Origin: a virus
Direction: 5' to 3' (one strand)
Length of the DNA: 64,000 nucleotides
IMG/VR virus record: IMGVR_UViG_3300025646_008465
Span: 1 to 64,000 of that record
The notes under the pieces are model-generated. The model ran no database searches. It was not told the origin of the DNA and worked only from the letters and a program-made list of their open reading frames with translations. Every line of letters begins with the position of its first letter. Position 1 is the first letter of the stretch. A program made the translations under genes and the position numbers. Positions 1 to 64,000 of this stretch are shown piece by piece.

Positions 1-1738
1 CAACAACAGTCATCCTTTCACCTGGTTTGTGTTGTAAATCATCTTTTTTTAGTTTTAAATTAATTTCTCCTTTAATAACCTTATTCATGTGACGGTTTGC
101 TGCTAAAGCACTTTCTTGAATAATACGTTGACCACTCAAAGTAATTGCTTCAGATAAAATAACATTACCATAACGGAAACTACCAAGAGCAGTTGCACCA
201 TACAAGCTATTCAACAAAATCTTCATAGTATATTGTTTCATATGGAATGAAGCACCTAATTCAGGATCATTTAATTCCTTATAAGCACGTTTCATTTCAT
301 TTTTATACAAAACACGTTCATCAAACCATTTTTTCAAAATAGTAGATAATACTGATTCTCTATCTGTTCTAAAGAATACACCATTAGCTGAAATGGCTAA
401 ATTCATATCTTTAATTAGATTTACTAAACCATTTACTTTGATTTTAGTACGTTTACGTTTAGCATTCTCAATGATAAGTTCCTCTTCAGGATCTTTAGCA
501 AGCAAGTCATTTAACCCTAAACGATTATTTCTATCATCTGCATCAATAATACGACCAACCATTGTTTCTTTACCAATGTTAATAGTCATGATAATTGAAG
601 GGTATAGTGAAGTTAAATCCTCATCAAACATATAATTGTAAATACCTGCTTTAGGACAAAACAAATAACCACCAGCATAATTTTTCTTTGAAAGTGGATT
701 ACGATCTTTAGCAGGAGGTACAATACCTTGACTTAGTAGGTAAGCTGAAATGGCTCCATCTTGGGTTTTAGTATTAGCATAAACTTCACTATAATTGTGT
801 TTACCTTTATGGGCCAAGTTTTTAGTAAGAGCTAGGTATTCTAACTTCTCATCTAATACTTTTAAGATTTCAACGTCTCGAAAGTTGTATTGAATAAATG
901 TATTAACATCTTTTTCAAATAGACGATCCAAACTACCTTCATATTCGATTTTATTAATACCAGCATATTTTTCTCCAATTGCATCTAATTTATAGCTAGG
1001 TTCATCAGCCCAGCTATATTTTTTATGCAAACGCATGTAATCTAGAGATTCAACACCTGCAATTTGAATATATTGATCTTTAGACCAGGGTGTTTCTCTA
1101 ACTACACCAATAGGAGATAAATAACGTGCAACATCTTCACCTAAGGTATTAGCAATTCGATAATACAAATAAGGAATATCAAAATAATCACTGTTCCAAC
1201 CTACTAAAATATCAGGATCAATTTCACGAATTTTTTCTAGAAATTTCATCAATAATTCCTCTTCAGTACGGCAAGGAATAATTTCTTTGTTTTTTGCTTT
1301 AGTATGTTTAAGTTGATTTTTAGCATCTAAAATAAGAATAGCCCATTCATCTAACTGTTTATCATACCATGCAATTGAAGTAACCTTTTTAGGAGCGCTC
1401 TTAATGTAGTCTTCAGTAAGAGCATCTCCCATTTCGGTTTCAATATCGAAAAATACTTCACGATGTGTTTTAGAGGGTTCATCATTAGTTCCATATTTTT
1501 CAATAAGAAACTTCTGATAAGGAGTCATATCATGGAAATGAAGTTTTGGATTATCAACTTCCCACCTAGCAATTTTCTTAAGTGGTTCTCCATTCAATCC
1601 TGTATGAGTAGAATCATATTCATCACACTCAACATAGACTTGATTATTCCATTCAATTTTACTATATCCAGTATCCTCCCACAAATGGATAAGATATCTG
1701 TTTTTCCCTAAATTTTGGGCAAAGCATTTTTTGTACAT
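1..1738 (-). CDS. Family B DNA polymerase (T4 gp43-like), 3' end outside the window
   Basis: Not in the ORF track; translated by hand from the ATG at 1738, which overlaps the upstream TAA. Exonuclease motifs FFDIETE, GWNSDYFD and YNFRD; polymerase motif A DLTSLYPS; motif B KILLNSLYG. Frame stays open to base 1. Confidence 0.95.
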   Translation of the reverse strand, partial: MYKKCFAQNLGKNRYLIHLWEDTGYSKIEWNNQVYVECDEYDSTHTGLNGEPLKKIARWEVDNPKLHFHDMTPYQKFLIEKYGTNDEPSKTHREVFFDIETEMGDALTEDYIKSAPKKVTSIAWYDKQLDEWAILILDAKNQLKHTKAKNKEIIPCRTEEELLMKFLEKIREIDPDILVGWNSDYFDIPYLYYRIANTLGEDVARYLSPIGVVRETPWSKDQYIQIAGVESLDYMRLHKKYSWADEPSYKLDAIGEKYAGINKIEYEGSLDRLFEKDVNTFIQYNFRDVEILKVLDEKLEYLALTKNLAHKGKHNYSEVYANTKTQDGAISAYLLSQGIVPPAKDRNPLSKKNYAGGYLFCPKAGIYNYMFDEDLTSLYPSIIMTINIGKETMVGRIIDADDRNNRLGLNDLLAKDPEEELIIENAKRKRTKIKVNGLVNLIKDMNLAISANGVFFRTDRESVLSTILKKWFDERVLYKNEMKRAYKELNDPELGASFHMKQYTMKILLNSLYGATALGSFRYGNVILSEAITLSGQRIIQESALAANRHMNKVIKGEINLKLKKDDLQHKPGERMTVV

Positions 1739-2373
1739 TAAAAGAATTTTTTTAGATCAGGTCTAAAATAATTAATGTTTTTCATTACCTTTTTATCGCG
1801 AGTTCGATAGACAATATAATAGTCTCCAACCTTCTCATAGTGACATGGTTCCTCTTGCTCTGCGGAACGAACTCTAACGGTTTCTTGTGCCTCTTCTTCA
1901 CTAGTGCAAGCTTTAGACATATTTGACGCTTGTACTTCTTGATAGGCCGGCCAAAGCTTATCCTTAAGACCATGAAGCATAGCTCCGTTGCCAATCGAGA
2001 CGTAGGCAATGTCACATAGAGCATCAAGAATCTCAACAATGTCTCCCGTTTCACAGGCATGTTTGTACTCTTCAAGTTCCTCAAGGATGAAATTGTAAAC
2101 AAACATCCATTCTTTTTCTTCGGGAATAATTGGTTCATAGTTGTTAGGTTTACCCATAGTGGCATTAAACGTTTCTACTTCACTTACAAATGGTACATAA
2201 TCTTTTAGTTGGATAATTTCTTGAGTTAACTGTCTCCATTTCTCAATCACGTCATCCCCAAGTTCAATTTTAGACATTAAGGATAAATCCATAACTTGTC
2301 CCTGAAGTAACTGGATAAGTTCGTCTTGTTTTTGTTCTAATGGTGTCATGATATTAAATTTGATGTCCTCCAT
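1738..2373 (-). CDS. MazG-like all-alpha NTP pyrophosphohydrolase with an N-terminal helical extension
   Basis: EELEEY...EILDALCD acidic metal-binding motifs and SNMSK. The start may be the ATG at 2349, just after the folE stop. Confidence 0.8.
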   Translation of the reverse strand: MEDIKFNIMTPLEQKQDELIQLLQGQVMDLSLMSKIELGDDVIEKWRQLTQEIIQLKDYVPFVSEVETFNATMGKPNNYEPIIPEEKEWMFVYNFILEELEEYKHACETGDIVEILDALCDIAYVSIGNGAMLHGLKDKLWPAYQEVQASNMSKACTSEEEAQETVRVRSAEQEEPCHYEKVGDYYIVYRTRDKKVMKNINYFRPDLKKFF

Positions 2374-3049
2374 TATTAATTTTCAATGAATCAAAAAACT
2401 CTTTACGAGCTTGATTATCATTATCCATAAACACACCTGATGCTTTAGTAGTAACCATTGAAGCACCTTGGTGTTTAACACCACGACAAGATACACAATT
2501 GTGAGTAGCAACTACTGAAACTATTACACCTTTATTACCTTCACATACAGTATTTACAGCGTTGTGGATAGCTGCTGTCAATTGTTCTTGAATTGCACCT
2601 CTACGGCCAAACAATTCTACAATTCGGTTCAATTTAGACAAACCAATTACTTGTCCTTCTTTACCAACTACATAACCAACATGAACTACTCCCCCAATTG
2701 TTTGGTGGTGATGTGAACACATTGAAGTAACTGGAATATTACGTTCGATTACAATACCATCATAACCATCTGAGGGGAATGAAGTAATATCGGACATTGC
2801 ATTGTAACGACCAGCCCACAAATCAAATACGTAAGCTTTAGCTACACGGCGAGGTGTTTCCATTGAGTTAGGATCATTTTGCCAATCACATCCTAATGCT
2901 GTGAGGAATTCACCATATGCTTTTTCAGCTTTATCAACCATTTCCCACTTTTGGTCTTCGGTAAGTGGGAATCCAGGAGCAACCCCATTAGCGAAACCTG
3001 TTTTAACACACTCTAAATCAGTGTGGTTTTTTCGTCTTTTGTTTTCCAT
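2354..3049 (-). CDS. folE: GTP cyclohydrolase I
   Basis: ETPRRVAK, SMCSHH, GLSKLNR, IQEQLT and HNCVSCRGV motifs. Confidence 0.96.
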   Translation of the reverse strand: MENKRRKNHTDLECVKTGFANGVAPGFPLTEDQKWEMVDKAEKAYGEFLTALGCDWQNDPNSMETPRRVAKAYVFDLWAGRYNAMSDITSFPSDGYDGIVIERNIPVTSMCSHHHQTIGGVVHVGYVVGKEGQVIGLSKLNRIVELFGRRGAIQEQLTAAIHNAVNTVCEGNKGVIVSVVATHNCVSCRGVKHQGASMVTTKASGVFMDNDNQARKEFFDSLKINNGGHQI

Positions 3050-3068
3050 ATAACTTATTTATTTTGTA

Positions 3069-3100
3069 TTAATATAAGAACTATTTTTAAGATAACCAAA
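3069..3100 (-). promoter_or_regulatory. Bacteroidota-type sigma70 promoter upstream of folE
   Basis: Minus strand reads TTTG-N20-TATATTAA; the same spacing recurs at four other sites. Confidence 0.65.
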
Positions 3101-3106
3101 TTAAAT

Positions 3107-3262
3107 TTAATTACATCCGCAATCTTCTGGGGTGTTTCCGGCATCATCTCCTCTGTTTACCCAATCAATATATCCTTGGGCTTCTTCTAAAGTTAAAGCA
3201 GAATAAAGAGTCTCTCCATTTTCAATTACTAAAAATACTCCGTCTTGTTCTTGAATTTCCAT
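3107..3262 (-). CDS. Small acidic hypothetical protein (51 aa)
   Basis: Translated by hand as MEIQEQDGVFLVIENGETLYSALTLEEAQGYIDWVNRGDDAGNTPEDCGCN. The ATG overlaps the stop of the upstream gene. Confidence 0.7.
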   Translation of the reverse strand: MEIQEQDGVFLVIENGETLYSALTLEEAQGYIDWVNRGDDAGNTPEDCGCN

Positions 3263-4989
3263 TATCTAAATCTTGATTTATAAGCATTATAATTTTGTAA
3301 TACCTCAGCATCTGTGAGGTTATAATTATTATATTGTAATACAGGTCCAATATAACAAGTATGAGTGTAAGTACCAAGACATCCTGTACTTCCTCCTATA
3401 TGCCAGTGAGCATAAGAACCATCATTACCTATCATATAAGTATAAGATTCCTTACGTCCATCTACGTATAAATGGTTTCCTGCAATTTGATTACCACTTC
3501 CATTTGACCATTGCATTGTTACTTGGTGCCATTCTCCATCAGCAATATTTGTACTAGAAATTGTTGAAATAGTACCTACCCCATTAGCAGCATAGTTGGA
3601 ATTGTCCCAAAAATTTACTTGGTATTGACCATTAGCGTTTAAAGAAGACCAAATGCGGGAACAACCACCTGAACCTCTATAACTTTCAGTCCAAAGTTGT
3701 CCTGTATTTACTCCTCCAATAAATTTAACCCAAAAACTAGTACACATTTTGCCATACCAAGATACAGAACTCCTATAAATTCTTCCAGAATTAAGTTTAT
3801 ATACTCCACCATAGTCTGTAACTAAACTTACTGTTCCTTCAGTAGTAAAATCATTTCCATTTCCTGTTATTTCTGAAATGGTTGTAGAATTTAGTTCTCC
3901 AACTGGGTTTTTAGCATCAATAACTGTTTTTAAAGATGAATTAATTACAATAGGAGCGCCATAATATACTTGTTTAATTTCAGTTTCAGATAATTCTCTA
4001 TCATAAACTAAAACTTTTTTAATATGCCCGTTAAAAAATCTCCCAGAGGCATCAGTACATCCTACTCTAAAAGTAGTACTAGTTGTATTTATATTTCTAG
4101 AATAATCTGAAGAGGTACCTGTTGAAGAAGAATATCCACCAGAGTTATACCTAAATAAAGTAGTATTATTTGTTGATGTTTGTTGTCGAGCAATAATACC
4201 TACCATATTCCATTTATTAGCTGTAACTGAGTTTAGGTTAGGAACCCAGTCATTATACCAGTAAGCAGAGCTTACATAAATTGTAGAATTATTTGTATAT
4301 AAAGATAATAAAAGTGAATTAGAGGGAGTTGCATTACTTCTTCCGCCCCAACTTACTAGACCTTTATAATTATCAAGACCCATAGTAGCTGTAGGTTTAA
4401 TAAAACAAATTACTGTTTTAGTACCTGAGGGGAGAGTGATACTATCATCATAATAATAATCGTTAGTTCCATCAAAATAAACTGCTTCTTCTGTTGTAGA
4501 AAAAGAAGGACCATTAGCAGATGCCATTACCACATTGGCACCACCTTCAGCTAAATTATACCAAAGAGCTCCAGACGAGCCATTAAGTGACATTTTATTA
4601 GAGGAATCTAATTCTAATACTAATCCATCAGAAATAATATTTTCATTTTTAGGACTAATTACAAAATAGTTTCCGGATGAAGCTAAATAAGAAAAAGCCT
4701 CATCTGCTGTGGTAAAAGTACTATTATTACCAGGTAAACCATTTACAATAGAAACTATATTAGCATCAGTTGCTGTCCAAAATACAGGTTTAGCAGAACC
4801 AGCAGCAATTCCTTTAATAGTATTACTATCACTTACAATAATATAACCATTATCTGGGGGGTTAGGGGTATTATAAAAGGTAAGTGAGCCTGTTAAGCTA
4901 GCAGAATCAACATCTACAGATACTTTACCTCGTCTTCTACCTTTACCTCGGTTTAAGTTGTTAGGGTCAAATGCTACTGGTCTTCTCAT
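3262..4989 (-). CDS. LamG/concanavalin A-like lectin-domain virion protein (2 LamG units)
   Basis: GLVLELD, FDGTNDY, W.MV, FNGHI..V.VYDRELSETEIKQ and EVLQNYNA.KSRF signatures. Confidence 0.8.
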   Translation of the reverse strand: MRRPVAFDPNNLNRGKGRRRGKVSVDVDSASLTGSLTFYNTPNPPDNGYIIVSDSNTIKGIAAGSAKPVFWTATDANIVSIVNGLPGNNSTFTTADEAFSYLASSGNYFVISPKNENIISDGLVLELDSSNKMSLNGSSGALWYNLAEGGANVVMASANGPSFSTTEEAVYFDGTNDYYYDDSITLPSGTKTVICFIKPTATMGLDNYKGLVSWGGRSNATPSNSLLLSLYTNNSTIYVSSAYWYNDWVPNLNSVTANKWNMVGIIARQQTSTNNTTLFRYNSGGYSSSTGTSSDYSRNINTTSTTFRVGCTDASGRFFNGHIKKVLVYDRELSETEIKQVYYGAPIVINSSLKTVIDAKNPVGELNSTTISEITGNGNDFTTEGTVSLVTDYGGVYKLNSGRIYRSSVSWYGKMCTSFWVKFIGGVNTGQLWTESYRGSGGCSRIWSSLNANGQYQVNFWDNSNYAANGVGTISTISSTNIADGEWHQVTMQWSNGSGNQIAGNHLYVDGRKESYTYMIGNDGSYAHWHIGGSTGCLGTYTHTCYIGPVLQYNNYNLTDAEVLQNYNAYKSRFR

Positions 4990-7070
4990 TATTTATATTT
5001 TATCCAAAGTTCTACTTCATTTACTGCTGAGGAAGGGCCTGGGAATGTGTTTGATCCACCCCAAGCATTTTTTACTCCTATAGCATAATACCAGTTACCA
5101 ATAGGGGATAAAGTACCATCTAAAAAAGTTGATGTTTGAGAATCATATCTCTCTAAACCACCCCAACCATTACTGCTAGCTCCAATACTTATAGCACTAT
5201 ATCCTGTAACACCACCAGACCCATTATCAGTTACTGGGTTATTGGTTTGGGACCAAATATTAGTAATACTTAAAGTTGGATATACTAATTTAAATGTATA
5301 TTTACTATCTAAACGAAACTTATCTAAGGCATGTAATATAGAATATTTATCAGCCCAAGGATTACCTTGGTTACTTTGTTTAGCTTCGGCCCAACCATTA
5401 GCATCTGAAAAGAAGGATCCGTTTCCTGAGTAGTGTCTAAATACTTTTAACCATTCACCACTAGTTTCTACTTCTCCTAATTTTAAATAATCTAAAAATC
5501 TTGATTTTTGAGCGTTGTAATTTTGAAGGACTTCATCTTTTGATAATTCTTTATTATAAATTTTCATAAAGCCCATTCTACCTTTAGTTCTATCCCAAGG
5601 CCCACTAAATCTTAAAGAATCTGAGCCATAATTAATAGTACTACTAGCAGTTTGTTCAGCTTTAAGTTCGCCATTTACATAGATTCTTTGTTTATCTGTA
5701 GTAGGATTGTAAGTACATGATATATGAGTAGGTACACCATAATCTAAACTAGCACCTCCCATATATTGACCATTTAAACCTTGAAGACCCCAAGTAATAG
5801 CCCCAGATGTGTTATTAATTTCAACAGTAAACCCATACCATGAGGTAAACATTACGTGACGACCACCAGATTCATAATCTAATTGAACCCAAAAGTCTAC
5901 TGATATTTCTTGGTTTTTATAAACTGAGTTATGGGGAAATTCTAATTCATCATTGGCTCCATCAAATATAAACCAATTCCCATCACCATAAGCACCATTT
6001 AATAAACTACCAGCAGCAACATTACCTGTTAAATCATAAACAGAAGTTGAACCACTCTCATAAGATGCTAAATTACCGGCATCAGCCGCAAATACTAAAC
6101 CATCTGTTATAATAGGACATCCATAGTAGTTTTGTTTAATTTCAGATTGAGTATGTGCTTTGTTGTATAAAGATACACCCCAAAATTTAGCTTGAGCTTT
6201 ATACCATGAGGGACCATCAGGATCCCACCCACTTAATGTAGTATTATTATTAGTATATGATATATTGCTTGATGGAGACATATTTAAATTACCTTTTAAT
6301 TCCCCATTATAATATACTGTTTGGTTACCATCTCTATCTAAAGTAATAGTAATTAATCCATTCCTATCAGAGATATTTTCACTTACTGTTAAATAATAAT
6401 CCATTCCAGTTCCCCAATAGGTATTCATAGCTAAATTTCCAGTCCCTGTTTTGTATACCCATATCCTACCAACACCTGTTCCTTGATAATAGATTATATC
6501 TGATGTAGATGAAGAAGCTATATTACACCAAAGGTATATAGAAGCATCTTCGGTACCTATAAACTTAGCACTAGAAACTATAGAATCATTAGTTCTATCT
6601 AATTCTATATACCCTTTAGGATTAAAAACAGGACCATTATATAAGGTAGCATTATTTCCATTCCCACTTAAATCATACCAAGTAGTTCCACTTCCTGGAT
6701 AAGAAGATATATTAGATGATTTTAAATCTAATACTAAACTATCAGTTACAGCATCTGATGGAATAGTATTAGTAAACATAATATCATTTTGAGTTGCTAA
6801 ATAAGCAGTAGCATCAGCAACATTAGAGACACTCCCTCCAATACTATTAACAAAGTTAATTAGTTCAGTATCGTCAACACAGTAAAAGTTAGGATCACCA
6901 GTTGCTGATGTCCTAACAAAATTGTGTTTACCTTCAACTGGAGGGACTCCATTATAAAGCCCACTTACTGAGGTTTTACTATAACCCTCAGAGCTTACAC
7001 CTAGGGTTACGTTTCCTTTTCTGCGGGTTTTACTTACATTAGAGGTACTATGTTTTACAACATACCCCAT
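4989..7070 (-). CDS. LamG-domain virion protein with a C-terminal fibrinogen-C-like domain
   Basis: Two LamG units (LVLDL..SYPGSGTTWYDLSGNGN...QNY), then a WLKVFRH...KYSIL...W.QT.NP...VELWIK domain. Confidence 0.75.
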   Translation of the reverse strand: MGYVVKHSTSNVSKTRRKGNVTLGVSSEGYSKTSVSGLYNGVPPVEGKHNFVRTSATGDPNFYCVDDTELINFVNSIGGSVSNVADATAYLATQNDIMFTNTIPSDAVTDSLVLDLKSSNISSYPGSGTTWYDLSGNGNNATLYNGPVFNPKGYIELDRTNDSIVSSAKFIGTEDASIYLWCNIASSSTSDIIYYQGTGVGRIWVYKTGTGNLAMNTYWGTGMDYYLTVSENISDRNGLITITLDRDGNQTVYYNGELKGNLNMSPSSNISYTNNNTTLSGWDPDGPSWYKAQAKFWGVSLYNKAHTQSEIKQNYYGCPIITDGLVFAADAGNLASYESGSTSVYDLTGNVAAGSLLNGAYGDGNWFIFDGANDELEFPHNSVYKNQEISVDFWVQLDYESGGRHVMFTSWYGFTVEINNTSGAITWGLQGLNGQYMGGASLDYGVPTHISCTYNPTTDKQRIYVNGELKAEQTASSTINYGSDSLRFSGPWDRTKGRMGFMKIYNKELSKDEVLQNYNAQKSRFLDYLKLGEVETSGEWLKVFRHYSGNGSFFSDANGWAEAKQSNQGNPWADKYSILHALDKFRLDSKYTFKLVYPTLSITNIWSQTNNPVTDNGSGGVTGYSAISIGASSNGWGGLERYDSQTSTFLDGTLSPIGNWYYAIGVKNAWGGSNTFPGPSSAVNEVELWIKYK

Positions 7071-7322
7071 TTATTCTCCTATTGGTGGGTTAGGATCAGT
7101 CCAATCTGGTCCAGCTAAAATAGTAAGAATTTCACTGTGAGTGTAAGGGCCTTGTTTTGTAGTTAAAGCCGTTACAGATGAAGGCATTTCACCTTCGTAC
7201 TTAACGAATGTTAAAGTCTCATCAAGTGATTTTCTAACTGTGTCAGCTGATGTCTCTAGTACTTGAGAGAAATCGATTGTAGCTAATTCACTAACATTGA
7301 AAATTACGTAATTTCTGTTCAT
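7071..7322 (-). CDS. Small protein accompanying the LamG proteins (possible fibre chaperone or adaptor)
   Basis: 83 aa ORF with its own ATATTTAT motif, lying between two LamG genes. Confidence 0.6.
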   Translation of the reverse strand: MNRNYVIFNVSELATIDFSQVLETSADTVRKSLDETLTFVKYEGEMPSSVTALTTKQGPYTHSEILTILAGPDWTDPNPPIGE

Positions 7323-7337
7323 TTTTGTTGTTTATTT

Positions 7338-7345
7338 ATAAATAT
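7338..7345 (-). promoter_or_regulatory. Putative late promoter motif ATATTTAT
   Basis: Recurs about 15-30 nt upstream of at least 10 structural or lysis genes. Confidence 0.55.
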
Positions 7346-10300
7346 TAATCTAATCCAAAGCGATTTCGTTCAGCATTGTAGTTTTGTAGGATTTGAGCTG
7401 CGGATAATGCTGTAGAGTATATTCTAGTAATAGATAAATTTCCTTCAACAGCTAATCCAGGACCTACATTATATCCACTTCCATTCCAATCATTACCTAC
7501 GGCTAAAAGAGTATTATTAGTGTTATAAGTTATAGCACCTGAAGTAGCCCATGAATGGATTTGTATTCCATTGGCATATATTCTTTGAGTAGTGCCATCA
7601 TAAGTATGAGCCAAATGATACCATTTATTAGTACTAATAGTATAAGCTTTAGTTTGATAGTTAAAACTTCCACCTATATTAACTCCTGCTGCTAAAACAT
7701 CAGTACTAGTTAACCAAATAGCGTATGAATTGTTTGAACTCGTACCATATTGTGAACCTATAAAAACTTGAACTGTATTATTTTCTATGTATACCCAACA
7801 TTCTTCAGTTATAGCTGAGGTAGGTCTTAAATTAGCCATGGGGACAGTAATAACATCATCAGCCCCATCAAATGAAATAGTTCCACCATTTCTGTTTTTA
7901 AAAACCGGACCATTAGTTAAGGTACCATTGTTCCCTCCACCACTTAAATCATAAATAGTATTTCCAGAATTATCAAATGAATTTACATTACCTGCATCTA
8001 AATGGAGAGAAAGGTTAGAAGTTACAATACCATCAGTACCAAATCTACTTCTTGTTGATTTGTAGTTTTCTAGGACTTCGGATGGGGATAATGTTTTAGA
8101 ATATACTTTAGCATTTGATACTTTACCATCAAAGTAATAGTTTTCACCAGGGCTACTTGCTATTCTAAAATCTGTACCTGTATGAGTCCAATCACAATTA
8201 GTATTTGTAGCACTAGTTATTTGAGATCCATTTTTATAAACTTTAGCGGTTTGGGTTGTTGGGTCCCAAGTAGCTACTACATGAGTCCATTCACCAACTG
8301 TTAAAGTGCCGCCTCCTGTATTAATAGTATTAGCATCTAATCTAAAAGATATAGTACCACTTGAATGTGCTAATCTATAAGAAGCATAGGTAACCCCAAT
8401 TAAATGTTTAAATCCACTTAAAGTATCAGGATTAACCCAAATTTCAAGAGAGAATGGGTCTGTATAAACATATTGTAAAGTTGAACTACCAAATGAAATA
8501 TAATCATCTGTGCCATCAAAATCGTAAATACCACTATTGGTAAAACCCCAAACAGGACCATTTACAGCTGTTCCATTTCTACCATTCCCGCTTCTATCGT
8601 AAACTGTAGTTCCTGTTCTAGGATATGAAGTTGTATTTCCAAAATCTACATCTAAAGCTAGTGAATCTGTTGTTGAGCGTGGGAGTTGAACTCGGTAGCG
8701 AGGGGCGGATGTAGTGTAATTAGATAATATTTCTTGAGGAGTTAAAACTCTATTATATATTTTTAAAAGTGCTATATCTCCATTAAAGGGGTGAGTACCT
8801 TGACCTTCACCATGACCCACCCAAATTTCTCCTACATTGGGTAATGATGAAATTCCTTCGTCTTGGGTAGTAATTAACGCCCCATTAGCATAGACTCTAG
8901 TAATAATTCTTCCAGATTCTATTCCTCCTGTAAATACTACATGCACCCATTCATTTTGAGGGACTTGATAACCAGTATAATTTCTATCAACGTGTTGCCC
9001 CATATCCCAATAAAAGTATCGGCTACTGTTTGTACCAAATCTATACCTAATACCACTATTATTGCCTGTAAACCAAAAATCATAGGCATTTGGAGAATAC
9101 TTTATCCAAGCTTCAGCTGACATGGCGTTTGTAGAACTAAAATTCATTCCACTAGGAGTATTTTTATAACCTGAATCATCAGAACCGTCAAAGTTAATGG
9201 TGCCCCCATTAGCAGTACTATAAGTAGGACCATTATTTAAAGTTATATTATTACCTTTACCACTTAAATCAGTCCAAGTAGTACCAGATAAGTAAGAATT
9301 TGGGTTAGCAGCGTCTAATTCTAATACTACTCCACCTTTAGTTACATCTCTTGAAGATTTAAATCTAGGATATTCAGCGAAATATTGTTGGGATACTTCG
9401 GATGCTGTAAATGCTTTGCCTTGGTTGATTTGAAGGGATGCTATATCACCTATAAAATATCCGGATGTTGCTTGTCCAATAGCATCTAACCAACCTACAC
9501 CCGAAATATTAGAAGCACCTGTGCCATCAAACTTTCCATCAACATAAAAATTTATTGAATTAGAAGAATTAACCCAAGTTAATAAATGCCAGTTACCATC
9601 ATTTACTACAGTAGTTCCGTATTTAGTAAGCCATGAACCATTATAATGAGTATAGGCAATAGTTCCTCCATTAATTTGAAATGTTGAATAAATAGGACCA
9701 CCGTTAGTATTAGATAAAATAGGACCGTAGTAATAACCCCCATTAACAGTACTACCAAATGATCCATTAGGGGTTCTTACCCAAGCATTTACTGTCCATG
9801 ATGGAGATGAATTAAGTATCCAAGCATTTTGTGTACTACCTTCAAATAATATTCTATCATTTACTCCGTCAAATTTCCAATATCCACCAAAATCAGGTTT
9901 ATATTCTACTCCGTTTTGTAATGAACCACTAATTATATTAGCAGCCATATTATAGGTGTCACCATTACCTGGGGTGTATGATACTAGATTACCTGCTTGA
10001 TAAGAACCGCTAATATTATCTGTTATAATAGGAGCTCCATAATAATTTTGAAGAATTTCAGGTGATGATAAAGTTTTAGTATAATACTTTACCTGAGAGA
10101 TATCTCCATTCCACCAATACCCTTCTTGAACCTCAGCCCCAATGTATATTTGTTCAGCATTATTAGCTTTAGTAAAAGCTCCTGAATTTCTTAATACTCC
10201 ATCTAAGTAAATTTTACCAGTACCATTATCGTAGGTATACACCATATGATGCCACTCTCCATCAAACACATTATAATTAGTAACAAAACTTCCTGCGTAA

Positions 10301-11022
10301 TTGCCATCTTGAACACCAAAATTTGTATTTCCTGTATTTTTTCCAAAAAATATCTCAGTACCAGCACCCGGGTCATTACCCCCAATAATAGGACGATAAC
10401 CATCTCCTGAAGCACCTTCATATTTAAAAGTAGCTTCAATACTCATATTATTCCCTAATTCAGCTCTATTTATAGGAACTGCTATGTTGTAATTTGAAGT
10501 TTGGGTACCATTAAAATTTACCCACCCTTTAGAATTAAAACCTATCCCACTCCCTAAAGTTCCATTGTTATCATTACCACTTAAATCAAAAGCAGTACTA
10601 CCACTTTGAGGGTAAGAAGATGGTTGAGAAAAATCTACAGCAAATATTATATTATCAGTTACTGTACCACTTAAAGTCTTATTTAAAATAAAATACTTCC
10701 CAGTAGATTGAACCCACACCAAAGCATCCCAAACATTATCAAATGGAACACTACCTACTCTATCAGGCAAACCATTAACTGTAGCTAAAATATCAGCTGG
10801 TAAAGATGTTTGGGTAGGATAAATTAAAGGTACTCCGTCTCCGTAAGCTTGGATTTTATTATCGGTAATAAAAACATAACCCTCAGCAGGGTTAATCATA
10901 TTATACCAAGTTTTACCCCCACTTGTAGGGATAATAGAAGAGTCGGTAGAGATTGAAACTCTACCGGCTTTTAAACTTCCATTAACAGCAGAGCCAGAAT
11001 TAACAGTAACTAAATTGGACAT
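7345..11022 (-). CDS. Large multi-LamG virion protein (about 5 LamG units)
   Basis: Repeated SYP.SG...DLSGN.NNGTL.NGP...FDG.DD...W.H...G.I....Y...L...EILQNY units. Confidence 0.82.
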   Translation of the reverse strand: MSNLVTVNSGSAVNGSLKAGRVSISTDSSIIPTSGGKTWYNMINPAEGYVFITDNKIQAYGDGVPLIYPTQTSLPADILATVNGLPDRVGSVPFDNVWDALVWVQSTGKYFILNKTLSGTVTDNIIFAVDFSQPSSYPQSGSTAFDLSGNDNNGTLGSGIGFNSKGWVNFNGTQTSNYNIAVPINRAELGNNMSIEATFKYEGASGDGYRPIIGGNDPGAGTEIFFGKNTGNTNFGVQDGNYAGSFVTNYNVFDGEWHHMVYTYDNGTGKIYLDGVLRNSGAFTKANNAEQIYIGAEVQEGYWWNGDISQVKYYTKTLSSPEILQNYYGAPIITDNISGSYQAGNLVSYTPGNGDTYNMAANIISGSLQNGVEYKPDFGGYWKFDGVNDRILFEGSTQNAWILNSSPSWTVNAWVRTPNGSFGSTVNGGYYYGPILSNTNGGPIYSTFQINGGTIAYTHYNGSWLTKYGTTVVNDGNWHLLTWVNSSNSINFYVDGKFDGTGASNISGVGWLDAIGQATSGYFIGDIASLQINQGKAFTASEVSQQYFAEYPRFKSSRDVTKGGVVLELDAANPNSYLSGTTWTDLSGKGNNITLNNGPTYSTANGGTINFDGSDDSGYKNTPSGMNFSSTNAMSAEAWIKYSPNAYDFWFTGNNSGIRYRFGTNSSRYFYWDMGQHVDRNYTGYQVPQNEWVHVVFTGGIESGRIITRVYANGALITTQDEGISSLPNVGEIWVGHGEGQGTHPFNGDIALLKIYNRVLTPQEILSNYTTSAPRYRVQLPRSTTDSLALDVDFGNTTSYPRTGTTVYDRSGNGRNGTAVNGPVWGFTNSGIYDFDGTDDYISFGSSTLQYVYTDPFSLEIWVNPDTLSGFKHLIGVTYASYRLAHSSGTISFRLDANTINTGGGTLTVGEWTHVVATWDPTTQTAKVYKNGSQITSATNTNCDWTHTGTDFRIASSPGENYYFDGKVSNAKVYSKTLSPSEVLENYKSTRSRFGTDGIVTSNLSLHLDAGNVNSFDNSGNTIYDLSGGGNNGTLTNGPVFKNRNGGTISFDGADDVITVPMANLRPTSAITEECWVYIENNTVQVFIGSQYGTSSNNSYAIWLTSTDVLAAGVNIGGSFNYQTKAYTISTNKWYHLAHTYDGTTQRIYANGIQIHSWATSGAITYNTNNTLLAVGNDWNGSGYNVGPGLAVEGNLSITRIYSTALSAAQILQNYNAERNRFGLD

Positions 11023-11041
11023 TCAATTATGGGTTTTACCC

Positions 11042-11049
11042 ATAAATAT
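11042..11049 (-). promoter_or_regulatory. Putative late promoter motif ATATTTAT for the LamG island
   Basis: Lies 20 nt upstream of the ATG at 11022. Confidence 0.55.
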
Positions 11050-11556
11050 TTAAAGAGCCAAGATAGATGGGTAGTTTCTGCAATACCCTTTATCATTGTC
11101 CATTCCAAATCCTACCAACCACTCATCATCAATAGTAAATGCGTGGTAAGAAGGTTGTTTAGGAATTGGTGATGTTGCTCTAGTAACTAAAGATACAATT
11201 GAGATTGAAGCTGGGTGTTTAACTTCTAGATAATCAATTACGGCCTGCATAGTATTACCTGTATCGTAGATGTCGTCTACTAAATAAACATGCTTACCTT
11301 TAATGGGTGTCTCTAAGTCTTTAGTGATTTGTATGTCGCCCTGCTTATTTTTGCTTACATACGATTTAACGCGCATAAAATCGCATTCTACGTCGATACT
11401 CATGTTACGCACCAAGTCCGCGTAAAACATAAAGGCCCCGTTTAATAGACCAACCATTACAACAGGTGTGCGGTCTCCGCGATGCTCATCGCTAATTTGT
11501 TTAGCTACAATTTTTGTGCGAATATCAATATCTTTAGCACTAATTAACTCTGTCAT
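11050..11556 (-). CDS. hpt: Hypoxanthine-guanine phosphoribosyltransferase
   Basis: GLLNGAFMFYADL, VKSY, PRPP-binding VDDIYDTGNTM and WLVGFGMD. Confidence 0.93.
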   Translation of the reverse strand: MTELISAKDIDIRTKIVAKQISDEHRGDRTPVVMVGLLNGAFMFYADLVRNMSIDVECDFMRVKSYVSKNKQGDIQITKDLETPIKGKHVYLVDDIYDTGNTMQAVIDYLEVKHPASISIVSLVTRATSPIPKQPSYHAFTIDDEWLVGFGMDNDKGYCRNYPSILAL

Positions 11557-11935
11557 TGAATTTTTGTTTTACTCTTTCACTAATAGGGATTGGATCATTA
11601 TTCTCATCAATACGAACAAATTTAATCTTTGTCGATAATATAACACTTTGAGAACCAGAATACACGTTATGTGCTCGAGCTTCTAAATAAAGTGTTAAAG
11701 ATGTATTTCCAATTTCAAATACTTCTCCATAAATTTTTAATAACTGGCCTTCCTTAGCTGGTTTTTTGAATAGACATTCATCAATCTTAATCGTGACCAT
11801 TCTAGGGGAATCAGCTACTTCCATCGCTAGAGCAGCTCCAGCAGCATCTAACCAGGCCAAAAGTTTCCCGCCAAATAAATTGGAGTGGAAACCTAGGTCT
11901 GATTTTTTAATAGGGTGTGTACTAATTAGTTGCAA
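11540..11935 (-). CDS. Hotdog-fold acyl-CoA thioesterase (YciA-like)
   Basis: NLFGGKLLAWLD.AG, F.KP..G, GNTSL and FVRID motifs; TTG start. Confidence 0.85.
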   Translation of the reverse strand: MQLISTHPIKKSDLGFHSNLFGGKLLAWLDAAGAALAMEVADSPRMVTIKIDECLFKKPAKEGQLLKIYGEVFEIGNTSLTLYLEARAHNVYSGSQSVILSTKIKFVRIDENNDPIPISERVKQKFNDRVN

Positions 11936-11962
11936 AATACCTTTAGAGTAGAATTTTTTTCA

Positions 11963-12745
11963 TTAAACTTCTCGTTTTGTATCAAAGGCAATGATATGTT
12001 CACGACCAGTAAAATTATAATAATTATCAGTACACCATTGAATTACCATTGGATAAACTCGAATTAATTCCTCTCTATTATCTCCAGGAGGCATAATCCA
12101 AATTTTATTTTTAGGAACACCTAATTCATCAAGGAATGTTTTAATTTCATTCCAAGTTTCAGGATCTTCAATAGGATTGACTACAACCTTCATATGGTAA
12201 TCAGAATGATATTCCATTGATTGTTTAATAGCAGTTGCATTCAAACGCAAGCTATTATGTTTGTCAATCATTTTTTGATCTACAACACTCCCAAGAGGTG
12301 TAGAAACACCAAGTACGGGAACACTGTTGCTAAACTTAGGGCTGAAACTAATAAGCCCAATAGGATAATCTGTTTCCAAGAAGTGAGAACCCTCAGTTTC
12401 AATAGTGATAATAATTTTTCTTTCATTTGCAAAGTGGGTTAGTTCATTTACTAAAGCAGGATGCATAGTTGGAGAACCTCCAGTAAGCATCATTTCCGTA
12501 ATTTCAGGGTGGGCATCGTAAATGTCTACAATGTCCTGAAATGAGTATTTACCTTTTTCAGGGTGAATACTTGTGTACCAAGAATCACACCAACCACCTT
12601 CACCAAAGTAGCAACGGTGAGTACATCCTGTTGTACGTACAGCAACAGTAGGACGTCCTGCCCTACTGCCTTCGGATTGTACGCAAGTATAAAGCTCTAC
12701 AATTGGAAGCTTTTTACTATAGTCTTCAATTCTTTTTAATGCCAT
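11963..12745 (-). CDS. queE: 7-carboxy-7-deazaguanine synthase (radical SAM)
   Basis: ELYTCVQSEG..AGRP, R..GC...C......WCDS, LTGGSP, IETEG and SPK motifs; adjacent to queD. Confidence 0.93.
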   Translation of the reverse strand: MALKRIEDYSKKLPIVELYTCVQSEGSRAGRPTVAVRTTGCTHRCYFGEGGWCDSWYTSIHPEKGKYSFQDIVDIYDAHPEITEMMLTGGSPTMHPALVNELTHFANERKIIITIETEGSHFLETDYPIGLISFSPKFSNSVPVLGVSTPLGSVVDQKMIDKHNSLRLNATAIKQSMEYHSDYHMKVVVNPIEDPETWNEIKTFLDELGVPKNKIWIMPPGDNREELIRVYPMVIQWCTDNYYNFTGREHIIAFDTKREV

Positions 12746-12747
12746 AA

Positions 12748-13212
12748 TTAATTTTTATAAATTGCGCTGTTGCGTCCGTGTTCCATAAATTCAACTTGAA
12801 CTATTTTTACACGACCATCAGTTTCTTCTTCAATAAACGTATTAAGTTTATCATAAACATATTTAGCAAACTGCTCAGCTCCAACAGCTGGGAGTACTCT
12901 TACTTGGGCTAAGCCATGATCCCCCATAGCTTTCCAACCATTTAGGTAAGGATCATCTTCAGCAACTACTAAAGTATGGTCAAACATATAATCCATCCAT
13001 TCTTTAGGATTCATACCATCAATAGTTCCTTTAGCACGTTTCATACCTCCAAAGTCCCAAACCCAATTACGTTCATCGAGTTCACCTTCGAACCATACTT
13101 TAAAACTTACTCCGTAACCATGAAGAAATCTACAATGTGTTCCTTCGGCTCTCCACTGACGGAATACACAACTAAAACCGTCAAATACTTTTGTTGATTG
13201 AAATTTACTCAT
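12748..13212 (-). CDS. queD: 6-carboxy-5,6,7,8-tetrahydropterin synthase
   Basis: HCRFLHGY, WVWDFG, FDH, AE and VEFMEH..NSA motifs. Confidence 0.92.
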   Translation of the reverse strand: MSKFQSTKVFDGFSCVFRQWRAEGTHCRFLHGYGVSFKVWFEGELDERNWVWDFGGMKRAKGTIDGMNPKEWMDYMFDHTLVVAEDDPYLNGWKAMGDHGLAQVRVLPAVGAEQFAKYVYDKLNTFIEEETDGRVKIVQVEFMEHGRNSAIYKN

Positions 13213-13450
13213 TAATAAAACTAATTACGTCGTTATAACTTCTATTTCCACTAAATCTACGAACTTCTTGCCCGTTTTCCACGAGTACTACTGTGGGGAT
13301 ATTTCGAATTCCAAATTGGGTAGTTAAACTAGGTTCATTATCGATGTTAACCTTAGTTACTGAGATTTGTTCTGATACCCTTTTCATTGTAGGGCCTAGT
13401 GCTTTACAAGGCATACACCAATCTGCACTAAAATAGTAAATTTGTTTCAT
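13205..13450 (-). CDS. Thioredoxin
   Basis: FSADWCMPCK active site and cis-Pro IPT motif. Confidence 0.9.
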   Translation of the reverse strand: MKQIYYFSADWCMPCKALGPTMKRVSEQISVTKVNIDNEPSLTTQFGIRNIPTVVLVENGQEVRRFSGNRSYNDVISFINE

Positions 13451-13647
13451 AATTCTGATTCTTTAATTAATTCTGTTCCGTGTTCACGGAGCAACATTTT
13501 TGTGTTTTCCATAAATAATGGTTTAGCTTCAGACCAATCATCTGAATATTCAGGGTAACCACTTTTTAATCCAATAAATGCTCTACCATTTTTATCAACA
13601 ACAACATATGTTTCAGGTTGAATTGGTTTGTGGCGTTTTCTTATCAT
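13447..13647 (-). CDS. Hypothetical protein
   Basis: 66 aa ORF overlapping both neighbours by 4 nt. Confidence 0.6.
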   Translation of the reverse strand: MIRKRHKPIQPETYVVVDKNGRAFIGLKSGYPEYSDDWSEAKPLFMENTKMLLREHGTELIKESEL

Positions 13648-14012
13648 ACTAGTTCTTCTATAATTCCAATAATTTCACTAAATATAAGAATAATTGTTGC
13701 GGCTACCAAATTAAATGGGATAAGTGCGTATCCTAAGATACGCACACCCGATTTAATAAAACTTACATAACGATGCCATTTTTGGTTAGGCATATGTTTA
13801 AACTGAATGTCTTTATGAGGTTCTTGCCACATTGTAGTTTGACCATTTGTGCTTGTAGTATTCCATGTTTTAATACTATCGTCGTGGTTATAATTTTTAC
13901 GTTGTTCCATTAATTTCTGATGTAATTCCCAATTAATAATACTATTGTCGTGGTTATATTTATCATTTTTCCAGTAAGTGCCTCTACGAGCTTCTGTAAT
14001 TCCATCACTCAT
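13644..14012 (-). CDS. Hypothetical membrane protein
   Basis: The likely start is the ATG at 14012, overlapping the end of queC. It has C-terminal hydrophobic helices and a short internal duplication YNHD.SI..W. Confidence 0.6.
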   Translation of the reverse strand: MSDGITEARRGTYWKNDKYNHDNSIINWELHQKLMEQRKNYNHDDSIKTWNTTSTNGQTTMWQEPHKDIQFKHMPNQKWHRYVSFIKSGVRILGYALIPFNLVAATIILIFSEIIGIIEELV

Positions 14013-14859
14013 GGCTAGCAAGTACTTTAGATACGTGTTCAACAACTGTTTCCCAACGTACAGGACCTGTCTCGTCTGCATAAAGTACAGGATCAGGGCG
14101 TCCTAATTTTAGAAAAGCTTCTACACGTTCAACTGATGATGCTGATTTGTAATCACTATACCAAGAATAAGCATTGGTTTCGGGGCGATGGTAAACTTTA
14201 ATTGGTTTGTAAGAGGTGTTTGTACGTGAATAAACCTCATCAAAATCAATTTCTAAATAATCACATAACCATTCTCCATCTTGTAGGATAGTAAATTTAT
14301 CACCATCTAAATAAGGAGTATAAATATGAACTCGTTCTGAACCCCAATTGCCTTCGCGGAATGCTTCAAAATCCAAATCGCGGAATTCTTGACGGCAATC
14401 TGGATAAATTGCGTGATCACCAGCATGAATTCCCATCGCAATTACTGTGTTTTCTCCTGTTTTATCTGCGATTGAAAGTGCTACTGCCTGGATGATTGAA
14501 GCAAATATTTTGTTGCGGTTAGGGACAACAGTTGCTTTCATATTTTCTTCAGCATAGTGTCCTTCAGGTACATCATCTCCACCTTCTACCAAAGCAGAAT
14601 TCAGTAGGTCTGTTAAACCATCTAATTTGATTACTCGATAGCGAACATCATAACCACTAACTTTTAAATAGTTAACTAGTTCTTGAGCGCGCTCTAATTC
14701 AACTCGGTGTTTTTGTCCGTAATCAAAAGACAAAGCCGTTACTGTTTCAAATTCCTTGATACATTTAAGTAACAAAGTACTCGAATCCATACCACCTGAA
14801 AGTGATACTACTGCGTGTTTCGCATTTAATTTACCTAATTGGTTGTCTGTAAATAACAT
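14005..14859 (-). CDS. queC: 7-cyano-7-deazaguanine (preQ0) synthase
   Basis: SGGMDS PP-loop, FDYGQKH, VVPNRN and YPDCR motifs. Confidence 0.95.
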   Translation of the reverse strand: MLFTDNQLGKLNAKHAVVSLSGGMDSSTLLLKCIKEFETVTALSFDYGQKHRVELERAQELVNYLKVSGYDVRYRVIKLDGLTDLLNSALVEGGDDVPEGHYAEENMKATVVPNRNKIFASIIQAVALSIADKTGENTVIAMGIHAGDHAIYPDCRQEFRDLDFEAFREGNWGSERVHIYTPYLDGDKFTILQDGEWLCDYLEIDFDEVYSRTNTSYKPIKVYHRPETNAYSWYSDYKSASSVERVEAFLKLGRPDPVLYADETGPVRWETVVEHVSKVLASHE

Positions 14860-14904
14860 AAATTTAAAATATTAAATGAGCCAGGTATTTTAGAGCGTAT
14901 AGGC

Positions 14905-15405
14905 TTACGCTATATTTAATTTTCTTTCTAGTCGTGCAAATTCTGGGTCAATAACATCATCCCAATACCATTCACCTTCATAATCATCTTCTGACTCGGG
15001 TTCAGTTTCTAAAGTCAAGTATTGACCAGCATCTGTAATTTTAATAACACCAATAGGGTCATATGCTTCATCCCAGTAACGTGCTGTAAATATAATATCA
15101 GGATCAATAGCAACCAACTGTCGGTGCATTTCTTTTAGCATATCTGAGGGAGGATACCAAGCTGATTCTAAACTAAATTCAAATGTATTATCGTCTGATT
15201 GGTAATCTTCATATTTTTTTACCCATTTAGATCCTACTCGATCGATAAAGTTTTCAGCTTCAGCACCAAAAACATCTATAATATGGGGAGTATCTTGGGT
15301 GTTAGGGTATTCTTGGTCATTACAGTTTTCGTAACGACTTACAAAGTAATCAATAGCAGCGGTTGTGCCACTAATCTTAACTTCTGTTCTACAAATATTT
15401 GCCAT
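14905..15405 (-). CDS. DUF1281/YubB-like ferredoxin-fold protein
   Basis: M.N.C.....I.G N-terminus and F.LESAWYPP motif. Confidence 0.6.
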   Translation of the reverse strand: MANICRTEVKISGTTAAIDYFVSRYENCNDQEYPNTQDTPHIIDVFGAEAENFIDRVGSKWVKKYEDYQSDDNTFEFSLESAWYPPSDMLKEMHRQLVAIDPDIIFTARYWDEAYDPIGVIKITDAGQYLTLETEPESEDDYEGEWYWDDVIDPEFARLERKLNIA

Positions 15406-15416
15406 TGTTTTATTTA

Positions 15417-15656
15417 TTAAAAGGGTAAATCATCATCATCCCAATCTGATTGAATATTTCCTGATTGTTTAGCTTGGAAATATTCATCTAAAAAAGGTTT
15501 TGGATACATCATTACTTTTCCTGTGTATCTAGGGTTTGAAATTTCTTTGGTTTCAAATCCAACTTTTGCGTGAGCAGCTGCTTCAGCTACTTGTTTACCT
15601 AGATTTTCACCAGCGGCATGTCCTAGGTAATCGTATAAACTTAACATTTCATTCAT
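15417..15656 (-). CDS. Small protein with an SSB-like acidic C-terminal tail
   Basis: 79 aa, ending WDDDDLPF. Confidence 0.7.
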   Translation of the reverse strand: MNEMLSLYDYLGHAAGENLGKQVAEAAAHAKVGFETKEISNPRYTGKVMMYPKPFLDEYFQAKQSGNIQSDWDDDDLPF

Positions 15657-16441
15657 AACTCGTTAATTTCTCTAAATTTATTTAAATTGTGGGTAAGTAA
15701 TTCATAATCAACTTGATCACCAAGCATATACAAATAATCATTCATATTTGCTTTTGGTTTTTCAGTTAATCCTGAGTTTGTGTATCGAATACCTTCTAAA
15801 GCCGCCATTACTGGGTTTGAAGTATCGATTGATTCAATGAATTTGTATTCTCTATACCAACCAAATTCTTGGGGTACAGCACAACCAAGTAAATGTACTC
15901 GGTCATTATCGTGAATAACTTTAGTTTTATATAAAGCAGCAATCACTGATAAGCGACCTAATGCTTTACCTAAAGCTTTATTTGGGTGAGGAACAACATC
16001 GTTATAGTAAGATGCTCCATATGAAAAAGCAATTTTTTGATAACCTAAATCTCGATAGGTTTGATAGCAAACTGAGGCTTCATGAATAGTTTGTGCTTGA
16101 ACTACTGCTACTTTAGTAGTATTTTTAGGCATAATAACCTTTGACCAAGATCTAGCATTTACAATAGATGATGTTTTATCTTCCCAAACATCAGGAACAA
16201 TAAATTCATCAGGTTCCAATTCATTAACCCAATACATCAAACGATCTGAGTTATAAGCATGGCCTAACTCGTGAAGTGAGTTATCCATAATAATATAACG
16301 ACCTGCTGCTTTAGCCCTACGAAAATATTCTAGATATTCAGGTTCTGAATCGAATAAATGGGGGAGGGCATAATCATAATCGTTGAAATGGATGCTATCA
16401 TCTAGCAAACATAGGGGGGTTTCATGACTTACTTTTACCAT
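15653..16441 (-). CDS. tRNA-guanine transglycosylase-like TIM barrel (DpdA-type 7-deazaguanine insertion enzyme)
   Basis: IMDNS, IVPD, AVVQ, VHLLG and SIDTSNP occur in the order of the TGT catalytic motifs. No C-terminal zinc subdomain. Lies in the que cluster. Confidence 0.7.
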   Translation of the reverse strand: MVKVSHETPLCLLDDSIHFNDYDYALPHLFDSEPEYLEYFRRAKAAGRYIIMDNSLHELGHAYNSDRLMYWVNELEPDEFIVPDVWEDKTSSIVNARSWSKVIMPKNTTKVAVVQAQTIHEASVCYQTYRDLGYQKIAFSYGASYYNDVVPHPNKALGKALGRLSVIAALYKTKVIHDNDRVHLLGCAVPQEFGWYREYKFIESIDTSNPVMAALEGIRYTNSGLTEKPKANMNDYLYMLGDQVDYELLTHNLNKFREINEL

Positions 16442-16571
16442 AACTTTTTACTTTGTAATAAATATAAGAAATTGTTGGGAATACTCCAAACCCACTTGCT
16501 AGAAGTGTGAAAAGATTTGGGTGCCAATGTTCACCACAGAATCCTAAACTATGTTTAATTACTTCAATCAC
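16422..16571 (-). CDS. Micro-protein (49 aa) with a His/Cys motif and a hydrophobic tail
   Basis: GTG start overlaps the thyX stop: MIEVIKHSLGFCGEHWHPNLFTLLASGFGVFPTISYIYYKVKSYGKSKS. Confidence 0.55.
   Translation of the reverse strand: MIEVIKHSLGFCGEHWHPNLFTLLASGFGVFPTISYIYYKVKSYGKSKS
16459..16490 (-). promoter_or_regulatory. Bacteroidota-type promoter upstream of the TGT-like/que operon
   Basis: TTTG-N20-TATATTTA on the minus strand. Confidence 0.65.
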
Positions 16572-17203
16572 AGGTTAAAGGCTTTGATTGTTTTTTCAAA
16601 CGGGTTACCTTCAATATTTTTAACTAGGTCAAGCATCTCTTGAGCCAATCGTTGTACTTCTTTTTGTGCGTGATCACTATTACGCAATTGTTGGAAGTGA
16701 TAAAACGAACGCCAGTTAAACATAACATCCATTGTAATCTGGGAATTAAATGTTTTAAAGAATCGAGCTGATTCCTTAGCGCGTTTACGTCCTAGAATAG
16801 GAGTAAAATATTCAAGTGATTCGTGGTACAATTTATTTCCTTGCTCAGCGTAATCACGAAGTTTATTTACCCAACTATTGCTCCAATCATAAGGAATGTA
16901 CATTTTATCTTCCTTAAGTTCTTTGTAACGCGCACTTTCACCGTTTATACTAACGCCAATTCGGTGTTTGAGCAAATGTATGTGAGTTGCTTGGTCTACC
17001 GTTACAAGGAAGTGTAGACCGGATTTTTCAAATGGGGTGTGGTGCCCCTCACTCGCTAACATTGTAAGTAGTTTATCTACTCGTCCTAGTTTTTCCTCAG
17101 TTAGATCTCGTGAGGTTGAAGTCCAAGCTGATTGAGCATGAACCAAATCGCTACCATAATATCCAAGTAGCTCTACTTTATTATCTTCGTGTGATGGGAA
17201 CAT
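16568..17203 (-). CDS. thyX: Flavin-dependent thymidylate synthase
   Basis: HHTPFE, KHR....INGESARY, N.RS..HF..LR...HAQ.E motifs. Confidence 0.92.
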   Translation of the reverse strand: MFPSHEDNKVELLGYYGSDLVHAQSAWTSTSRDLTEEKLGRVDKLLTMLASEGHHTPFEKSGLHFLVTVDQATHIHLLKHRIGVSINGESARYKELKEDKMYIPYDWSNSWVNKLRDYAEQGNKLYHESLEYFTPILGRKRAKESARFFKTFNSQITMDVMFNWRSFYHFQQLRNSDHAQKEVQRLAQEMLDLVKNIEGNPFEKTIKAFNL

Positions 17204-17206
17204 AAT

Positions 17207-17800
17207 TTAAAATATTTCATTTTTACGAGGGCGTCCTCGTTTACGTTTTGGTTGTTGTAATTCAGGGGGTAAAGTTACTTTTTTAGGACGACCACGCATT
17301 TTTTTTCTGTTTTCAGCGGGGGTTGTATAGAGAAAACTTTCAGCATAATTATAAAAATCAAGAATAGTACCATTAAACCTAAGAAATTTTTCCTCTAATT
17401 CCTCACGAGTGATTTTATACGCTGAGGTAAAAGCATCATATAGAGCTTCCATACGAGAGGTTTCTTCTTTCTCATAATCCTCCATTAAACGTTTGTGGCG
17501 AGCAAAATCTACAGCACAAATTTCCATTTGGTATTTCATATCGTGCTTTTCTAGATCTAATTTATCTTTAGCAGTATACAAGGATAGTTGAGCTTGCCAA
17601 AAATAAGATGAAGGATTAAATTCACCATTCAAAATACGATCTTTGAGCATGGCACGTTTGCCTAGTGGTACAACTTTGTCAGTGTGTGTACGCCACCACA
17701 TAAATTTGTTGTAGTTGAGGGGTTGGAGTTTGTTGACATGTTCCATGACAACCTCTCGACTATGTCTAATTGAACTTTCTTTTGCGAATCTCCAAGCCAT
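17207..17800 (-). CDS. Hypothetical protein with two C-terminal AT-hook motifs
   Basis: KKMRGRPKK and KRKRGRPRK. Confidence 0.65.
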   Translation of the reverse strand: MAWRFAKESSIRHSREVVMEHVNKLQPLNYNKFMWWRTHTDKVVPLGKRAMLKDRILNGEFNPSSYFWQAQLSLYTAKDKLDLEKHDMKYQMEICAVDFARHKRLMEDYEKEETSRMEALYDAFTSAYKITREELEEKFLRFNGTILDFYNYAESFLYTTPAENRKKMRGRPKKVTLPPELQQPKRKRGRPRKNEIF

Positions 17801-17802
17801 AC

Positions 17803-17994
17803 TTACAATGTATCACCTTTTTTAGAGTTCTCCAAATCTTCTTCAGCATATTTTAAAGCTTCTTCAAGAATCTTTTTAACTGAAGGGCTGATTTCGTTTT
17901 CACTGTAATTTAAAATACCTTTAATAACGCCCATTAATCGACCTGATACTGAGGCGTAAGCTAGTGCTGTTTTTTCTAAACTCATATTACTCAA
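17803..17994 (-). CDS. Hypothetical protein
   Basis: 63 aa ORF tightly packed in the operon. Confidence 0.55.
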   Translation of the reverse strand: MSNMSLEKTALAYASVSGRLMGVIKGILNYSENEISPSVKKILEEALKYAEEDLENSKKGDTL

Positions 17995-17998
17995 AAAT

Positions 17999-18265
17999 TT
18001 AAAAACGACCTAAATGTGAATTAAATTCATCCATTTCAATCTGTTGTTCTCGATTTTTACGAATTTTATTTAATTCCTCCATTCGAAGAACTGTTTTATA
18101 ATCAAAAATATAATTTTTTAATGCGTTCATTTTTTCAACCATTTCTTTATTATCTGAAAGGTACATTTGCATGTCTGAGAGATTAGATGCAATTCGCATT
18201 AATACGTCCTGTGTGTCAAAAAGTGAAATTTCACCGTACGTTGTTTGGAATTCTTGTTTTGTCAT
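17999..18265 (-). CDS. Hypothetical protein
   Basis: 88 aa ORF directly downstream of a promoter match. Confidence 0.65.
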   Translation of the reverse strand: MTKQEFQTTYGEISLFDTQDVLMRIASNLSDMQMYLSDNKEMVEKMNALKNYIFDYKTVLRMEELNKIRKNREQQIEMDEFNSHLGRF

Positions 18266-18288
18266 AACTCTTATTTTTTTCTATGATG

Positions 18289-18320
18289 TAAATATACAAA
18301 CGAAATTTCAGGAAGCCAAA
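18289..18320 (-). promoter_or_regulatory. Bacteroidota-type promoter
   Basis: TTTG-N20-TATATTTA on the minus strand. Confidence 0.65.
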
Positions 18321-18414
18321 TTTTTAATATGACGTTTTTAAAGAATTTTATATGACGTTAAAATGACTAGTATTTATACACGTAATATTAGTTTAACCCT
18401 AAAACCAAAAAACA

Positions 18415-18630
18415 ATGAAAAAATTATTATTAATTGGGGTTGCGTTAGTTATGACTGCTTGTTCATCTACTAATTTTGTAACTCATGATGTGCATGAGAG
18501 CCCAAAAACAACACGACAAGCATTGATTTATGAGGACCACGTTGTTATAGTTACTAGAACTAAATTAACGTTGGATGAGTATAATAGGATGGTTGCGTCA
18601 ACAGTACAAAATAGAGAGGAGCGCCGTTAA
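18415..18630 (+). CDS. Small lipoprotein; the only convincing plus-strand gene
   Basis: MKK-hydrophobic-MTAC lipobox. TATTTATA upstream at 18371-18378 and a terminator hairpin downstream. Confidence 0.8.
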   Translation: MKKLLLIGVALVMTACSSTNFVTHDVHESPKTTRQALIYEDHVVIVTRTKLTLDEYNRMVASTVQNREERR

Positions 18631-18650
18631 GCGCTCCTTTTTTCTCTATT
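18610..18650. terminator. Intrinsic terminator between convergent genes
   Basis: AGGAGCGC-cgttaa-GCGCTCCT followed by a T run; outer aatagaga/tctctatt arms extend the stem. Confidence 0.75.
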
Positions 18651-18665
18651 GACAGGGCAGGGGAT

Positions 18666-19229
18666 TTAAAATGGATTTCCCATTAATGTTTTAGTATGTT
18701 TTTCTCCACCAATATAACGTGAGTAAGTTCCATCGCCATTCATCTCGATAGCTTTACCTTTCATTACTTTTTCAATAGTTTCTTTATCTGTAACTACAGG
18801 CACACCTTTTGCTATTAAAATATCTTTTAACTTACCTGATACTTCAACATAATGTCCTGGTTCTTTAAGCATGATTGCTGTAATATTGATAGCAGCGGAT
18901 TTAGCAGGTGAGGAACCATCATGACCCATAGCAACTGCTTTACTCCCACCTCCACGATTTTTATCTACTTTAACAGCATCAAAATCATCGTCATCATCTA
19001 AATCAATAACAGTATAAGTAGCATCTCCTTCAGCACCTACAACATCATCTGGGGATTTATAGTTAGGGTGACCACCTAAAGGAGCATAGGCATTGTTAAT
19101 GAGATTGAAAATCTCCTCAGCAAATTCATCTTGTTCCTCAGGAGTAAGATCAAACCATACATTTTTTTCAAATCCAGTTTCCTTAAGGAGAGGATTATTT
19201 TTTAAATATGCTCTGTAATCGAATGACAT
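18666..19229 (-). CDS. Hypothetical protein, probably an internal head protein
   Basis: Likely start at 19229 (MSFDYRAYLKNNPLLKE); its N-terminal motif resembles that of the upstream gene. Confidence 0.6.
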   Translation of the reverse strand: MSFDYRAYLKNNPLLKETGFEKNVWFDLTPEEQDEFAEEIFNLINNAYAPLGGHPNYKSPDDVVGAEGDATYTVIDLDDDDDFDAVKVDKNRGGGSKAVAMGHDGSSPAKSAAINITAIMLKEPGHYVEVSGKLKDILIAKGVPVVTDKETIEKVMKGKAIEMNGDGTYSRYIGGEKHTKTLMGNPF

Positions 19230-19231
19230 AA

Positions 19232-19714
19232 TTAATCGGGATTTGACCAACCTTTATAAAAATCGGCTTCTCTTTTAGATTCGTCTTTTAAACCTTGTTG
19301 CATGTAGTTAACTATCATTTTAACCGTAGCTAAATTAATAGGTCTTTTCTTTAAACTCATATCAATGTTACTTCTTCCTACTACACCAACATTATAATTC
19401 GGTTCAACTCCAAATAATTGAGCAATAGGTTCAATAGATCTACGATACCCACCAGCACTACTGAATAGGTATTTACCATCTTCAACAGCAATTGAAAATC
19501 CTTGAGCACTTCTACTATTATAGAAACGATCACCTGGTTTACTATCTGGGTATACTCTTAATCTTATTTGATCACCATAGTTGTTAGGATCAGGTTCTAC
19601 CATTACTCCTAAAACATCTATTAGTTTTTGAGCTTCTACTTCTGCCTCTGTTGGATCAACAGCTTCATGAAGTTTACCTTCAGCTAAATATTTTTTTAAA
19701 TCAAAATTGCTCAT
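19232..19714 (-). CDS. Hypothetical protein, probably an internal head protein
   Basis: N-terminus MSNFDLKKYLAEGKLHE; ATATTTAT motif at 19732-19739. Confidence 0.6.
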   Translation of the reverse strand: MSNFDLKKYLAEGKLHEAVDPTEAEVEAQKLIDVLGVMVEPDPNNYGDQIRLRVYPDSKPGDRFYNSRSAQGFSIAVEDGKYLFSSAGGYRRSIEPIAQLFGVEPNYNVGVVGRSNIDMSLKKRPINLATVKMIVNYMQQGLKDESKREADFYKGWSNPD

Positions 19715-20199
19715 TACGCTATATATTTGTTATAAATATGCTCAAAATCAATAAGAGGTATCCTATGTCCCATTCCTTCGATTTCCTCAATATCACAATA
19801 AAATAAGGCATCATCAAGAATTTCTTTAGTAATTAAAGGATTAATAACATCATCTTCAAGACCTAAAATAACAACTGGTTGGAAATTAAAATTAGGTTCT
19901 CTAGCTTCTAATCTATCCAATTTAGGTTCTATTGAACGTGAGTGAATAGCAGGGTTAAAAGCAACAACTGGGATATTGAAATAATTACCTAAAAGCAAAG
20001 CGGCATGACCACCCATACTAGAACCAATAATAACATCAGGTTTAAATGCTTGAACCATCTTCATCAAATGTTTTTCAACATTAATATCTCGATAATCCAT
20101 AGCAGGAGCAAAACAATCAGATACCTCGTGGAGGAAATCTACTTTACTGCTAGTATTAGAACTTTCTAAACCGTGTAAATATAAAACTCTTTTTCTCAT
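19714..20199 (-). CDS. YqiA-like alpha/beta hydrolase (esterase)
   Basis: LYLHGLES, nucleophile elbow GSSMGG, FNPA, DDVI and GH. Confidence 0.88.
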   Translation of the reverse strand: MRKRVLYLHGLESSNTSSKVDFLHEVSDCFAPAMDYRDINVEKHLMKMVQAFKPDVIIGSSMGGHAALLLGNYFNIPVVAFNPAIHSRSIEPKLDRLEAREPNFNFQPVVILGLEDDVINPLITKEILDDALFYCDIEEIEGMGHRIPLIDFEHIYNKYIA

Positions 20200-20215
20200 A
20201 ACTCTTATTGCGGGG

Positions 20216-20247
20216 TAAATATACGAAGGGGATCTAGCATAGCCAAA
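20216..20247 (-). promoter_or_regulatory. Bacteroidota-type promoter overlapping an AGGGGAT/ATCCCCT inverted repeat
   Basis: TTTG-N20-TATATTTA on the minus strand. Confidence 0.6.
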
Positions 20248-20274
20248 TCCCCTCGCAAATTTCTTTAAGAAAGA

Positions 20275-20541
20275 TTACTGTTGTACTCCCTCTAAGAATA
20301 CTAAACCACCAGCAGCTTGAATAGCAGCTTTACCAGCAGCAAAATCAGCTTGTTCAGCTTGTAATACTAAACCCATTACTTCAACACAATGTGTTTCATC
20401 TTCAGCTCCAAAAAAAGCAACACCAAAGTCACTATCTTCAGGAAAAGCAATAATGTATTTAGAGTCTACTACAGCTACTGATCCTTCAGTTTCAGGGGCT
20501 ACTACAGAAATAGCTCCATTTTCTTTAATTACGTGTACCAT
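20275..20541 (-). CDS. Small acidic hypothetical protein
   Basis: 88 aa ORF starting just after the preceding stop. Confidence 0.6.
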   Translation of the reverse strand: MVHVIKENGAISVVAPETEGSVAVVDSKYIIAFPEDSDFGVAFFGAEDETHCVEVMGLVLQAEQADFAAGKAAIQAAGGLVFLEGVQQ

Positions 20542-20542
20542 G

Positions 20543-21757
20543 TTAATAAGTTATTTGTTTATCGTTATTGTCTTTATTTTTTTTATCTTGTAACATTTTC
20601 CAGTAATTAAATCTAGCCATTTCTTCTTGATCTAATACACCGTTATTATTTGTATCAAATTGTTTCTTATAAATATCAAAAGGATCTTGTTCTTCTAATT
20701 CTTTTATTTGTTTTCGTTTTCTCCAACCTGAAATTGATGCTTCTTTGGTTTCTTGGATTTTTTCTTGTTTAAATTGATTTTCAATATCTGTTAAATCTTC
20801 ATCTTCTAATTCTTCATCATCCCATTCTTCATCTTCTAAACCATCCATTAAAGTTGAATCCCACTCTTTTAACTCATCTTCGGTGTAGATATCAGAACCC
20901 TCATTGTCAGATATAATTACCTTTTCACCATAGATATTTTCTTTGGTTTTAGAACGTAATTGTGCAAAAGCAAAGTTAGCAGCAATTACTAAAGCAATAG
21001 CTAAAGGATCAAATACAAAAATAATAATTAAAAGAAGTACATTGATAATTTTATCCATAGACACCCCAGTTAATCCTGAAAGGTATTTAAGTGGGCCTAA
21101 TTCTCCTGCTAAATTATTACCTGTTTTAATTTCTACAATTTCGGATTCGTAATCAAATAATTGAGTATTTAATTCATCTACTTTGCCATTCAATTCAGTT
21201 TGGCGAACAATAGCTTGATCTAATTGTTTTTCAAGTGCTTTACGGGTTGCAGAAGAAGTTGATTGAATTAATTGACCTTGTGCGTTTGTGTACGATATAA
21301 CGTTGTTAGATAAACCTTTTCTTAAATCAGCAATGGCTTTATCGGTATTTTCTTTTTCAACGTTATAAACGCTTAACTGTTTTTGGACATTATCTCTTTT
21401 AGTTTCAACTAATGCTACTTGAGCATCAATTGTTCCTGCTTTATTGGCTGTTTCTTGATAAGCAGCAGATAAAAAGCCATAAATACCCATTGAGGTAATT
21501 AAAATTAATACACCACAAGCAATTGTGAGGTATATTTTTAATACTTTAGGTAAGGTTTTACGATATTGGTATAACAAAGAAGCAATTACTAATTTAGCTA
21601 CTTCTAATGAAGAAGCCATTATAATAACTGCAAAGGCAGCACCCGCAAAGAGTTTGCTAAGACCACTAACTGAATAGAAAGCAGCCGAAGCACTTACTGA
21701 CAGAGCGGAGAGTGCTATTAAAAACGGAAATATTCTTTCTTGTATTTTCTTTAACAT
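20543..21757 (-). CDS. Membrane protein with a long coiled coil
   Basis: Likely start at 21757 (MLKKIQERIF). Three N-terminal TM segments, a coiled coil of about 120 aa, a further TM (IIIFVFDPLAIALV) and an acidic tail. Confidence 0.75.
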   Translation of the reverse strand: MLKKIQERIFPFLIALSALSVSASAAFYSVSGLSKLFAGAAFAVIIMASSLEVAKLVIASLLYQYRKTLPKVLKIYLTIACGVLILITSMGIYGFLSAAYQETANKAGTIDAQVALVETKRDNVQKQLSVYNVEKENTDKAIADLRKGLSNNVISYTNAQGQLIQSTSSATRKALEKQLDQAIVRQTELNGKVDELNTQLFDYESEIVEIKTGNNLAGELGPLKYLSGLTGVSMDKIINVLLLIIIFVFDPLAIALVIAANFAFAQLRSKTKENIYGEKVIISDNEGSDIYTEDELKEWDSTLMDGLEDEEWDDEELEDEDLTDIENQFKQEKIQETKEASISGWRKRKQIKELEEQDPFDIYKKQFDTNNNGVLDQEEMARFNYWKMLQDKKNKDNNDKQITY

Positions 21758-21758
21758 T

Positions 21759-22355
21759 TTACTTATCTTTTTCAGTGGCATATTTAACACCCATAATAGT
21801 ACCTATAATACTAAAAGAGTTAGTTAAAAGTATACCAAATAAATTTGACCAAGTGGATTCCAATATAGGATTTTCTTTTCCGGCAACCAAGGTAAAGGCA
21901 AAAAGAAGTGTAGTAATTAAACCTACTCCTAAAATTACCCATAAAGCTACTGTAACTATTTTACCGATAAGTTCAAATTGAGTTTTCTTTTGCATTAACT
22001 CTAAATCCTCTAATGCTTTGCCCATTCCTTTTTCTGCTTCTGCTCGTAACTTTTCAGCTTCCCAAGTAGCATTTTTTGCTTCTTCTAAAGCAGATTGAAG
22101 CTCTCCCATTAAAGTATCATTTTCTTCTTGTTTAGCAACTAATTCTTTATTTTGTTGTTGAACTTGTTTAGTGACGTCTAATCGTTTTCTGCGAATAGAG
22201 ATATCTTTTTCTTTACATAATTGAAGGTAGTCCTCAAACTCTTTATCACCTTTAGGGGCTTTAAGAAGTTTAAGGAAATTACCTTCTACATAGATTTTTT
22301 TAGTTTTAGCAACCTCTAGTAGAACATTCCTAGTATGTTCTGTTACTTCAATCAT
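21759..22355 (-). CDS. Coiled-coil protein with two C-terminal TM helices
   Basis: Q/E/K-rich coiled coil followed by two hydrophobic helices ending IIGTIMGVKY. The start overlaps the receiver stop. Confidence 0.75.
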   Translation of the reverse strand: MIEVTEHTRNVLLEVAKTKKIYVEGNFLKLLKAPKGDKEFEDYLQLCKEKDISIRRKRLDVTKQVQQQNKELVAKQEENDTLMGELQSALEEAKNATWEAEKLRAEAEKGMGKALEDLELMQKKTQFELIGKIVTVALWVILGVGLITTLLFAFTLVAGKENPILESTWSNLFGILLTNSFSIIGTIMGVKYATEKDK

Positions 22356-22792
22356 TATCTATAAATTTTAAATGAAGCTGTTTTTGCTTTATAAGCATTA
22401 TAGTCTTCCATAAACTCCATTAAACGAGGTTCAATATCATCAGACTTTATAATCCAAAACTGTGCTCCTACAGCTTTAGCTTTATTAATTTCTTCTTCAT
22501 CCTCTGAAGAGGAAATGATTCCAATTACTACCCCGTCTCCATATTCGTAATTGATTTTTCTAATCATTTCGATACCGTCCATAGAAGAACCTATAATATT
22601 TAAATCTACAAACACACATTCAGGACGTTCGTGGTTTGGATCATCAGGGAACCATTCTTTAAATTTAGCATCAGCTTCATCAGAGCTATCTAAAGCTTCA
22701 ATAGATAAAGCCATATCCAGAATTGAACATGCATCTTCAAATACTAGATGAAATAAATTTTCATCGTCTATTAACATTAATGTGTTAATCAT
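22355..22792 (-). CDS. Single-domain response regulator (receiver only)
   Basis: LIDDE acidic pocket, phospho-acceptor Asp in FVDLN, MDG.E, ISSS and conserved Lys in IIKS. Confidence 0.92.
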   Translation of the reverse strand: MINTLMLIDDENLFHLVFEDACSILDMALSIEALDSSDEADAKFKEWFPDDPNHERPECVFVDLNIIGSSMDGIEMIRKINYEYGDGVVIGIISSSEDEEEINKAKAVGAQFWIIKSDDIEPRLMEFMEDYNAYKAKTASFKIYR

Positions 22793-24075
22793 TAGTTTAA
22801 TTTAATTTTTATTTTAGTACCTTCTTTAACTCTTCCTATAACTATTTCAAAGCCATGTTCCTTAAGAATTTCAATACAGATATTAAGTCCTAATCCTGTA
22901 CCTTGTTCTTTTTGGCCTTCTTTTCTTGCATAAGGTTTAGAAAACTCCCAAAATTCTTTTGGAGTTAATCCACGTCCGTTGTCTTGTATACATATAAAAT
23001 CTCCTTCAGAATATATTTTAACCCATTTAGTAGGAGCATCATTGTATTTAAGACCATTACGTATTAAATTATCAATAGCTGTACAAAATAGTGCTTCATT
23101 TACCTGTAAATCTTTAGATAAATTCTTATCTAAAATAACTTGGTTTTTATAAGCTGTAAGGCGTAAATAATCCTCAAGAATGTTTTTTATATTACACTTA
23201 GTTACAGACATTTGAGCATTATTTTTTACTAAATTAGTAAATTCATAAACTCCAGAATATACTTTTTGGGTATGACTTAATCCATCCTCTATTAATTGTA
23301 GTGGAGATTGGATTCTTAATTCATTAATTTGTTCCTCTGTTAATCTTCTTTTTAACGATTTAATACCTCTAGGAATATAAGTATTAATCCCAGAATGCAT
23401 ATCATGTCTAATGATTTTAGCTGCGTGTTCTAAGTAAATACTTTTTTGTTTAACTTCTTCTTCAGCTTTATGTTGTGTTGTAACATCAACAGCTATTTTA
23501 AGTACTTTATGATATTCTCCTTTATCATTTTGTAAAGGAGTATACGTACCAAATAACCATACTGAGTGTCCATTTTTACCTATACGTTCAAATTCCCCAG
23601 AAACAAATTCTCCTTTACGTAATTTTTCCCAGAAAATTTTATATTCTTTACTTGATTTAAAATCAGCAGTACATAAATTAGAATGTTTGCCATTTAGTAT
23701 TTCATTTTCTGAGTATCCTACTACATTAAGAAAATTTTGATTAGCTGATAATATAGTACCATCTATTCCTAGAGTTACTATTAAATTAGAGTTATTAATT
23801 GCTTTTAGTTGGGTATCAATTTTAGCCTCTTTAATTTTAGTTTTATTGAAAAACTCTCTAACTACTACAAAGAAAGGAGGCATAAATGATATAACAGATA
23901 GCCACTCAAAATAATGTGTAAATGTAGAATGATGAATGTACCTAAATACTACTAGTGTTTTAAATACAAAAAACACTAGCATAATTAAAGTTGCTACAAG
24001 TAGACAGATTCTACTTCTTATAGATATACCTTCTAAAGCTGACATTTCTTGAGACCAAGTTTTTCGAAGACCCAT
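22792..24075 (-). CDS. Membrane PAS-domain sensor histidine kinase
   Basis: Two TM helices; PAS/PAC domain (AN.NFL..GYS..E..GKH...W..L..G....GEFERI.K.G..VW....YTP...KIA.DVT); H-box IRHDM; N-box NLIRNGLKY; G1 DNGRG; G2 GTGLGL. The start may be at 24045. Confidence 0.93.
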   Translation of the reverse strand: MGLRKTWSQEMSALEGISIRSRICLLVATLIMLVFFVFKTLVVFRYIHHSTFTHYFEWLSVISFMPPFFVVVREFFNKTKIKEAKIDTQLKAINNSNLIVTLGIDGTILSANQNFLNVVGYSENEILNGKHSNLCTADFKSSKEYKIFWEKLRKGEFVSGEFERIGKNGHSVWLFGTYTPLQNDKGEYHKVLKIAVDVTTQHKAEEEVKQKSIYLEHAAKIIRHDMHSGINTYIPRGIKSLKRRLTEEQINELRIQSPLQLIEDGLSHTQKVYSGVYEFTNLVKNNAQMSVTKCNIKNILEDYLRLTAYKNQVILDKNLSKDLQVNEALFCTAIDNLIRNGLKYNDAPTKWVKIYSEGDFICIQDNGRGLTPKEFWEFSKPYARKEGQKEQGTGLGLNICIEILKEHGFEIVIGRVKEGTKIKIKLN

Positions 24076-24221
24076 TTAGAGGGACAAAACTTGGTCCAAA
24101 CACCAACATTAAGCATAACAATTACAAATAATATAACCCACCAATTTTGGAAAAGTGCCCCAGCAAATAATACTAAAGACATTAAAAGATAAACCGCTCT
24201 AATAGAAGTCCAATTTTTCAT
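24033..24221 (-). CDS. DUF2892/YgaP-like two-TM micro-protein
   Basis: 62 aa with R...L, two TM helices and a FCP...F.KLG motif; overlaps the kinase start. Confidence 0.7.
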   Translation of the reverse strand: MKNWTSIRAVYLLMSLVLFAGALFQNWWVILFVIVMLNVGVWTKFCPSKWVFEKLGLKKCQL

Positions 24222-24223
24222 AA

Positions 24224-24337
24224 TTAATTCATTGAAATAGTTTGTATAAAAGCAACTTTAAGACGAATCCAAACTCTATTCCAAAATGGAAGTGCTTTAA
24301 ATTCATCAGTATTAAAAATATCTTCTAATTCTTTCAT
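24224..24337 (-). CDS. Micro-protein (37 aa)
   Basis: The ATG overlaps the endolysin TAA: MKELEDIFNTDEFKALPFWNRVWIRLKVAFIQTISMN. It fills the gap almost exactly. Confidence 0.6.
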   Translation of the reverse strand: MKELEDIFNTDEFKALPFWNRVWIRLKVAFIQTISMN

Positions 24338-25257
24338 TATAAACTTGTTAACATATCCATCAATTCTTGTTGAGGGAACATATCAACTTTATCTTTACGA
24401 GTATTAGTATGAGTCCACAAACCTTTTACTTTTCCGTAATATGCATTTTCATTAAATTCAAAAGCATCAGCACCTTTTTCTTTAATTAAAGCAGGTAAAC
24501 CAGCTCTTACATCAATACCATCTCTTTCAGCAATCCAAAGAATCCAATCTTTTAATACTTCAATCTGTTTATCAGAATAACGATGCCATAATGAATGACC
24601 TCTGAATGGTTTAGCTAGTTTAACTATTTCAGAATCAGCTACTTTAGCACCAGCATAAGTTTTACCATCTACAACATACCCAAAATTACATACTTCAATT
24701 CCTACTGAATTTTTATGCATTGTTTGGGATCCGTTTTTGCCTAAATGATATCCCCAATTTCCTTCTGGGAATGCTTGTACTAAAACACCATCATATTGGT
24801 TATCATCTCCTTTACATGAAGGGCCACCTAATACAAATTCAGTTGCAATTTTACCAATTTTATCAGCATCCCATGCTTTAATTGTATTGAATGGATTATG
24901 CCAACCTGCTGTGTGGTGTAAAAATAACCATTCTGCTTTAATAGGACCTGCTAAATACTCATCAGTAGGCATAAAATATTCAATTACTTCTAAACCATTT
25001 TTAGTAACATACTTATTTTTAGTATAAACCCCTGATTTTTTAGCTTCAGTAATTATTCGGGATACATCGGTGTCTAATAAACCCATTTTTGATAATGTGC
25101 TAGGGCCTACGATACCATCAGCAGTTAATCCGTGAGCTGCTTGCCATTTTTTAACAGCAGCTTCAGTGCCGGGGCCGAAATCACCATCTGCTTTTACTCC
25201 AATTACTTCTTGGATATCTTTTACTAATTCTCCTTTAGAGCCAATTTTAATCAACAT
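24337..25257 (-). CDS. Endolysin: peptidoglycan-binding domain plus Amidase_2 N-acetylmuramoyl-L-alanine amidase
   Basis: DGDFGPGTEAAVKKWQAAHGLTADGIVGP (PG_binding_1); zinc amidase motifs LHHTAG, SVGIE and H...RKDK.D. Likely start at 25257. Confidence 0.92.
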   Translation of the reverse strand: MLIKIGSKGELVKDIQEVIGVKADGDFGPGTEAAVKKWQAAHGLTADGIVGPSTLSKMGLLDTDVSRIITEAKKSGVYTKNKYVTKNGLEVIEYFMPTDEYLAGPIKAEWLFLHHTAGWHNPFNTIKAWDADKIGKIATEFVLGGPSCKGDDNQYDGVLVQAFPEGNWGYHLGKNGSQTMHKNSVGIEVCNFGYVVDGKTYAGAKVADSEIVKLAKPFRGHSLWHRYSDKQIEVLKDWILWIAERDGIDVRAGLPALIKEKGADAFEFNENAYYGKVKGLWTHTNTRKDKVDMFPQQELMDMLTSL

Positions 25258-25471
25258 TTTCTTCTTTTTTAGATTTGGGAACAAATTTTTCAACAACAGT
25301 ACCAAATACAGTTGCTATTGTTAAATATTCTACTGCTGCTACTGCTTCTTCTTTATGTACTTCACTACAAGTAAATAAAAATACTACTAGTGAAAGAAAG
25401 CCAATGGTACCAAGCACACGTTTGTGCGAGGTACCTTCGTTATTGGCAAACATATTTTTAAAAAAATTCAT
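25247..25471 (-). CDS. Small holin-like membrane protein
   Basis: S.KRV motif, two TM segments and a charged C-terminus; directly upstream of the endolysin. Confidence 0.6.
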   Translation of the reverse strand: MNFFKNMFANNEGTSHKRVLGTIGFLSLVVFLFTCSEVHKEEAVAAVEYLTIATVFGTVVEKFVPKSKKEENVD

Positions 25472-25474
25472 GGT

Positions 25475-25636
25475 TTATTTTTTAATTAAAACAGACCACA
25501 AACCACCTACTAAAGTGATTAAAGCACCACTTAATTCAACAAAAGTGCTTTCATCTACTAAACCTTTGGCCACTAAAATACCACCTAAAAAGGTTAACGA
25601 GTGACGCAATACACCTAATACTTGTTCTTTATTCAT
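25475..25636 (-). CDS. Putative holin (53 aa, 2 TM)
   Basis: Translated by hand as MNKEQVLGVLRHSLTFLGGILVAKGLVDESTFVELSGALITLVGGLWSVLIKK. ATATTTAT motif at 25661-25668. Confidence 0.7.
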   Translation of the reverse strand: MNKEQVLGVLRHSLTFLGGILVAKGLVDESTFVELSGALITLVGGLWSVLIKK

Positions 25637-25669
25637 AATGTAAAAATTTAAATTGTGATTATAAATATT

Positions 25670-25693
25670 AAAAAAGGGCGCACATGCGCCCTT
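25670..25693 (-). terminator. Intrinsic terminator
   Basis: AAGGGCGCA-TG-TGCGCCCTT followed by a U run on the minus strand. Confidence 0.75.
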
Positions 25694-25726
25694 CTTAATC
25701 TAAAATGGAAATTTTGTATAAATTAT

Positions 25727-25936
25727 TTATTTTAATAAACCTTTTACCCAAGATTTTACAATATCCCAGTTACGAGTTGCAAATACACCAAACGCAAATC
25801 CAGCGTAAACTTTGTAACCAAAGGCCCATAAAAATAAACCTGCGATGAGGCCTAATACGCCTTCAATTCCATTTGCTACAATCCAATTTTTTACAATAGT
25901 AAAAATAGATTTGATAAAATTTAATACACTTTTCAT
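25727..25936 (-). CDS. Small membrane protein
   Basis: 69 aa, amphipathic and hydrophobic; ATATTTAT motif at 25961-25968. Confidence 0.65.
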   Translation of the reverse strand: MKSVLNFIKSIFTIVKNWIVANGIEGVLGLIAGLFLWAFGYKVYAGFAFGVFATRNWDIVKSWVKGLLK

Positions 25937-25970
25937 AATAATTTAGTTTTGTTGTACGTTATAAATATTA

Positions 25971-27680
25971 TTAACCATCACAAGACACACAATCTACAGT
26001 TCTTGAACCAAGATCTCCTTTAATTACTGAATCAGTGCGCAAATAATAAAGTGTTTTTATTCCTAACTTCCATGCTTCTAAGTGAACCTGATTAATCCAT
26101 CTTGGTGAGTCTGTAGGATCAAAACTTAAATTTAATGATTGGGTTTGATCAATATACTGTTGACGAATAGCTGCCTGTTGAACTAAGGCTAATTGATTAA
26201 TTTCGGGGAATGTTAAGAAAATTTCTTTTTCATCCTCTGTTAAAATATCATTAGATAAATTTTGCACTGAGCCATTGTCGGCTAAGATTTGGTCCCATAC
26301 TTTACTATTGTTTTTACCTTTAGCTTCTAATACGGTTTCTAATTCAGGATTTTTAACAATAAATGTTCCTTTAGCACCATTAAACACATAAACGTTTGCT
26401 GGTTGGGGTTCAATACCGGCTGAACATGAATTGATGCGTGAGTTAGATACAGTAGGAGCAATAGCTAACAGGTGTGTATTACGCATACCCGTTCCTTTAC
26501 ACCAAAGTGGCTCACCATATTCAATTGCTAGTTTACGTGAAGCAGCATCAGCTTGTACTTTAATTTGGCTAAAAATAGTATGTGTCCAAGCTGTTGAAGC
26601 AATTGAGTTAAATGGTAAGTTTTTCTGTTGTAGAAAAGTATGCCAACCCATTACACCCAAACCAAGTGCACGACCTTTTTTAGCATGGCGATGCGAGCGA
26701 ATCATTGAATCTTTACCATTAGTTTTTTCAATAAATTCTTCCATAATACCATCAAGGAAGTAAACAGCAGTTTCAACTAAATCAGTGTTCTTCCACTCAT
26801 CATACTTAGCTAGGTTAAGTGAAGATAAACAACAAATAAATGAATGTTCCTCATCTGTATGAAGAGTAATTTCAGTACAGATGTTAGTCATAGAAACATT
26901 TAGGTTATTCATTCTATAACCAAGAGGGTTATCTTTATTTACATTATCTTTAAACATAATGTAAGGTTCACCTGTTTCAACACGTGATTTAAGAATCTCT
27001 AACCACAAAGACATAGCTTCGCTATCTCGGTCTTGAAGGCGATTCATAAACTTATCATCAACAACTACACATTGGTGTAGATTCAAACATTGTCTATTTG
27101 GATCACCTTTAGGACGACGAATTTGCAAAAATTCATGTATATCAGGATGATTAATGTCTAGGTTTACAGATGCTGCTCCTCTACGTACTGAACCTTGGTT
27201 GGTTGCAATAATTGTAGAATCATAAATTTTAGCCCAAGGTACTACGCCTTCTGATTTGCCGTTTCCTCTAATAGGTTCTCCTCTACCTCTAATTTTAGAA
27301 AGTGAGATGCCAACACCACCACCATAGGACGTAAGTCGCATAAGTTCAGCATTGGTAAGACCAATTCCCCTAATCGAATCAGGAGTATCGATGCCAAAAC
27401 AAGAGATGGGAAGGCCCCTATCAGTACCAGTGTTAGATAAAACAGGACTTGCCAAACCGATCCACCCATTCCAAATGTATTTAAAAAATTTATTTTCTAA
27501 ATCAGGACGATTTAAACGCATTGCTACTGCATGAGCAACTCGTCTATATGCCTTACGAGGAGTTTCCCCGGGCAATAAATACCCTTTAGAAATAGTAGAC
27601 AAAGCTACTTCATCCATGTACTCTGGGAAGTCTTTACCACGTTCCCAAGTTGTGTAATCTGCTATTAAATTATTGTCCAT
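25971..27680 (-). CDS. nrdA: Class I ribonucleotide reductase alpha subunit (compact, no ATP cone)
   Basis: ISCF, GGGVG, NICTE, LAIAPT, KTLYY and C-terminal CVSC. Confidence 0.95.
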   Translation of the reverse strand: MDNNLIADYTTWERGKDFPEYMDEVALSTISKGYLLPGETPRKAYRRVAHAVAMRLNRPDLENKFFKYIWNGWIGLASPVLSNTGTDRGLPISCFGIDTPDSIRGIGLTNAELMRLTSYGGGVGISLSKIRGRGEPIRGNGKSEGVVPWAKIYDSTIIATNQGSVRRGAASVNLDINHPDIHEFLQIRRPKGDPNRQCLNLHQCVVVDDKFMNRLQDRDSEAMSLWLEILKSRVETGEPYIMFKDNVNKDNPLGYRMNNLNVSMTNICTEITLHTDEEHSFICCLSSLNLAKYDEWKNTDLVETAVYFLDGIMEEFIEKTNGKDSMIRSHRHAKKGRALGLGVMGWHTFLQQKNLPFNSIASTAWTHTIFSQIKVQADAASRKLAIEYGEPLWCKGTGMRNTHLLAIAPTVSNSRINSCSAGIEPQPANVYVFNGAKGTFIVKNPELETVLEAKGKNNSKVWDQILADNGSVQNLSNDILTEDEKEIFLTFPEINQLALVQQAAIRQQYIDQTQSLNLSFDPTDSPRWINQVHLEAWKLGIKTLYYLRTDSVIKGDLGSRTVDCVSCDG

Positions 27681-27683
27681 AAA

Positions 27684-28673
27684 TTAAAAAATTGCGGCGG
27701 CGTCCCATTCCATGTGACCCTTTGAATAGTTAGTAACACGATTTGCAAAAAAGTCGGTATGTTGTTTACCTGCTGATAAAGCATCAAACCACTTCATTCT
27801 ATCAACTGCTGTTAAATCAACATCAGTAATAATTGGTCTATAACCTAAGTCACCCAATTTTGTATTTACTCGGTTTTTAATAAAGTTTTGCAAGTCGTAC
27901 TTATTACATTGTTCTAAATCACCAAGTTCATAAACTTTGTTAATAAAATCAAGTTCAAGTTTAAGAGATAGTAAAGCTGCTTCATTAATTGCTGCTTCTA
28001 ATTCTGGGGTTTTTACTTCGGGGTGCTCATTAATTAAAGTTCTAAATAACCAACAACCTGCTTCGGAGTGCATTGATTCGTCTCTAATAGACCATTCAAC
28101 AATTTGACCTACACCCTTAAGTTTATTTTGCATCTTGAATGATAATAATACGGCAAATGAACTAAACAAATTTACACCTTCAGTAAATGCTGAAAAGATG
28201 GCAAGTGATTTAGCGATTTCATGAATATTTTTTTCACCATTAAAACTGTCTCTAACTGTAGTAAGAGCTTCAATTTTTGCCATTGTAGCTTCATCTTCAA
28301 GAAACTCATCAAAGTTTTCAAGTCCTAAGGTTTCATTTAATAAAGAATATGCTTCAGCGTGGATTGTTTCAAATGCGCCGAAAGTAGTAGCCATCATTAT
28401 CACCTCAGGTTTACGAAACCATTTAGTTACCAACCCAGACCAGTAATCATTAACAATTGTTTCAGTTTGAGCAAATCCTTTTAGGATTGAACCCACAATA
28501 TTTTTTTCAGTTTCATTTAAATTTTGTTTCCAATCATTTAAATCACTCATCATTGGTACTTCTGTATGTAACCAGTGTGCTTGTTGTTGTTTTAGCCAAT
28601 ACTCATATGCTTCTTGATATTCAAATGGTTTGTAAACAATGCGTTCTTGCAATAAAGATTTCTTTTTTGCCAT
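27684..28673 (-). CDS. nrdB: Ribonucleotide reductase beta subunit
   Basis: ETIHAEAY, EG..LFSSF, RDESMH and DFF motifs. Confidence 0.95.
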   Translation of the reverse strand: MAKKKSLLQERIVYKPFEYQEAYEYWLKQQQAHWLHTEVPMMSDLNDWKQNLNETEKNIVGSILKGFAQTETIVNDYWSGLVTKWFRKPEVIMMATTFGAFETIHAEAYSLLNETLGLENFDEFLEDEATMAKIEALTTVRDSFNGEKNIHEIAKSLAIFSAFTEGVNLFSSFAVLLSFKMQNKLKGVGQIVEWSIRDESMHSEAGCWLFRTLINEHPEVKTPELEAAINEAALLSLKLELDFINKVYELGDLEQCNKYDLQNFIKNRVNTKLGDLGYRPIITDVDLTAVDRMKWFDALSAGKQHTDFFANRVTNYSKGHMEWDAAAIF

Positions 28674-28694
28674 TTTTAGTTTAATGTTAATAAG

Positions 28695-30056
28695 TTATGA
28701 ATTTAATTCAAAAAATTTGTTAGCCAACAACTTCTTATCAAAGTTATCAAAAGAGTCGTAACTATTTGAGTTAGAACTAGGAGTTGATTCTTCATCATTA
28801 TCAGGTGCGTCTGTAATTTCGAAATGCCCGGTAGAAGTGTCTGCATTTAAATAGAACGTTAAGCCGTCCATACCATACCTGTTTTTCATAATGTGGAATC
28901 TACCTGTGTTCTTCACTTTATCTTCTTTTTTACGTGAAAGAGATATAGCCACATCGGTAATCATGATTTTATCATAAGAACCGGCCGCTTTATCACCTTC
29001 AATTACGTCATCTTTTGCACCAGCTCGATTTACCTGTGAAACACTCCAAATAGGAACATTTAACTCACGTGCTAAACCTTTAGTGCTAATATAAATATCA
29101 TCCAGTTCTCCCTTACGGTCTATAGTTCTTTTTCTTGTTGAAAGAAGGTCAACATAGTCAATAATTACTAGGTCAGGTTTAATACCTAAGTCAATTAATT
29201 TATTAATATGAGATTCAATCGTTGAAATTGTTGCTTTACCTGTAGGGAATTCTTTAATTACAAGTTCACCAGGTAGTTGGGGAATAACTTCGTCAACTTT
29301 ACTTCGGTTTTCTGTAATTTTATTTACTGGTGTTTTAGTGAAGAAAGCATCATAGCGACGACCTACATAATCTTCACCTAACTCGAGTGTATAATGCACT
29401 ACGTTAAATCCTAAACGCACAGCATAACCACCCAATGCAACTAGTGACCAAGACTTACCACCTCCTGGATTACCAAATATGAGACCAAAATCTCCATTTC
29501 CCAATCCGCCTTGGAGTAAGTCATTAATAGTTTCCCAAGGTGTTGGGATAACGATTCGGTGATCTTCTCTATAACGAGATTCAATGTCTTTATTATATTC
29601 ATGTCCTACATTTTTATCTTGACCTGCTTTCATTGCTGACTCAATCATGAATTTGATAGAATCATAATCTCCAGCTTTAAGTAAATCTACACTACTAAGT
29701 AATGCTTTTTTTAATTGTTGATTTTTGCAAAATGTAGAAAATTCTTCTTGCACATAAGCCAAATCATCTTCAGATGCTTGATATGCCTCACGTAGTTGTT
29801 CTTTAACAGCTACTTTAAGTACTTCATTTTCTACTTTCTTTAATTCTACCTTCAAAATATCCATTGAAGGTGTTGTATGGTATTTTTCGTAATACTTAAG
29901 AATTTCCTTAATAATCCATTTATGAGCTTGATTGTCCCAATACTCATCACTGATAATATCATGGATATTAACAAGGAATTCTTTGTGTGTAAGCAATGAT
30001 GAAATTACCTTAATTTGAAAGGCAGGCCCATATTGCTGGAGATTTACTAATGTCAT
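28695..30056 (-). CDS. Replicative SF4 helicase (DnaB/gp41-like)
   Basis: GNPGGGKS, YTLEL, IIDYVDL, SQVNR and KNRYG motifs. Confidence 0.93.
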   Translation of the reverse strand: MTLVNLQQYGPAFQIKVISSLLTHKEFLVNIHDIISDEYWDNQAHKWIIKEILKYYEKYHTTPSMDILKVELKKVENEVLKVAVKEQLREAYQASEDDLAYVQEEFSTFCKNQQLKKALLSSVDLLKAGDYDSIKFMIESAMKAGQDKNVGHEYNKDIESRYREDHRIVIPTPWETINDLLQGGLGNGDFGLIFGNPGGGKSWSLVALGGYAVRLGFNVVHYTLELGEDYVGRRYDAFFTKTPVNKITENRSKVDEVIPQLPGELVIKEFPTGKATISTIESHINKLIDLGIKPDLVIIDYVDLLSTRKRTIDRKGELDDIYISTKGLARELNVPIWSVSQVNRAGAKDDVIEGDKAAGSYDKIMITDVAISLSRKKEDKVKNTGRFHIMKNRYGMDGLTFYLNADTSTGHFEITDAPDNDEESTPSSNSNSYDSFDNFDKKLLANKFFELNS

Positions 30057-30061
30057 ATAAC

Positions 30062-31096
30062 TTATTTATTATAACTGGTTAATGGTTCAAATATATCTTT
30101 TACCCAAAATTCTACGTTGCGAATCATACCTCCGAGTTTATCTTCGTTATAAAACGCTACGAACTGGTCGGGAAGATAATTTAAACTTTTGGATTGGACA
30201 ACCTGATTGATGTATTTTTTATCATTTTCATCAATCATAGGATTTGACAAATCCATAATCTTGTAATTTTTTTCTAACGCATCAATGTCTTGAATAATGC
30301 GAGCATACACTACGTGTTCTTTAAATTTAGATTCACAAATATTGTAAATGTCATCTAAAGTAACATCTTGTTGAGTTAATTCAGGGAATAATTTGGTAAG
30401 CTTTTTCTCACCTAATCCTTTAATACCTTTTACTTTATCAGAATTATCACCTAAAAGTGTTTTATAAATAATAAAGTTTTTAGGGGACATACCAAATTTT
30501 TCCTTTACAGTTTCTTCAGTATAGAATTCACGCTCCATAGGACGATAAACAATTACGTTTTTGTTTATTAATTGGAGGAAATCCTTATCGGAAGAAACAA
30601 TAAATACTTTATCTTCTTCTCGTTGTGGTAAAACTTCACTCAAACGAGCAATAATATCATCTGCTTCTACCTTATCGATTGAAATAGTTTTAACTGGTAG
30701 AGTTTTGAGATATTGAATTACACGAACAATTTGATCTATTTTAGCATCATCTTCATCATCATGACTTTCAAATACCTCCCAGTTAGTAATACGTTGAGTA
30801 TTTCTACCTGATTTATACTCGGGAAGAAGGTTCTTCCTATTATTGGAAGAACCCGCTCCATCGAATACAACATAAACACTAGTTGGTTGGATTTGACGAA
30901 TCAAAGCACCTAATGAACGCATGAATCCACCTAAACCCCCAACGTGAACCCCATCGGGATTCACCGCATTAAGCATGGCAAAGTTTCTGAAGAATAAGTT
31001 TAATCCATCTATCAATAATACTCTTTGTGATTCTACAGTCTCTTGGCCCTGCTCGTCAAGGTTGTTGAGGAGCTTAAGTAATTCTTTTTTGTTCAT
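30062..31096 (-). CDS. 5'-3' exonuclease / RNase H (PolI N-terminal-like)
   Basis: LIDG.N, VVFDG, YKSGR, EADD, SSDKD and LGDNSD..KGIKGLG motifs. Likely start at 31096. Confidence 0.93.
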   Translation of the reverse strand: MNKKELLKLLNNLDEQGQETVESQRVLLIDGLNLFFRNFAMLNAVNPDGVHVGGLGGFMRSLGALIRQIQPTSVYVVFDGAGSSNNRKNLLPEYKSGRNTQRITNWEVFESHDDEDDAKIDQIVRVIQYLKTLPVKTISIDKVEADDIIARLSEVLPQREEDKVFIVSSDKDFLQLINKNVIVYRPMEREFYTEETVKEKFGMSPKNFIIYKTLLGDNSDKVKGIKGLGEKKLTKLFPELTQQDVTLDDIYNICESKFKEHVVYARIIQDIDALEKNYKIMDLSNPMIDENDKKYINQVVQSKSLNYLPDQFVAFYNEDKLGGMIRNVEFWVKDIFEPLTSYNK

Positions 31097-31097
31097 C

Positions 31098-32180
31098 TTA
31101 TTCTGGTTCGTTTTCGTATGAGGTAATATCTGTGTATTCTTGATCCTCTTCAACAATGTTGAAATCTACACCTCCTAGAATGCTTTTCCAAGCATCTGCA
31201 TGAGAGTCTTTGTAATTTTTCAATGCTTTATCTGTATCTTCAATAAAGCCATGAGGAGTCATGATGATTTTACCTCGAGTAGTAACGCCATTAATGTGGT
31301 TTTTGTCGATTTGAATATTTGTACGTTTTGCAAATTCGACTTGTTTACCATCTTTAATAGCTTTAATTTTTGATGTTCCTGCTGACATCACATTACCAAA
31401 TGTAACAACAAATGTTGCATCAAACCACATAGCATAACCTCCTTTATTCATCAACTTGGGTTGACCCATTGGAGATTCCGGTTTTAGAGTCCATACCTTA
31501 TTAATACACACAAGGGTATTGGTGTATGGGCTACTTTCCTTACGAGACATTACTATGCGCTGATTAACGTTGTTACCAAATTGGGTTGACATAGCACCTG
31601 CGTTCCATTCATTGTTATTTTTGTTTGAACGAACGGATAATTCACAAGGAACCGAACCAATTGAATCCCACAAGAATAGCAAGTTATAAGGCAAATTACC
31701 TTTTTTCTGCTCATCAAGCAAATCAAGGATAAATGCGGCTACGTCTTCAATAGTATTAATAGTTTCACGGTCAACGTAAATAAAGCTACCATTGTAATCT
31801 ATAATTTCACCTGTAGATTCATCTACAACTTCATTTACTTCTAACCCCATTTGGACGGCATGCTCCCAGTTCCATTTCATCTCAGTGATAATGAATACAG
31901 GAAGAATACCTCGCTTCTGGGCTGATACGGCTGCTTCAATCAAAGCAGTTGTTTTACCCGTATCAGAATGCCCACGAAGCAATACAATGTGACCTTGAGG
32001 AATACCTGGAACCGAAGTAGTTTCTTGGTATGCTTCCGAAAGTGGAATCCAGGTTTGTTCTTTAAACTTAGCTTTTGATGTAAGTCCTTTCTTATTCTTA
32101 AAGCTATCTAAGTTAAAATTCGCTTTAATTTCAGAGGAGACTGCCTCCGATAAGGACTTGGATGTTTTTCCTCTTGCCAT
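31098..32180 (-). CDS. RecA/UvsX-like recombinase
   Basis: GIPQG, Walker A GHSDTGKT, WDSIG, KGG and KNH motifs. Confidence 0.9.
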   Translation of the reverse strand: MARGKTSKSLSEAVSSEIKANFNLDSFKNKKGLTSKAKFKEQTWIPLSEAYQETTSVPGIPQGHIVLLRGHSDTGKTTALIEAAVSAQKRGILPVFIITEMKWNWEHAVQMGLEVNEVVDESTGEIIDYNGSFIYVDRETINTIEDVAAFILDLLDEQKKGNLPYNLLFLWDSIGSVPCELSVRSNKNNNEWNAGAMSTQFGNNVNQRIVMSRKESSPYTNTLVCINKVWTLKPESPMGQPKLMNKGGYAMWFDATFVVTFGNVMSAGTSKIKAIKDGKQVEFAKRTNIQIDKNHINGVTTRGKIIMTPHGFIEDTDKALKNYKDSHADAWKSILGGVDFNIVEEDQEYTDITSYENEPE

Positions 32181-32190
32181 GTGTTGTTAA

Positions 32191-33030
32191 TTAAAATGGT
32201 AAATCGTCGTCTTCTTCTCCAAACAAATCATCAAATTGATCTGTCTTTGATTTTTTAACAACAGGTTTAGCACTAAGTGAATAATTTGATTTAGGTGCTT
32301 CTTTAATATCTGAATCAAAATCTTCAGCAGGTTCAGAAACGATATCACCTTCTTCAGAATCTTCAGGCGACAACCACTCTTGAAGTGCACTCTTCATCTC
32401 ATCATAAGACAAGGGCTTAAATACTTTTTTAGGATCAGGTTGATCATTCAACAATTTTTCAACCAATGCTTCATCATCCGAAAGTTGAGAAGTTTTCATT
32501 GAGGGAGCAATAGTAGTTTTGTTGTAAGGAGTACCAGTAGATTCAGGACCTACAGTATTCAACTTAATATCACGACCATTCAAGATATCAGTAAAATCAC
32601 CTACTTCTTCATCAGCAGCCATCTGCAAAAATGCTTCGTAAATTTCTTTACCAAACTGCCACAATTTAACACCTTCAGATTCTTCACCACGCACTACTAT
32701 AGGTGCGAATACACGGGTTTTAGCATCCAATTTTTTAGCCAAACGCCAGTTGTCTTTATCATCTGATTGACGCAATTGTTTAGCAAATTCTTTAATTGGA
32801 TCTTTTTCACCCCAGTTTGTAGGTGAAGACATTACCTTTTTAGAACCAATTCCATAATAGAATTGCATTTCGGTAAAGGGGTTTGCGGAGTTGTACTTGA
32901 AAGGTACAATGCGGATGGTTTGTTTACCAACCGAGGGTTTCCAGAACAATTGTTTTCCATCGCCTTTGCTCTGTCCGTTAGATGCGTTTTGCATCTGATT
33001 AAGGCGCGCTTTGATTTCGTTCAAATCCAT
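32191..33030 (-). CDS. Single-stranded DNA-binding protein (gp32-like)
   Basis: FWKP..G...IRIVP, GVKLWQFGK, D...GRD and an acidic tail ending DDDLPF; located next to the recombinase. Confidence 0.85.
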   Translation of the reverse strand: MDLNEIKARLNQMQNASNGQSKGDGKQLFWKPSVGKQTIRIVPFKYNSANPFTEMQFYYGIGSKKVMSSPTNWGEKDPIKEFAKQLRQSDDKDNWRLAKKLDAKTRVFAPIVVRGEESEGVKLWQFGKEIYEAFLQMAADEEVGDFTDILNGRDIKLNTVGPESTGTPYNKTTIAPSMKTSQLSDDEALVEKLLNDQPDPKKVFKPLSYDEMKSALQEWLSPEDSEEGDIVSEPAEDFDSDIKEAPKSNYSLSAKPVVKKSKTDQFDDLFGEEDDDLPF

Positions 33031-33052
33031 AATAACTAATTTTTAATGTAAC

Positions 33053-33084
33053 TAAATATAATAACCTTTGGTATAATCACCAAA
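33053..33084 (-). promoter_or_regulatory. Bacteroidota-type promoter for the SSB-recombinase-helicase-RNR operon
   Basis: TTTG-N20-TATATTTA on the minus strand. Confidence 0.65.
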
Positions 33085-33555
33085 TTAAAGTTCAATAATC
33101 TTGAAAATCTTTGTATTCAATTGCTTTAATTCGTTGTGCTGAGTGAGTAGAATACAATTTTTGTAGTGTTGCCAGTCAATTTTATAACGTGTGTCAACTA
33201 CACCACCATTCAATCCCTTAATTAATTCATTTAAGGCATTAATAGTATAAAGAGTATTTGTGTCTTTTTTACGATGTACTAAAATTGTGTTTTCAGGGAT
33301 ATTATTCACATTACCTTGATCAACATTATATGTAACAACATACTCGTTATTGCTCTTAACGTGCAAAACAAACATTTTGTTATACATGATGCTATAACGT
33401 GAAGATAAATCATTAACCAATGCATCCATGTCCTCCAAAGACGTAAAGGTGCAAAATAACTTGTTGTTCAAATCTATAATATTTTCGGGTTGTTCAAAAT
33501 CGTATTGTCCCGAATACATATAATTAACTTCTTGTAAAGTCATAAGTGTCTCCAT
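33085..33555 (-). CDS. Hypothetical protein in the replication module
   Basis: 156 aa ORF between the PolA-like and SSB genes. Confidence 0.7.
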   Translation of the reverse strand: METLMTLQEVNYMYSGQYDFEQPENIIDLNNKLFCTFTSLEDMDALVNDLSSRYSIMYNKMFVLHVKSNNEYVVTYNVDQGNVNNIPENTILVHRKKDTNTLYTINALNELIKGLNGGVVDTRYKIDWQHYKNCILLTQHNELKQLNTKIFKIIEL

Positions 33556-34798
33556 AACTAATTTTTGTGCTCAATTCAAAGCTTTCTATAATTTTTTTAA
33601 TTTCTTTTAATAAATGTTTTTCTTCCTCAGCATAATCAAACAAAAAAGCATCGTAAGTATACAACACGAGTTTTGTTTTTTTACCTCGTAAAAATTTAAG
33701 TATTTCCCACAATATAAGAACGTTTGTGGACGTTTCCAAGTTTTGTAGTACGTAGTTAAATAACTTTTGCGGCTTCATATCTTCGGTGTTTTCTTTCCTA
33801 AGTATATACTTTGATTGAGGCATTTCAATCCAACCTTGGTATTGAAAAGTGTCCCACAAATCATCAGTATACGCTTGTACTTTCCTAAAAAATTCCAGGT
33901 TTTTATACTGTTCGAAAACTCCTCCGTATAGTTGTTTAAATGTTAATTCTTTAGCTTTTTTGTAATCCACCCCGTACATTGTTGCGAAGTCCATATGAAT
34001 ATCTTTATTGCCAAACGAATAACCAACAAGACGAGCAGCCAAGGTAGGGTGGTAAGCAGAAACATCAAACTCGATAAGTCCATCATTACGCGCAATAAAC
34101 GATCCCCTACATCCATTTTCTTTGTTGAGGGCAGCAAAATTGACTCCTCCAAAGCTGTTTGAGGGTCTAGTGGTAAGGGTTTTGAGATTATATTGGGTGT
34201 AAACATACTCCCCCTCAACCTTGTGAAAAAACGTTTCATATACTTCTTTATTTATTTTAAGTCCATTGGCTTCAATAGCGGAAAACACAATTGAACTTTT
34301 TTTGTTAAACCATTGACAATAATCGTCTTGGCATTTTATATTAAATACATTTAGATCTTGAAAAATCGACTCACAATATTCATAGTGTTTTACAATAGGC
34401 ACTAATCGGTTTGGAGCCGCATGATCTAAATTGTTTTTATAGATCCATTTATGGGCGAACGTTAGTTCTGGTATATATGTATTATATGTGGGTTGAATGT
34501 CAAAGAGAGCTTTAAGCGGTAAGTATTGTAATACCGATTTTTTATCCCTCACATATATTTTTTCAATTTTGCTTAATGTCTCTGTTACTTGTTGTATATC
34601 AAGCGATAGCGCCTCACTATGATCGAGGCACATCATGTATCCCTTACTCGCGTTTATAGGGCGTACATACAACGTAGAAACGCTATCGAGGATTGGGTGG
34701 GTGTTGAAATTATGAGGTATAACCTCTAAAAACACTTCTTTAAAACCTCGACAGTCGAATTCCCTCAGTTGTTCACTATCTTCTATTAACCAAAACAT
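33524..34798 (-). CDS. Minimal, divergent family A DNA polymerase
   Basis: T.T.RPS, motif A FDVSAYHP.L, DIH, motif B AKELTFKQLYG, NY..Q..E and motif C LYTYDAFLFD. Confidence 0.8.
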   Translation of the reverse strand: MFWLIEDSEQLREFDCRGFKEVFLEVIPHNFNTHPILDSVSTLYVRPINASKGYMMCLDHSEALSLDIQQVTETLSKIEKIYVRDKKSVLQYLPLKALFDIQPTYNTYIPELTFAHKWIYKNNLDHAAPNRLVPIVKHYEYCESIFQDLNVFNIKCQDDYCQWFNKKSSIVFSAIEANGLKINKEVYETFFHKVEGEYVYTQYNLKTLTTRPSNSFGGVNFAALNKENGCRGSFIARNDGLIEFDVSAYHPTLAARLVGYSFGNKDIHMDFATMYGVDYKKAKELTFKQLYGGVFEQYKNLEFFRKVQAYTDDLWDTFQYQGWIEMPQSKYILRKENTEDMKPQKLFNYVLQNLETSTNVLILWEILKFLRGKKTKLVLYTYDAFLFDYAEEEKHLLKEIKKIIESFELSTKISYGDTYDFTRS

Positions 34799-34827
34799 TT
34801 ACTTAAATATACAAAACCTTTTTTGGA

Positions 34828-35439
34828 TTACCCCGCTCTATAGAACTCTGTGTAATTTGAGAAGTATTCAGTAAAAGCAGTGTAACCTATTTTTTTCTCG
34901 TAATATTCTACTAGATTGTAATTTTGTTCAGAAACGTAAGTTTCATCACCCCCGCTAATAACCCAATCTAATTTAAAAATTTTATATAAATTAAACTCGT
35001 AATCAGGATTATATGATTTTAAATCATTAAAAGTATCTTTACTAATTTCAATATAGATGTTTCTATTTGATTGTTTAGCAAAATATCTTGTATAGAATCC
35101 ATCTAAATAATCTTCACTAGTAGGAATATTTAAATAATATTGAGGTGTTTTAAATGTTGGGGGGTTATTAACATCAATGTTTTTGGCTTGAAAATATCCT
35201 AAAACTTCAGGTGATAAATCTTCAGTACTAGTTTTAATATTAAAATTTGAATCAGCAGTTTTAGAAGAAGTAATAGGAGATAAAATTATAGAAGTTCTAT
35301 CTTGGGGTCCTACACCACTGTGAATTTTACCATCTGAACTTTTCCAGTATTGTCCTACATAAGGAATACCCTTTGGAGTTTCATATTCATCTCCATTAGT
35401 GTATAAATTAGTTTTTATTTGGGACTTAGGATAATACAT
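34828..35439 (-). CDS. Hypothetical tail or baseplate-region protein
   Basis: 203 aa; last gene of the tail operon. Confidence 0.6.
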   Translation of the reverse strand: MYYPKSQIKTNLYTNGDEYETPKGIPYVGQYWKSSDGKIHSGVGPQDRTSIILSPITSSKTADSNFNIKTSTEDLSPEVLGYFQAKNIDVNNPPTFKTPQYYLNIPTSEDYLDGFYTRYFAKQSNRNIYIEISKDTFNDLKSYNPDYEFNLYKIFKLDWVISGGDETYVSEQNYNLVEYYEKKIGYTAFTEYFSNYTEFYRAG

Positions 35440-35445
35440 AATTTA

Positions 35446-38400
35446 TTATTCGTCTTCTGATGGGTTTGTAGAAGGTTCAATTTCGTTTTTAGGTAAACTT
35501 AGATTTGAATTATTTTGAGTGGTAGCATTGTTTACAGCAGCTAAACTTGTAATAGTAGTTTCCCACCCTTTGCTTGATACTTTATGATCTACTCCTTTAA
35601 TAATAAAAGATAAATTTCTATTATAACTTGAAGGTAAGATGTTTTGATCTATGTAAAATCGTTCATACATACGAACCCCAGATAATCCTAACATTGTTAA
35701 ATTTAAATCAAAAGGAATAAATCCACTAGCAGGGGGAGCATCACCTTCATCATTTAAAAGTGAAACTACATATTTTGAAACATTACCACTTATGTTTCTG
35801 TTTATATCTAAAATTTCACTATCAACTACTAAACCTCTTTGATAGAATTTTTCAATAAGACCTTCTTTAGCTCTTAATATTTTAATATTATCTTTAAATA
35901 TTTCTAAAGCATCTGTAAAGTTACCATAAATTCTTTTATACTTATCAAGTAACTCAGCATATCGTTTTTGGTCATTTGCTGTGGCCGAAGATCTTAAAAA
36001 TTTAAGTTCTTTGAGTTCTGCTTCAGACATTGTTTCTCCTCCTTGAGGAAGATTTTCTGCTACAGCTTTACTTAGTTTATCAGGGATGATTCTATCTTTT
36101 AACCCTTCATGGAATTTATTAAAAGCCGTAGCATTGGTAATATCTGATGTTCCACGGGATTGGGCTCCAATAGCTAGCATAGTAGCAAATTGGGGGGTTA
36201 AACCAGAATCTAAATTTACACTATAAACAAAACTTCCATTTTGAACATTACCATATCCTGGGAGGGAGTTTCCTGTAACATCTAAATAACTAGTAGAATC
36301 AAATTTTTTAGATCTTCCAGGTCTCCACCCATAAACATTGAATAGTGTTTTATATCTGTCATCAAAATTAGTAGGGTCTACTAGTTTTAAAAAATTAGGA
36401 TCTAGAGGAATATCGTCCATAAACTTAATAGTATTAATATCATGGTCATAAGTAACATTTAACTTATTAACATTACCTAAAGCTTCTTGGATTCCAGATA
36501 ATAATTGTTCTAAAAATCTTAATAAGATAACTCCATTTTCATTAGTAGATGCTTCTAAACAATCAACAACAAAGTGTAAATTAACATGAATAAACATTAA
36601 CCTGGCAGTGTAAGGTTGACCAGGAATTCTAAAATTAGTATCTTCACTTTTGTTTTCAAGAACATCTTTAAAACATTCAAACATTTGGTTTTCTACCAAA
36701 TACCCTAATTGAGGATCTCCTTTTTCTTCATCTTTATTATAATCTGATACTCTAAAAGGGATAATACAAACTGAAGGATCTGTTGAAAATTGAGTAGGAT
36801 AAGTAAAACAATAAGTCTCTTTATAATTTTGATCAAATTTTATAAGAGGAGTTTTATTTCCTTCTTTATCCTTTGAGTAAATTAATAAATTTTCTTCAAT
36901 ATACCTTAAAATATGATATAATTTTACATATTGGTAAGGTGAATTTTTAGACTCAACGGTTACAGTACTTGCATAACTTGAACCATTACTTCCACTTTTA
37001 GTCCTTCTAGCTCTTCTTTGGGGTTTAATTACTAATTGTTCTTTAGGGTCAAAAGGAGTTTCATCTTCATTTTTATAAGTAGAATCTCCATAAACTTGAA
37101 TTTGGGGTAATTTTTTTGGATTGTATTGGGGATCAATACAATTATAAGTGTTAACTTTAGCTCCTTTAGACTCATTCTTTTTTAGTTTATCATAAACCTC
37201 ATAAAGATATTTATGTAACTGAGATTTATCTTTGTTGGCTATTAAACTTGTACTTAAAGCTTCTTCAGCTTCAGTTTCTACAGTGTAAGTGGTTTTTGGT
37301 GCATTATCAAATCCACTTTCACCTGCTACAAGTCCTGCACTTGCTAATGCTTTAACATCGGCACTACTTAAGGATTGAACAAAATTTGAATAAGCAGTTC
37401 TATCAGCTGTACCTCCATTGTTATCCTTTGTTCCCGTAATATTAGCCCCACTAGATACTGTAGCTAAAAAATTACCGGCATTTCTACTAAGTTTATCACC
37501 TATTCTTTTTGCGCGGGTTAGAAAATTAGCTTGTTCTTTATTTTCTCGGGTAGTTCTAGCAGCCTCTGTTTCTGGTTGTCTCTCTGGGGTTCCTGGGGTA
37601 GATTCTGGTGGGGGTTCTGTTCCGAAGGGAGATGAACCTATTGCTGTAGATCTATTAATAGTTAGGGATTCAATTACATCTCCTATAGAGATAATATCTA
37701 CGGTAATGCTATAGCTATTATCTTCTTCGAAAGACCATTTAAAATTAACTATCTTTCCAAAAAAACCATCATAGTTCCCACAAGTAGTAGCAGTATGAGA
37801 ATTAATAAGAGCTAGAATATTGTTTTGGTTAACATCATCTTTAAAAAAATTACTAAAAGCTGGGGTATTAAATGTAGCTTGTTCGTATTTTTTAGATGAT
37901 ACATCAATATCATTGTGGGTATAATATAGAGTATGACCCCACTCAACTAATACAGTAAACCCAGGGTGCATGTAAAGAGCTTCAATAATATCAAACTGCT
38001 TTTTACTATTTGCCTTAAGTTTTAAAGTTGCTTTTCTAAAAGAACCCCTGTTATAAGTTTTAATATCTAAAGATTCAATGCCTGGAGGAGGAACTAATCC
38101 AACTTGTTGGTTGTCACCAGCAAAACCATAAACATTTTTAAAAATATTATCGGGATTTCCATCATATAGTCCTGAGGGTTGGATTAATTTTCCTTCATTG
38201 TCTAATCGAGATACACCGTTATAAAGAATAAAATTTTTAGCTAATAAATCCCCCTGAAAGTTTTTACTTCCTGTTAGTGCTTCACTTTTTTCGGGTGTAG
38301 AAATATTGACTGATGATACTGCTCGTATCCAAGCTGTATTGTTATTAGACCATGTTAAAACTTCAGGTTCTCTAATTTCTAGCCCTAATAATTGCTGCCT

Positions 38401-38457
38401 TAGATCAACTTGGGTTTTAACAAATTTTCTTGGATTACTTCCTATAAGATTTCCCAT
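35446..38457 (-). CDS. Baseplate hub-like protein
   Basis: Position after the LysM-like gene; PG..VLVEWG, YDGF.GKIVNF.W and FII.GV.H.V...GWETTI motifs. Confidence 0.6.
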   Translation of the reverse strand: MGNLIGSNPRKFVKTQVDLRQQLLGLEIREPEVLTWSNNNTAWIRAVSSVNISTPEKSEALTGSKNFQGDLLAKNFILYNGVSRLDNEGKLIQPSGLYDGNPDNIFKNVYGFAGDNQQVGLVPPPGIESLDIKTYNRGSFRKATLKLKANSKKQFDIIEALYMHPGFTVLVEWGHTLYYTHNDIDVSSKKYEQATFNTPAFSNFFKDDVNQNNILALINSHTATTCGNYDGFFGKIVNFKWSFEEDNSYSITVDIISIGDVIESLTINRSTAIGSSPFGTEPPPESTPGTPERQPETEAARTTRENKEQANFLTRAKRIGDKLSRNAGNFLATVSSGANITGTKDNNGGTADRTAYSNFVQSLSSADVKALASAGLVAGESGFDNAPKTTYTVETEAEEALSTSLIANKDKSQLHKYLYEVYDKLKKNESKGAKVNTYNCIDPQYNPKKLPQIQVYGDSTYKNEDETPFDPKEQLVIKPQRRARRTKSGSNGSSYASTVTVESKNSPYQYVKLYHILRYIEENLLIYSKDKEGNKTPLIKFDQNYKETYCFTYPTQFSTDPSVCIIPFRVSDYNKDEEKGDPQLGYLVENQMFECFKDVLENKSEDTNFRIPGQPYTARLMFIHVNLHFVVDCLEASTNENGVILLRFLEQLLSGIQEALGNVNKLNVTYDHDINTIKFMDDIPLDPNFLKLVDPTNFDDRYKTLFNVYGWRPGRSKKFDSTSYLDVTGNSLPGYGNVQNGSFVYSVNLDSGLTPQFATMLAIGAQSRGTSDITNATAFNKFHEGLKDRIIPDKLSKAVAENLPQGGETMSEAELKELKFLRSSATANDQKRYAELLDKYKRIYGNFTDALEIFKDNIKILRAKEGLIEKFYQRGLVVDSEILDINRNISGNVSKYVVSLLNDEGDAPPASGFIPFDLNLTMLGLSGVRMYERFYIDQNILPSSYNRNLSFIIKGVDHKVSSKGWETTITSLAAVNNATTQNNSNLSLPKNEIEPSTNPSEDE

Positions 38458-38762
38458 TATACAACTCCATTTATTTGATCAAATTTAAGAAGGATATTTG
38501 TGACATCCAAGGGTACTCTAATTTGAGTTCCAATGGGGACGTAAAAAGAATTTTGAGGTAAATTAGGATTAGCACAAGATATAATCCACCATAAAGAAGG
38601 ATCTCCATATATTTGGTTAGCTAATAAATCTAATCTATCCCCTTCTTGCATTATAAAATATAAATCAGTTGAAGAAAAGGGAATTGAAGGATATTTAGGG
38701 GAATAATAATAAGAATTCCCTTGACCTATTGAATTTTGTGGTATTTTTGAATATCTGTTCAT
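38457..38762 (-). CDS. LysM-like baseplate protein (gp53/tail X-like)
   Basis: EGDRLDLLANQIYGDPSLWWIISCAN...G.QIRVP. Confidence 0.85.
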   Translation of the reverse strand: MNRYSKIPQNSIGQGNSYYYSPKYPSIPFSSTDLYFIMQEGDRLDLLANQIYGDPSLWWIISCANPNLPQNSFYVPIGTQIRVPLDVTNILLKFDQINGVV

Positions 38763-38768
38763 AACTTA

Positions 38769-40223
38769 TTATGCGAATGGGGGAGTTGGATAATTAGTTC
38801 CTTGAGATGCTTGGGATTGAGCTAAAGTAGGTACTGTAACAATAGATGATGAAGAAGATTTTGGTGCTCTTATAGTACCATCTTTAATTAAATCACTTTG
38901 TTTAGTATCAGAGTCCCAATTATCATATCCAATAAATTTAGATCCTTTTTGTGGTACAAAGTTATGGATTGGTTTAAATTCAAAACTATCAACTGTAATC
39001 ACATGCGGCAATTGAGCAATATTTTTATCTTCTTTACCATTATTTAATTTAGCAATTTCCCAAGGAGAGTTTGGATCAATAGTAAGACTTAATCCTCCTA
39101 ATACACCAGGAACATCTACTAAATAGTCTCCTACAGTTAAATAAATTAAACTTCCTCTCATAAAACCATTAGAACTATAATCTGGGGCTGTTAGTGAAGC
39201 TAAATAAGTAAGTTTTTCATATAGTGTTCTTTGTTCTTGGCGAGATTGAACAGCTACTTTAAAACTTAAACTATTAGAACGACTAAAACCACCATATCTA
39301 TAAAATGCTTCTCCTCTACCAACAAATTTTTGGTCAGACCACTCTGCGCTGAATGAGTCAGAGAAACTTTCTAAAAATGCTCTAAAGTGAATATGAGTAA
39401 ATTGTGAAGGATTATCGTTATCTACTACTTTAATTTTAAACTTTATAAAATCTGAAGGGATGTCGCCTGATATTTCTTTTGATTTTGCTACAGAATCAGG
39501 GGCCGTATACAAATTAACCAAAGCCATTTTATCGGCTGTGGAAGATAAGGGAGCAATGTTTTGTATAGGAGTTGTATCATTAACATTTAAGTTAATCGCA
39601 TCTTTTTTATCGTAAACTACATTATAATGTTTTCTACTCCTTACAATAGAAGTTCCTAATTTATTATCAGTTCCAGGAACTTTACCTCTAAGAAGAGGAT
39701 TAGTACCATCCCCGGGACTACCTAATTGATAAACATCAGTTTGACCAGCTTTTAGTCTATTAGCTGCTCTAAAATCAGTAGGACCAGGTTCAGGGTAAGT
39801 GAAAATTTCCCTGATGTTGGGGTTAAGAAATGAAGGAATGTGTCCTATTCCAGGAATATTAAGTAATTCTTGGGCACCAACTGCTAGAGGATTCCACACC
39901 GCTGTAGGTTCAGATAATAATCCTAAAGCTACTTGTTTAGCTTCAAATACTAATCCTGTACTAGTTTGGGTATACAGTTTATATAAACGTTCTACATCAT
40001 CTAAAGCTGTTCCTGGGTTTAATAGGGCATTTCTAAAACCGAAGGTGTTACCAACGGTCATACCATAGTCTCCTGTACTTTCGTCTCCGATTTGATCTAA
40101 AAAGGTTTTATCCTTACCCGGAATATCTTTTACGATAAACGGTTGTTTACTAGAACCCCCGTTGGGTCTATCCATACCAAAAGGAACGGATGTTAAATCA
40201 GTTTTTAGATCTAATAAAGGCAT
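38769..40223 (-). CDS. Tail tube initiator / baseplate protein
   Basis: FRAFLESFSDSFSAEW.....VGR.E..Y.Y.GF.R..SLSF motif; located after the tape measure gene. Confidence 0.65.
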   Translation of the reverse strand: MPLLDLKTDLTSVPFGMDRPNGGSSKQPFIVKDIPGKDKTFLDQIGDESTGDYGMTVGNTFGFRNALLNPGTALDDVERLYKLYTQTSTGLVFEAKQVALGLLSEPTAVWNPLAVGAQELLNIPGIGHIPSFLNPNIREIFTYPEPGPTDFRAANRLKAGQTDVYQLGSPGDGTNPLLRGKVPGTDNKLGTSIVRSRKHYNVVYDKKDAINLNVNDTTPIQNIAPLSSTADKMALVNLYTAPDSVAKSKEISGDIPSDFIKFKIKVVDNDNPSQFTHIHFRAFLESFSDSFSAEWSDQKFVGRGEAFYRYGGFSRSNSLSFKVAVQSRQEQRTLYEKLTYLASLTAPDYSSNGFMRGSLIYLTVGDYLVDVPGVLGGLSLTIDPNSPWEIAKLNNGKEDKNIAQLPHVITVDSFEFKPIHNFVPQKGSKFIGYDNWDSDTKQSDLIKDGTIRAPKSSSSSIVTVPTLAQSQASQGTNYPTPPFA

Positions 40224-40229
40224 TCTTTA

Positions 40230-40541
40230 TTATTGAGGAAGATTACTTAAATATCCTGCAGGAGTTACTCCATTATTGAGGTCTAATTGAGTAGAATTCA
40301 AGGAATTAACTAAGTTAGCAGGAGTGTATCCAGCAGGAGTTACTCCGTTATTAACGTCTAATTGAGTTGAACCTAAAGAATTAACTAAGTTAGCAGGAGT
40401 GTATCCTGAAGGTGTTGCTCCATTGTTAATGTCTAACTGAGTAGAATTCAAGGAATTAACCAAGTTAGCAGGAGTATATCCAGAAGGGGTAGCACCATTC
40501 AATCCTAAGTTTGTTTGGTTTAATGAATTAATTAAGGCCAT
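40230..40541 (-). CDS. Small protein built from four 25-aa repeats
   Basis: ANLVNSLNSTQLD.NNG.TP.GYTP repeated about four times; ATATTTAT motif at 40567-40574. Confidence 0.75.
   Translation of the reverse strand: MALINSLNQTNLGLNGATPSGYTPANLVNSLNSTQLDINNGATPSGYTPANLVNSLGSTQLDVNNGVTPAGYTPANLVNSLNSTQLDLNNGVTPAGYLSNLPQ
40248..40538. repeat. 75-bp tandem repeat, about 4 copies
   Basis: aagttagcaggagt recurs at 40312, 40387 and 40462. Confidence 0.85.
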
Positions 40542-40578
40542 AGTTTTTTATATTAAATGTTTTGTTATAAATATTAAA

Positions 40579-43500
40579 TTATTGCATTCTGTATGCTGAA
40601 ATTCCTAATGCTGTACCTACTTTATTACCATCTAAAGTTACTGTGCCTTCTTTAGCTGCTAATCGTTCCATAACCATACGTAATGCTCTAAGTTCATTTA
40701 ATACATCGGCACTACCTAAACTTACTGCACCCTTAGGAGCACTTACAACATCGTCTCCAAATAAATTAGTACCAGCAATTACTGTATCTTTGTCATTTAA
40801 TTGAACAGCACCCTCAGGACCAAATAATGTACGTTTACCATATCCTGGACGAGAAACCATATCATCCCCAAAGGTATTTAATACTAATTTACCTAATGAA
40901 GGGCCCCCTACGTAATCTGAAATAGCACTTCCAAGCATTCTGCCTAAAGCATCACCTCCTGTATAAGCTAATGTTGAAAGCAACCAACCGGGAATACCTA
41001 CAGCTTGCAAACTTGAAACACCAGCGGCTGCTAATGATCCTCCTAATAAACCTAAACCACTACTAATAATAGTTCTACCAATTTCAGATTCAGTTTCACC
41101 ACGAGTTAATCCTCCTTCTTTCATGATAGCATTAACATCTTGACCCGCAAATAAAGCTTCCATAAGAACTCCTAAAACTGGGATTTTGCCAAAAAGTTTT
41201 TTCATAAAAGTACCTACAGGACCTTTAGCAGCTTTAAACATAGGTTTAATTTTACTTCCTATATTTTTAGCAAACCAATCTTTTACTTTTTTCATACCCC
41301 AATCACTGGCATTGCTTATAGCTTTACCAGCATTTCCTACTAAGTTTTTAGCACCTTTATAAGCTTTAGAAGCTGTAGATTTGATACCACTCCACATTTT
41401 TCCAAAAAATCCTTGTTGGGCTTTTGGTTTTGGTTTTGGTTTTGGTTTTGTTTTTGGTCCTTGAGATCCTTTTGATCCTTTTGATCCTTTTGATCCTTGA
41501 GCTTCTGCTTCTGGTCCTTTGTTTCCAAGTCCCATTAAAGCCATGGGGGTCATTGATAAAGCCATATTACCGGCACCTGCCGCTACGCTTTTTATTGAAT
41601 CCCACCAACTTGTTTTTTTCTCTGTTGTTTTCTTAAGGTCTTTAGCAACTTTATCAGCGGCTGATTTAGCATCTTTATCGTTTCCTAATTCTCTTTTAAC
41701 TTCACCAGCTAAAGCATAGGCCTTAGCTTGAGCTAAATTATCACCTGTATATTTTGTTCCTCTATATTCTAAAGTAACTTTTTTAGATGTATCATCTTGA
41801 GATACTTTACTATAGGTTTCAATAGAGGCTTCTATAGCTTTTTTCTTGGCATCTTTATCTTTTTTAGCTTGGGCTGCTGCCGCGGCTACAGCCGCACCTG
41901 CATCTACACCACCACCTTGTTGTTCTTCTTCACCTCCTGAAAATGCTCCGGACAGTGCTTGCATTCCAAATCCTAATCCTAGATTTAAAAGCATTGCCCC
42001 AGCATTCCCTCGTAGTCTTGGTTTAAATCTACTACGAGTAGTAGGTTTAGGGGTTTTATTAGATTTATAACGTCTATCAAGTGTACCATCTTTTTTTCGA
42101 GGACCGCTAGTGTTGGAAGGACCGGATGAAGTCGAAGGACCATACATCATATCGGATGCTGACTGATTCATACCAGGTACTCCTCCTGCAGGCATATTAG
42201 TTACTCTTACAAATGAAGGATTAAAGGATGTTGCTCCTCTTTCAAACATTTTACCTAAACCTGGGAATATGAATTCTAATGTTTTTTTAGCAGCAGCTCC
42301 TGCAATAAATGAAGTTAACAATGTTTTAAACATTGGATTTTGGAGCAACTTATCAAACATTTTGACAATTACAAGCACAGCTTTTCTACCGGCTTCCATT
42401 CCTTCTTTTAAAGCTCTAAATGTTTCAGAATTTTTAAGTTCTTTAAAGAAATTATATGCTTTTCCTATAAATGATTCGGGATTAGTTAAGTCACCTCCTG
42501 TCAATATAGCTCTTACATCACGTAAACCTTTATTAATAAAACCTGATTGAGGGTCAAAAACTGCTTTGAACACTCCATGTATTTTACCTCCCTCTTGGGT
42601 CATCATCTGAAGCATACCCACAATATTTTCTTTTATATCTTCAAATATTTTCTTGGTTTCATCATTCATCCACCAAGCTTCAAATTGACCCCCAAACAAT
42701 TCCATTATTGGTTCCTTGATAGAAATCATGAAACTGTCAACCCAATCTCCAAAGCTTTTGAAAGCAGCACCAAATTTTCCTAATCTTGCTGCTAAACCTC
42801 TTTGTCTCATTTCTTCGGATTCAGCCATAGTTGCCGCTCCTTTTCGAATATCTGCTCCTTTTTGTAAACTATTATTTAAGTCTCCTTGAACAGTAGTCAT
42901 TGTTCGGTTAGCATCCAAAATAGATGATACTTTGTCTTCACTAATACCTAAAGTTTTAGTGATAGCATCCATAATAAATTGGTTGTTTGAAGCATCACCT
43001 CCAATTTGCTTGGTAATACGAGCAATTTCTTTATTTAATCCAGCAAAGTCACGTGTTGCTGCTAATTCTCTTGCTTTGGTAAGATCAATATCTTTACCAG
43101 TTAATAATCTTAATTCTTGTTCAGATGAAATACTTTCTTCTAAGTTTAAGAATCCTTTAGCAGAATCTAAAGCATCTTCTAATTCTAAACCTAATTTTTT
43201 AGATGAAAGAACGGCAGCTATAATTGCATCTTTTGAACCTCCTAATGCTCTTTGAATATTACGAGAAGTTTTATTCACAGCTTCAAATGCTACTTTTTGA
43301 CTAACTGCTATATTTTGTGATTTAATTTGAGCTGCAATTTGGTTATTCATCTCGTCAACAACCGTACCGGCATCTTCACCTAAAATTTTAGCATATTTTT
43401 GTGCTGCCGCTAAAGATTCAGCAGAATAACCAGCATAAATGTTTAATTTAACAAATCTATCTAAGGTTTTACCTGATAGTTGTTCTGTGGAGTTCATAGC

Positions 43501-44433
43501 ATTGTAAATACCTTCTATAGCAGATGCGGCTTGACCCGATGTAGGACCTAATCCTGCTACTTGACTATATAATTTACCGGCTGCTTCTTGGCTTAAACCA
43601 ATGTTTCGAGCTAAACCTTGCATTTCCCCAGAAGTAACTTGAGCTACCTCCATGTACTTATCTTTAGCTTCTTTACCCATATCGATAAACTTGCGAACAA
43701 CTTTACCAACTAGTCCAAAAGCTCCTTTAACTAAACTAACTGCCCCTTTAATCATAACTAAAGGATCAAATAAATGTTTAATTAAAGATTTACCTAAAAA
43801 TGCAAAAGTAGAACCTAAAATTTTAAATTTAGAACCAAGCCCTCCAGCATTTCCCTTAGCGTCAACTATTTTTTTAGCCATAGCTGCAGCTCTATCTTGA
43901 GCTTCTTGAAGGGTATCAGCTATTCCATCAAAACCTAATTTTCCAGCTAACTTTCCAATACCTTTAATAGCAGAACCTGTGAGTCCCATGGTTTGGCTAA
44001 TATCCTTAGAATATTTTAACTGGGCTTGCATTGAATCTTCAACTTCTTTGTTGTATGATTCAATTTTAGCTAATTCATTTTTTAATTGTTTAGCGTTTCC
44101 AACACCACTTCTTTCAGCTATTTCAATTTGATTTTTTAATGCTTGGATTTTAGCTGTGCGGTTTTGGATTTCAGCTGTAATATCTTTATAGGTTAGAATA
44201 CCTTTATTAGCTTTTTCTTGGTTTCTAACCAATACGTCTGTAGACTTAGCTAAGCTATTAATTGTACCTGTAACGTCTTTGGCTAAGGTTTTGGCAGAGT
44301 TTTGTCCTGCTGTTAAAGCTTGGGCAAAAATATCACCAATGTTGGATGCAATACTTCTAAGAGCATCTTCAACCACTACTTGGGTTTCATCTGCAATCTT
44401 TTTTATTCTTTCTCCTTCGTTTTGCTTTGCCAT
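40579..44433 (-). CDS. Tape measure protein
   Basis: 1284 aa, helical and A/G/K-rich, following the tube and chaperone genes; C-terminal V.LDG.KVG. Confidence 0.85.
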   Translation of the reverse strand: MAKQNEGERIKKIADETQVVVEDALRSIASNIGDIFAQALTAGQNSAKTLAKDVTGTINSLAKSTDVLVRNQEKANKGILTYKDITAEIQNRTAKIQALKNQIEIAERSGVGNAKQLKNELAKIESYNKEVEDSMQAQLKYSKDISQTMGLTGSAIKGIGKLAGKLGFDGIADTLQEAQDRAAAMAKKIVDAKGNAGGLGSKFKILGSTFAFLGKSLIKHLFDPLVMIKGAVSLVKGAFGLVGKVVRKFIDMGKEAKDKYMEVAQVTSGEMQGLARNIGLSQEAAGKLYSQVAGLGPTSGQAASAIEGIYNAMNSTEQLSGKTLDRFVKLNIYAGYSAESLAAAQKYAKILGEDAGTVVDEMNNQIAAQIKSQNIAVSQKVAFEAVNKTSRNIQRALGGSKDAIIAAVLSSKKLGLELEDALDSAKGFLNLEESISSEQELRLLTGKDIDLTKARELAATRDFAGLNKEIARITKQIGGDASNNQFIMDAITKTLGISEDKVSSILDANRTMTTVQGDLNNSLQKGADIRKGAATMAESEEMRQRGLAARLGKFGAAFKSFGDWVDSFMISIKEPIMELFGGQFEAWWMNDETKKIFEDIKENIVGMLQMMTQEGGKIHGVFKAVFDPQSGFINKGLRDVRAILTGGDLTNPESFIGKAYNFFKELKNSETFRALKEGMEAGRKAVLVIVKMFDKLLQNPMFKTLLTSFIAGAAAKKTLEFIFPGLGKMFERGATSFNPSFVRVTNMPAGGVPGMNQSASDMMYGPSTSSGPSNTSGPRKKDGTLDRRYKSNKTPKPTTRSRFKPRLRGNAGAMLLNLGLGFGMQALSGAFSGGEEEQQGGGVDAGAAVAAAAAQAKKDKDAKKKAIEASIETYSKVSQDDTSKKVTLEYRGTKYTGDNLAQAKAYALAGEVKRELGNDKDAKSAADKVAKDLKKTTEKKTSWWDSIKSVAAGAGNMALSMTPMALMGLGNKGPEAEAQGSKGSKGSKGSQGPKTKPKPKPKPKAQQGFFGKMWSGIKSTASKAYKGAKNLVGNAGKAISNASDWGMKKVKDWFAKNIGSKIKPMFKAAKGPVGTFMKKLFGKIPVLGVLMEALFAGQDVNAIMKEGGLTRGETESEIGRTIISSGLGLLGGSLAAAGVSSLQAVGIPGWLLSTLAYTGGDALGRMLGSAISDYVGGPSLGKLVLNTFGDDMVSRPGYGKRTLFGPEGAVQLNDKDTVIAGTNLFGDDVVSAPKGAVSLGSADVLNELRALRMVMERLAAKEGTVTLDGNKVGTALGISAYRMQ

Positions 44434-44476
44434 GTTTTAATCAGGTCAATGTATATGGTATAAATATTGGAAGGCG

Positions 44477-44774
44477 TCATTTTCTTGACGCCTTCGCAAT
44501 GTAATCAGGAACAGTTTGTTGTGGTTTTGATACTGCACCTGCAGCTTTCATATTTGCAATGGATTGTTCAGCTACGTTTTGGGATGAATTTTGATTATTT
44601 TCTTTTTCATACCACTCAACAAGCTTATGCCACGTAAATTTTCTAAGCCATAAAGGCATATTATACACGCTCACCCAATCATAGCCGCCTTTACCATGAA
44701 ATACTATCTCGTGAATTTGTGTAAATACGTCTCCTCTATAAACTAGAGCTTCCTCAGGCGTCAGGGAAAAAAAA
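44477..44774 (-). CDS. Second tail-assembly chaperone frame, probably reached by frameshift
   Basis: FFSLTPEE...QIHEIVFHG.GGY....VYNMP reading frame, overlapping the upstream gene at a T8 run. No ATG until well inside the frame. Confidence 0.65.
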
Positions 44775-45548
44775 GTTGGCTCCCAGGGGTAATGTAATAA
44801 TTTGATCTTCCCCACCTACATTGATACTAATATCCATATCAATATCTGGTTGGATATCTCTAACATATTCTCTTAAAGCTTTTGAATCTCTAGCTAACAT
44901 ATAGTTATCAATGAAATCACGAACACTTTTAGGACTATTATCCCCATTTACAGAAGTAATAATATACTTTAAACGGGTAGTAAGTTCAGGAACATCATTT
45001 TTATTGATTTTCTTTAAACCTTTAAGTTCTTGTTCAATTTTCTTTTCAAGACCTCCATTAATTAACTGGAAAGTTACTTCTACTTTAGAAGCAGGAAGTA
45101 CATAGGTAAATTCATTTTTACCTTTAGTAAACAATTCTAAATTAAGTTGTTTATTTTCAATTGTAGTTAAATCAATTGTATGTTCTTCACCATCATACTC
45201 GAAAGTATAATCTTTACCATATCCTAAAATACGAGAAGCAATTAAGATAGCGTTTTTATCACCAATAAAAATATCATCATAATTAACCTTAGTTACAATT
45301 AGGGACTGCAATAGTTTATCTAATACAATACCTTGAGAAATGTAATTTTGGTTAGTTAAAATGTCTTCTTCTTTGGCAGTCATGTACTTCATTTCAATAG
45401 TACCTCCTGACAATGGGTGACCTTCGGGATAGAGTAAACCTTTAGAGGGCAACTCTACAGTTTCGGTAGGAAACTGGAATGAGTGAACTGTTGGGTCCTT
45501 AACTAGTGAAGGAGTTGGTTCAACAACTTGTGGATTTTCTTGTTCCAT
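44754..45548 (-). CDS. Tail/baseplate assembly chaperone (T4 gp26-like)
   Basis: ELPSKG..Y, MTAKEEDIL, GD.NAILIA.R and C-terminal FFFPDA; located between the tube and tape measure genes. Confidence 0.8.
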   Translation of the reverse strand: MEQENPQVVEPTPSLVKDPTVHSFQFPTETVELPSKGLLYPEGHPLSGGTIEMKYMTAKEEDILTNQNYISQGIVLDKLLQSLIVTKVNYDDIFIGDKNAILIASRILGYGKDYTFEYDGEEHTIDLTTIENKQLNLELFTKGKNEFTYVLPASKVEVTFQLINGGLEKKIEQELKGLKKINKNDVPELTTRLKYIITSVNGDNSPKSVRDFIDNYMLARDSKALREYVRDIQPDIDMDISINVGGEDQIITLPLGANFFFPDA

Positions 45549-45594
45549 AGATTTTATTAATTAATAACTATTATCGATAATACATATACAATAT

Positions 45595-45627
45595 AAAAAA
45601 GAGCTTGACATAAGCCAAGCTCTCTTT
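45595..45627 (-). terminator. Intrinsic terminator after the tail tube gene
   Basis: GAGCTTG-N-CAAGCTC stem followed by a T run on the minus strand. Confidence 0.7.
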
Positions 45628-45647
45628 AAAAAAATCGCAAAATTTTC

Positions 45648-46136
45648 TTAGTAATTCAATACGCAGTAATCCATACCTAACACTACTGTTAAGTTTTGGG
45701 CAGCTGCTTCGTTATCCCAGTTGTATTCACCGAATTCAGCTGATTTAATGAAGGAACCTTTAATAACCCATTCTGATACTTTGTCACCTACAGGACCTAA
45801 TACGTTAATAGTTACATCTTTCTTATAGAAATCTGAATAACCATCACGGCCAGTTACTGATTCGTGGTGTAAACGTACCCATTCCATTACTGCTTGAGCA
45901 CCTGAAGGAGTGATAGGATCGAATAAAGTTAATGTTAAGTCATTCCACTTCAACTTACCTTTAATTTTTCTATAGGTGTTGATATGATTGAGTACAATTT
46001 CTTCCTGCGAGAAGCCGACAGATGAGATTGCTTTGATAGTATACGATGGAATACCGTCTACATACATGATAAATCTATTCTGTACTTTCGGTTCGAAAGC
46101 TGTAAAGAAAATTTCGTTGGGATCTAATACTGCCAT
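45648..46136 (-). CDS. Tail tube protein (T4 gp19-like)
   Basis: FEPK..NRF, KGK.KW, V.EW, YKKD and W...G.F motifs; directly after the sheath gene. Confidence 0.9.
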   Translation of the reverse strand: MAVLDPNEIFFTAFEPKVQNRFIMYVDGIPSYTIKAISSVGFSQEEIVLNHINTYRKIKGKLKWNDLTLTLFDPITPSGAQAVMEWVRLHHESVTGRDGYSDFYKKDVTINVLGPVGDKVSEWVIKGSFIKSAEFGEYNWDNEAAAQNLTVVLGMDYCVLNY

Positions 46137-46186
46137 TTTGCGTTATAATTAATGTGTTTTATTATAAATATTCAATTTTTAAACTT

Positions 46187-47893
46187 TTATGATGGGAAGC
46201 TAACTCCAGTTGGCAACACGTTGAAATCTAACAAAATGTATTCAGCTGTTTTAGTAGGTTGTAAGTAAATTTGACCTACTAACTGATTTCTGTCGATTAC
46301 GTCTGCTGTGTTATTGCTATCATCCATAATTACTTTAAATGCATACAAACCTTGACGTTGTTGTACTGATTGTAAGTAAGGATTAACTTGGCTTAAGAAT
46401 GCATTTCTAGTAGATGCGGTATTTTGTTCAAATACTAAATTATCAGATACTTGAGAAATGTAAGATTTAAGTTCAATTAACAATCTTCTAACATTGATAC
46501 GGTCAAGTGCAGTTGCTTTAGTCTGTAATGTTTTCTGACCAAATACTACTGTTCCAGCTCCAGGGAATGAAGCGATCGGGTTTACTTTTCCTTGATATAA
46601 TGTATCTCTATCAGATTGAGATAATTTTCTTTCAGGACGTACTACTGTAGCTAATCCACCTCTATTCAAACCAGCAGGTGCGAACCAAGCTTCACCTACT
46701 TTATCGTTGTAAGCATATACTCCAGGGATCATTGTTGAGGCAGGAACCCATACTAAGTTGCCTGATTCAGGATCTGTGGTTTGTAACCAAGGAGCGTAAG
46801 TAGCAGCGTAGCTAGAATTATAAGCTCCGGCATTGGAAGTCATTGTGTTTAATGTAGCACCGTAAACTGCAGGATCTACAACAGCAATTGCATCACCTCT
46901 TTCTTGAACCATATTGATCAATGAAGTAACAACTGAAGAAGCTTGACCGATAATCAAACCAGGAGCTGTGATTGAATTAAATTGATATTCATCAGCATTG
47001 CTCAATAAGTTAATTGATTGAGTATAGTCAGCTGCTCTAACACCTTGTAAGTTATTAGCACCTGTAATGTTTTGGTAGTACAAATCACTTCCATGAGTAA
47101 TAGTACCAGTAGCTCCTGCAAATGAGCCACTTGCTACTTTAGGTAATGAACCAGTAAATGCAGCTTTAGCATTTCCGTTATTATCAAAATAGTTAGGAGT
47201 ATTACTTACTTGAGAAACGTATACGTAATTTGATTTAGCAGGATATGAACCAGAAACTTTAACATAAGGAACTGCGTCTGAAGTATCAACTACTGAATAA
47301 GAATCACCAATTACTTTAGAGATATAGTTATCAGCATAAGGGTCAAGTGATAAGTTAGCCCAAGTTTCTAATACAGTTTTTTCGTTTGTAGTGTCATCAC
47401 CTCTTCTAATCAACAAGTTGAATGTGCCTGAAGATGTGTTGTTAGAAACAATTTCCCATCTTAAGTTATCGGATGAACCACTTACTAAAGCTCCGTTAGT
47501 TTCAGAACCAGAACTGTTCATGATAACACCCTGACCAAATGTTTTTAAAGTAAATGAAGTTACGTCAGCGTCGCTACCAGTAATTACAGTTGAAGTTGCT
47601 GATGTGAATGAGCCACTTGCTACTCTTGTTACTAACAATGTAGTACCACCATTTGAGAAATAGTTGTAAGCTGAAATTGAGGTTAAAAATGATTTAACTT
47701 CACTCCCGCTTGTAAAAGTAGTACCGAATTTGTTTACGTATTGACTATAAGAGGTAACCAATGTAGGAATGCCAACTGGTCCTTTTACTGTAGGACCAAG
47801 AATAGCGGCACCAGCTTGAATCGGTTGTGATGTGATAGCCGACATGTCGTTCTCTCTAGCTAATACACCCGGTGATAATAATGTTTCTGCCAT
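46187..47893 (-). CDS. Contractile tail sheath protein
   Basis: SPGV..RE.D, WFAPAG.NRG, LY..KVNPI, GQKTLQ, RINVRRL, VFEQN and NT...ID.N motifs. Confidence 0.96.
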   Translation of the reverse strand: MAETLLSPGVLARENDMSAITSQPIQAGAAILGPTVKGPVGIPTLVTSYSQYVNKFGTTFTSGSEVKSFLTSISAYNYFSNGGTTLLVTRVASGSFTSATSTVITGSDADVTSFTLKTFGQGVIMNSSGSETNGALVSGSSDNLRWEIVSNNTSSGTFNLLIRRGDDTTNEKTVLETWANLSLDPYADNYISKVIGDSYSVVDTSDAVPYVKVSGSYPAKSNYVYVSQVSNTPNYFDNNGNAKAAFTGSLPKVASGSFAGATGTITHGSDLYYQNITGANNLQGVRAADYTQSINLLSNADEYQFNSITAPGLIIGQASSVVTSLINMVQERGDAIAVVDPAVYGATLNTMTSNAGAYNSSYAATYAPWLQTTDPESGNLVWVPASTMIPGVYAYNDKVGEAWFAPAGLNRGGLATVVRPERKLSQSDRDTLYQGKVNPIASFPGAGTVVFGQKTLQTKATALDRINVRRLLIELKSYISQVSDNLVFEQNTASTRNAFLSQVNPYLQSVQQRQGLYAFKVIMDDSNNTADVIDRNQLVGQIYLQPTKTAEYILLDFNVLPTGVSFPS

Positions 47894-48012
47894 TTTGATT
47901 TAGGTTATGTTTTGTTATAAATATTATATTTTTTTTTAAAAGTCAATTTAAGCTAAAATTGTTTTTTTAACTAAATTGTATTTTTCCCTATAAATAAATA
48001 TTATAACTTTTA

Positions 48013-49209
48013 TCAAAAATGTAAAACTTTTTTTACAGAACTAATTACTTTTGCAGGAGTAATAGATTTAGTACATTCAAATTGGCGGGGTGTGTCTTTA
48101 TGATCAGGACACCATTCCCAATCACCAGGATTTAACCATTCACGATTAAAACATCCGCTGCAAAATCCTTTAGGGGCACCAATACGCTCACAGTCTTCAA
48201 ATTCAGTATGTTCTTCACTAAATCCTGAAATTAAAACAACAGGAGTTCCAATAGCCCATGCTAACCAAGATAAACCACTACCAACACCAATAAAAGCTTC
48301 GGCATGTTTAATTTGGTTCATTCTTACTTCAATAGGTTTATCACCGGTTTCATCAATTACATTTTGTAAAGTACCTCCTAATTTAGAATCGTGCCAATCA
48401 TCATTTAAGGGTTCATGTGTAATCATCATTACCTTATAACCCTCTTCATTCAATTCATCAATTACTTTTTGCCAACCACCGGGGTAATTCCAATACTTAG
48501 CGTGAGCTGAAGCATGAGGTGCAATTACAACATATTTTTCTTCAATAGGACGTCCTGTATCTTTAAAATTAACTCTGGGTTTGATTTCTTTATAGTTTAG
48601 TCCTAAAATATCAGTTGCGGTAGCTTGTAAAGGAATTGGTTTAAAATCACGAGGTACTCTATCTTTATTAAAGGTTCTATCATCATTATAAAACCAACCA
48701 ATTCCATACATTGCATATAAATCAAATACTTCTTTTCCGGGTTCTATAAATTCAAGTTCAGGATATAAATCTTGAAACCATTCATTTTTAAAAGTTGATA
48801 CTATAACATGGCAACCCCAAACTTTTTTAAATTCTTCAATATAAGGAAACCAAGCTAAAGTATCTCCAATAGCTGATGAATCTAGATGAATATAAACTCG
48901 TTTACCTTTAGCATCATAATTATGTTCAAATACTAATTCATTAGTTTCTTTATCATAAACTTTAATACCCCAATTTGTAAAATATTTACGATTAGTTCGA
49001 GTCCACATATTGTTTGTAATCACAGTATCATGGATAATTTCATTATTAGAATTATCTGTAATTATAACTCTATAATTTTTTTTCTGACTACCTGAAACTT
49101 CAACAAATGCTCCTTCAATAAAATTAATGTTAAAAGTATTACCTAAAGTTTTAATAGGCAATCTAAGGTTTACTAAGGTGTTGTATTCTTGTATTAATTC
49201 TTTTTTCAT
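48013..49209 (-). CDS. Aah/TibC-type protein O-heptosyltransferase-like enzyme (GT9-related)
   Basis: AIGDT.AWFPY, KYWN...GWQ, AEAFIGVGSGLSWLAWA.GTPVVLISGFS and the iron-finger pattern C..CFN...WCP.H....RQFEC.K.I. Confidence 0.82.
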   Translation of the reverse strand: MKKELIQEYNTLVNLRLPIKTLGNTFNINFIEGAFVEVSGSQKKNYRVIITDNSNNEIIHDTVITNNMWTRTNRKYFTNWGIKVYDKETNELVFEHNYDAKGKRVYIHLDSSAIGDTLAWFPYIEEFKKVWGCHVIVSTFKNEWFQDLYPELEFIEPGKEVFDLYAMYGIGWFYNDDRTFNKDRVPRDFKPIPLQATATDILGLNYKEIKPRVNFKDTGRPIEEKYVVIAPHASAHAKYWNYPGGWQKVIDELNEEGYKVMMITHEPLNDDWHDSKLGGTLQNVIDETGDKPIEVRMNQIKHAEAFIGVGSGLSWLAWAIGTPVVLISGFSEEHTEFEDCERIGAPKGFCSGCFNREWLNPGDWEWCPDHKDTPRQFECTKSITPAKVISSVKKVLHF

Positions 49210-50159
49210 AACACTTGATTATAAATGTTTATTAAATCTTTTGTTCTATTTTCCCAACTAAAATCTTTACCAGTTTGAATTGCTGATTTGGTGTAGTGAT
49301 CCCATTGGTTTAAAATATCATTTAAACCTTCTTCCATACGGAATATATTGCGAGGAGCTCTCCACATTCCAAAAAAATCAGTTTCCATTTCAATCCATCC
49401 TATAATAGGCAAACCACAAGCTGCTGCTTCTAATAATGTAAGGTTAGGATGACCCGCTTCTAATTCTGAAGGATGTAAGAAAATATCATGGTTCCAGTAA
49501 ATTTGTCTTAATTCTAAATTTGAGGGTTCCCAAATAAATTTAAGTTTGGGGTAATTTAAAACCCATAAATTTTCATTTATCCAATTTTCATTGTTTTTAG
49601 GACCTACAATTGTAATAGGCAAATTACGTTTCATAGCTAAACCTACACCATAAGCAAATCCTTTTCTATCATGTCCATTTTTACCACCCATACCATTATT
49701 AGCTAACATAAGTAGTTTTGGTTCAATAGGTCTAGGTTTAGATATAGTTTTAGGATAAAAATCATTAGTATTTACTCCATGTGGAAAATAAACACATTTA
49801 GGGTGTTTAAAATAATCTACTAACCATTTAGCAGGCATAAGTGAAATTAAAGAACCTTCAATAGCTTCTAAATTTTCTTTATAAACATGAGAATCTTCAC
49901 CATAATACATTACATGGTGATCATGTAATTGATAGATATAGGGTATGCCACGATGTTTAAGATCAATTGCTAAATTAGCTACATGACAATGGACAATATC
50001 AAACTCACCAAGGTTTATATACCCCCCAAGACGATGAGTAGATTCATGGCCTAATTTTCTTTGGTTTACTTCAAATTCCCAAATAATTTTTTCAATAGCC
50101 CCCCAGTTTTTAGGAGGAATATCTAAACCACAAGCGGGATCTACATGGCAAATTTTCAT
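49206..50159 (-). CDS. GT4 family glycosyltransferase
   Basis: PP..WGAIE, HGVN, RKG and HPS.LE...LTLLEAAACGLPII. Confidence 0.88.
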   Translation of the reverse strand: MKICHVDPACGLDIPPKNWGAIEKIIWEFEVNQRKLGHESTHRLGGYINLGEFDIVHCHVANLAIDLKHRGIPYIYQLHDHHVMYYGEDSHVYKENLEAIEGSLISLMPAKWLVDYFKHPKCVYFPHGVNTNDFYPKTISKPRPIEPKLLMLANNGMGGKNGHDRKGFAYGVGLAMKRNLPITIVGPKNNENWINENLWVLNYPKLKFIWEPSNLELRQIYWNHDIFLHPSELEAGHPNLTLLEAAACGLPIIGWIEMETDFFGMWRAPRNIFRMEEGLNDILNQWDHYTKSAIQTGKDFSWENRTKDLINIYNQVL

Positions 50160-50758
50160 AGGTTTTTATTTTTAGCGTAAATCATACCTAAGTTATAATC
50201 TTTATGAATATGTTCAAAATTAGTTGCAAAGTTATTTTTACTAAACATTTCTAAGATTTCAAATATTTTATAATAATTTTCATATATGTCATGAACTTCA
50301 ATAGCAAATTGATTTATTCGAGAAATTTCTTGGGGTGTAGCGTTTAATAATAAAGGATATTCCCAATATTCGATATCAATCTTACAAAAATCAACTTTAC
50401 TTAATTTAAACTGATTGAAAATAGTTGTAAAATTATAATGGTTTGGTTCTATTCTATCACTAACAAATCCTTTTATAGTTGTTACTTTAGGATTATTACA
50501 AAAATTTAAATCTAAACAATTATAATAATTTTCAGAACATTCAAAAGAATAAACATGATGTGCTCCTTTATTTAAGGCATATTTTGTAAAACTTCCAACA
50601 TTAGCTCCTAAATCTAAAACAATATCATAAGGACGAATTTGCAACCCATGACGATCGTATTCATGTTCTTCCCAAATTTCTTTTTTTACATTGATAAGCC
50701 AATTTTCATCCACATCTTGTGGAAAATAAAACCCTTCGATTACTTTAAAACTGTTCAT
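50156..50758 (-). CDS. FkbM family SAM-dependent methyltransferase
   Basis: VLDLGANVG, KIDIE..E and IEVH motifs. Confidence 0.85.
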   Translation of the reverse strand: MNSFKVIEGFYFPQDVDENWLINVKKEIWEEHEYDRHGLQIRPYDIVLDLGANVGSFTKYALNKGAHHVYSFECSENYYNCLDLNFCNNPKVTTIKGFVSDRIEPNHYNFTTIFNQFKLSKVDFCKIDIEYWEYPLLLNATPQEISRINQFAIEVHDIYENYYKIFEILEMFSKNNFATNFEHIHKDYNLGMIYAKNKNL

Positions 50759-53472
50759 TCTGCTGCGTAAATTTCAGGGCTATTTTCATCCATTCCTTTA
50801 AATTCTTGTTCAATAATACTAAATCCTGGGAGGTGTTTAGTATAAATTTTTTCGGCTGTGCCTACTTTAAGTTGAGCAACATTACAAACCCACATATCAA
50901 AAGCATCCCAAGGAGTATTTTTAACCATATATTGAAGATAACTAATTTTATCTTTATTAATTAAATATGATTGAGCTGGGATGAATGGTGTTACATTTGT
51001 ATAAATGTCTTCAACTTTAGGTCCATTTAAGTTACGGTTGTTAGATGGATTTCCAAATCCAATAATATCTTGGTCTTGTTCTCTTGCAATTCTAGAAAAA
51101 CGAATTAATGAATTATATAATTCTTGATAATCTGAATCAATAATAACATCACCTTCAAAAATCAAAACATAATCATAATCTTTATTATCTTCAGCTAAAA
51201 TAGCATTAGTATGAGCTAAATAACAACCATAATGACCCGGGGCTAATTTATAATAACCAGGAACATCTTGAACATCATCTGGGCGATTACAAGTATCTGT
51301 TGGTGGGATATCTTTATAAATTTCATTTATACGTTGTTCGTATTTAATACCGGTTTTCTCACAAAAGTCAAATACACTTTCTATTGAACGAATTTCTTTA
51401 GGATTAGAATTAGGTTCAGTAACTAGATGCATCAATTTAATTTTTGGTTTATTATTAAATTGAAGTTTATATTCAAATGTACCATTTTTTTCTAATTCAT
51501 TATTATAGTAGTTATTATCTACAATAACTTCTTTAGATTCAATAAATTCCTTAGTATCTAAATCATATAAATCCCACTTAACAATATAAGTACTTTCAAA
51601 ATCAAATTGAACTAAATCATAGGTATAGAATTTACTTTTAACCTCAAATTTAGCTTCATTAATAATAACACCATTTTTAATTAAAGTATAATTAATAAAA
51701 CGACTATCATTATTGTTTGAAATTTGAACAAATGGGGCAAAATGTCCTGGGATATTAGAGATAGGTAATACTGTAAAATATTCTACTCGCGAATAGTCTT
51801 GGTGAAAGAAGGTTTTAGTACATTCTTCTTGAAATTTATCTCTATCTTCCCAATGAACATTTGTACTATTTTTAAATCCATGATACATTAAGTTTTCTAA
51901 ACCATTAGATTCAGAACCCCACTCATGCATTAAAGCATCATACTGTTCGGCAGTATCAATTTTAGGTTTTTGTAAGAAAAATTCAGGACGAATACCTAAA
52001 AACCAAGTTGTAATTTGATCTCCTTCTGATGCTTGATCTTTACCAAAAAAAGCATCTTTATAGTTTAATACAGAACTAATTTTGTTTACATAAGATACAT
52101 CTTGTAAAATATAATCATAGTTAAGAAAATATACTTTTTTAATTCCTAACCCTTGTGCTAAAGCAGCACCATTATAATAATTTGTATAACAAGTAGGACC
52201 ATGATAAACATCATTATCTTCACCTCTTAAATTGATATGAGCATTACAATCATGTTGATTAGTCCACGAATTAGTATAAAATGTATGCTTTGTTAAAATG
52301 TTATGATTATCATTAATTGAATAATCTACAATATCATCTAATTCTTTAGGAATAGGAATATGCGAGGTTAAAATAACTTTACGACCTGTTGCTTTAATAG
52401 CTTGAATACACTCTTTAGTAGTATTAATAACTGCTTGGGTAACAGGGTATGTAGAAATAATAAATGCTTCTTCTTCAGGATTAACATCTAATGCTTTATA
52501 AACAATCTCATCATTTAAACCTAAAAGTGATTCAATAGTTTTAGCATTTTTTTCTTTATTGTTAAAATCAAGATAATTTACATTATCGAATTGATCCCAA
52601 TAATTCATATACACTGGGAGGTTGTAAATAAGTAGTTCCATGTTCCATGAAATAGATTCACGGATTACCAAAGGCATGGTTTCTTTATCTGTGTTTGTGC
52701 CTCGAGAGGTAAACAAAAATAAATCCATTGCCTTGTAAAAATTATCTACATCTTTACGTTCATTCCACCAAGTTACGTTTGGTGGAACATCTTTCATTAA
52801 AGGTTCCCAATACCATTTGAAGTTATCTGCCTGATTGCCTACACTATGAAATTGAATATCAGGGAGCATTCGAGCATATTCAAAAAATTCTGCTTGATTT
52901 TTACGAGGTGTAAATAAACCAACATGTAAAACATGTTTTTTATTTGGATCTAACCCTAAAGCACGTAATGCTTCTTCACGATTAGGACGTTCTTTATACT
53001 CGATAGGATAATAAACTACTTTTTTAGGGACATCAATATCTTTATATTGTTGTACTTGCCATTCTGAGACAAATAAGAATTTATCAGGGAAGAATGATTT
53101 TTTAGTAGTATCATATGATGAATCGTGGGATGTTTCTACAAGAAAATAAGGTCGATCTTGCCTGTATAGTGTTGACGCAATTTCATGGTCCATAAAATAT
53201 TCAGGAATTTCCTCTAAATGTATAATATCGGGTTTAATGCGATTAACAATGTTAAGAAATTCCGATTTATTTTCACCTAATACAAAAAAACGTTCAGCAG
53301 GAATCATATTCTGTAAACGTTCTCTTTGAACAATTAAAACTCCCCCTGTTAAATTATCCCATTCAACAAGATAGATTTCAAAATCATCTTTAATTAATTC
53401 AATTTTTTTAGTAAGATATTGTGGAAGTCCGCCTGTCGACAAATGGGGTGCAACACACAGTAATTTTTTCAT
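50755..53472 (-). CDS. Multi-domain glycosyltransferase (GT4, GT-A-like middle domain, GT25-like C-terminus)
   Basis: N-terminal HLSTGG.P...RKNQ...DLFLF.S...E..PLV..E; middle YFLNYD; C-terminal GHYGCYLAH...LIFEGD. Confidence 0.8.
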   Translation of the reverse strand: MKKLLCVAPHLSTGGLPQYLTKKIELIKDDFEIYLVEWDNLTGGVLIVQRERLQNMIPAERFFVLGENKSEFLNIVNRIKPDIIHLEEIPEYFMDHEIASTLYRQDRPYFLVETSHDSSYDTTKKSFFPDKFLFVSEWQVQQYKDIDVPKKVVYYPIEYKERPNREEALRALGLDPNKKHVLHVGLFTPRKNQAEFFEYARMLPDIQFHSVGNQADNFKWYWEPLMKDVPPNVTWWNERKDVDNFYKAMDLFLFTSRGTNTDKETMPLVIRESISWNMELLIYNLPVYMNYWDQFDNVNYLDFNNKEKNAKTIESLLGLNDEIVYKALDVNPEEEAFIISTYPVTQAVINTTKECIQAIKATGRKVILTSHIPIPKELDDIVDYSINDNHNILTKHTFYTNSWTNQHDCNAHINLRGEDNDVYHGPTCYTNYYNGAALAQGLGIKKVYFLNYDYILQDVSYVNKISSVLNYKDAFFGKDQASEGDQITTWFLGIRPEFFLQKPKIDTAEQYDALMHEWGSESNGLENLMYHGFKNSTNVHWEDRDKFQEECTKTFFHQDYSRVEYFTVLPISNIPGHFAPFVQISNNNDSRFINYTLIKNGVIINEAKFEVKSKFYTYDLVQFDFESTYIVKWDLYDLDTKEFIESKEVIVDNNYYNNELEKNGTFEYKLQFNNKPKIKLMHLVTEPNSNPKEIRSIESVFDFCEKTGIKYEQRINEIYKDIPPTDTCNRPDDVQDVPGYYKLAPGHYGCYLAHTNAILAEDNKDYDYVLIFEGDVIIDSDYQELYNSLIRFSRIAREQDQDIIGFGNPSNNRNLNGPKVEDIYTNVTPFIPAQSYLINKDKISYLQYMVKNTPWDAFDMWVCNVAQLKVGTAEKIYTKHLPGFSIIEQEFKGMDENSPEIYAAE

Positions 53473-53531
53473 AGACTATTTTTAAAATATAACAATAATA
53501 TAATAACTTATTTATAAATATCCAAGCTTTA

Positions 53532-56500
53532 TTATAAGTTCCAAGCAGGAACCCAATAATCAGTACCTCCGATATTAAACACTAACCAACCATATGCTGT
53601 TAAACCTGTATTATCAGGAACTTGTGCATCTCTAAACCCGTTAATTGAAGGGATATTTGAGGCTGGAGTTGGGGTTGCAGAAGCTCCACCACCACCACTA
53701 GTACCAGATGTACCAGCTTTACCTGAAGTACCTGCAGTACCTGTTTTACCTGAAGTTCCACTTGTGCCTGAAGAACCTATAAATGAAGTACCATTTGTTC
53801 CTGATGCTCCTGAAGTACCTGCTGTACCATTTGAACCAGATGTACTTGAACCACCTGAATTACCACCATTACCATTTGTACCGGAAGATCCAGCAGTTCC
53901 TGAAGTTGCACTTAATCCTGAGATACCGCTAGCTCCTGCGGCTCCAGTTGAGCCTGAAGTACCACTTGTACCTGCTGTACCACTTCCTCCTCCTTTACCT
54001 GAAGTTCCGGTTGAACCACTTGTACCTGAAAGACCTGAAGTGCCGTTTGTTCCTCCTTTACCACTTGTTCCTGAAGAACCTGAAGTAGCAGATTGACCTG
54101 AAAGACCATTAATACCTGAAGTACCTGTTGAGCCCGAAGTACCTGAAGTACCACTAGTTCCTGAGTTTCCTGAAGAACCTGATGTTCCGGATTTTCCTGA
54201 GGTGCCGTTTGCTCCATCTTTACCTGAAGTGCCACTTGAACCTGAAGTACCGCTTAGGCCTGAGGTGCCATTTGCTCCGTCTTTACCTGCAGTACCACTT
54301 GAACCTGAAGTACCGCTTAGGCCTGAGGTGCCGTTTGCTCCGTTTTTACCTGCGGTTCCACTTGAACCTGAAGTACCGCTTAGACCTGAAGTACCATCAG
54401 CTCCTACTTTACCGGAGGTTCCTGATGAACCAGAAGTTGCACTTAAAGCTGCTAAACCAGCAATACCACTTGTACCTGTAGAACCTGAAGTACCTGAGGT
54501 GCCTGAAGTGCCACTGCCTCCTCCTTTACCAGCAGTTCCAGTTGAACCGCTTGTACCTGAAAGACCTGAAGTGCCACTTGCTCCATCTTTACCGCTGGTA
54601 CCTGATGAACCACTAGTTCCTGAAGTGCCTGAAGTACCACTTCCTCCTCCTTTACCTGCGGTTCCACTTGAACCTGAGGTACCTGATAAACCTGAAGTAC
54701 CGTTTGCTCCATCTTTACCCGAAGTACCGCTAGAACCTGAGGTACCTGAAAGACCTGAAGTGCCGTTTGTGCCGGATGTACCTGCAGTTCCTGAAGTTGC
54801 ACTTAATCCTGAGATACCGCTAGCTCCTGCAGCTCCAGTTGAACCTGAAGTACCTGCAGTACCTGAAGTACCTGTTTTACCTGCGGTTCCTGTTGAACCA
54901 CTAGTTCCAGATAAACCTGAAGTACCATTTGTTCCTCCTTTACCTGAGGTGCCTGAAGAACCAGAAGTTGCACTTTGGCCTGATAATCCAGCTATGCCAC
55001 TAGTTCCAGTAGAACCTGCGGTACCTGAGGTTCCACTTGTTCCACTATTTCCTGAAGAACCTGATGTTCCTGATTTTCCTGAGGTACCATTTGTCCCATC
55101 TTTACCTGAAGTACCGCTAGAACCCGAGGTACCTGAAAGACCTGAAGTACCACTAGTTCCGTCTTTACCTGAGGTTCCAGTTGAACCGCTTGTACCTGAT
55201 AAACCTGAAGTACCATTTGTTCCTCCTTTACCTGCAGTTCCTGTTGAACCACTAGTTCCAGATAAACCTGAAGTACCATTAGCTCCATTTGAACCTGAAG
55301 AACCTGTAGTTCCTGATGTAGATGATTGACCTGATAAACCAGCAATACCTGAAGTACCTGTAGATCCAGCTGTGCCCGAAGTACCGCTTGTTCCACTATT
55401 TCCTGATGAACCTGATGTTCCTGATTTTCCTGAGGTACCGCTAGTTCCGTCTTTACCTGAGGTTCCGGCTGAACCTGAAGTGCCTGATAAACCTGAAGTA
55501 CCACTAGTTCCATCTTTACCGCTAGTACCAGTTGAACCACTTGTTCCTGAAAGACCTGAGGTGCCACTAGTTCCAGAATTTCCTGAAGAACCACTTGTAC
55601 CTGAAAGGCCTGAAGTACCGTTTGTTCCTCCTTTACCACTTGTTCCTGAAGAACCTGAAGTAGCTGATTGGCCTGATAGTCCTGCTATACCACTGGTTCC
55701 AGTAGAACCTGCGGTACCTGAAGTTCCTGAAGTACCGGATTGTCCTGTAGAACCTGAAGAGCCTGTAGTTCCTGAAGTGCCTGATTTGCCACTAGTTCCT
55801 CCAGCTCCATTTGAACCTGATGAACCTGTAGTTCCTGATGTAGAAGATTGACCTCCTAAACCTGCAATACCACTTGTACCTGTAGATCCAGCTGTGCCAC
55901 TAGTACCACTAGTTCCAGATTGTCCTGAAGAACCTGATGTACCTGCTTTACCACTAGTTCCATTAGCTCCGTTTGAACCTGAGGAACCAGTACTACCTGA
56001 AGTGCCACTTGTAGCACTTTGACCTGATAGTCCTGCTATACCACTAGTTCCAGTTGAACCTGCAGTGCCTGAAGTACCCGAAGTATTTCCTTGTCCTGAA
56101 GAGCCTACAGAACCTGAAGTACCTGATGTACCTGCTTTACCACTAGTTCCATTAGCTCCATTTGAACCTGAAGAACCTGTAGTTCCTGATGTAGATGATT
56201 GGCCTGATAATCCTGCAATACCACTTGTGCCTGTAGATCCAGCTGTACCTGAAGTACCTGAAGTACCAGATTGTCCTGAAGAACCTGATGTACCTGCTTT
56301 ACCACTAGTTCCATTAGCTCCATTTGAACCTGAGGATCCAGTAGAACCACTAGTTCCTGAAGTTCGTGATTGGCCTGAAAGACCATCGATACCTGAAGTA
56401 CCTGTTGAACCTGCTGTGCCTGAAGTGCCACTTGTTCCACTATTTCCTGAAGAACCTGAAGTACCTGATTTACCGCTTGTACCATTAGCCCCATTTGAAC

Positions 56501-57935
56501 CTGAAGAACCTGTAGTACCTGAAGTACCACTTGTAGCACTTTGACCTGATAGTCCTGCTATACCACTAGTTCCAGTTGAACCCGCAGTACCTGAAGTGCC
56601 TGAAGTGCCTGATTGACCTGAAGAACCTGATGTTCCGGATTTTCCTGAAGTTCCATTGGCTCCGTTTGAACCAGAAGAACCAGTACTACCGGAAGTACCT
56701 GAAGTTCTAGATTGACCTGATAAACCATCTATGCCACTTGTTCCTGTAGAACCACTTGTTCCACTAGTACCACTTGTTCCGCTATTTCCTGAAGAACCTG
56801 AAGTGCCGGCTTTACCACTAGTTCCATTAGCTCCATTTGAACCTGATGAACCTGTAGAACCACTAGTACCTGAAGTTTTTGAAGCTCCACTTAAACCATC
56901 AATACCAGAGGTACCTGTTGAACCCGCAGTACCTGAAGTGCCCGAAGTATTAGAACTTCCGGATGAACCTGAAGTACCTGATTTTCCTGAAGTACCATCA
57001 GCTCCATTTGTACCTGAAGAGCCAGTTGAACCACTAGTACCTGAAGTTCTAGATTGACCTGAAAGACCATCAATACCGCTAGTACCTGTAGATCCGGAAG
57101 TACCTGAAGTACCTGAGGTATGAGATGAACCTGAAGAACCAGATGAGCCAGATTTTCCTGAAGTACCAGTTGAACCTGAAGAACCTGAAGAACCTGAAGT
57201 TTTTGAAGCTCCACTTAAACCATCTATACCTGAGGTACCTGTAGATCCAGCTGTGCCTGAAGTACCTGAAGTGTTTGATGAACCCGAAGAACCGGCAGTA
57301 CCTGATTTACCACTTGTTCCATTAGCTCCATTTGAACCTGAAGAACCTGTAGAACCACTAGTTCCTGAAGTAGCACTTTGACCTGATAAACCTGCTATAC
57401 CTCCAGTACCTGTAGAACCTGATGTACCACTTGTACCTGAAGTACCATGTGAACCTCCAGATGTACCTGAAGTGCCTGATTTGCCTGAGGTACCACTAGC
57501 TCCCACAGTTCCTGAAGTACCTGTAGAACCTGATGTTCCTGCAGTACCTGAAGTACCTGTTGTACCACTAGTACCTGAAGTGTTAGATTGACCACCAGCT
57601 CCTGTAGAACCTGATGAACCTGATGTAGTTGAAGCACCTTGTGAACCTGAAGTACCTGATTTTCCTCCTGTACCTGAGGTACCTGATTTTCCATTTGTAC
57701 CTGAAGTGCCTGATGTTCCTGAGGTTACAGCACCTCCTGAAGAACCTGAAGTACCGTTAGAACCAGCTCCACCACCACCTGAATAGATAACAGATATTAC
57801 ACGTCCGTCATCATCTACAGCTAAAACTCTGTCAGCAGTAGACCCTGAGGGTACGCTCAATAAAAACAGGTCTTGTTTGAAAACCGATTGACCTGGGCTA
57901 TCTCGTCTACTGGAGAATTTTCTGTTTTCAGCCAT
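53532..57935 (-). CDS. Gly-Ser-Thr-rich collagen-like fibre protein 1 (1467 aa)
   Basis: More than 1300 residues of Gly-X-X triplets (GTS, GSS, GST) between short non-repeat ends; C-terminal GWL...IGG..YWVPAW; ATATTTAT motif at 57962-57969. Confidence 0.85.
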   Translation of the reverse strand: MAENRKFSSRRDSPGQSVFKQDLFLLSVPSGSTADRVLAVDDDGRVISVIYSGGGGAGSNGTSGSSGGAVTSGTSGTSGTNGKSGTSGTGGKSGTSGSQGASTTSGSSGSTGAGGQSNTSGTSGTTGTSGTAGTSGSTGTSGTVGASGTSGKSGTSGTSGGSHGTSGTSGTSGSTGTGGIAGLSGQSATSGTSGSTGSSGSNGANGTSGKSGTAGSSGSSNTSGTSGTAGSTGTSGIDGLSGASKTSGSSGSSGSTGTSGKSGSSGSSGSSHTSGTSGTSGSTGTSGIDGLSGQSRTSGTSGSTGSSGTNGADGTSGKSGTSGSSGSSNTSGTSGTAGSTGTSGIDGLSGASKTSGTSGSTGSSGSNGANGTSGKAGTSGSSGNSGTSGTSGTSGSTGTSGIDGLSGQSRTSGTSGSTGSSGSNGANGTSGKSGTSGSSGQSGTSGTSGTAGSTGTSGIAGLSGQSATSGTSGTTGSSGSNGANGTSGKSGTSGSSGNSGTSGTSGTAGSTGTSGIDGLSGQSRTSGTSGSTGSSGSNGANGTSGKAGTSGSSGQSGTSGTSGTAGSTGTSGIAGLSGQSSTSGTTGSSGSNGANGTSGKAGTSGTSGSVGSSGQGNTSGTSGTAGSTGTSGIAGLSGQSATSGTSGSTGSSGSNGANGTSGKAGTSGSSGQSGTSGTSGTAGSTGTSGIAGLGGQSSTSGTTGSSGSNGAGGTSGKSGTSGTTGSSGSTGQSGTSGTSGTAGSTGTSGIAGLSGQSATSGSSGTSGKGGTNGTSGLSGTSGSSGNSGTSGTSGLSGTSGSTGTSGKDGTSGTSGLSGTSGSAGTSGKDGTSGTSGKSGTSGSSGNSGTSGTSGTAGSTGTSGIAGLSGQSSTSGTTGSSGSNGANGTSGLSGTSGSTGTAGKGGTNGTSGLSGTSGSTGTSGKDGTSGTSGLSGTSGSSGTSGKDGTNGTSGKSGTSGSSGNSGTSGTSGTAGSTGTSGIAGLSGQSATSGSSGTSGKGGTNGTSGLSGTSGSTGTAGKTGTSGTAGTSGSTGAAGASGISGLSATSGTAGTSGTNGTSGLSGTSGSSGTSGKDGANGTSGLSGTSGSSGTAGKGGGSGTSGTSGTSGSSGTSGKDGASGTSGLSGTSGSTGTAGKGGGSGTSGTSGTSGSTGTSGIAGLAALSATSGSSGTSGKVGADGTSGLSGTSGSSGTAGKNGANGTSGLSGTSGSSGTAGKDGANGTSGLSGTSGSSGTSGKDGANGTSGKSGTSGSSGNSGTSGTSGTSGSTGTSGINGLSGQSATSGSSGTSGKGGTNGTSGLSGTSGSTGTSGKGGGSGTAGTSGTSGSTGAAGASGISGLSATSGTAGSSGTNGNGGNSGGSSTSGSNGTAGTSGASGTNGTSFIGSSGTSGTSGKTGTAGTSGKAGTSGTSGGGGASATPTPASNIPSINGFRDAQVPDNTGLTAYGWLVFNIGGTDYWVPAWNL
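53690..57770. repeat. 9-bp-period coding repeat (cctgaagta-like) with higher-order blocks
   Basis: Directly visible; encodes the Gly-X-X triplets. Confidence 0.9.
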
Positions 57936-58037
57936 TTAGATGGTTAAGTTTGTTATCTATGATAAATATTAAAAAAATATTAGATTATTGGAATTAAAGA
58001 AGGGGTTTTAGCCCCTCCAAATTTAAATATAAAAATA

Positions 58038-58397
58038 CTAACCTGGGGGAGGGTCTCCACATACATAAGGACCTGAAAGTTCAGTCCCATCCCAAAAGTA
58101 ATAAATTCCCTCGGGGTGGGCATAAAATCCAGGATCAGCTACCTCTGCACCACAACCCCCAGGTCTATATAAAATACCTAAATCATTACTAAAATCCCAA
58201 GGTTGGATATCTAATAACTCACATGCTATACCTGGGTCTCCAGGATCATATGAAAGAGTAAGTGGCTTACAACTTACAGAACTAGGCCATCCAGGTATGT
58301 TTGAGGTTGAAAATCCTGAAACTTTACTTAAAGAAGTAATTTCTTTTCCACCTACAAATTGTATACTATTTACATCAATATTAGATATTTTAGCCAT
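58038..58397 (-). CDS. Small fibre-associated protein
   Basis: 119 aa ORF with several Cys, between the two fibre genes. Confidence 0.6.
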   Translation of the reverse strand: MAKISNIDVNSIQFVGGKEITSLSKVSGFSTSNIPGWPSSVSCKPLTLSYDPGDPGIACELLDIQPWDFSNDLGILYRPGGCGAEVADPGFYAHPEGIYYFWDGTELSGPYVCGDPPPG

Positions 58398-58402
58398 AGT
58401 TT

Positions 58403-58738
58403 TTAACTAAAAAATGGTGGATTTAAAATCACAGTAGTTGGATTAGCTTTAGAAGTATTTTCAGCTGATAATTCTGATGTTAGGTATGATAAACCTGTTT
58501 CTCCTAAACTAGCAGTAATCCATCCTACAACTTGTTCTTTAGTTAAATCTTCAAATTCTGTAAAATTTGTAGGGTCTGGAGATGAAACTTGAACAAATAA
58601 TCTTTTACCTGAAGAATAAGGTTTTTCATTAATTATATCTGTTACTCTAAGTACATATTGGATTTTAAAAACTACATTGTTTAATCCATTTTCAGATATT
58701 TTACATTCTAAATTTTCTATATTCCAGTTTATTGTCAT
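58403..58738 (-). CDS. Small fibre-associated or assembly protein
   Basis: W.I..LE...GL.NVV..I.Y...F..F.DLT.EQV.GWI pattern, typical of short proteins that follow phage fibre genes. Confidence 0.65.
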   Translation of the reverse strand: MTINWNIENLECKISENGLNNVVFKIQYVLRVTDIINEKPYSSGKRLFVQVSSPDPTNFTEFEDLTKEQVVGWITASLGETGLSYLTSELSAENTSKANPTTVILNPPFFS

Positions 58739-58748
58739 AATCTATTTA

Positions 58749-61700
58749 TTATAAGGTTATCCAAGTTACATCTGGTTGGAACCATATACATTTTACTGCT
58801 GATGTATTATCAACTACCCATCCTACACCTCTAACTCTATCTCCTGTAGTAAATCCACTAGTATCGTCTGTTACTTGTCCATCAATATCACTTACCCATA
58901 AAGAATCACCTATATTAGTAGCACTAGTTACTTCCTCTGTAGTTATCATACCTTGAATAAATACATCAACTTCTTCATCAGCTCCACCTGTACCATTTAA
59001 TACAATTCCTAGTAACTTTTCAGCACTTACACCACCAGCATTTGCGGGTCTCCATCTACCTGTAGAGAAATTATACCACACTAATTGTCCTTTAGAAAGA
59101 GAGGTATCACTAACCGCTCCTGTTAATACATGACCTTGATAAAGGAAATCACCTATACCTTGTATATTACCCCATTGTTGATAAGTTGTATGTCCAGGGA
59201 ATGGAGCAGTATATGAAGAAACAATACTATTAATATCAGTATCACCTACTAAAAGGAAACCTTTGCTTTGGTCAAAATTAAAGTTAGGACTGCTAGTACT
59301 TCCTAAACCAGAACCTCTAATATCTCCTTCAACATAAAGTATTCTATTAGGTTTATCTATACTTAAGAATTCTGCACTTTGAGCTAAAGTACTAGAAGAA
59401 CCTGTAGAATATAATAGATGGTCTGGTGAATATGACCAAGTACCTCCACTAATACCACTAGTACCATTAAATGATACTCCTGAAGTTGCTGCGGTACCAT
59501 TTGTACCTGAAGTACCATTTTTACCTGAAGTACCACTTGTCCGTGTTAAACCGCTTGTACCGGCAGTACCACTTGTTCCTGAAGTGAATGAAGATGATCC
59601 ACTAGTACCGTTTGTACCATTTTTACCTGAAGTACCACTGGTTCCATTAGTTGCACTTTGTCCTGAGGTACCAGCTGTGCCGCTTGTTCCCGAAGTGAAT
59701 GAAGATGATCCACTAGTACCATTAGTACCATTCCGTCCTGAAGTACCTGAAGTGCCTGAAGTACCTGATTTGCCACTTGTTCCACTAGTACCTGAAGTAC
59801 CTGAGGTAAATGAAGATGATCCACTAGTACCGTTAGTACCATTCCGTCCTGAAGTACCTGCTGTACCACTTGTACCTGAAGTACCGGCTTTACCACTTGT
59901 TCCACTTGTACCTGAAGTACCTGAGGTAAATGAAGATAAACCGCTTGTACCATTAGTACCATTCCGTCCTGAAGTACCACTTGTACCGCTAGTTCCACTT
60001 AATCCTGAAGTACCTGAAGTGCCTGAAGTGCCTGAAGTAAATGAAGATAAACCACTTGTAGCGCTTGTACCATTTTTACCTGAAGTACCACTTGTACCGC
60101 TAGTTCCACTTAATCCTGAAGTACCTGAAGTACCGTTTGTTCCTGAAGTAAATGAAGATAAACCGCTTGTACCGTTTGTACCGTTCCGTCCTGAAGTGCC
60201 TGAAGTGCCTGAAGTGCCTGAAGTGCCTGAAACACCACTTGTACCTGAAGTACCAGTTGTACCTGAAGTAGTACTTAAACCTGATAAACCAGCAGCTCCA
60301 TCTAAACCTGCTGTACCTGAAGTACCTGATGATCCGGCTGTTCCTGAAGTCCGGCTTAACCCGCTTTGTCCGTGGGTTCCTGAAGCACCTGTAGTACCTG
60401 AAGTACCATTTGTACCTGAAGTCCGGCTAGCACCACTTTGTCCGTTAGTTCCTGAAGCACCTGTAGTACCACTTGTTCCTGTAGTACCACTTGTTCCTGA
60501 AGCTCCTGAAGTACGTGAAGCTCCATTTGCTCCGTTTGTACCTGAAGTACCTGTTGAACCGCTAGTGCTTGAAACTCCTGAAGTCCGTGAAGCACCGTTT
60601 GCTCCGTTTGTACCTGAAGTACCACTTGATCCTGAAGTTCCAGATACATTTGAAGCGCCACTATTTCCTGCAGTACCTGAAGCACCTGTAGTACCTGATG
60701 TGCCTGTTGTTCCTGAAGTCCGGCTTAAACCTGATCCTCCGGCATTACCATTAGCACCTGAAGTACCATTTGTACCTGAAGTACCTGAAGTACCTGAAGT
60801 CCGGCTTAAACCTGATCCCCCAGCATTACCACTAGTACCTGTATTTCCTGAAGTACCTGAGGTACCTGTTGTACCTGATGTACCTGATGTTCTACTTAAT
60901 CCTGAAGCTCCAGCATTACCACTAGTACCAGTAGCACCTGTAGTACCTGAAGTACCTGCTGTTCCTGAAGTCCGGCTTAAACCTGATTGACCTGCAACAC
61001 CTGCAGCTCCTGTTGTACCATTTGAACCATTAGTACCTGAAGTCTGGCTAATACCTGATTGACCCGCAACTCCTGCGGCTCCAGTAGTACCTGAAGAACC
61101 TTGAGTTCCTGAGGTTTGGCTTAAACCACTTTGTCCATTAGTTCCTGAAGCACCTGTAGTACCTGAAGTACCTGTTGTACCTGAAGTGCCACTAGCTCCT
61201 GAGGTTCTTGAAGCACCATTAGCTCCATTTGTACCTGATGTACCTGAGCTACCACTTGTACCTGAGGTCCGGCTTAAAGCTGAAGCTCCTGTAGTACCAT
61301 TTGCTCCTGAAGTACCTGAAGTACCTGAACTACCTGAAGTAGCACTTAATGCTGAAGCACCTACAGTTCCGGCATTACCACTTGTACCTGAGGTACCAGT
61401 TGTACCTGAGGTCCGGCTTAAACCACTTTGACCTGCAACTCCTGAAGCACCTGTAGTACCATTTGAACCATTAGTACCTGAAGTCTGGCTTAGACCTGAT
61501 TGACCTGCTGTTCCGTTTGCACCTGTAGTACCATTAGATCCTGTAGTTCCTGAAGTTCCACTAACACCACTTGTACGTGAAGCACCGTTTGCTCCGTTTG
61601 TACCTGAAGTACCTGAGCTACCGCTTGTACCTGAAGTTTGGCTGAGAGCAGAAGCACCTACAGTTCCATTATTTCCTGAAGTACCTGAAGTACCTGTTGT

Positions 61701-64000
61701 TCCTGAAGTTCCTGATACTCCTGAAGTCCGTGAAGCGCCATTTGCACCTACAGTACCATTTGTACCAGTTGAACCGCTTGTTCCTGAAGTTTTAGAAGCA
61801 CCTGAATCACCTGAAGCACCATCAACACCAGCTGTACCTGAGGTACCTGATGATCCGGCTGTTCCTGAAGTAGCACTTAATGCTGAAGCTCCTGTAGTAC
61901 CAGCAGCACCTGTAGTACCACTTGTACCAGTAGTTCCTGAGGTTTTACTTAAACCTGATTGGCCTGCGTTTCCAGCATTACCTGTAGTACCGCTTGAACC
62001 TTGAGTTCCTGAAGTTGCGCTTAAACCACTTTGACCTGCAGTTCCATTAGCACCTGTAGTACCGTTTGTACCAGTTGAACCTGAAGTTCCTGATACTCCT
62101 GAAGTCCGTGAAGCGCCATTGGCTCCGTTTGTACCACTTGTACCTGAAGAACCTGATGTTCCTGAAGTCCGGCTTAAAGCAGAAGCGCCTACAGTTCCAT
62201 TTGCTCCTGATGTACCTGAAGTTCCTGTTGAACCTGAAGTACCACTTAAAGCAGAAGCACCTACAGTTCCGGCATTACCACTTGTACCTGAGGTACCAGT
62301 TGTTCCCGAGGTTTTACTTAAACCTGATTGACCAGCATTACCTGCGTTTCCTGTAGTACCGCTTGAACCTTGAGTTCCTGAGGTAGCACTTAAACCTGAT
62401 TGACCTGCTGTTCCGTTTGCTCCAGTTGTACCATTTGTACCTGCTGAGCCACTTGTACCTGAAGTGCTACTAGCACCTGAAGTTCTTGAAGCGCCGTTTG
62501 CACCTGAAGTACCTGAAGTACCTGTTGAACCTGAAGTACCACTCAATGCAGAAGCACCTACTGTTCCATTATTACCACTTGTACCAGAAGTACCAGTAGA
62601 ACCACTAGTTCCACTTAATGCAGAAGCACCTACTGTACCTGCATTTCCTGAAGTACCTGAAGTACCTGTTGTTCCTGAAGTCCGGCTTAAACCTGATTGG
62701 CCTGCGTTTCCAGCATTACCCGTAGTACCTGAAGAACCTTGAGTTCCTGAGGTAGCACTTAAACCTGAATTTCCAGCTGTTCCATTAGCACCTGTAGTAC
62801 CTGCTGAACCTGTAGTTCCTGAGGTTCCTGATACTCCTGAAGTCCGTGAAGCGCCATTTGCACCTGAAGTACCTGAAGTACCTGTACTACCTGATGTACC
62901 ACTTAACGCAGAAGCACCGTTTGTACCCGTATTACCTGATGTACCGCTTGTTCCTGTAGAACCGCTCGTACCTGATTGGCCTGATGTTCTAGACGCACCA
63001 CTAGCGCCTACAGTACCTGAAGTACCTGATGAACCGCTAGTACCTGATGTTGCACTATCTGCAGATTGACCTGTAGTTCCATTGTTACCAGATGTACCTG
63101 AAGTACCTGTGGTACCTGAAGTCCGGCTTAGACCTGATTGGCCTGCTACACCATTTGCACCTGTAGTACCGTTTGAACCGTTAGTACCTGAAGTAGTACT
63201 TAAACCACTTTTTCCGGCAGTTCCATTTACACCTGTAGTACCTGAAGATCCTGTAGTACCGCTTGTACCACTTTCAGCTGATAATCCAGAAGTACCATTA
63301 GCACCTGTAGTGCCATTTGTACCAGTTGAACCTGAAGTTCCTGAAACACCTGAAGTTCTTGAAGCACCATTAGCTCCAACTGTACCATTTGTACCGGTTG
63401 AACCACTAGTACCTGAAGTTGCACTTAAGTTAGATTGGCCTGCTACTCCAGCTGAACCTGTAGTACCTGAAGTACCGGCTGTTCCTGAAGTAGAGCTTAA
63501 ATTAGATTGACCTGCTATTCCAGCTGAACCTGTAGTACCTGAAGTACCAGCTGTTCCTGAAGTTTGGCTTAAACCACTTTGACCTGCGGTTCCATTAGCA
63601 CCTGTTGTACCTGCTGAACCTGTAGTACCTGAAGTTGAGGATACACCACTAGTACCTGCAATACCATTCTTTCCAGAAGTACCGTTTGTGCCAGTTGAAC
63701 CTGAAGTTCCTGAAACACCACTTGTGCGTGAAGCTCCATCAGCACCTACTGTACCTGAGGTACCTGATGAACCACTTGTTCCTGAAGTTGCACTATTATT
63801 TGATAAACCAGCTGTACCTGCATTACCACTTGTACCTGAAGAACCTGTAGTACCACTTGTAGTACTTAAACCTGATTTACCAGCAGTACCATTTGCACCC
63901 GTAGTACCAGATGAACCTGTAGTACCTGAAGTACCACTTAATGCTGAAGCACCTACAGTTCCATTTTCTCCTGAAGTACCTGAGGTTCCTGTTGAACCTG
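58749..64000 (-). CDS. Gly-Ser-Thr-rich collagen-like fibre protein 2 (at least 1749 aa; 5' end outside the window)
   Basis: Reading the frame from 62546 to 64000 by hand shows no stop, so the ORF-track start at 62546 is an internal TTG. A globular C-terminal region of about 230 aa follows the repeats. Confidence 0.88.
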   Translation of the reverse strand, partial: GSTGTSGTSGENGTVGASALSGTSGTTGSSGTTGANGTAGKSGLSTTSGTTGSSGTSGNAGTAGLSNNSATSGTSGSSGTSGTVGADGASRTSGVSGTSGSTGTNGTSGKNGIAGTSGVSSTSGTTGSAGTTGANGTAGQSGLSQTSGTAGTSGTTGSAGIAGQSNLSSTSGTAGTSGTTGSAGVAGQSNLSATSGTSGSTGTNGTVGANGASRTSGVSGTSGSTGTNGTTGANGTSGLSAESGTSGTTGSSGTTGVNGTAGKSGLSTTSGTNGSNGTTGANGVAGQSGLSRTSGTTGTSGTSGNNGTTGQSADSATSGTSGSSGTSGTVGASGASRTSGQSGTSGSTGTSGTSGNTGTNGASALSGTSGSTGTSGTSGANGASRTSGVSGTSGTTGSAGTTGANGTAGNSGLSATSGTQGSSGTTGNAGNAGQSGLSRTSGTTGTSGTSGNAGTVGASALSGTSGSTGTSGTSGNNGTVGASALSGTSGSTGTSGTSGANGASRTSGASSTSGTSGSAGTNGTTGANGTAGQSGLSATSGTQGSSGTTGNAGNAGQSGLSKTSGTTGTSGTSGNAGTVGASALSGTSGSTGTSGTSGANGTVGASALSRTSGTSGSSGTSGTNGANGASRTSGVSGTSGSTGTNGTTGANGTAGQSGLSATSGTQGSSGTTGNAGNAGQSGLSKTSGTTGTSGTTGAAGTTGASALSATSGTAGSSGTSGTAGVDGASGDSGASKTSGTSGSTGTNGTVGANGASRTSGVSGTSGTTGTSGTSGNNGTVGASALSQTSGTSGSSGTSGTNGANGASRTSGVSGTSGTTGSNGTTGANGTAGQSGLSQTSGTNGSNGTTGASGVAGQSGLSRTSGTTGTSGTSGNAGTVGASALSATSGSSGTSGTSGANGTTGASALSRTSGTSGSSGTSGTNGANGASRTSGASGTSGTTGTSGTTGASGTNGQSGLSQTSGTQGSSGTTGAAGVAGQSGISQTSGTNGSNGTTGAAGVAGQSGLSRTSGTAGTSGTTGATGTSGNAGASGLSRTSGTSGTTGTSGTSGNTGTSGNAGGSGLSRTSGTSGTSGTNGTSGANGNAGGSGLSRTSGTTGTSGTTGASGTAGNSGASNVSGTSGSSGTSGTNGANGASRTSGVSSTSGSTGTSGTNGANGASRTSGASGTSGTTGTSGTTGASGTNGQSGASRTSGTNGTSGTTGASGTHGQSGLSRTSGTAGSSGTSGTAGLDGAAGLSGLSTTSGTTGTSGTSGVSGTSGTSGTSGTSGRNGTNGTSGLSSFTSGTNGTSGTSGLSGTSGTSGTSGKNGTSATSGLSSFTSGTSGTSGTSGLSGTSGTSGTSGRNGTNGTSGLSSFTSGTSGTSGTSGKAGTSGTSGTAGTSGRNGTNGTSGSSSFTSGTSGTSGTSGKSGTSGTSGTSGRNGTNGTSGSSSFTSGTSGTAGTSGQSATNGTSGTSGKNGTNGTSGSSSFTSGTSGTAGTSGLTRTSGTSGKNGTSGTNGTAATSGVSFNGTSGISGGTWSYSPDHLLYSTGSSSTLAQSAEFLSIDKPNRILYVEGDIRGSGLGSTSSPNFNFDQSKGFLLVGDTDINSIVSSYTAPFPGHTTYQQWGNIQGIGDFLYQGHVLTGAVSDTSLSKGQLVWYNFSTGRWRPANAGGVSAEKLLGIVLNGTGGADEEVDVFIQGMITTEEVTSATNIGDSLWVSDIDGQVTDDTSGFTTGDRVRGVGWVVDNTSAVKCIWFQPDVTWITL
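59440..64000. repeat. 9-bp-period coding repeat with higher-order blocks
   Basis: Directly visible; recurring GLSRTS, GASALS and SSFTSG blocks. Confidence 0.9.

Follow-up and report, generated by a model that had tools for sequence, protein, structure and literature searches.

A phage-borne histidine kinase and receiver encoded with lysis genes, with a virus-restricted membrane hairpin protein as their proposed output

Background

Lysis inhibition in phage T4 involves the holin T together with the antiholins RI and RIII (PMC11413866, PMC8385771), and phage ICP1 also shows lysis inhibition (PMC7182436). In staphylococci and Bacillus, the two-component system LytSR is found with LrgAB/CidAB (PMC5717393, PMC2996381). 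Here, we analyzed a 64,000-nt stretch of DNA (hereafter, the window) from an uncultured Flavobacterium-type phage, in which a histidine kinase, a stand-alone receiver, and a coiled-coil protein ending in a transmembrane (TM) hairpin (cc198) are encoded in one operon with lysis genes. As in T4 and ICP1, the genes lie in or beside the lysis cassette, and we propose that here, too, lysis time responds to a condition sensed late in infection, through protein contacts that control a lesion-forming membrane protein. In T4 and ICP1, the holin is bound directly, without phosphorylation, by small antiholins dedicated to this task, whereas the module described here combines a new hairpin protein with either a relay from kinase to receiver or a PAS/GAF sensor fused to it; Pfam and PHROG searches of the window proteins revealed no similarity to T, RI, or RIII.

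The module would be like LytSR in that a two-component system is linked functionally with membrane energization and with membrane proteins of the holin/antiholin type. LytS has a sensor of the LytS type with multiple TM helices, and LytR binds DNA to regulate lrgAB transcription; in contrast, a DNA-binding domain is absent from the phage receiver, the effector bears no relation to LrgA/B, and the system is viral rather than cellular. With neither a LytS-type sensor nor a LytTR domain detected, the module does not belong to LytSR-LrgAB. A HisKA-type kinase paired with a REC-only protein that would act by contacts is also reminiscent of CheA-CheY, KinA-Spo0F, and DivJ/PleC-DivK, and the best structural matches of our receiver model include Spo0F and CheY; in contrast to those systems, there is neither an HPt or Spo0B-like partner nor a motor switch target here, and the partner is a virus-only membrane hairpin protein. 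Finally, LiaFSR/VraSR and BceRS-AB resemble the module in that the kinase has a pair of TM helices joined by ~14 outer residues and that small membrane proteins (here p62 and p37) are encoded beside it; the structures closest to the phage receiver model also include the receivers VraR and LiaR. In these known systems, a HisKA_3 kinase works with a DNA-binding regulator of the NarL type, whereas the dimerization region (DHp) here aligns with the HisKA-type kinase HK853 and the receiver lacks an effector domain; p62 showed no relation to LiaF.

Operon structure and transcription signals

An earlier note on this DNA had described a tightly packed run of genes at 20543-25936 in which a complete two-component system is embedded in the lysis cassette, and all of the open reading frames (ORFs) it named are present on the minus strand in the ORF list. 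The operon reads holin, holin-like gene, endolysin, a 37-aa ORF (p37), p62, PAS histidine kinase, receiver, cc198, a 415-aa protein, and an 88-aa ORF, and forms a single packed unit delimited by a motif at 25661 and by two strong terminators (25696-25671 and 20254-20226). The first terminator is an intrinsic terminator-like hairpin of 11 pairs, six of them GC, followed by a T run, and the second, which closes the operon, has 13 pairs. As the note had read, the ORF coordinates place stop and start codons in one-base overlap at 24337, 22792, and 22355, and the corresponding junctions overlap or almost abut in most relatives. The range given in the note held except at its upstream end: the operon is real, while the first ORF, a 69-aa membrane protein (25727-25936, minus strand) with no match in Pfam or PHROG family searches, is a small transcription unit of its own, preceded by an exact motif copy (25961-25970) and separated from the operon by the terminator at its 3' side.

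The note had also placed a motif at the head of the operon, which we could substantiate. At 25661, ATATTTAT belongs to a longer motif, TAATATTTAT (25661-25670, minus strand), ~25 nt 5' of the holin ATG. Seven exact copies occur in the window, compared to 1.24 expected, all of them intergenic and on the coding strand, including copies that precede the tail-sheath (47917) and fibre (57962) genes. Such sharing of the motif, taken alone, suggests a late-type promoter, and the layout supports the prediction that in the source genome the kinase-receiver pair is co-transcribed with the lysis genes from it.

The first operon gene (25475-25636) encodes a 53-aa holin of the Phage_holin_10 (Pam3 gp28) family (Pfam E 8.3e-16). 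It is followed by TM74 (25247-25471), a holin-like protein of 74 aa and two TM helices for which Pfam and PHROG searches gave no family match, assigned by context as the partner of the endolysin; its relatives lie directly 5' of endolysins from four different families. The endolysin (24337-25305, start likely the ATG at 25257) matches PG_binding_1 (E 2.6e-13) and Amidase_2 (27.7 bits, cut-off 26) as well as PHROG endolysins. At the distal end, the 415-aa multi-TM coiled-coil protein (20543-21790) has homologues in 30 of 135 related loci and one in Flavobacterium phage immuto, encoded close to the holin and chitinase, and a search for relatives of the 88-aa ORF (20275-20541), the final gene, found none; both are outside the conserved core module.

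The histidine kinase and its small neighbors

The kinase (22792-24075, start likely M11 at 24045) is composed of two TM helices, a PAS domain, a DHp, and an ATP-binding (CA) domain, with Pfam matches to PAS_3 (E 2.2e-12) and HATPase_c (E 1.5e-12). The note had called its catalytic boxes intact, and the H-box RHDMHSG (H224) and the N, G1, and G2 boxes indeed proved invariant across 84 homologues, with DNLIRNGLKYN, DNGRG, and GTGLGL kept family-wide. The Pfam HisKA model gave no score on the window kinase, whose alignment with HK853 (2c2a, 3dge) starts at residue 223/224; judging from the His-Asp context, H224 would be the phospho-acceptor. Hydrophobic stretches read from the sequence at ~23-43 and ~59-72 leave ~14 residues between them, so that the kinase has the makeup of an intramembrane-sensing kinase (i.e., two TM helices, an extracytoplasmic loop below ~25 residues, and no periplasmic domain).

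What the kinase carries as input differs by phage, being either no extra sensor, PAS, or GAF + PAS. About half of the family's kinases are without a PAS domain, and in these the second TM helix runs straight into the DHp. The best PDB match of the window PAS was MmoS (3ewk, E 2.9e-10), and a NifL model scored E 4.4e-10; the likeness to these flavin-binding PAS domains is modest. Sensing of host redox or energy state, as put forward in the note, was thus overstated: its sole ground is the PAS domain, and redox sensing by that domain is weakly supported because so many family members do without it.

Upstream of the kinase, p62 (24033-24221) is a protein of 62 aa with two TM helices and a nearly invariant CPSKW motif in its family, present in 116 of 135 loci. 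Its YgaP/DUF2892-like character stems from PF11127 (YgaP-like_TM/DUF2892), which 10 of 28 family members matched at E ≤0.05 (best 2.3e-5), the match of the window protein being weak (E 0.015, 15.9 bits, cut-off 25.3). The conserved upstream member p37 (24224-24337) was found in 97 of 135 loci and is flanked in many relatives by the endolysin on one side and a Phage_holin_4_1 gene on the other.

The stand-alone receiver

The receiver (22355-22792) consists of a REC domain with a conserved 20-aa C-terminal extension (Pfam Response_reg E 2.5e-8, 34.5 bits, cut-off 30.2). The catalytic residues D9, D10, D63, S94, and K116, already reported as intact in the note, are invariant in a 28-sequence alignment, and in the AlphaFold model (pLDDT 87, pTM 0.82) they lie at the canonical strand ends, after strands 5-8, 59-63, 89-94, and 112-115. 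The modeled protein has the REC fold, with Foldseek probabilities of 1.00 to Spo0F, VraR, LiaR, and CheY, and its sequence is divergent, as a receiver profile searched against PDB sequences retrieved no REC chain at E 1e-5.

In line with the note, no DNA-binding or other output domain was detected, and any control that the receiver exerts would therefore be post-translational. Single-domain receivers are able to act on many partner types, so that this one could control phage gene expression via RNA polymerase or a phage late factor, with the membrane proteins as input only; a gene read by eye as possibly sigma-like (cluster c289), a reading that Pfam did not confirm, lies 5' of the module in one lineage. 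We consider such control very improbable, as a DNA-binding domain is absent, a module behind a late-type promoter would have little left to regulate, and the fused PAS/GAF-hairpin forms described below are without any soluble output.

The hairpin protein cc198 and its fused forms

The protein encoded after the receiver, cc198 (21759-22355, 198 aa), comprises a small N-domain, a basic stretch, a coiled coil, and two C-terminal TM helices, with a cytoplasmic part of ~130 aa; in the model, the N-domain is followed by a single helix over residues 38-157 and then by the second TM helix. The latter is near-invariant, making it the best-conserved segment of cc198, and displays small-xxx-small spacing (G174, T178, S182, G185, and G189), while no invariant histidine occurs in the alignment. 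No holin, antiholin, or spanin family was matched in Pfam or PHROGs, nor a holin family in NCBIfam, and Foldseek gave no structural relative; cc198 is hence not a member of a described holin family. Though it shares an operon with the endolysin, its size and cytoplasmic part are unlike those of classical holins. The note had suggested modeling the receiver with this protein, and the adjacency is constant in the family, with each of the two genes present in 134 of 135 loci.

In other phages, PAS, PAS-PAS, or GAF substitutes for the N-domain ahead of the cc198-type coiled coil and hairpin. The PAS-PAS fused form matched 253 IMG/VR stretches, and in 80 retained fused-form loci no receiver, kinase core, p62, or p37 was detectable. 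These forms occupy the same genomic slot, after DnaB and RNR genes and beside an endolysin or holin, and their PAS domains are 33-42% identical to that of the window kinase. Of 22 fused-form loci flanked by 3 kb or more on both sides, 11 have a lysis marker within 3 kb, and the distance to the endolysin is 16-800 nt in several loci. Because these sensor-hairpin fusions do without kinase and receiver in the same slot, we propose the cc198 hairpin as the output of the relay; and with the N-domain present alongside the receiver and replaced where the receiver is absent, this small domain is probably what receives it.

Alternatively, the module could target host signaling, the phage kinase or receiver engaging in cross-talk with two-component pathways of the host: it might drain phosphate from them or imitate a single-domain regulator (e.g., in control of envelope stress or gliding/T9SS), with cc198 as a mere membrane scaffold. 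The mean column identity of the receiver (81%) is far above catalytic need and would fit a conserved partner of this kind. The free swapping of kinase input among close relatives (at locus L015 the receiver is 96% and the kinase 59% identical) also speaks for this reading. Yet the receiver's constant neighbor is the phage's own cc198, translationally coupled to it, and the second TM helix is too well conserved for a plain anchor. Moreover, the one-component forms have shed kinase and receiver and retain only the hairpin, and therefore the hairpin, rather than host proteins, appears to be the point of the system. We regard a host-signaling target as distinctly unlikely.

Distribution of the module and its linkage to lysis genes

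Kinase, receiver, and cc198 were present in 135, 134, and 134 of the 135 loci, respectively. The trio was detected at 86 distinct IMG/VR loci and on additional metagenome contigs, including more distant ones, and the receiver query matched 3,782 protein clusters (90% identity). Values of dN/dS across the module were 0.08-0.23 (medians of 0.08 for the receiver, 0.16 for p62, 0.21 for cc198, and 0.23 for the kinase), supporting a complete kinase-receiver pair under purifying selection. The cc198 family has 252 representatives among 1.84 billion proteins, and its Atlas clusters are 100% viral. A search of the trio against 50,697 GenBank phage records gave no match, and no cultured phage carries it. 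The note had asked whether the trio belongs to bacterial chromosomes: 185,579 species genomes yielded only six matches, all on contigs of metagenome-assembled genomes from five phyla and none in an isolate bacterial genome, and at least two of the six contigs are phage (one with a T4-type split topoisomerase II, another with a virion protein). These data support a phage-borne, not bacterial, module. That the genes are a bacterial passenger contributing nothing to the phage life cycle, as the ordinary bacterial types of the kinase and receiver domains might suggest, is already close to refuted by the wide spread of the family in viral contigs, the strong purifying selection, the absence from isolate bacterial genomes, and the virus-restricted third component, cc198.

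The note had further asked whether the trio occurs away from lysis genes, and mostly it does not. An endolysin or holin lies no more than four genes away in 29 of 48 well-flanked loci, or in 35 of 48 when accessory lysis-type genes (TM74 and a small lipoprotein) are included, counts that are not independent events since the loci are mutually related. Relative to the lysis genes, the module is found upstream, downstream, interleaved, or on the opposite strand, and the endolysins adjoining it belong to at least four families. We consider the linkage of the module to lysis genes in most relatives to be supported.

Proximity of this kind could also reflect the clustering of late membrane-protein genes, with the relay and hairpin serving some function at the host membrane that is unrelated to lysis, such as a gated ion leak or channel tuning the late membrane potential, superinfection exclusion, or membrane remodeling for assembly. 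Consistent with this, cc198 matches no holin family, other membrane proteins occur in the operon or its neighborhood (the 415-aa protein, the c17 and c34 families, and Band_7/SPFH), and 13-19 of the 48 loci (a quarter to 40%) have no recognized lysis gene within four ORFs. Furthermore, an additional membrane lesion protein is not obviously needed because the phage already has a recognized Phage_holin_10 holin and a holin-like gene. Set against these points, the endolysin link survives several rearrangements and at least four endolysin families, the order endolysin-p37-holin-p62-kinase interleaves the two gene sets in many relatives, and the fused sensor-hairpin forms adjoin endolysins as well. 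On balance, a non-lysis membrane role seems unlikely.

Proposed relay and its implications

Our preferred reading, to which we assign a probability of roughly 0.5, is a phage-only late signaling relay with the cc198 hairpin as its regulated effector, probably holin- or antiholin-like. How phosphate is transferred, how the receiver engages the N-domain, what the hairpin does, and which signal is sensed are inferred as follows. The membrane kinase, with nearly no outer loop and probably helped on the input side by p62, would autophosphorylate on H224 in response to the membrane state of the infected cell and, where PAS is present, perhaps its redox state. The phosphate would pass to D63 of the stand-alone receiver, which most likely binds the small cytoplasmic N-domain of cc198, and the long, probably dimeric coiled coil would relay the signal to the C-terminal TM hairpin as the real effector. 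This hairpin is most likely a regulated holin or antiholin through which membrane permeabilization, and hence lysis, would be advanced or delayed, making control of lysis timing by the relay plausible. Overall, the set is kept in hundreds of related uncultured phages, mostly adjoining lysis genes, where it probably ties the bursting of the host to a sensed signal.

Gene order and candidate promoter motif of a putative lysis-signalling operon

The window takes in 64 kb of a 76-kb IMG/VR virus record (completeness about 47% by CheckV), and its genes lie without exception on the minus strand. They include structural genes (tail sheath, virion proteins, and fibre proteins), replication and nucleotide genes (DnaB, recombinase, SSB, and both RNR subunits), and genes for thymidylate synthase and the queuosine pathway. 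The closest cultured phage was Flavobacterium phage vB_FspM_immuto (160 kb), whose tail sheath is 53% identical, and the host of the window phage is therefore probably a member of the Flavobacteriia.

On this strand, the gene of a 69-aa transmembrane (TM) protein (25727-25936) is followed by a strong terminator-like hairpin (25696-25671) and immediately after that by a TAATATTTAT motif (25661-25670), with a holin ATG about 25 nt farther on. The run that begins there encodes a 53-aa Phage_holin_10 protein (25475-25636; E 8.3e-16), a 74-aa protein with two TM helices (TM74; 25247-25471), an endolysin with PG_binding_1 and Amidase_2 domains (24337-25305), a 37-aa ORF (p37; 24224-24337), a 62-aa, weakly YgaP/DUF2892-like protein with two TM helices (p62; 24033-24221), a 427-aa kinase with two TM helices, PAS, and HATPase_c (22792-24075), a 145-aa receiver recognized by family match and model (22355-22792), a 198-aa coiled-coil protein with two C-terminal TM helices, the hairpin (cc198; 21759-22355), a 415-aa multi-TM coiled-coil protein (20543-21790), and an 88-aa ORF (20275-20541), after which comes the next terminator-like hairpin on the strand (20254-20226). 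The one-base stop/start overlaps at 24337, 22792, and 22355 that the earlier note described are borne out by the ORF coordinates.

Seven exact copies of TAATATTTAT were observed in the window against 1.24 expected. All seven, matching as TAATATTTAT(AA) on the minus strand (7338, 25661, 25961, 40567, 47917, 47994, and 57962), are intergenic and on the coding strand, mostly 15-30 nt upstream of an ATG; they precede the tail sheath gene (47917), a fibre gene (57962), and other structural and lysis genes, and none of them precedes a replication gene of the window. The motif is thus a candidate late-type promoter element of this phage group. On that view, which is based on motif sharing, a single late transcription unit would span the genes from holin and endolysin to kinase, receiver, and hairpin protein.

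A phage-specific module absent from cultured phages

Scans of IMG/VR confirmed 123 stretches with the kinase as query and 111 with the receiver. Across 135 loci, the kinase was present in 135, receiver and cc198 in 134 each, p62 in 116, and p37 in 97; removal of duplicates left 86 distinct loci, in which the kinase-receiver-cc198 order (the module) was constant. Most loci have junctions that nearly abut or that overlap by 1-8 nt; elsewhere, receiver and cc198 are separated by a gene for a small membrane protein or a lipoprotein. The receiver query matched 3,782 protein clusters (90% identity; E 1e-5 or better), almost all nameless, on contigs of up to 174 kb, and further contigs, the longest of 328 kb, came from a metagenome scan. 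GenBank phage records gave zero matches to receiver or cc198 and only three partial, unrelated matches to the kinase, so that no cultured phage among them carries the module family.

The earlier note had asked whether the trio resides mostly in bacterial chromosomes, and it does not: 185,579 species genomes held six loci only, all on contigs of metagenome-assembled genomes (MAGs) assigned to five phyla and all with the trio kept, and the cc198 family comprises just 252 representatives (50% identity, many of them fragments) among 1.84 billion proteins, with Atlas clusters that are 100% viral. At least two of the six MAG contigs are mis-binned phage DNA, as shown by a T4-type split topoisomerase II on one of them and a virion protein on the other; searches of MAGs with the window tail sheath and phrog_23 placed no sheath on module contigs. 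Median dN/dS against the window copy was 0.08 for the receiver, 0.16 for p62, 0.21 for cc198, and 0.23 for the kinase. The idea of a bacterial moron was rejected on the scarcity of species-genome loci, the virus-restricted cc198, and these low ratios. That the genes form a mere passenger set is the least probable reading of all and barely credible; kinase and receiver domains of ordinary bacterial types would suit it, and the wide spread in viral contigs, the low ratios, the lack of any match in isolate bacterial genomes, and the virus-restricted cc198 speak against it.

In L138, a contig of 89 kb that was binned with a Bdellovibrionota MAG, the trio (9805-14240) adjoins PrkA, SpoVR, and DUF444 genes, a stress trio of the yeaG-yeaH-ycgB type. 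This contig, which also carries a papain-like protease (Peptidase_C1), a D12 methylase, and Fpg, is of uncertain origin, phage or bacterial.

Association with lysis genes

Neighbouring ORFs of the loci were clustered to define lysis-gene families. These comprised a Phage_holin_4_1/phrog_199 holin (c4), a second endolysin family (c13; phrog_3000/phrog_33083), a DUF5675 protein that we infer to be a cell-wall enzyme (c73), a weakly matching CHAP/NlpC-P60 protein (c143), and a 47-aa lipoprotein with a signal ending in LASC and a weak match to Rz-like spanins (c15; E 0.0045). Members of the TM74 family lie directly upstream of all four enzyme types (Amidase_2, c13, c73, and c143), which supports a holin-like role for TM74.

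The arrangements varied widely, from TM74-endolysin-p37-holin-p62-kinase-receiver-cc198 and p37-p62-kinase-receiver-cc198-TM74-endolysin-holin to an opposite-strand endolysin immediately before the kinase, an endolysin immediately after cc198, or the c15 lipoprotein between receiver and cc198; in some loci, p37 directly follows RNR genes with no lysis gene in view. Three or more ORFs flank the module on either side in 48 distinct loci, which are related so that the counts are not independent. A recognized endolysin or holin lies within four ORFs or inside the module in 29 of these 48, and the number rises to 35 when TM74 and the lipoprotein are counted. By our estimate, for a genome of about 160 kb, the chance of a random gene lying that near a lysis cassette is a few percent. 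As both the arrangements and the endolysin families vary, these data argue that the link to lysis genes has been kept by selection, though it is not universal. The association that the earlier note had drawn from one genome thus extends to 29-35 of the 48 well-flanked loci and fails in a substantial minority without nearby lysis genes. This minority would suit a non-lytic membrane function of relay and hairpin, which we consider unlikely yet the most serious of the alternatives, the lysis-linked loci standing against it.

Several further genes were seen around the module. The c15 lipoprotein lies between receiver and cc198 in L059, L113, and L123 and after the endolysin in L040, L066, and L117. 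A 164-aa multi-TM coiled-coil protein (c34) separates receiver and cc198 in nine loci, and one lineage has a gene for a Band_7/SPFH membrane-scaffold protein immediately before p37-p62-kinase (L039, 2623-3570).

The hairpin protein and its sensor-fused forms

In the cc198 alignment, the N-domain (about residues 1-45) and a basic stretch around RRKRL-ITKQVQ-QNKEL are both conserved; they are followed by a coiled coil whose length varies and by a near-invariant juxtamembrane segment with the second TM helix (GILLTN-FSI-GTIMGVKY). In the structural model (pLDDT 85.8), a small alpha/beta cap is followed by one helix over residues 38-157 that enters the first TM segment, and a five-residue turn connects this to the second TM helix; from the modelled helix, we estimate a stalk of about 130 Å. 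Sequence inspection revealed no signal peptide and a basic C-terminus, so stalk and cap should be cytoplasmic, within reach of the receiver. A Foldseek search of the PDB with the model returned coiled-coil noise only, and cc198 belongs to no known holin family. A role as an HPt or Spo0B-like phosphotransferase was rejected, as the alignment holds no invariant histidine.

An exhaustive cc198 profile search, read with Pfam and sequence inspection, recovered proteins in which a sensor takes the place of the N-domain and the hairpin is nearly unaltered: GAF (P0149), PAS-PAS (P0170), or PAS (P0175 and P0158), each followed by coiled coil and hairpin. The PAS-PAS form is common, with 253 IMG/VR stretches matched and 80 loci kept. 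Receiver, kinase core, p62, and p37 were found by tblastn in 0 of these 80 loci, where the apparent kinase matches were PAS domains only, 33-42% identical to the window kinase PAS. The gene occupies the slot of the module, past DnaB-RNRb-RNRa and before or beside endolysin, holin, and a homologue of the 415-aa protein; among 22 loci with at least 3 kb per side, known lysis markers were located within 3 kb in at least 11, and in several of these the distance is 16-800 nt, a lower bound because the search covered only families from the first locus set.

One locus thus exists in two architectures, sensor-kinase/receiver/N-domain-stalk-hairpin and sensor-stalk-hairpin, and the N-domain occurs where the receiver occurs and is missing where the receiver is missing. 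Because sensor-fused and relay forms share the locus, a Rosetta-stone argument applies: the hairpin is identified as the putative effector, the signal would be transmitted by the coiled-coil helix, and the N-domain would serve as input in place of a sensor. The joint presence or absence of N-domain and receiver is most simply read as a sign that the receiver binds the cc198 N-domain.

Other relatives were also noted. The 415-aa protein combines a periplasmic coiled coil with an acidic tail that is EF-hand-like; its family follows the cc198 or PAS-hairpin gene in about 30 loci, and a homologue in immuto (immuto26A_86; L002, 7657-8802) lies five genes past holin and chitinase. In P0254, P0262, and P0267 (318-349 aa), the cc198 N-domain and basic stretch are fused to a soluble HisKA and HATPase_c core, the first and third being 45-46% identical to P0262. 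These fusions were not located in IMG/VR, and in the metagenome scan they matched only ordinary kinase-receiver-cc198 modules, piecewise; if they are real, the N-domain may serve for receiver docking or as an input module in several settings. P0190 (348 aa) joins 130 N-terminal residues of a cc198-like protein to a FecCD-type permease and is probably an assembly or gene-calling chimera.

An intact kinase-receiver pair with an exchangeable input

The intact kinase boxes and receiver catalytic residues reported for the window proved to be a family property. Across 84 distinct kinase homologues, little or no variation was seen in the DHp motif RHDMHSG or in the N, G1, and G2 boxes, and the DHp/CA region can be aligned to HK853 starting at residue 223/224. 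The receiver is divergent, with a Pfam score barely over threshold; a profile search of PDB sequences at E 1e-5 yielded no REC chain, the sole match being a designed TIM barrel, and the receiver structure was therefore modelled. The model (pLDDT 87, pTM 0.82) has a five-stranded REC fold, with predicted positions of D9 and D10 past strand 1, D63 closing strand 3, S94 closing strand 4, and K116 past strand 5, and Foldseek matched it to Spo0F, VraR, LiaR, and CheY with probability 1.00. An alignment of 28 sequences (mean column identity 81%) shows no variation at any of these five residues. Interference with host signalling, for which this high receiver conservation and the swapped kinase input could speak, seems quite improbable, given that the constant neighbour of the receiver is the phage's own cc198 and that the sensor-fused forms keep the hairpin and drop kinase and receiver.

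The two TM helices of the kinase are about 14 residues apart, as is typical of intramembrane-sensing kinases. A cytoplasmic sensor is missing from about half of the homologues, namely 43 of the 84 ORFs (240-339 aa), in which the second TM helix runs straight into the DHp; other forms have one PAS (window copy), GAF-like plus PAS (about 590 aa), or, in one lineage, PAS without TM helices. The window PAS is nearest to MmoS (3ewk, E 2.9e-10) and a NifL model (4.4e-10), a hint, and no more, of flavin or redox sensing. The redox or energy sensing proposed previously may apply to the window copy and would not carry over to the kinases that lack such a sensor.

Compared with the window, the L015 receiver is 96% identical and its kinase only 59%, with dN of 0.026 for the receiver and 0.30 (at dS 0.58) for the kinase. 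This points to mosaic evolution in which kinase or sensor was swapped between close relatives, the input apparently being exchanged and the output held fixed. L004 was recorded beside L015 as another such comparison. The p62 family, DUF2892-like in 10 of 28 members, accompanies the kinase form and was not detected beside the fused one, from which we infer an accessory membrane partner on the input side. In some lineages, two kinase genes lie upstream of a single receiver and cc198 (L139, L232, L244, L259, and L279).

Proposed mechanism and significance

In formal terms, the module belongs with the HisKA-type two-component systems whose receiver has a single domain; its third component is new. 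It recalls LytSR-LrgAB (PMC5717393), but that system works via transcription and has different domains. Transcription control by the phage relay is hardly to be expected, as the receiver has no DNA-binding domain and the sensor-fused forms have no soluble output. Lysis inhibition in T4 and ICP1 is alike in that the phage senses a condition and retimes lysis, but it has no parts in common with the module (PMC11413866, PMC8385771, PMC7182436). In the full-text literature searched, phage lysis systems gated by two-component signalling or by PAS were not described; a pelagiphage paper mentions phage histidine kinases beside curli genes, which are unrelated to the module.

It is highly probable that the module is a genuine relay, functional and specific to phages, with the hairpin protein at its end. 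Whether this relay sets or modifies membrane permeabilization and lysis time, with the hairpin as a regulated holin or antiholin, we regard as an even question. Synteny, late co-expression as judged by motif sharing, and hairpin anatomy favour it, and the second TM helix of cc198 has the small-xxx-small spacing of helix packing in pinholins. It is weakened by the absence of cc198 from known holin families, by the holin candidates that the phage already has, and by the loci without nearby lysis genes.

We hypothesize that the phage kinase reads the membrane or redox state of the infected cell, that the stand-alone receiver would then dock on top of the coiled-coil stalk and flip a new type of holin or antiholin, and that in sister phages a sensor fused directly to the hairpin would do likewise. 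For the full proposal, that a large aquatic phage group times lysis by its own kinase-receiver-hairpin phosphorylation switch or by a fused sensor-hairpin, we put the probability at roughly 0.4.

Lysis timing is a central fitness trait of phages, and its environmental control is not known beyond lysis inhibition in T-even phages and ICP1, which works through small antiholins. If true, the proposal would mean that viruses have a lysis clock gated by signal transduction, the first of its kind; stand-alone receivers would gain a new effector family, and the module would offer a sensor-to-membrane switch that is compact and portable. With either version acting on a membrane effector, the relay or the one-component PAS/GAF form, it would be clear that environmental phages in large numbers process host-state information by means of bacterial-style signalling parts.

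What the first reader, a model, noticed from the sequence alone, without database searches (positions are those of the whole stretch)
48013..64000. Candidate phage-encoded O-glycosylation system: Aah/TibC-type transferase operon beside giant Gly-Ser-Thr fibres
Seen: two co-oriented fibre genes (1467 aa and at least 1749 aa) made almost wholly of Gly-X-X triplets, with roughly half the residues Ser or Thr (estimated by eye). They are followed at once by four overlapping genes (three-module GT, FkbM methyltransferase, GT4, Aah/TibC-like transferase) and then the tail sheath. Established: Aah and TibC add heptose to many Ser residues in repetitive autotransporter passenger domains, and FkbM enzymes often O-methylate sugars. 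Inference: the Aah-like enzyme primes the fibre Ser/Thr residues, the other GTs extend the glycan and FkbM caps it. This would give mucin-like glycosylated fibres that could stabilise the Pro-free repeat, shield the virion or mediate adhesion.
Basis: partly seen in the sequence, partly recalled or inferred. Interest (0 to 1): 0.88.

Follow-up and report, generated by a model that had tools for sequence, protein, structure and literature searches.

The report
Phage sugar-coating kit for giant fibres
An uncultured aquatic phage encodes two enormous proline-free collagen-like fibres made of Gly-Thr-Ser triplets. Next to them sits a conserved set of sugar-adding enzymes whose key member belongs to a previously unrecognised branch of a bacterial protein-glycosylating family, and across phages and bacteria that branch travels with such Gly-Thr-Ser proteins.

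Summary
FibA is 1467 aa. FibB runs off the window and is 3709 aa in the full record. Both keep a strict Gly-X-Y register (X mostly Thr, Y mostly Ser, almost no Pro).

Downstream lie a 905-aa three-module transferase (GT4, an unknown module, a GT25-like module), an FkbM methyltransferase, a GT4 and a TibC/Aah-family enzyme. The tail sheath and tube follow.

The TibC-like protein passes NCBI's equivalog model. It keeps the catalytic Asp, the donor-contact residues and the four iron-finger Cys. It lacks the hydrophobic beta-hairpin "thumb" that classical members need to form dodecamers.

- 20 of 73 viral contigs chosen only for a (GTS)5 pattern carry this enzyme, against 0 of 79 random contigs.
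- In bacterial genomes, thumb-less homologues sit beside secreted (GTS)n proteins in 17 of 30 loci, against 0 of 50 for classical homologues.
- The cassette has the same promoter-like motif as fibA, sheath and tube.

Best reading (about 0.65): late-expressed O-glycosylation of the fibres, probably heptose on Ser. No glycan, donor or virion location has been shown.

The scan's first-stage readers had already noted this stretch on the same DNA in another window. I found no paper that describes it.

The parts
58749..64000 (-). FibB. The window holds the C-terminal 1749 aa of a 3709-aa Pro-free Gly-X-Y fibre (the gene runs to position 69878 of the record). It ends in a non-repetitive domain of about 250 aa whose last 130 or so residues form a beta domain.
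   Evidence: composition, register; the C-terminal beta domain (pLDDT 60-90) matches the C-termini of phage tail-fibre-like and collagen-repeat proteins in BFVD, E 1e-6 to 1e-4.
58403..58738 (-). 111-aa DUF7936 protein between the two fibres. Function unknown.
   Evidence: PF25590, 67.1 bits; phrog_7802. A homologue lies near a TibC-like gene in L370.
58038..58397 (-). 119-aa ORF with no family match.
57999..58018 (-). Terminator-like hairpin just upstream of fibA.
53532..57935 (-). FibA, a 1467-aa Pro-free Gly-X-Y fibre. It has a non-repeat N-terminus of about 55 aa and a C-terminal tail of about 50 aa. The same RATATTTAT-type motif lies upstream of its start.
   Evidence: The N-terminal domain is conserved in related loci. 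The C-terminal tail is shared with a Gly-Pro-Gln version of the fibre in L061.
53509..53522 (-). Promoter-like motif (RATATTTATA on the coding strand) 41-48 nt upstream of the 905-aa transferase start.
   Evidence: 10 matches in the window, all in the coding orientation, 1.75 expected, 0 of 100 shuffles reach 10.
50755..53472 (-). 905-aa three-module transferase. Residues 1-321 form a GT4 (GT-B) domain. Residues 335-670 form a confidently folded module with no family match. Residues 673-900 form a GT25-like GT-A module.
   Evidence: VIA Z 22 to HepE/WaaG/BshA for residues 1-321; all 15 homologues hit PF01755 and nothing else; the window's copy scores 23.9 bits against a cut-off of 24. Foldseek hits to human COLGALT1 and LH3, with aligned ranges unresolved.
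50156..50758 (-). FkbM-family SAM methyltransferase, 200 aa. It overlaps its neighbours by 4 nt.
   Evidence: PF05050, 44.2 bits; TIGR01444, 52.3 bits against 37.7. Present in only some relatives, in varying positions or fused.
49206..50159 (-). GT4 glycosyltransferase, 317 aa. It is the constant partner directly upstream of the TibC-like gene.
   Evidence: It is conserved next to, or fused with, TibC-like genes in distant phages.
48013..49209 (-). TibC/Aah-family (BAHT) protein O-glycosyltransferase, 398 aa, of the thumb-less branch.
47916..47925 (-). The same promoter-like motif, 23-30 nt upstream of the sheath start.
46187..47893 (-). Tail sheath. It is the conserved downstream neighbour of the cassette.
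45648..46136 (-). Tail tube, followed by a terminator-like hairpin at 45627-45596.

Best explanation
The four-gene cassette is a phage-encoded protein O-glycosylation system. It is expressed with the late virion genes, and its substrates are the two giant (Gly-Thr-Ser)n fibres.

Proposed mechanism (all steps inferred):
- The TibC/Aah-family enzyme transfers a sugar directly onto Ser residues, which fill the Y position just before each Gly. The sugar is most likely heptose from host ADP-heptose.
- The GT4 enzymes and, where present, the GT25-like module either extend this sugar or prime other hydroxyl residues.
- FkbM methylates the glycan in the lineages that carry it.

The result would be densely glycosylated, trimeric, collagen-like filaments attached in the neck or tail region. 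At the collagen rise of about 0.29 nm per residue they would be roughly 0.4 and 1 micrometre long.

Shown here: the gene content, the family membership, the conserved catalytic residues, the shared promoter-like motif, and the statistical and phyletic association between this enzyme branch and GTS-repeat proteins.

Inferred only: the sugar, the acceptor residue, the order of steps, the triple helix, the place on the virion and the biological role.
For: Enzyme identity:
- TIGR04414 scores 333.7 bits against a cut-off of 200.
- Against TibC structure 4rap, E is 7e-56 over residues 43-394.
- Asp110, Lys230, Arg286, Trp305 and Cys339/342/358/370 are all conserved, and Thr226 is Ser. The residue roles come from PMC4358343.

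Conserved layout:
- The order transferase, GT4, TibC, sheath, tube holds in all 80 related viral loci.
- A GTS fibre lies upstream wherever the contig reaches far enough. The apparent exceptions proved to carry GTS open frames of 4335, 4499 and at least 2409 aa.

Reverse test: 20 of 73 contigs with the (GTS)5 pattern carry the enzyme, against 0 of 79 random contigs, p 9e-8. The enzyme lies within 15 kb of the pattern in 14 of the 21 matching contigs (coordinates).

Domain fusions: GT4-methyltransferase-TibC in Mel-JY01, GT4-TibC in megaphage LR756501 and in many contigs.

Phyletic pattern: phage immuto lacks both parts, and Mel-JY01 has both side by side.

Bacteria: thumb-less homologues sit next to secreted proteins or lipoproteins with (GTS)n tracts in 17 of 30 loci, against 0 of 50 for classical homologues, p 1e-9. 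The thumb-less set forms one clade with support 0.885.

Co-regulation: one promoter-like motif precedes fibA, the cassette, the sheath, the tube and the tape measure gene. No terminator-like hairpin separates fibA, the cassette and the sheath.

Acceptor candidates: the two fibres are the only ORFs in the 76-kb record with a stretch of 40 residues that is at least 50% Ser+Thr.

Donor supply: RfaE domain II passes its cut-off in 25 of 61 genomes sampled from the order of the MAG (labelled Flavobacteriales) that holds a contig of this phage clade.
Against: - There is no biochemical or proteomic evidence of any kind.
- Classical TibC and Aah act on folded beta-helix passenger domains as a dodecamer. 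The thumb that builds the dodecamer is replaced here, so activity and acceptor could differ.
- The phage record encodes no heptose pathway. GmhA was absent from 24 of 25 phage records that carry the enzyme.
- The adenine-contact Arg286 is replaced in about half of the phage homologues, so the donor may vary.
- Seven of 16 GTS-pattern contigs rated at least 50% complete, including two rated 98-100%, have no TibC homologue.
- Megaphage LR756504 has a TibC-like gene and no GTS protein.
- Related sequences are not independent samples, so the p-values overstate the evidence.
- The record is only about 47% complete, so other substrates may be encoded elsewhere.
Confidence: 0.65

Rival explanations
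1. The cassette glycosylates other virion proteins, such as the sheath, capsid or decoration proteins. On this reading the fibres are merely neighbours in the structural module.
For: - The cassette is always directly upstream of the sheath.
- The known case of phage virion glycosylation targets capsid and tail-tube subunits (Freeman et al. 2023, as summarised in PMC12619734).
- In 7 of the 21 TibC-positive GTS contigs the two features lie more than 15 kb apart.
Against: - No other ORF in the record has a Ser/Thr-rich tract.
- In bacteria, where there is no sheath or capsid, the same enzyme branch sits beside (GTS)n proteins.
- In Mel-JY01 the cassette is about 24 kb from the sheath but next to the fibre.
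Confidence: 0.1
2. The enzymes remodel the host envelope (LPS core or a surface polysaccharide) during infection, for example to block superinfection or aid release. The TibC-like protein would then act like an LPS heptosyltransferase.
For: - Pfam places the catalytic domain in GT9, the family of LPS heptosyltransferases.
- GT4, GT25 and FkbM are typical of polysaccharide and LPS gene clusters.
- Seroconverting phage transferases are well known (PMC12619734).
Against: - The protein scores 333.7 bits on the protein-glycosylating equivalog model but only 15-40 bits on the WaaC, WaaF and WaaQ models.
- It keeps the iron finger that marks the protein-modifying family.
- The window holds no flippase, polymerase or lipid-carrier priming enzyme next to the cassette.
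- The cassette carries the same promoter-like motif as the virion genes.
- The link with GTS proteins would be left unexplained.
Confidence: 0.08
3. The transferases glycosylate phage DNA bases, as the T-even phage enzymes do, to evade restriction.
For: The GT4 domain has the GT-B fold also seen in T4 alpha-glucosyltransferase (VIA Z 19.7 against a top score of 22.1). DNA glycosylation by phage transferases is common (PMC12619734).
Against: - The fold match is generic to GT-B enzymes.
- The TibC family is a protein O-transferase (PMC4358343).
- Earlier first-stage reader notes of this scan, which I did not check, report a 7-deazaguanine DNA-modification pathway elsewhere in the window.
- The bacterial homologues next to secreted GTS proteins have no link to phage DNA.
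Confidence: 0.02
4. The cassette does glycosylate the fibres, but the fibres are not collagen-type triple helices. They would be extended, mucin-like disordered brushes or another Gly-rich fold, and the sugars would serve as a hydrated coat rather than a helix stabiliser.
For: - Pro is almost absent (7 and 8 residues), and no Pro-free collagen of this kind has been characterised.
- Pfam Collagen hits on the tested C-terminal segments are below the cut-off.
- The bacterial partners are short (GTS)n tracts in lipoproteins, which look like linkers.
Against: - The triplet register is kept for more than 1000 residues, and breaks are almost always multiples of three. Selection for low complexity alone does not explain this.
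- In one relative the same fibre family carries a classical Gly-Pro-Gln collagen repeat in place of GTS (L061).
- There is a C-terminal beta domain like those on other phage fibres.
Confidence: 0.25

Closest known systems
Bacterial autotransporter heptosyltransferases TibC and Aah (BAHT family; TIGR04414; PDB 4rap and 4rb4; PMC4358343)
   Same: - Homologous along the full length (E 7e-56).
- Same catalytic Asp and same contacts to the beta-phosphate and to the heptose.
- Same four-Cys iron finger.
- The gene lies beside a gene for a long, repetitive, Ser-rich surface protein that offers many acceptor sites.
   Different: - The hydrophobic beta-hairpin thumb that builds the dodecamer is replaced or deleted.
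- The neighbour is a Gly-X-Y fibre or a (GTS)n protein, not an AIDA-type beta-helix autotransporter.
- The enzyme is encoded by a lytic-type myovirus inside its virion gene module.
- It is accompanied by, or fused to, GT4 partners.
- It falls in a separate clade from the E. coli, Burkholderia, Pandoraea and Acetobacter enzymes.
Mycobacteriophage virion glycosylation (Freeman et al. 2023, Cell Host Microbe; known here only through its summary in PMC12619734)
   Same: Phage-encoded transferases are thought to put O-glycans on virion proteins.
   Different: There the acceptors are the C-termini of the capsid and tail-tube subunits. Here they would be separate giant fibres with more than a thousand candidate sites each. 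I could not read the paper itself, so which transferase families it involves was not checked.
BclA, the glycosylated collagen-like filament of the Bacillus anthracis exosporium (PMC6222408, PMC10050317)
   Same: - A collagen-like Gly-X-Y filament with a hydroxy amino acid in the repeat and a C-terminal globular domain.
- It carries O-linked oligosaccharides that end in a methylated sugar (anthrose is 2-O-methylated). This parallels the FkbM gene here.
   Different: - BclA repeats are Gly-Pro-Thr, and the glycan is rhamnose-based.
- That Thr is the residue carrying the sugar in BclA is from my own knowledge.
- BclA is far shorter. Here the repeats are Pro-free, the Y position is Ser, and the priming enzyme is of the TibC family.
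Mimivirus collagen-like proteins and L230 (PMC9614988), and animal collagen galactosyltransferase COLGALT1 (GT25; PDB 9evj)
   Same: A virus encodes both collagen-like proteins and an enzyme that glycosylates them. The C-terminal module of the 905-aa protein is GT25-like, and Foldseek matches the whole model to COLGALT1 and LH3.
   Different: L230 and COLGALT1 act on hydroxylysine. These fibres have few Lys, and no hydroxylase was seen. The GT25 score is borderline, and many relatives lack the module.
Thr-galactosylated cuticle collagen of the vent worm Riftia (from my own knowledge; none of the returned papers was opened)
   Same: A collagen with little Pro or Hyp in which a sugar on the Y-position hydroxy residue stabilises the triple helix.
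   Different: It is an animal protein with Gly-Pro-Thr(Gal) type triplets, not Pro-free. I cite it only as a precedent for the physical idea.

Membership tests
BAHT (TibC/Aah autotransporter O-heptosyltransferases, TIGR04414) | Scores above the curated equivalog cut-off along the whole length | tested here: met
   333.7 bits against a cut-off of 200, covering residues 27-395 on profile positions 13-374 of 374. PDB TibC: E 7e-56.
BAHT (TibC/Aah autotransporter O-heptosyltransferases, TIGR04414) | Catalytic base Asp110 and donor contacts Thr226, Lys230, Arg286 and Trp305 | tested here: met
   The window enzyme has D, S, K, R and W at these columns. Across 34 phage homologues: D 34/34, K 33/34, W 34/34, T or S 34/34, but R in only 15/34 (residue roles from PMC4358343).
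BAHT (TibC/Aah autotransporter O-heptosyltransferases, TIGR04414) | Four-Cys iron finger (Cys339, 342, 358, 370) | tested here: met
   All four Cys are invariant in 34 of 34 phage homologues, including the window's.
BAHT (TibC/Aah autotransporter O-heptosyltransferases, TIGR04414) | Beta-hairpin thumb with two hydrophobic tip residues (Phe265-Val266). It is required for the dodecamer and is described as highly conserved in the family. | tested here: not met
   In the window clade the region is replaced by a different, longer loop. Depending on the alignment, the tip columns read D-D or H-D. The thumb is deleted in 19 of 34 phage homologues.
BAHT (TibC/Aah autotransporter O-heptosyltransferases, TIGR04414) | Adjacent AIDA-type autotransporter substrate gene | tested here: not met
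   The annotated stretch around the cassette holds no autotransporter or AIDA repeat. The neighbours are Gly-X-Y fibres. For comparison, the E. coli plasmid homologue sits next to an AIDA repeat protein.
BAHT (TibC/Aah autotransporter O-heptosyltransferases, TIGR04414) | Transfers heptose from ADP-heptose to Ser of a protein | not testable with these tools
   Only residue conservation bears on this. No heptose pathway lies on the phage record. RfaE domain II is common in the likely host order.
Collagen-like triple-helix proteins | Gly at every third residue over long uninterrupted stretches | tested here: met
   The register is kept over about 1290 aa in fibA and about 1650 plus 1500 aa in fibB. 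Breaks are almost all 3 or 6 aa long.
Collagen-like triple-helix proteins | Pro (or Hyp), or charged pairs, in X and Y to stabilise the helix | tested here: not met
   7 and 8 Pro in 1467 and 3709 aa. X is Thr in 45% and Y is Ser in 54-64% of triplets.
Collagen-like triple-helix proteins | Pfam Collagen (PF01391) above the gathering score | tested here: inconclusive
   Only the C-terminal segments were scanned. They scored 24.7 and 17.3 bits against a cut-off of 27.2. The full repeats were not scanned.
Phage virion O-glycosylation (mycobacteriophage type) | Transferase genes inside the virion structural module, and glycans found on virion proteins | tested here: inconclusive
   Gene position is met. 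Glycans on virions cannot be tested with these tools.
GT25 (LPS galactosyltransferases and collagen galactosyltransferases) | PF01755 above the gathering score | tested here: inconclusive
   The window module scores 23.9 bits against a cut-off of 24. All 15 homologous modules hit PF01755 and nothing else (best E 7.5e-6). Foldseek matches the whole model to COLGALT1 at E 3e-9, with aligned ranges unresolved. A profile search of PDB found nothing.
FkbM methyltransferases | TIGR01444 and PF05050 above their cut-offs | tested here: met
   52.3 bits against 37.7, and 44.2 bits against 22.7.
GT4 glycosyltransferases (GT-B fold) | PF00534 above its cut-off, and a GT-B fold | tested here: met
   41.5 bits (905-aa protein) and 31.8 bits (317-aa protein) against a cut-off of 26.4. 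The model of residues 1-321 gives VIA Z 22.1, rmsd 3.4 A over 297 residues, to HepE.

The most novel reading that the evidence does not exclude
A distinct, thumb-less branch of the TibC/Aah family has (Gly-Thr-Ser)n repeats as its dedicated acceptor in both phages and bacteria. Dense sugar on the Y-position Ser is what allows a proline-free collagen-type helix to form filaments up to about a micrometre long on virions. That would be a new class of glyco-collagen and a widespread, unrecognised form of phage virion glycosylation in aquatic viruses, including megaphages.
Probability: 0.35. Interest if true: 0.88.

Novelty: new variant of a known kind. Interest (0 to 1): 0.76.

Why it matters
- Protein glycosylation of phage particles is known from very few systems. 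Here it would be widespread: at least 230 related viral contigs, a cultured Microcystis phage and 735-kb megaphages.
- It would give the TibC/Aah family a second substrate class, with a structural marker (loss of the thumb) that predicts which substrate a homologue serves.
- It would offer a testable answer to how a collagen-like helix can exist without proline.
- Micrometre-long sugar-coated filaments could shape how aquatic phages find hosts, stick to particles or mucus, and resist proteases.
- The bacterial (GTS)n lipoproteins next to the same enzyme point to an unnoticed class of glycosylated surface proteins in methanotrophs and other Proteobacteria.

Tried and rejected
- Megablast of the cassette against cultured phages found nothing.
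- tblastn with a 500-aa fibre segment against the phage collection found nothing, because the low-complexity filter removes the query. I used the genome search and a degenerate DNA pattern instead.
- I looked for the T4 late-promoter consensus TATAAATA. The recurrent intergenic element is its reverse complement extended, RATATTTATA on the coding strand, so it is not the T4 motif as such.
- Loci L026, L057, L058 and L061 looked like exceptions, with Pro/Gln-type collagen upstream of the cassette. Their contigs also carry giant GTS open frames further upstream.
- Profile searches of modules 2 and 3 of the 905-aa protein against PDB sequences gave only chance-level hits. Module 2 has no Pfam family.
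- The VIA second look was filled by the N-terminal GT4 domain, so the COLGALT1 match could not be assigned to a region.
- The fibB C-terminal model is poor overall (pLDDT 54). Only the last beta domain is usable.
- No paper on Mel-JY01 is held in the library. Freeman et al. 2023 is not held either.
- A 'hydrophobic tip' classifier for the thumb did not separate the loci cleanly. Thumb-region length did.
- GmhA is not encoded by the phage, so a phage-borne heptose pathway is rejected for this record.

Full report
WHAT IS THERE

The window is bases 1-64000 of a 76,264-bp IMG/VR virus record. The record is classed as linear and is about 47% complete by CheckV. All genes lie on the minus strand.

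In the direction of transcription the region reads as follows:
- PhoH
- a head-tail adaptor-like protein
- a gp15-like sheath stabiliser
- fibB
- a DUF7936 protein (111 aa)
- a 119-aa ORF
- fibA
- a 905-aa transferase
- an FkbM methyltransferase
- a GT4 transferase
- a TibC/Aah-type transferase
- tail sheath, tail tube and baseplate hub

The closest cultured phage by tail-sheath identity is Flavobacterium phage immuto (53%). Microcystis phage Mel-JY01 comes next (48%).

THE FIBRES

FibA is 1467 aa. FibB is cut by the window end. In the full record it is 3709 aa. Gly makes up 27-31%, Ser 25-28% and Thr 18-20%. There are 7 and 8 Pro.

The sequences are strictly triplet-periodic. The Gly phase is constant over about 1290 residues in fibA and over two blocks of about 1650 and 1500 residues in fibB. 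Of 27 breaks in fibA, 24 are exactly three residues long. In fibB 82 breaks are three residues and 39 are six. In a typical break Gly is replaced by Arg, Ala, Asn, Ser, Lys or Gln, followed by Thr-Ser. X is Thr in 45% of triplets and Y is Ser in 54-64%. Ser-Gly dipeptides number 276 in fibA and 540 in fibB.

A register kept this well argues for a rod-like Gly-X-Y structure rather than plain low complexity.

- In relative L061 the fibA family carries a classical Gly-Pro-Gln repeat with the same C-terminal tail.
- FibB ends in a non-repeat domain. Its last 130 or so residues are modelled as a beta domain (pLDDT 60-90). This domain matches the C-termini of phage tail-fibre-like and collagen-repeat proteins (E 1e-6 to 1e-4, rmsd 2.4-4 A over about 130 residues).
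- If the fibres are collagen-type helices, the rise of about 0.29 nm per residue gives lengths of about 0.4 and 1 micrometre. This is inference.
- These two proteins are the only ORFs in the record with a 40-residue stretch that is at least half Ser+Thr.

THE ENZYMES

The 398-aa protein is a genuine TibC/Aah-family member.
- It scores 333.7 bits on the NCBIfam equivalog model TIGR04414 (cut-off 200). It scores only 15-40 bits on the LPS heptosyltransferase models.
- It aligns with the TibC crystal structure sequence at E 7e-56.

I took the residue roles from the TibC structure paper (PMC4358343) and aligned the protein with an E. coli plasmid homologue that shares TibC numbering.
- The catalytic Asp110 is conserved.
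- The donor contacts Lys230, Arg286 (adenine) and Trp305 (heptose O4) are conserved. Thr226 is Ser.
- The four iron-finger Cys are conserved.
- The beta-hairpin thumb is not conserved. That paper shows its Phe-Val tip is needed for the dodecamer and calls it highly conserved in the family. In the window's clade a different loop replaces it. It is deleted in 19 of 34 phage homologues.

The 905-aa protein was modelled with mean pLDDT 78.5.
- Residues 1-321 form a GT4 GT-B domain (VIA Z 22.1, rmsd 3.4 A, 297 residues aligned to HepE). The Ser-repeat protein transferases SdgB and GtfA score Z of about 19, which does not stand out from the other matches.
- Residues 335-670 fold confidently but match no family.
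- Residues 673-900 are GT25-like. All 15 homologous modules hit PF01755 and nothing else. The window's copy scores 23.9 bits against a cut-off of 24.
- Foldseek matches the whole model to human collagen galactosyltransferase COLGALT1 and to LH3 (E 3e-9 and 6e-8). I could not assign the aligned region.

The GT25-like module and FkbM are missing from many relatives. The constant core is therefore the GT4-bearing large protein, the small GT4 and the TibC-like enzyme.

CO-REGULATION

The four genes overlap by 4 nt at each junction. No terminator-like hairpin separates fibA, the cassette and the sheath. Hairpins lie before fibA and after the tube gene.

A motif, RATATTTATA on the coding strand, lies 23-48 nt upstream of the start codons of the 905-aa gene, the sheath, the tube, the tape measure gene and a 103-aa gene. 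A one-base variant precedes fibA. The window has 10 exact matches, all in the coding orientation. The expectation is 1.75, and none of 100 shuffles reaches 10. The cassette therefore looks co-regulated with virion genes. That this means late expression is inference.

THE CO-OCCURRENCE TESTS

(a) Within the clade. 230 viral stretches encode close relatives of the enzyme. In all 80 that were kept, the order transferase, GT4, TibC, sheath, tube holds. A Gly-X-Y ORF lies upstream wherever enough sequence exists, and many contigs break inside it. Four loci seemed to have only Pro/Gln-type collagen. The three distinct contigs behind them hold GTS open frames of 4335, 4499 and at least 2409 aa further upstream.

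(b) Cultured and megaphage genomes.
- Immuto has neither the enzyme nor any GTS protein.
- Mel-JY01 has an unannotated GTS fibre frame running over the start of the record. It is followed by a 'structural protein' and then a 1226-aa GT4-methyltransferase-TibC fusion.
- The 735-kb phage LR756501 has a GT4-TibC fusion next to a Gly-X-Y, Ser/Thr-rich protein. It also has several GTS open frames of 1665-3488 aa elsewhere.
- LR756504 has a TibC-like gene but no GTS protein.

(c) Reverse test. I picked viral contigs only by a degenerate DNA pattern for (GTS)5 and searched the whole contigs with TIGR04414.
- 21 of 73 match, and 20 of these are over the cut-off. Among the 16 contigs at least 50% complete, 9 match.
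- Of 79 contigs picked by an arbitrary 14-mer, none passes the cut-off. Fisher p is 9e-8.
- The matching enzymes are 31-60% identical to the window's. Nearly all have a GT4 directly upstream or fused, in frames of 360-1462 aa.
- The enzyme lies within 15 kb of the pattern in 14 of the 21 (my arithmetic).

(d) Cellular genomes. A scan of one genome per species returned 80 loci.
- The best is a contig of this phage clade binned in a Flavobacteriales MAG.
- In Methylococcales, other Gammaproteobacteria, a Burkholderiaceae MAG and a Pseudobdellovibrionaceae MAG, the homologue sits directly beside small proteins that carry signal peptides or lipoboxes and pure (GTS)n tracts.
- Sorting the 80 loci by thumb-region length gives a sharp split. 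Of 50 with the classical 18-residue thumb, none has a GTS tract within 6 kb. Of 30 with a shortened or altered thumb, 17 do (p 1e-9).
- In a FastTree phylogeny of 116 sequences, the non-classical enzymes, including all the phage ones, form a clade of 65 (support 0.885). It is sister to the 51 classical enzymes from E. coli, Acetobacter, Burkholderia and Pandoraea.

Related sequences are not independent, so the p-values are upper bounds on the strength of the evidence. The pattern does recur across very different architectures, hosts and genome types.

THE DONOR

The window enzyme keeps all the ADP-heptose contacts, so heptose is the default inference.
- The phage encodes no GmhA. Of 25 phage records with the enzyme, only LR756504 does.
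- The Flavobacteriales MAG that holds the related contig has a near-cut-off GmhA and an RfaE domain II above its cut-off. RfaE domain II passes the cut-off in 25 of 61 genomes sampled from that order. A host supply is therefore plausible.
- In about half of the phage homologues Arg286 is replaced, so other lineages may use other nucleotide sugars.

MOST LIKELY MECHANISM

The cassette is made along with the virion proteins and O-glycosylates the fibres in the cytoplasm. The TibC-like enzyme acts on Ser, as classical TibC modifies Ser and not Thr and can work on peptides (PMC4358343). The GT4 and GT25-like modules extend the sugar or prime other sites, and FkbM methylates the glycan where it is present.

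Loss of the thumb suggests a different oligomer, suited to a thin rod or an unfolded chain rather than a beta-helix. I put confidence at about 0.65 that the fibres are the substrates, and lower for each detail. The rivals are weaker, for the reasons given in their entries: other virion targets, host envelope remodelling and DNA glycosylation. Whether the fibres are true triple helices is a separate open question.

COMPARISON AND NOVELTY

The system works like TibC/Aah with their autotransporters. It resembles the glycosylated collagen-like BclA filament, whose glycan ends in a 2-O-methyl sugar (PMC6222408). It also resembles Mimivirus collagen-like proteins with L230 (PMC9614988) and, at the level of idea, mycobacteriophage virion glycosylation (cited in PMC12619734).

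It is a sequence member of the TibC/Aah family, but it fails two of that family's defining features: the thumb and the autotransporter partner. Full-text searches found no paper linking this family to phages or to collagen-like proteins. I rate it a new variant of a known kind.

Earlier first-stage reader notes of this scan on the same DNA reached a similar reading. My tests were run independently of it.

Noticed in passing
L002:2-3049 (+) and L087:37687-39999 (+), Microcystis phage Mel-JY01 PP395634.1: A (GTS)n collagen-like fibre frame of at least 1016 aa runs across the start of the deposited record and is not annotated. The record instead annotates ORFs on the opposite strand over the same DNA (1-651 and 739-2298), which are probably spurious. 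An unannotated 771-aa frame at the record's end may be the fibre's N-terminal part.
   Followed up: partly
L368:11172-12065, L376:8507-8950 and 11232-11852, L362:7240-8229, L372:8889-9851, L364:11229-11594, L380:11986-13587: Bacterial genomes and MAGs (Methylococcales, other Gammaproteobacteria, Burkholderiaceae, Pseudobdellovibrionaceae) encode small secreted proteins or lipoproteins with pure (GTS)n or (GTT)n tracts directly beside a thumb-less TibC-like gene. This looks like an undescribed class of candidate glycoproteins.
   Followed up: partly
L358 (LR756504.1 430182-430640): The 636-kb phage LR756504 encodes a GmhA above the curated cut-off (251.5 bits), about 27 kb from its TibC-like gene. 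It has no GTS protein. Its heptosyltransferase may serve another substrate, using a phage-made donor.
   Followed up: no
window 51457-52479 (residues 335-670 of the 905-aa protein): This module folds confidently (pLDDT mostly above 85) as an alpha/beta part followed by a beta-sandwich. It is conserved in all relatives, including the short 660-aa forms. It matches no Pfam family and no PDB sequence profile.
   Followed up: partly
G155 (contig of L026) about 6.8-20 kb; G153 (contig of L057) about 52.7-65 kb: Relatives carry even larger GTS open frames, of 4499 and 4335 aa. Some also carry a second fibre type with Gly-Tyr-Gln or Gly-Pro-Gln repeats and an inserted globular domain.
   Followed up: partly
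window 7337, 20668, 25660, 25960, 29090, 40566, 44459, 46163, 47916, 53513: The ten-base motif TATAAATATY on the plus strand (RATATTTATA on the coding strand) occurs 10 times, always in the coding orientation, and mostly 23-48 nt upstream of virion gene starts. It is a candidate late promoter element for this phage group.
   Followed up: partly
L360:7929-12427 (Acetobacter oryzoeni plasmid NZ_CP042810.1): A classical, thumb-bearing TibC-family gene sits next to large 'Hint domain-containing' proteins rather than an annotated autotransporter. The family may have further substrate classes.
   Followed up: no
L003:15306-16960 (record 73305-74959, beyond the window): A soluble phosphatidylserine-decarboxylase-like gene and a conserved unknown gene (phrog_12759) lie upstream of PhoH in the structural region. 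An earlier first-stage reader note of this scan also flagged them.
   Followed up: no
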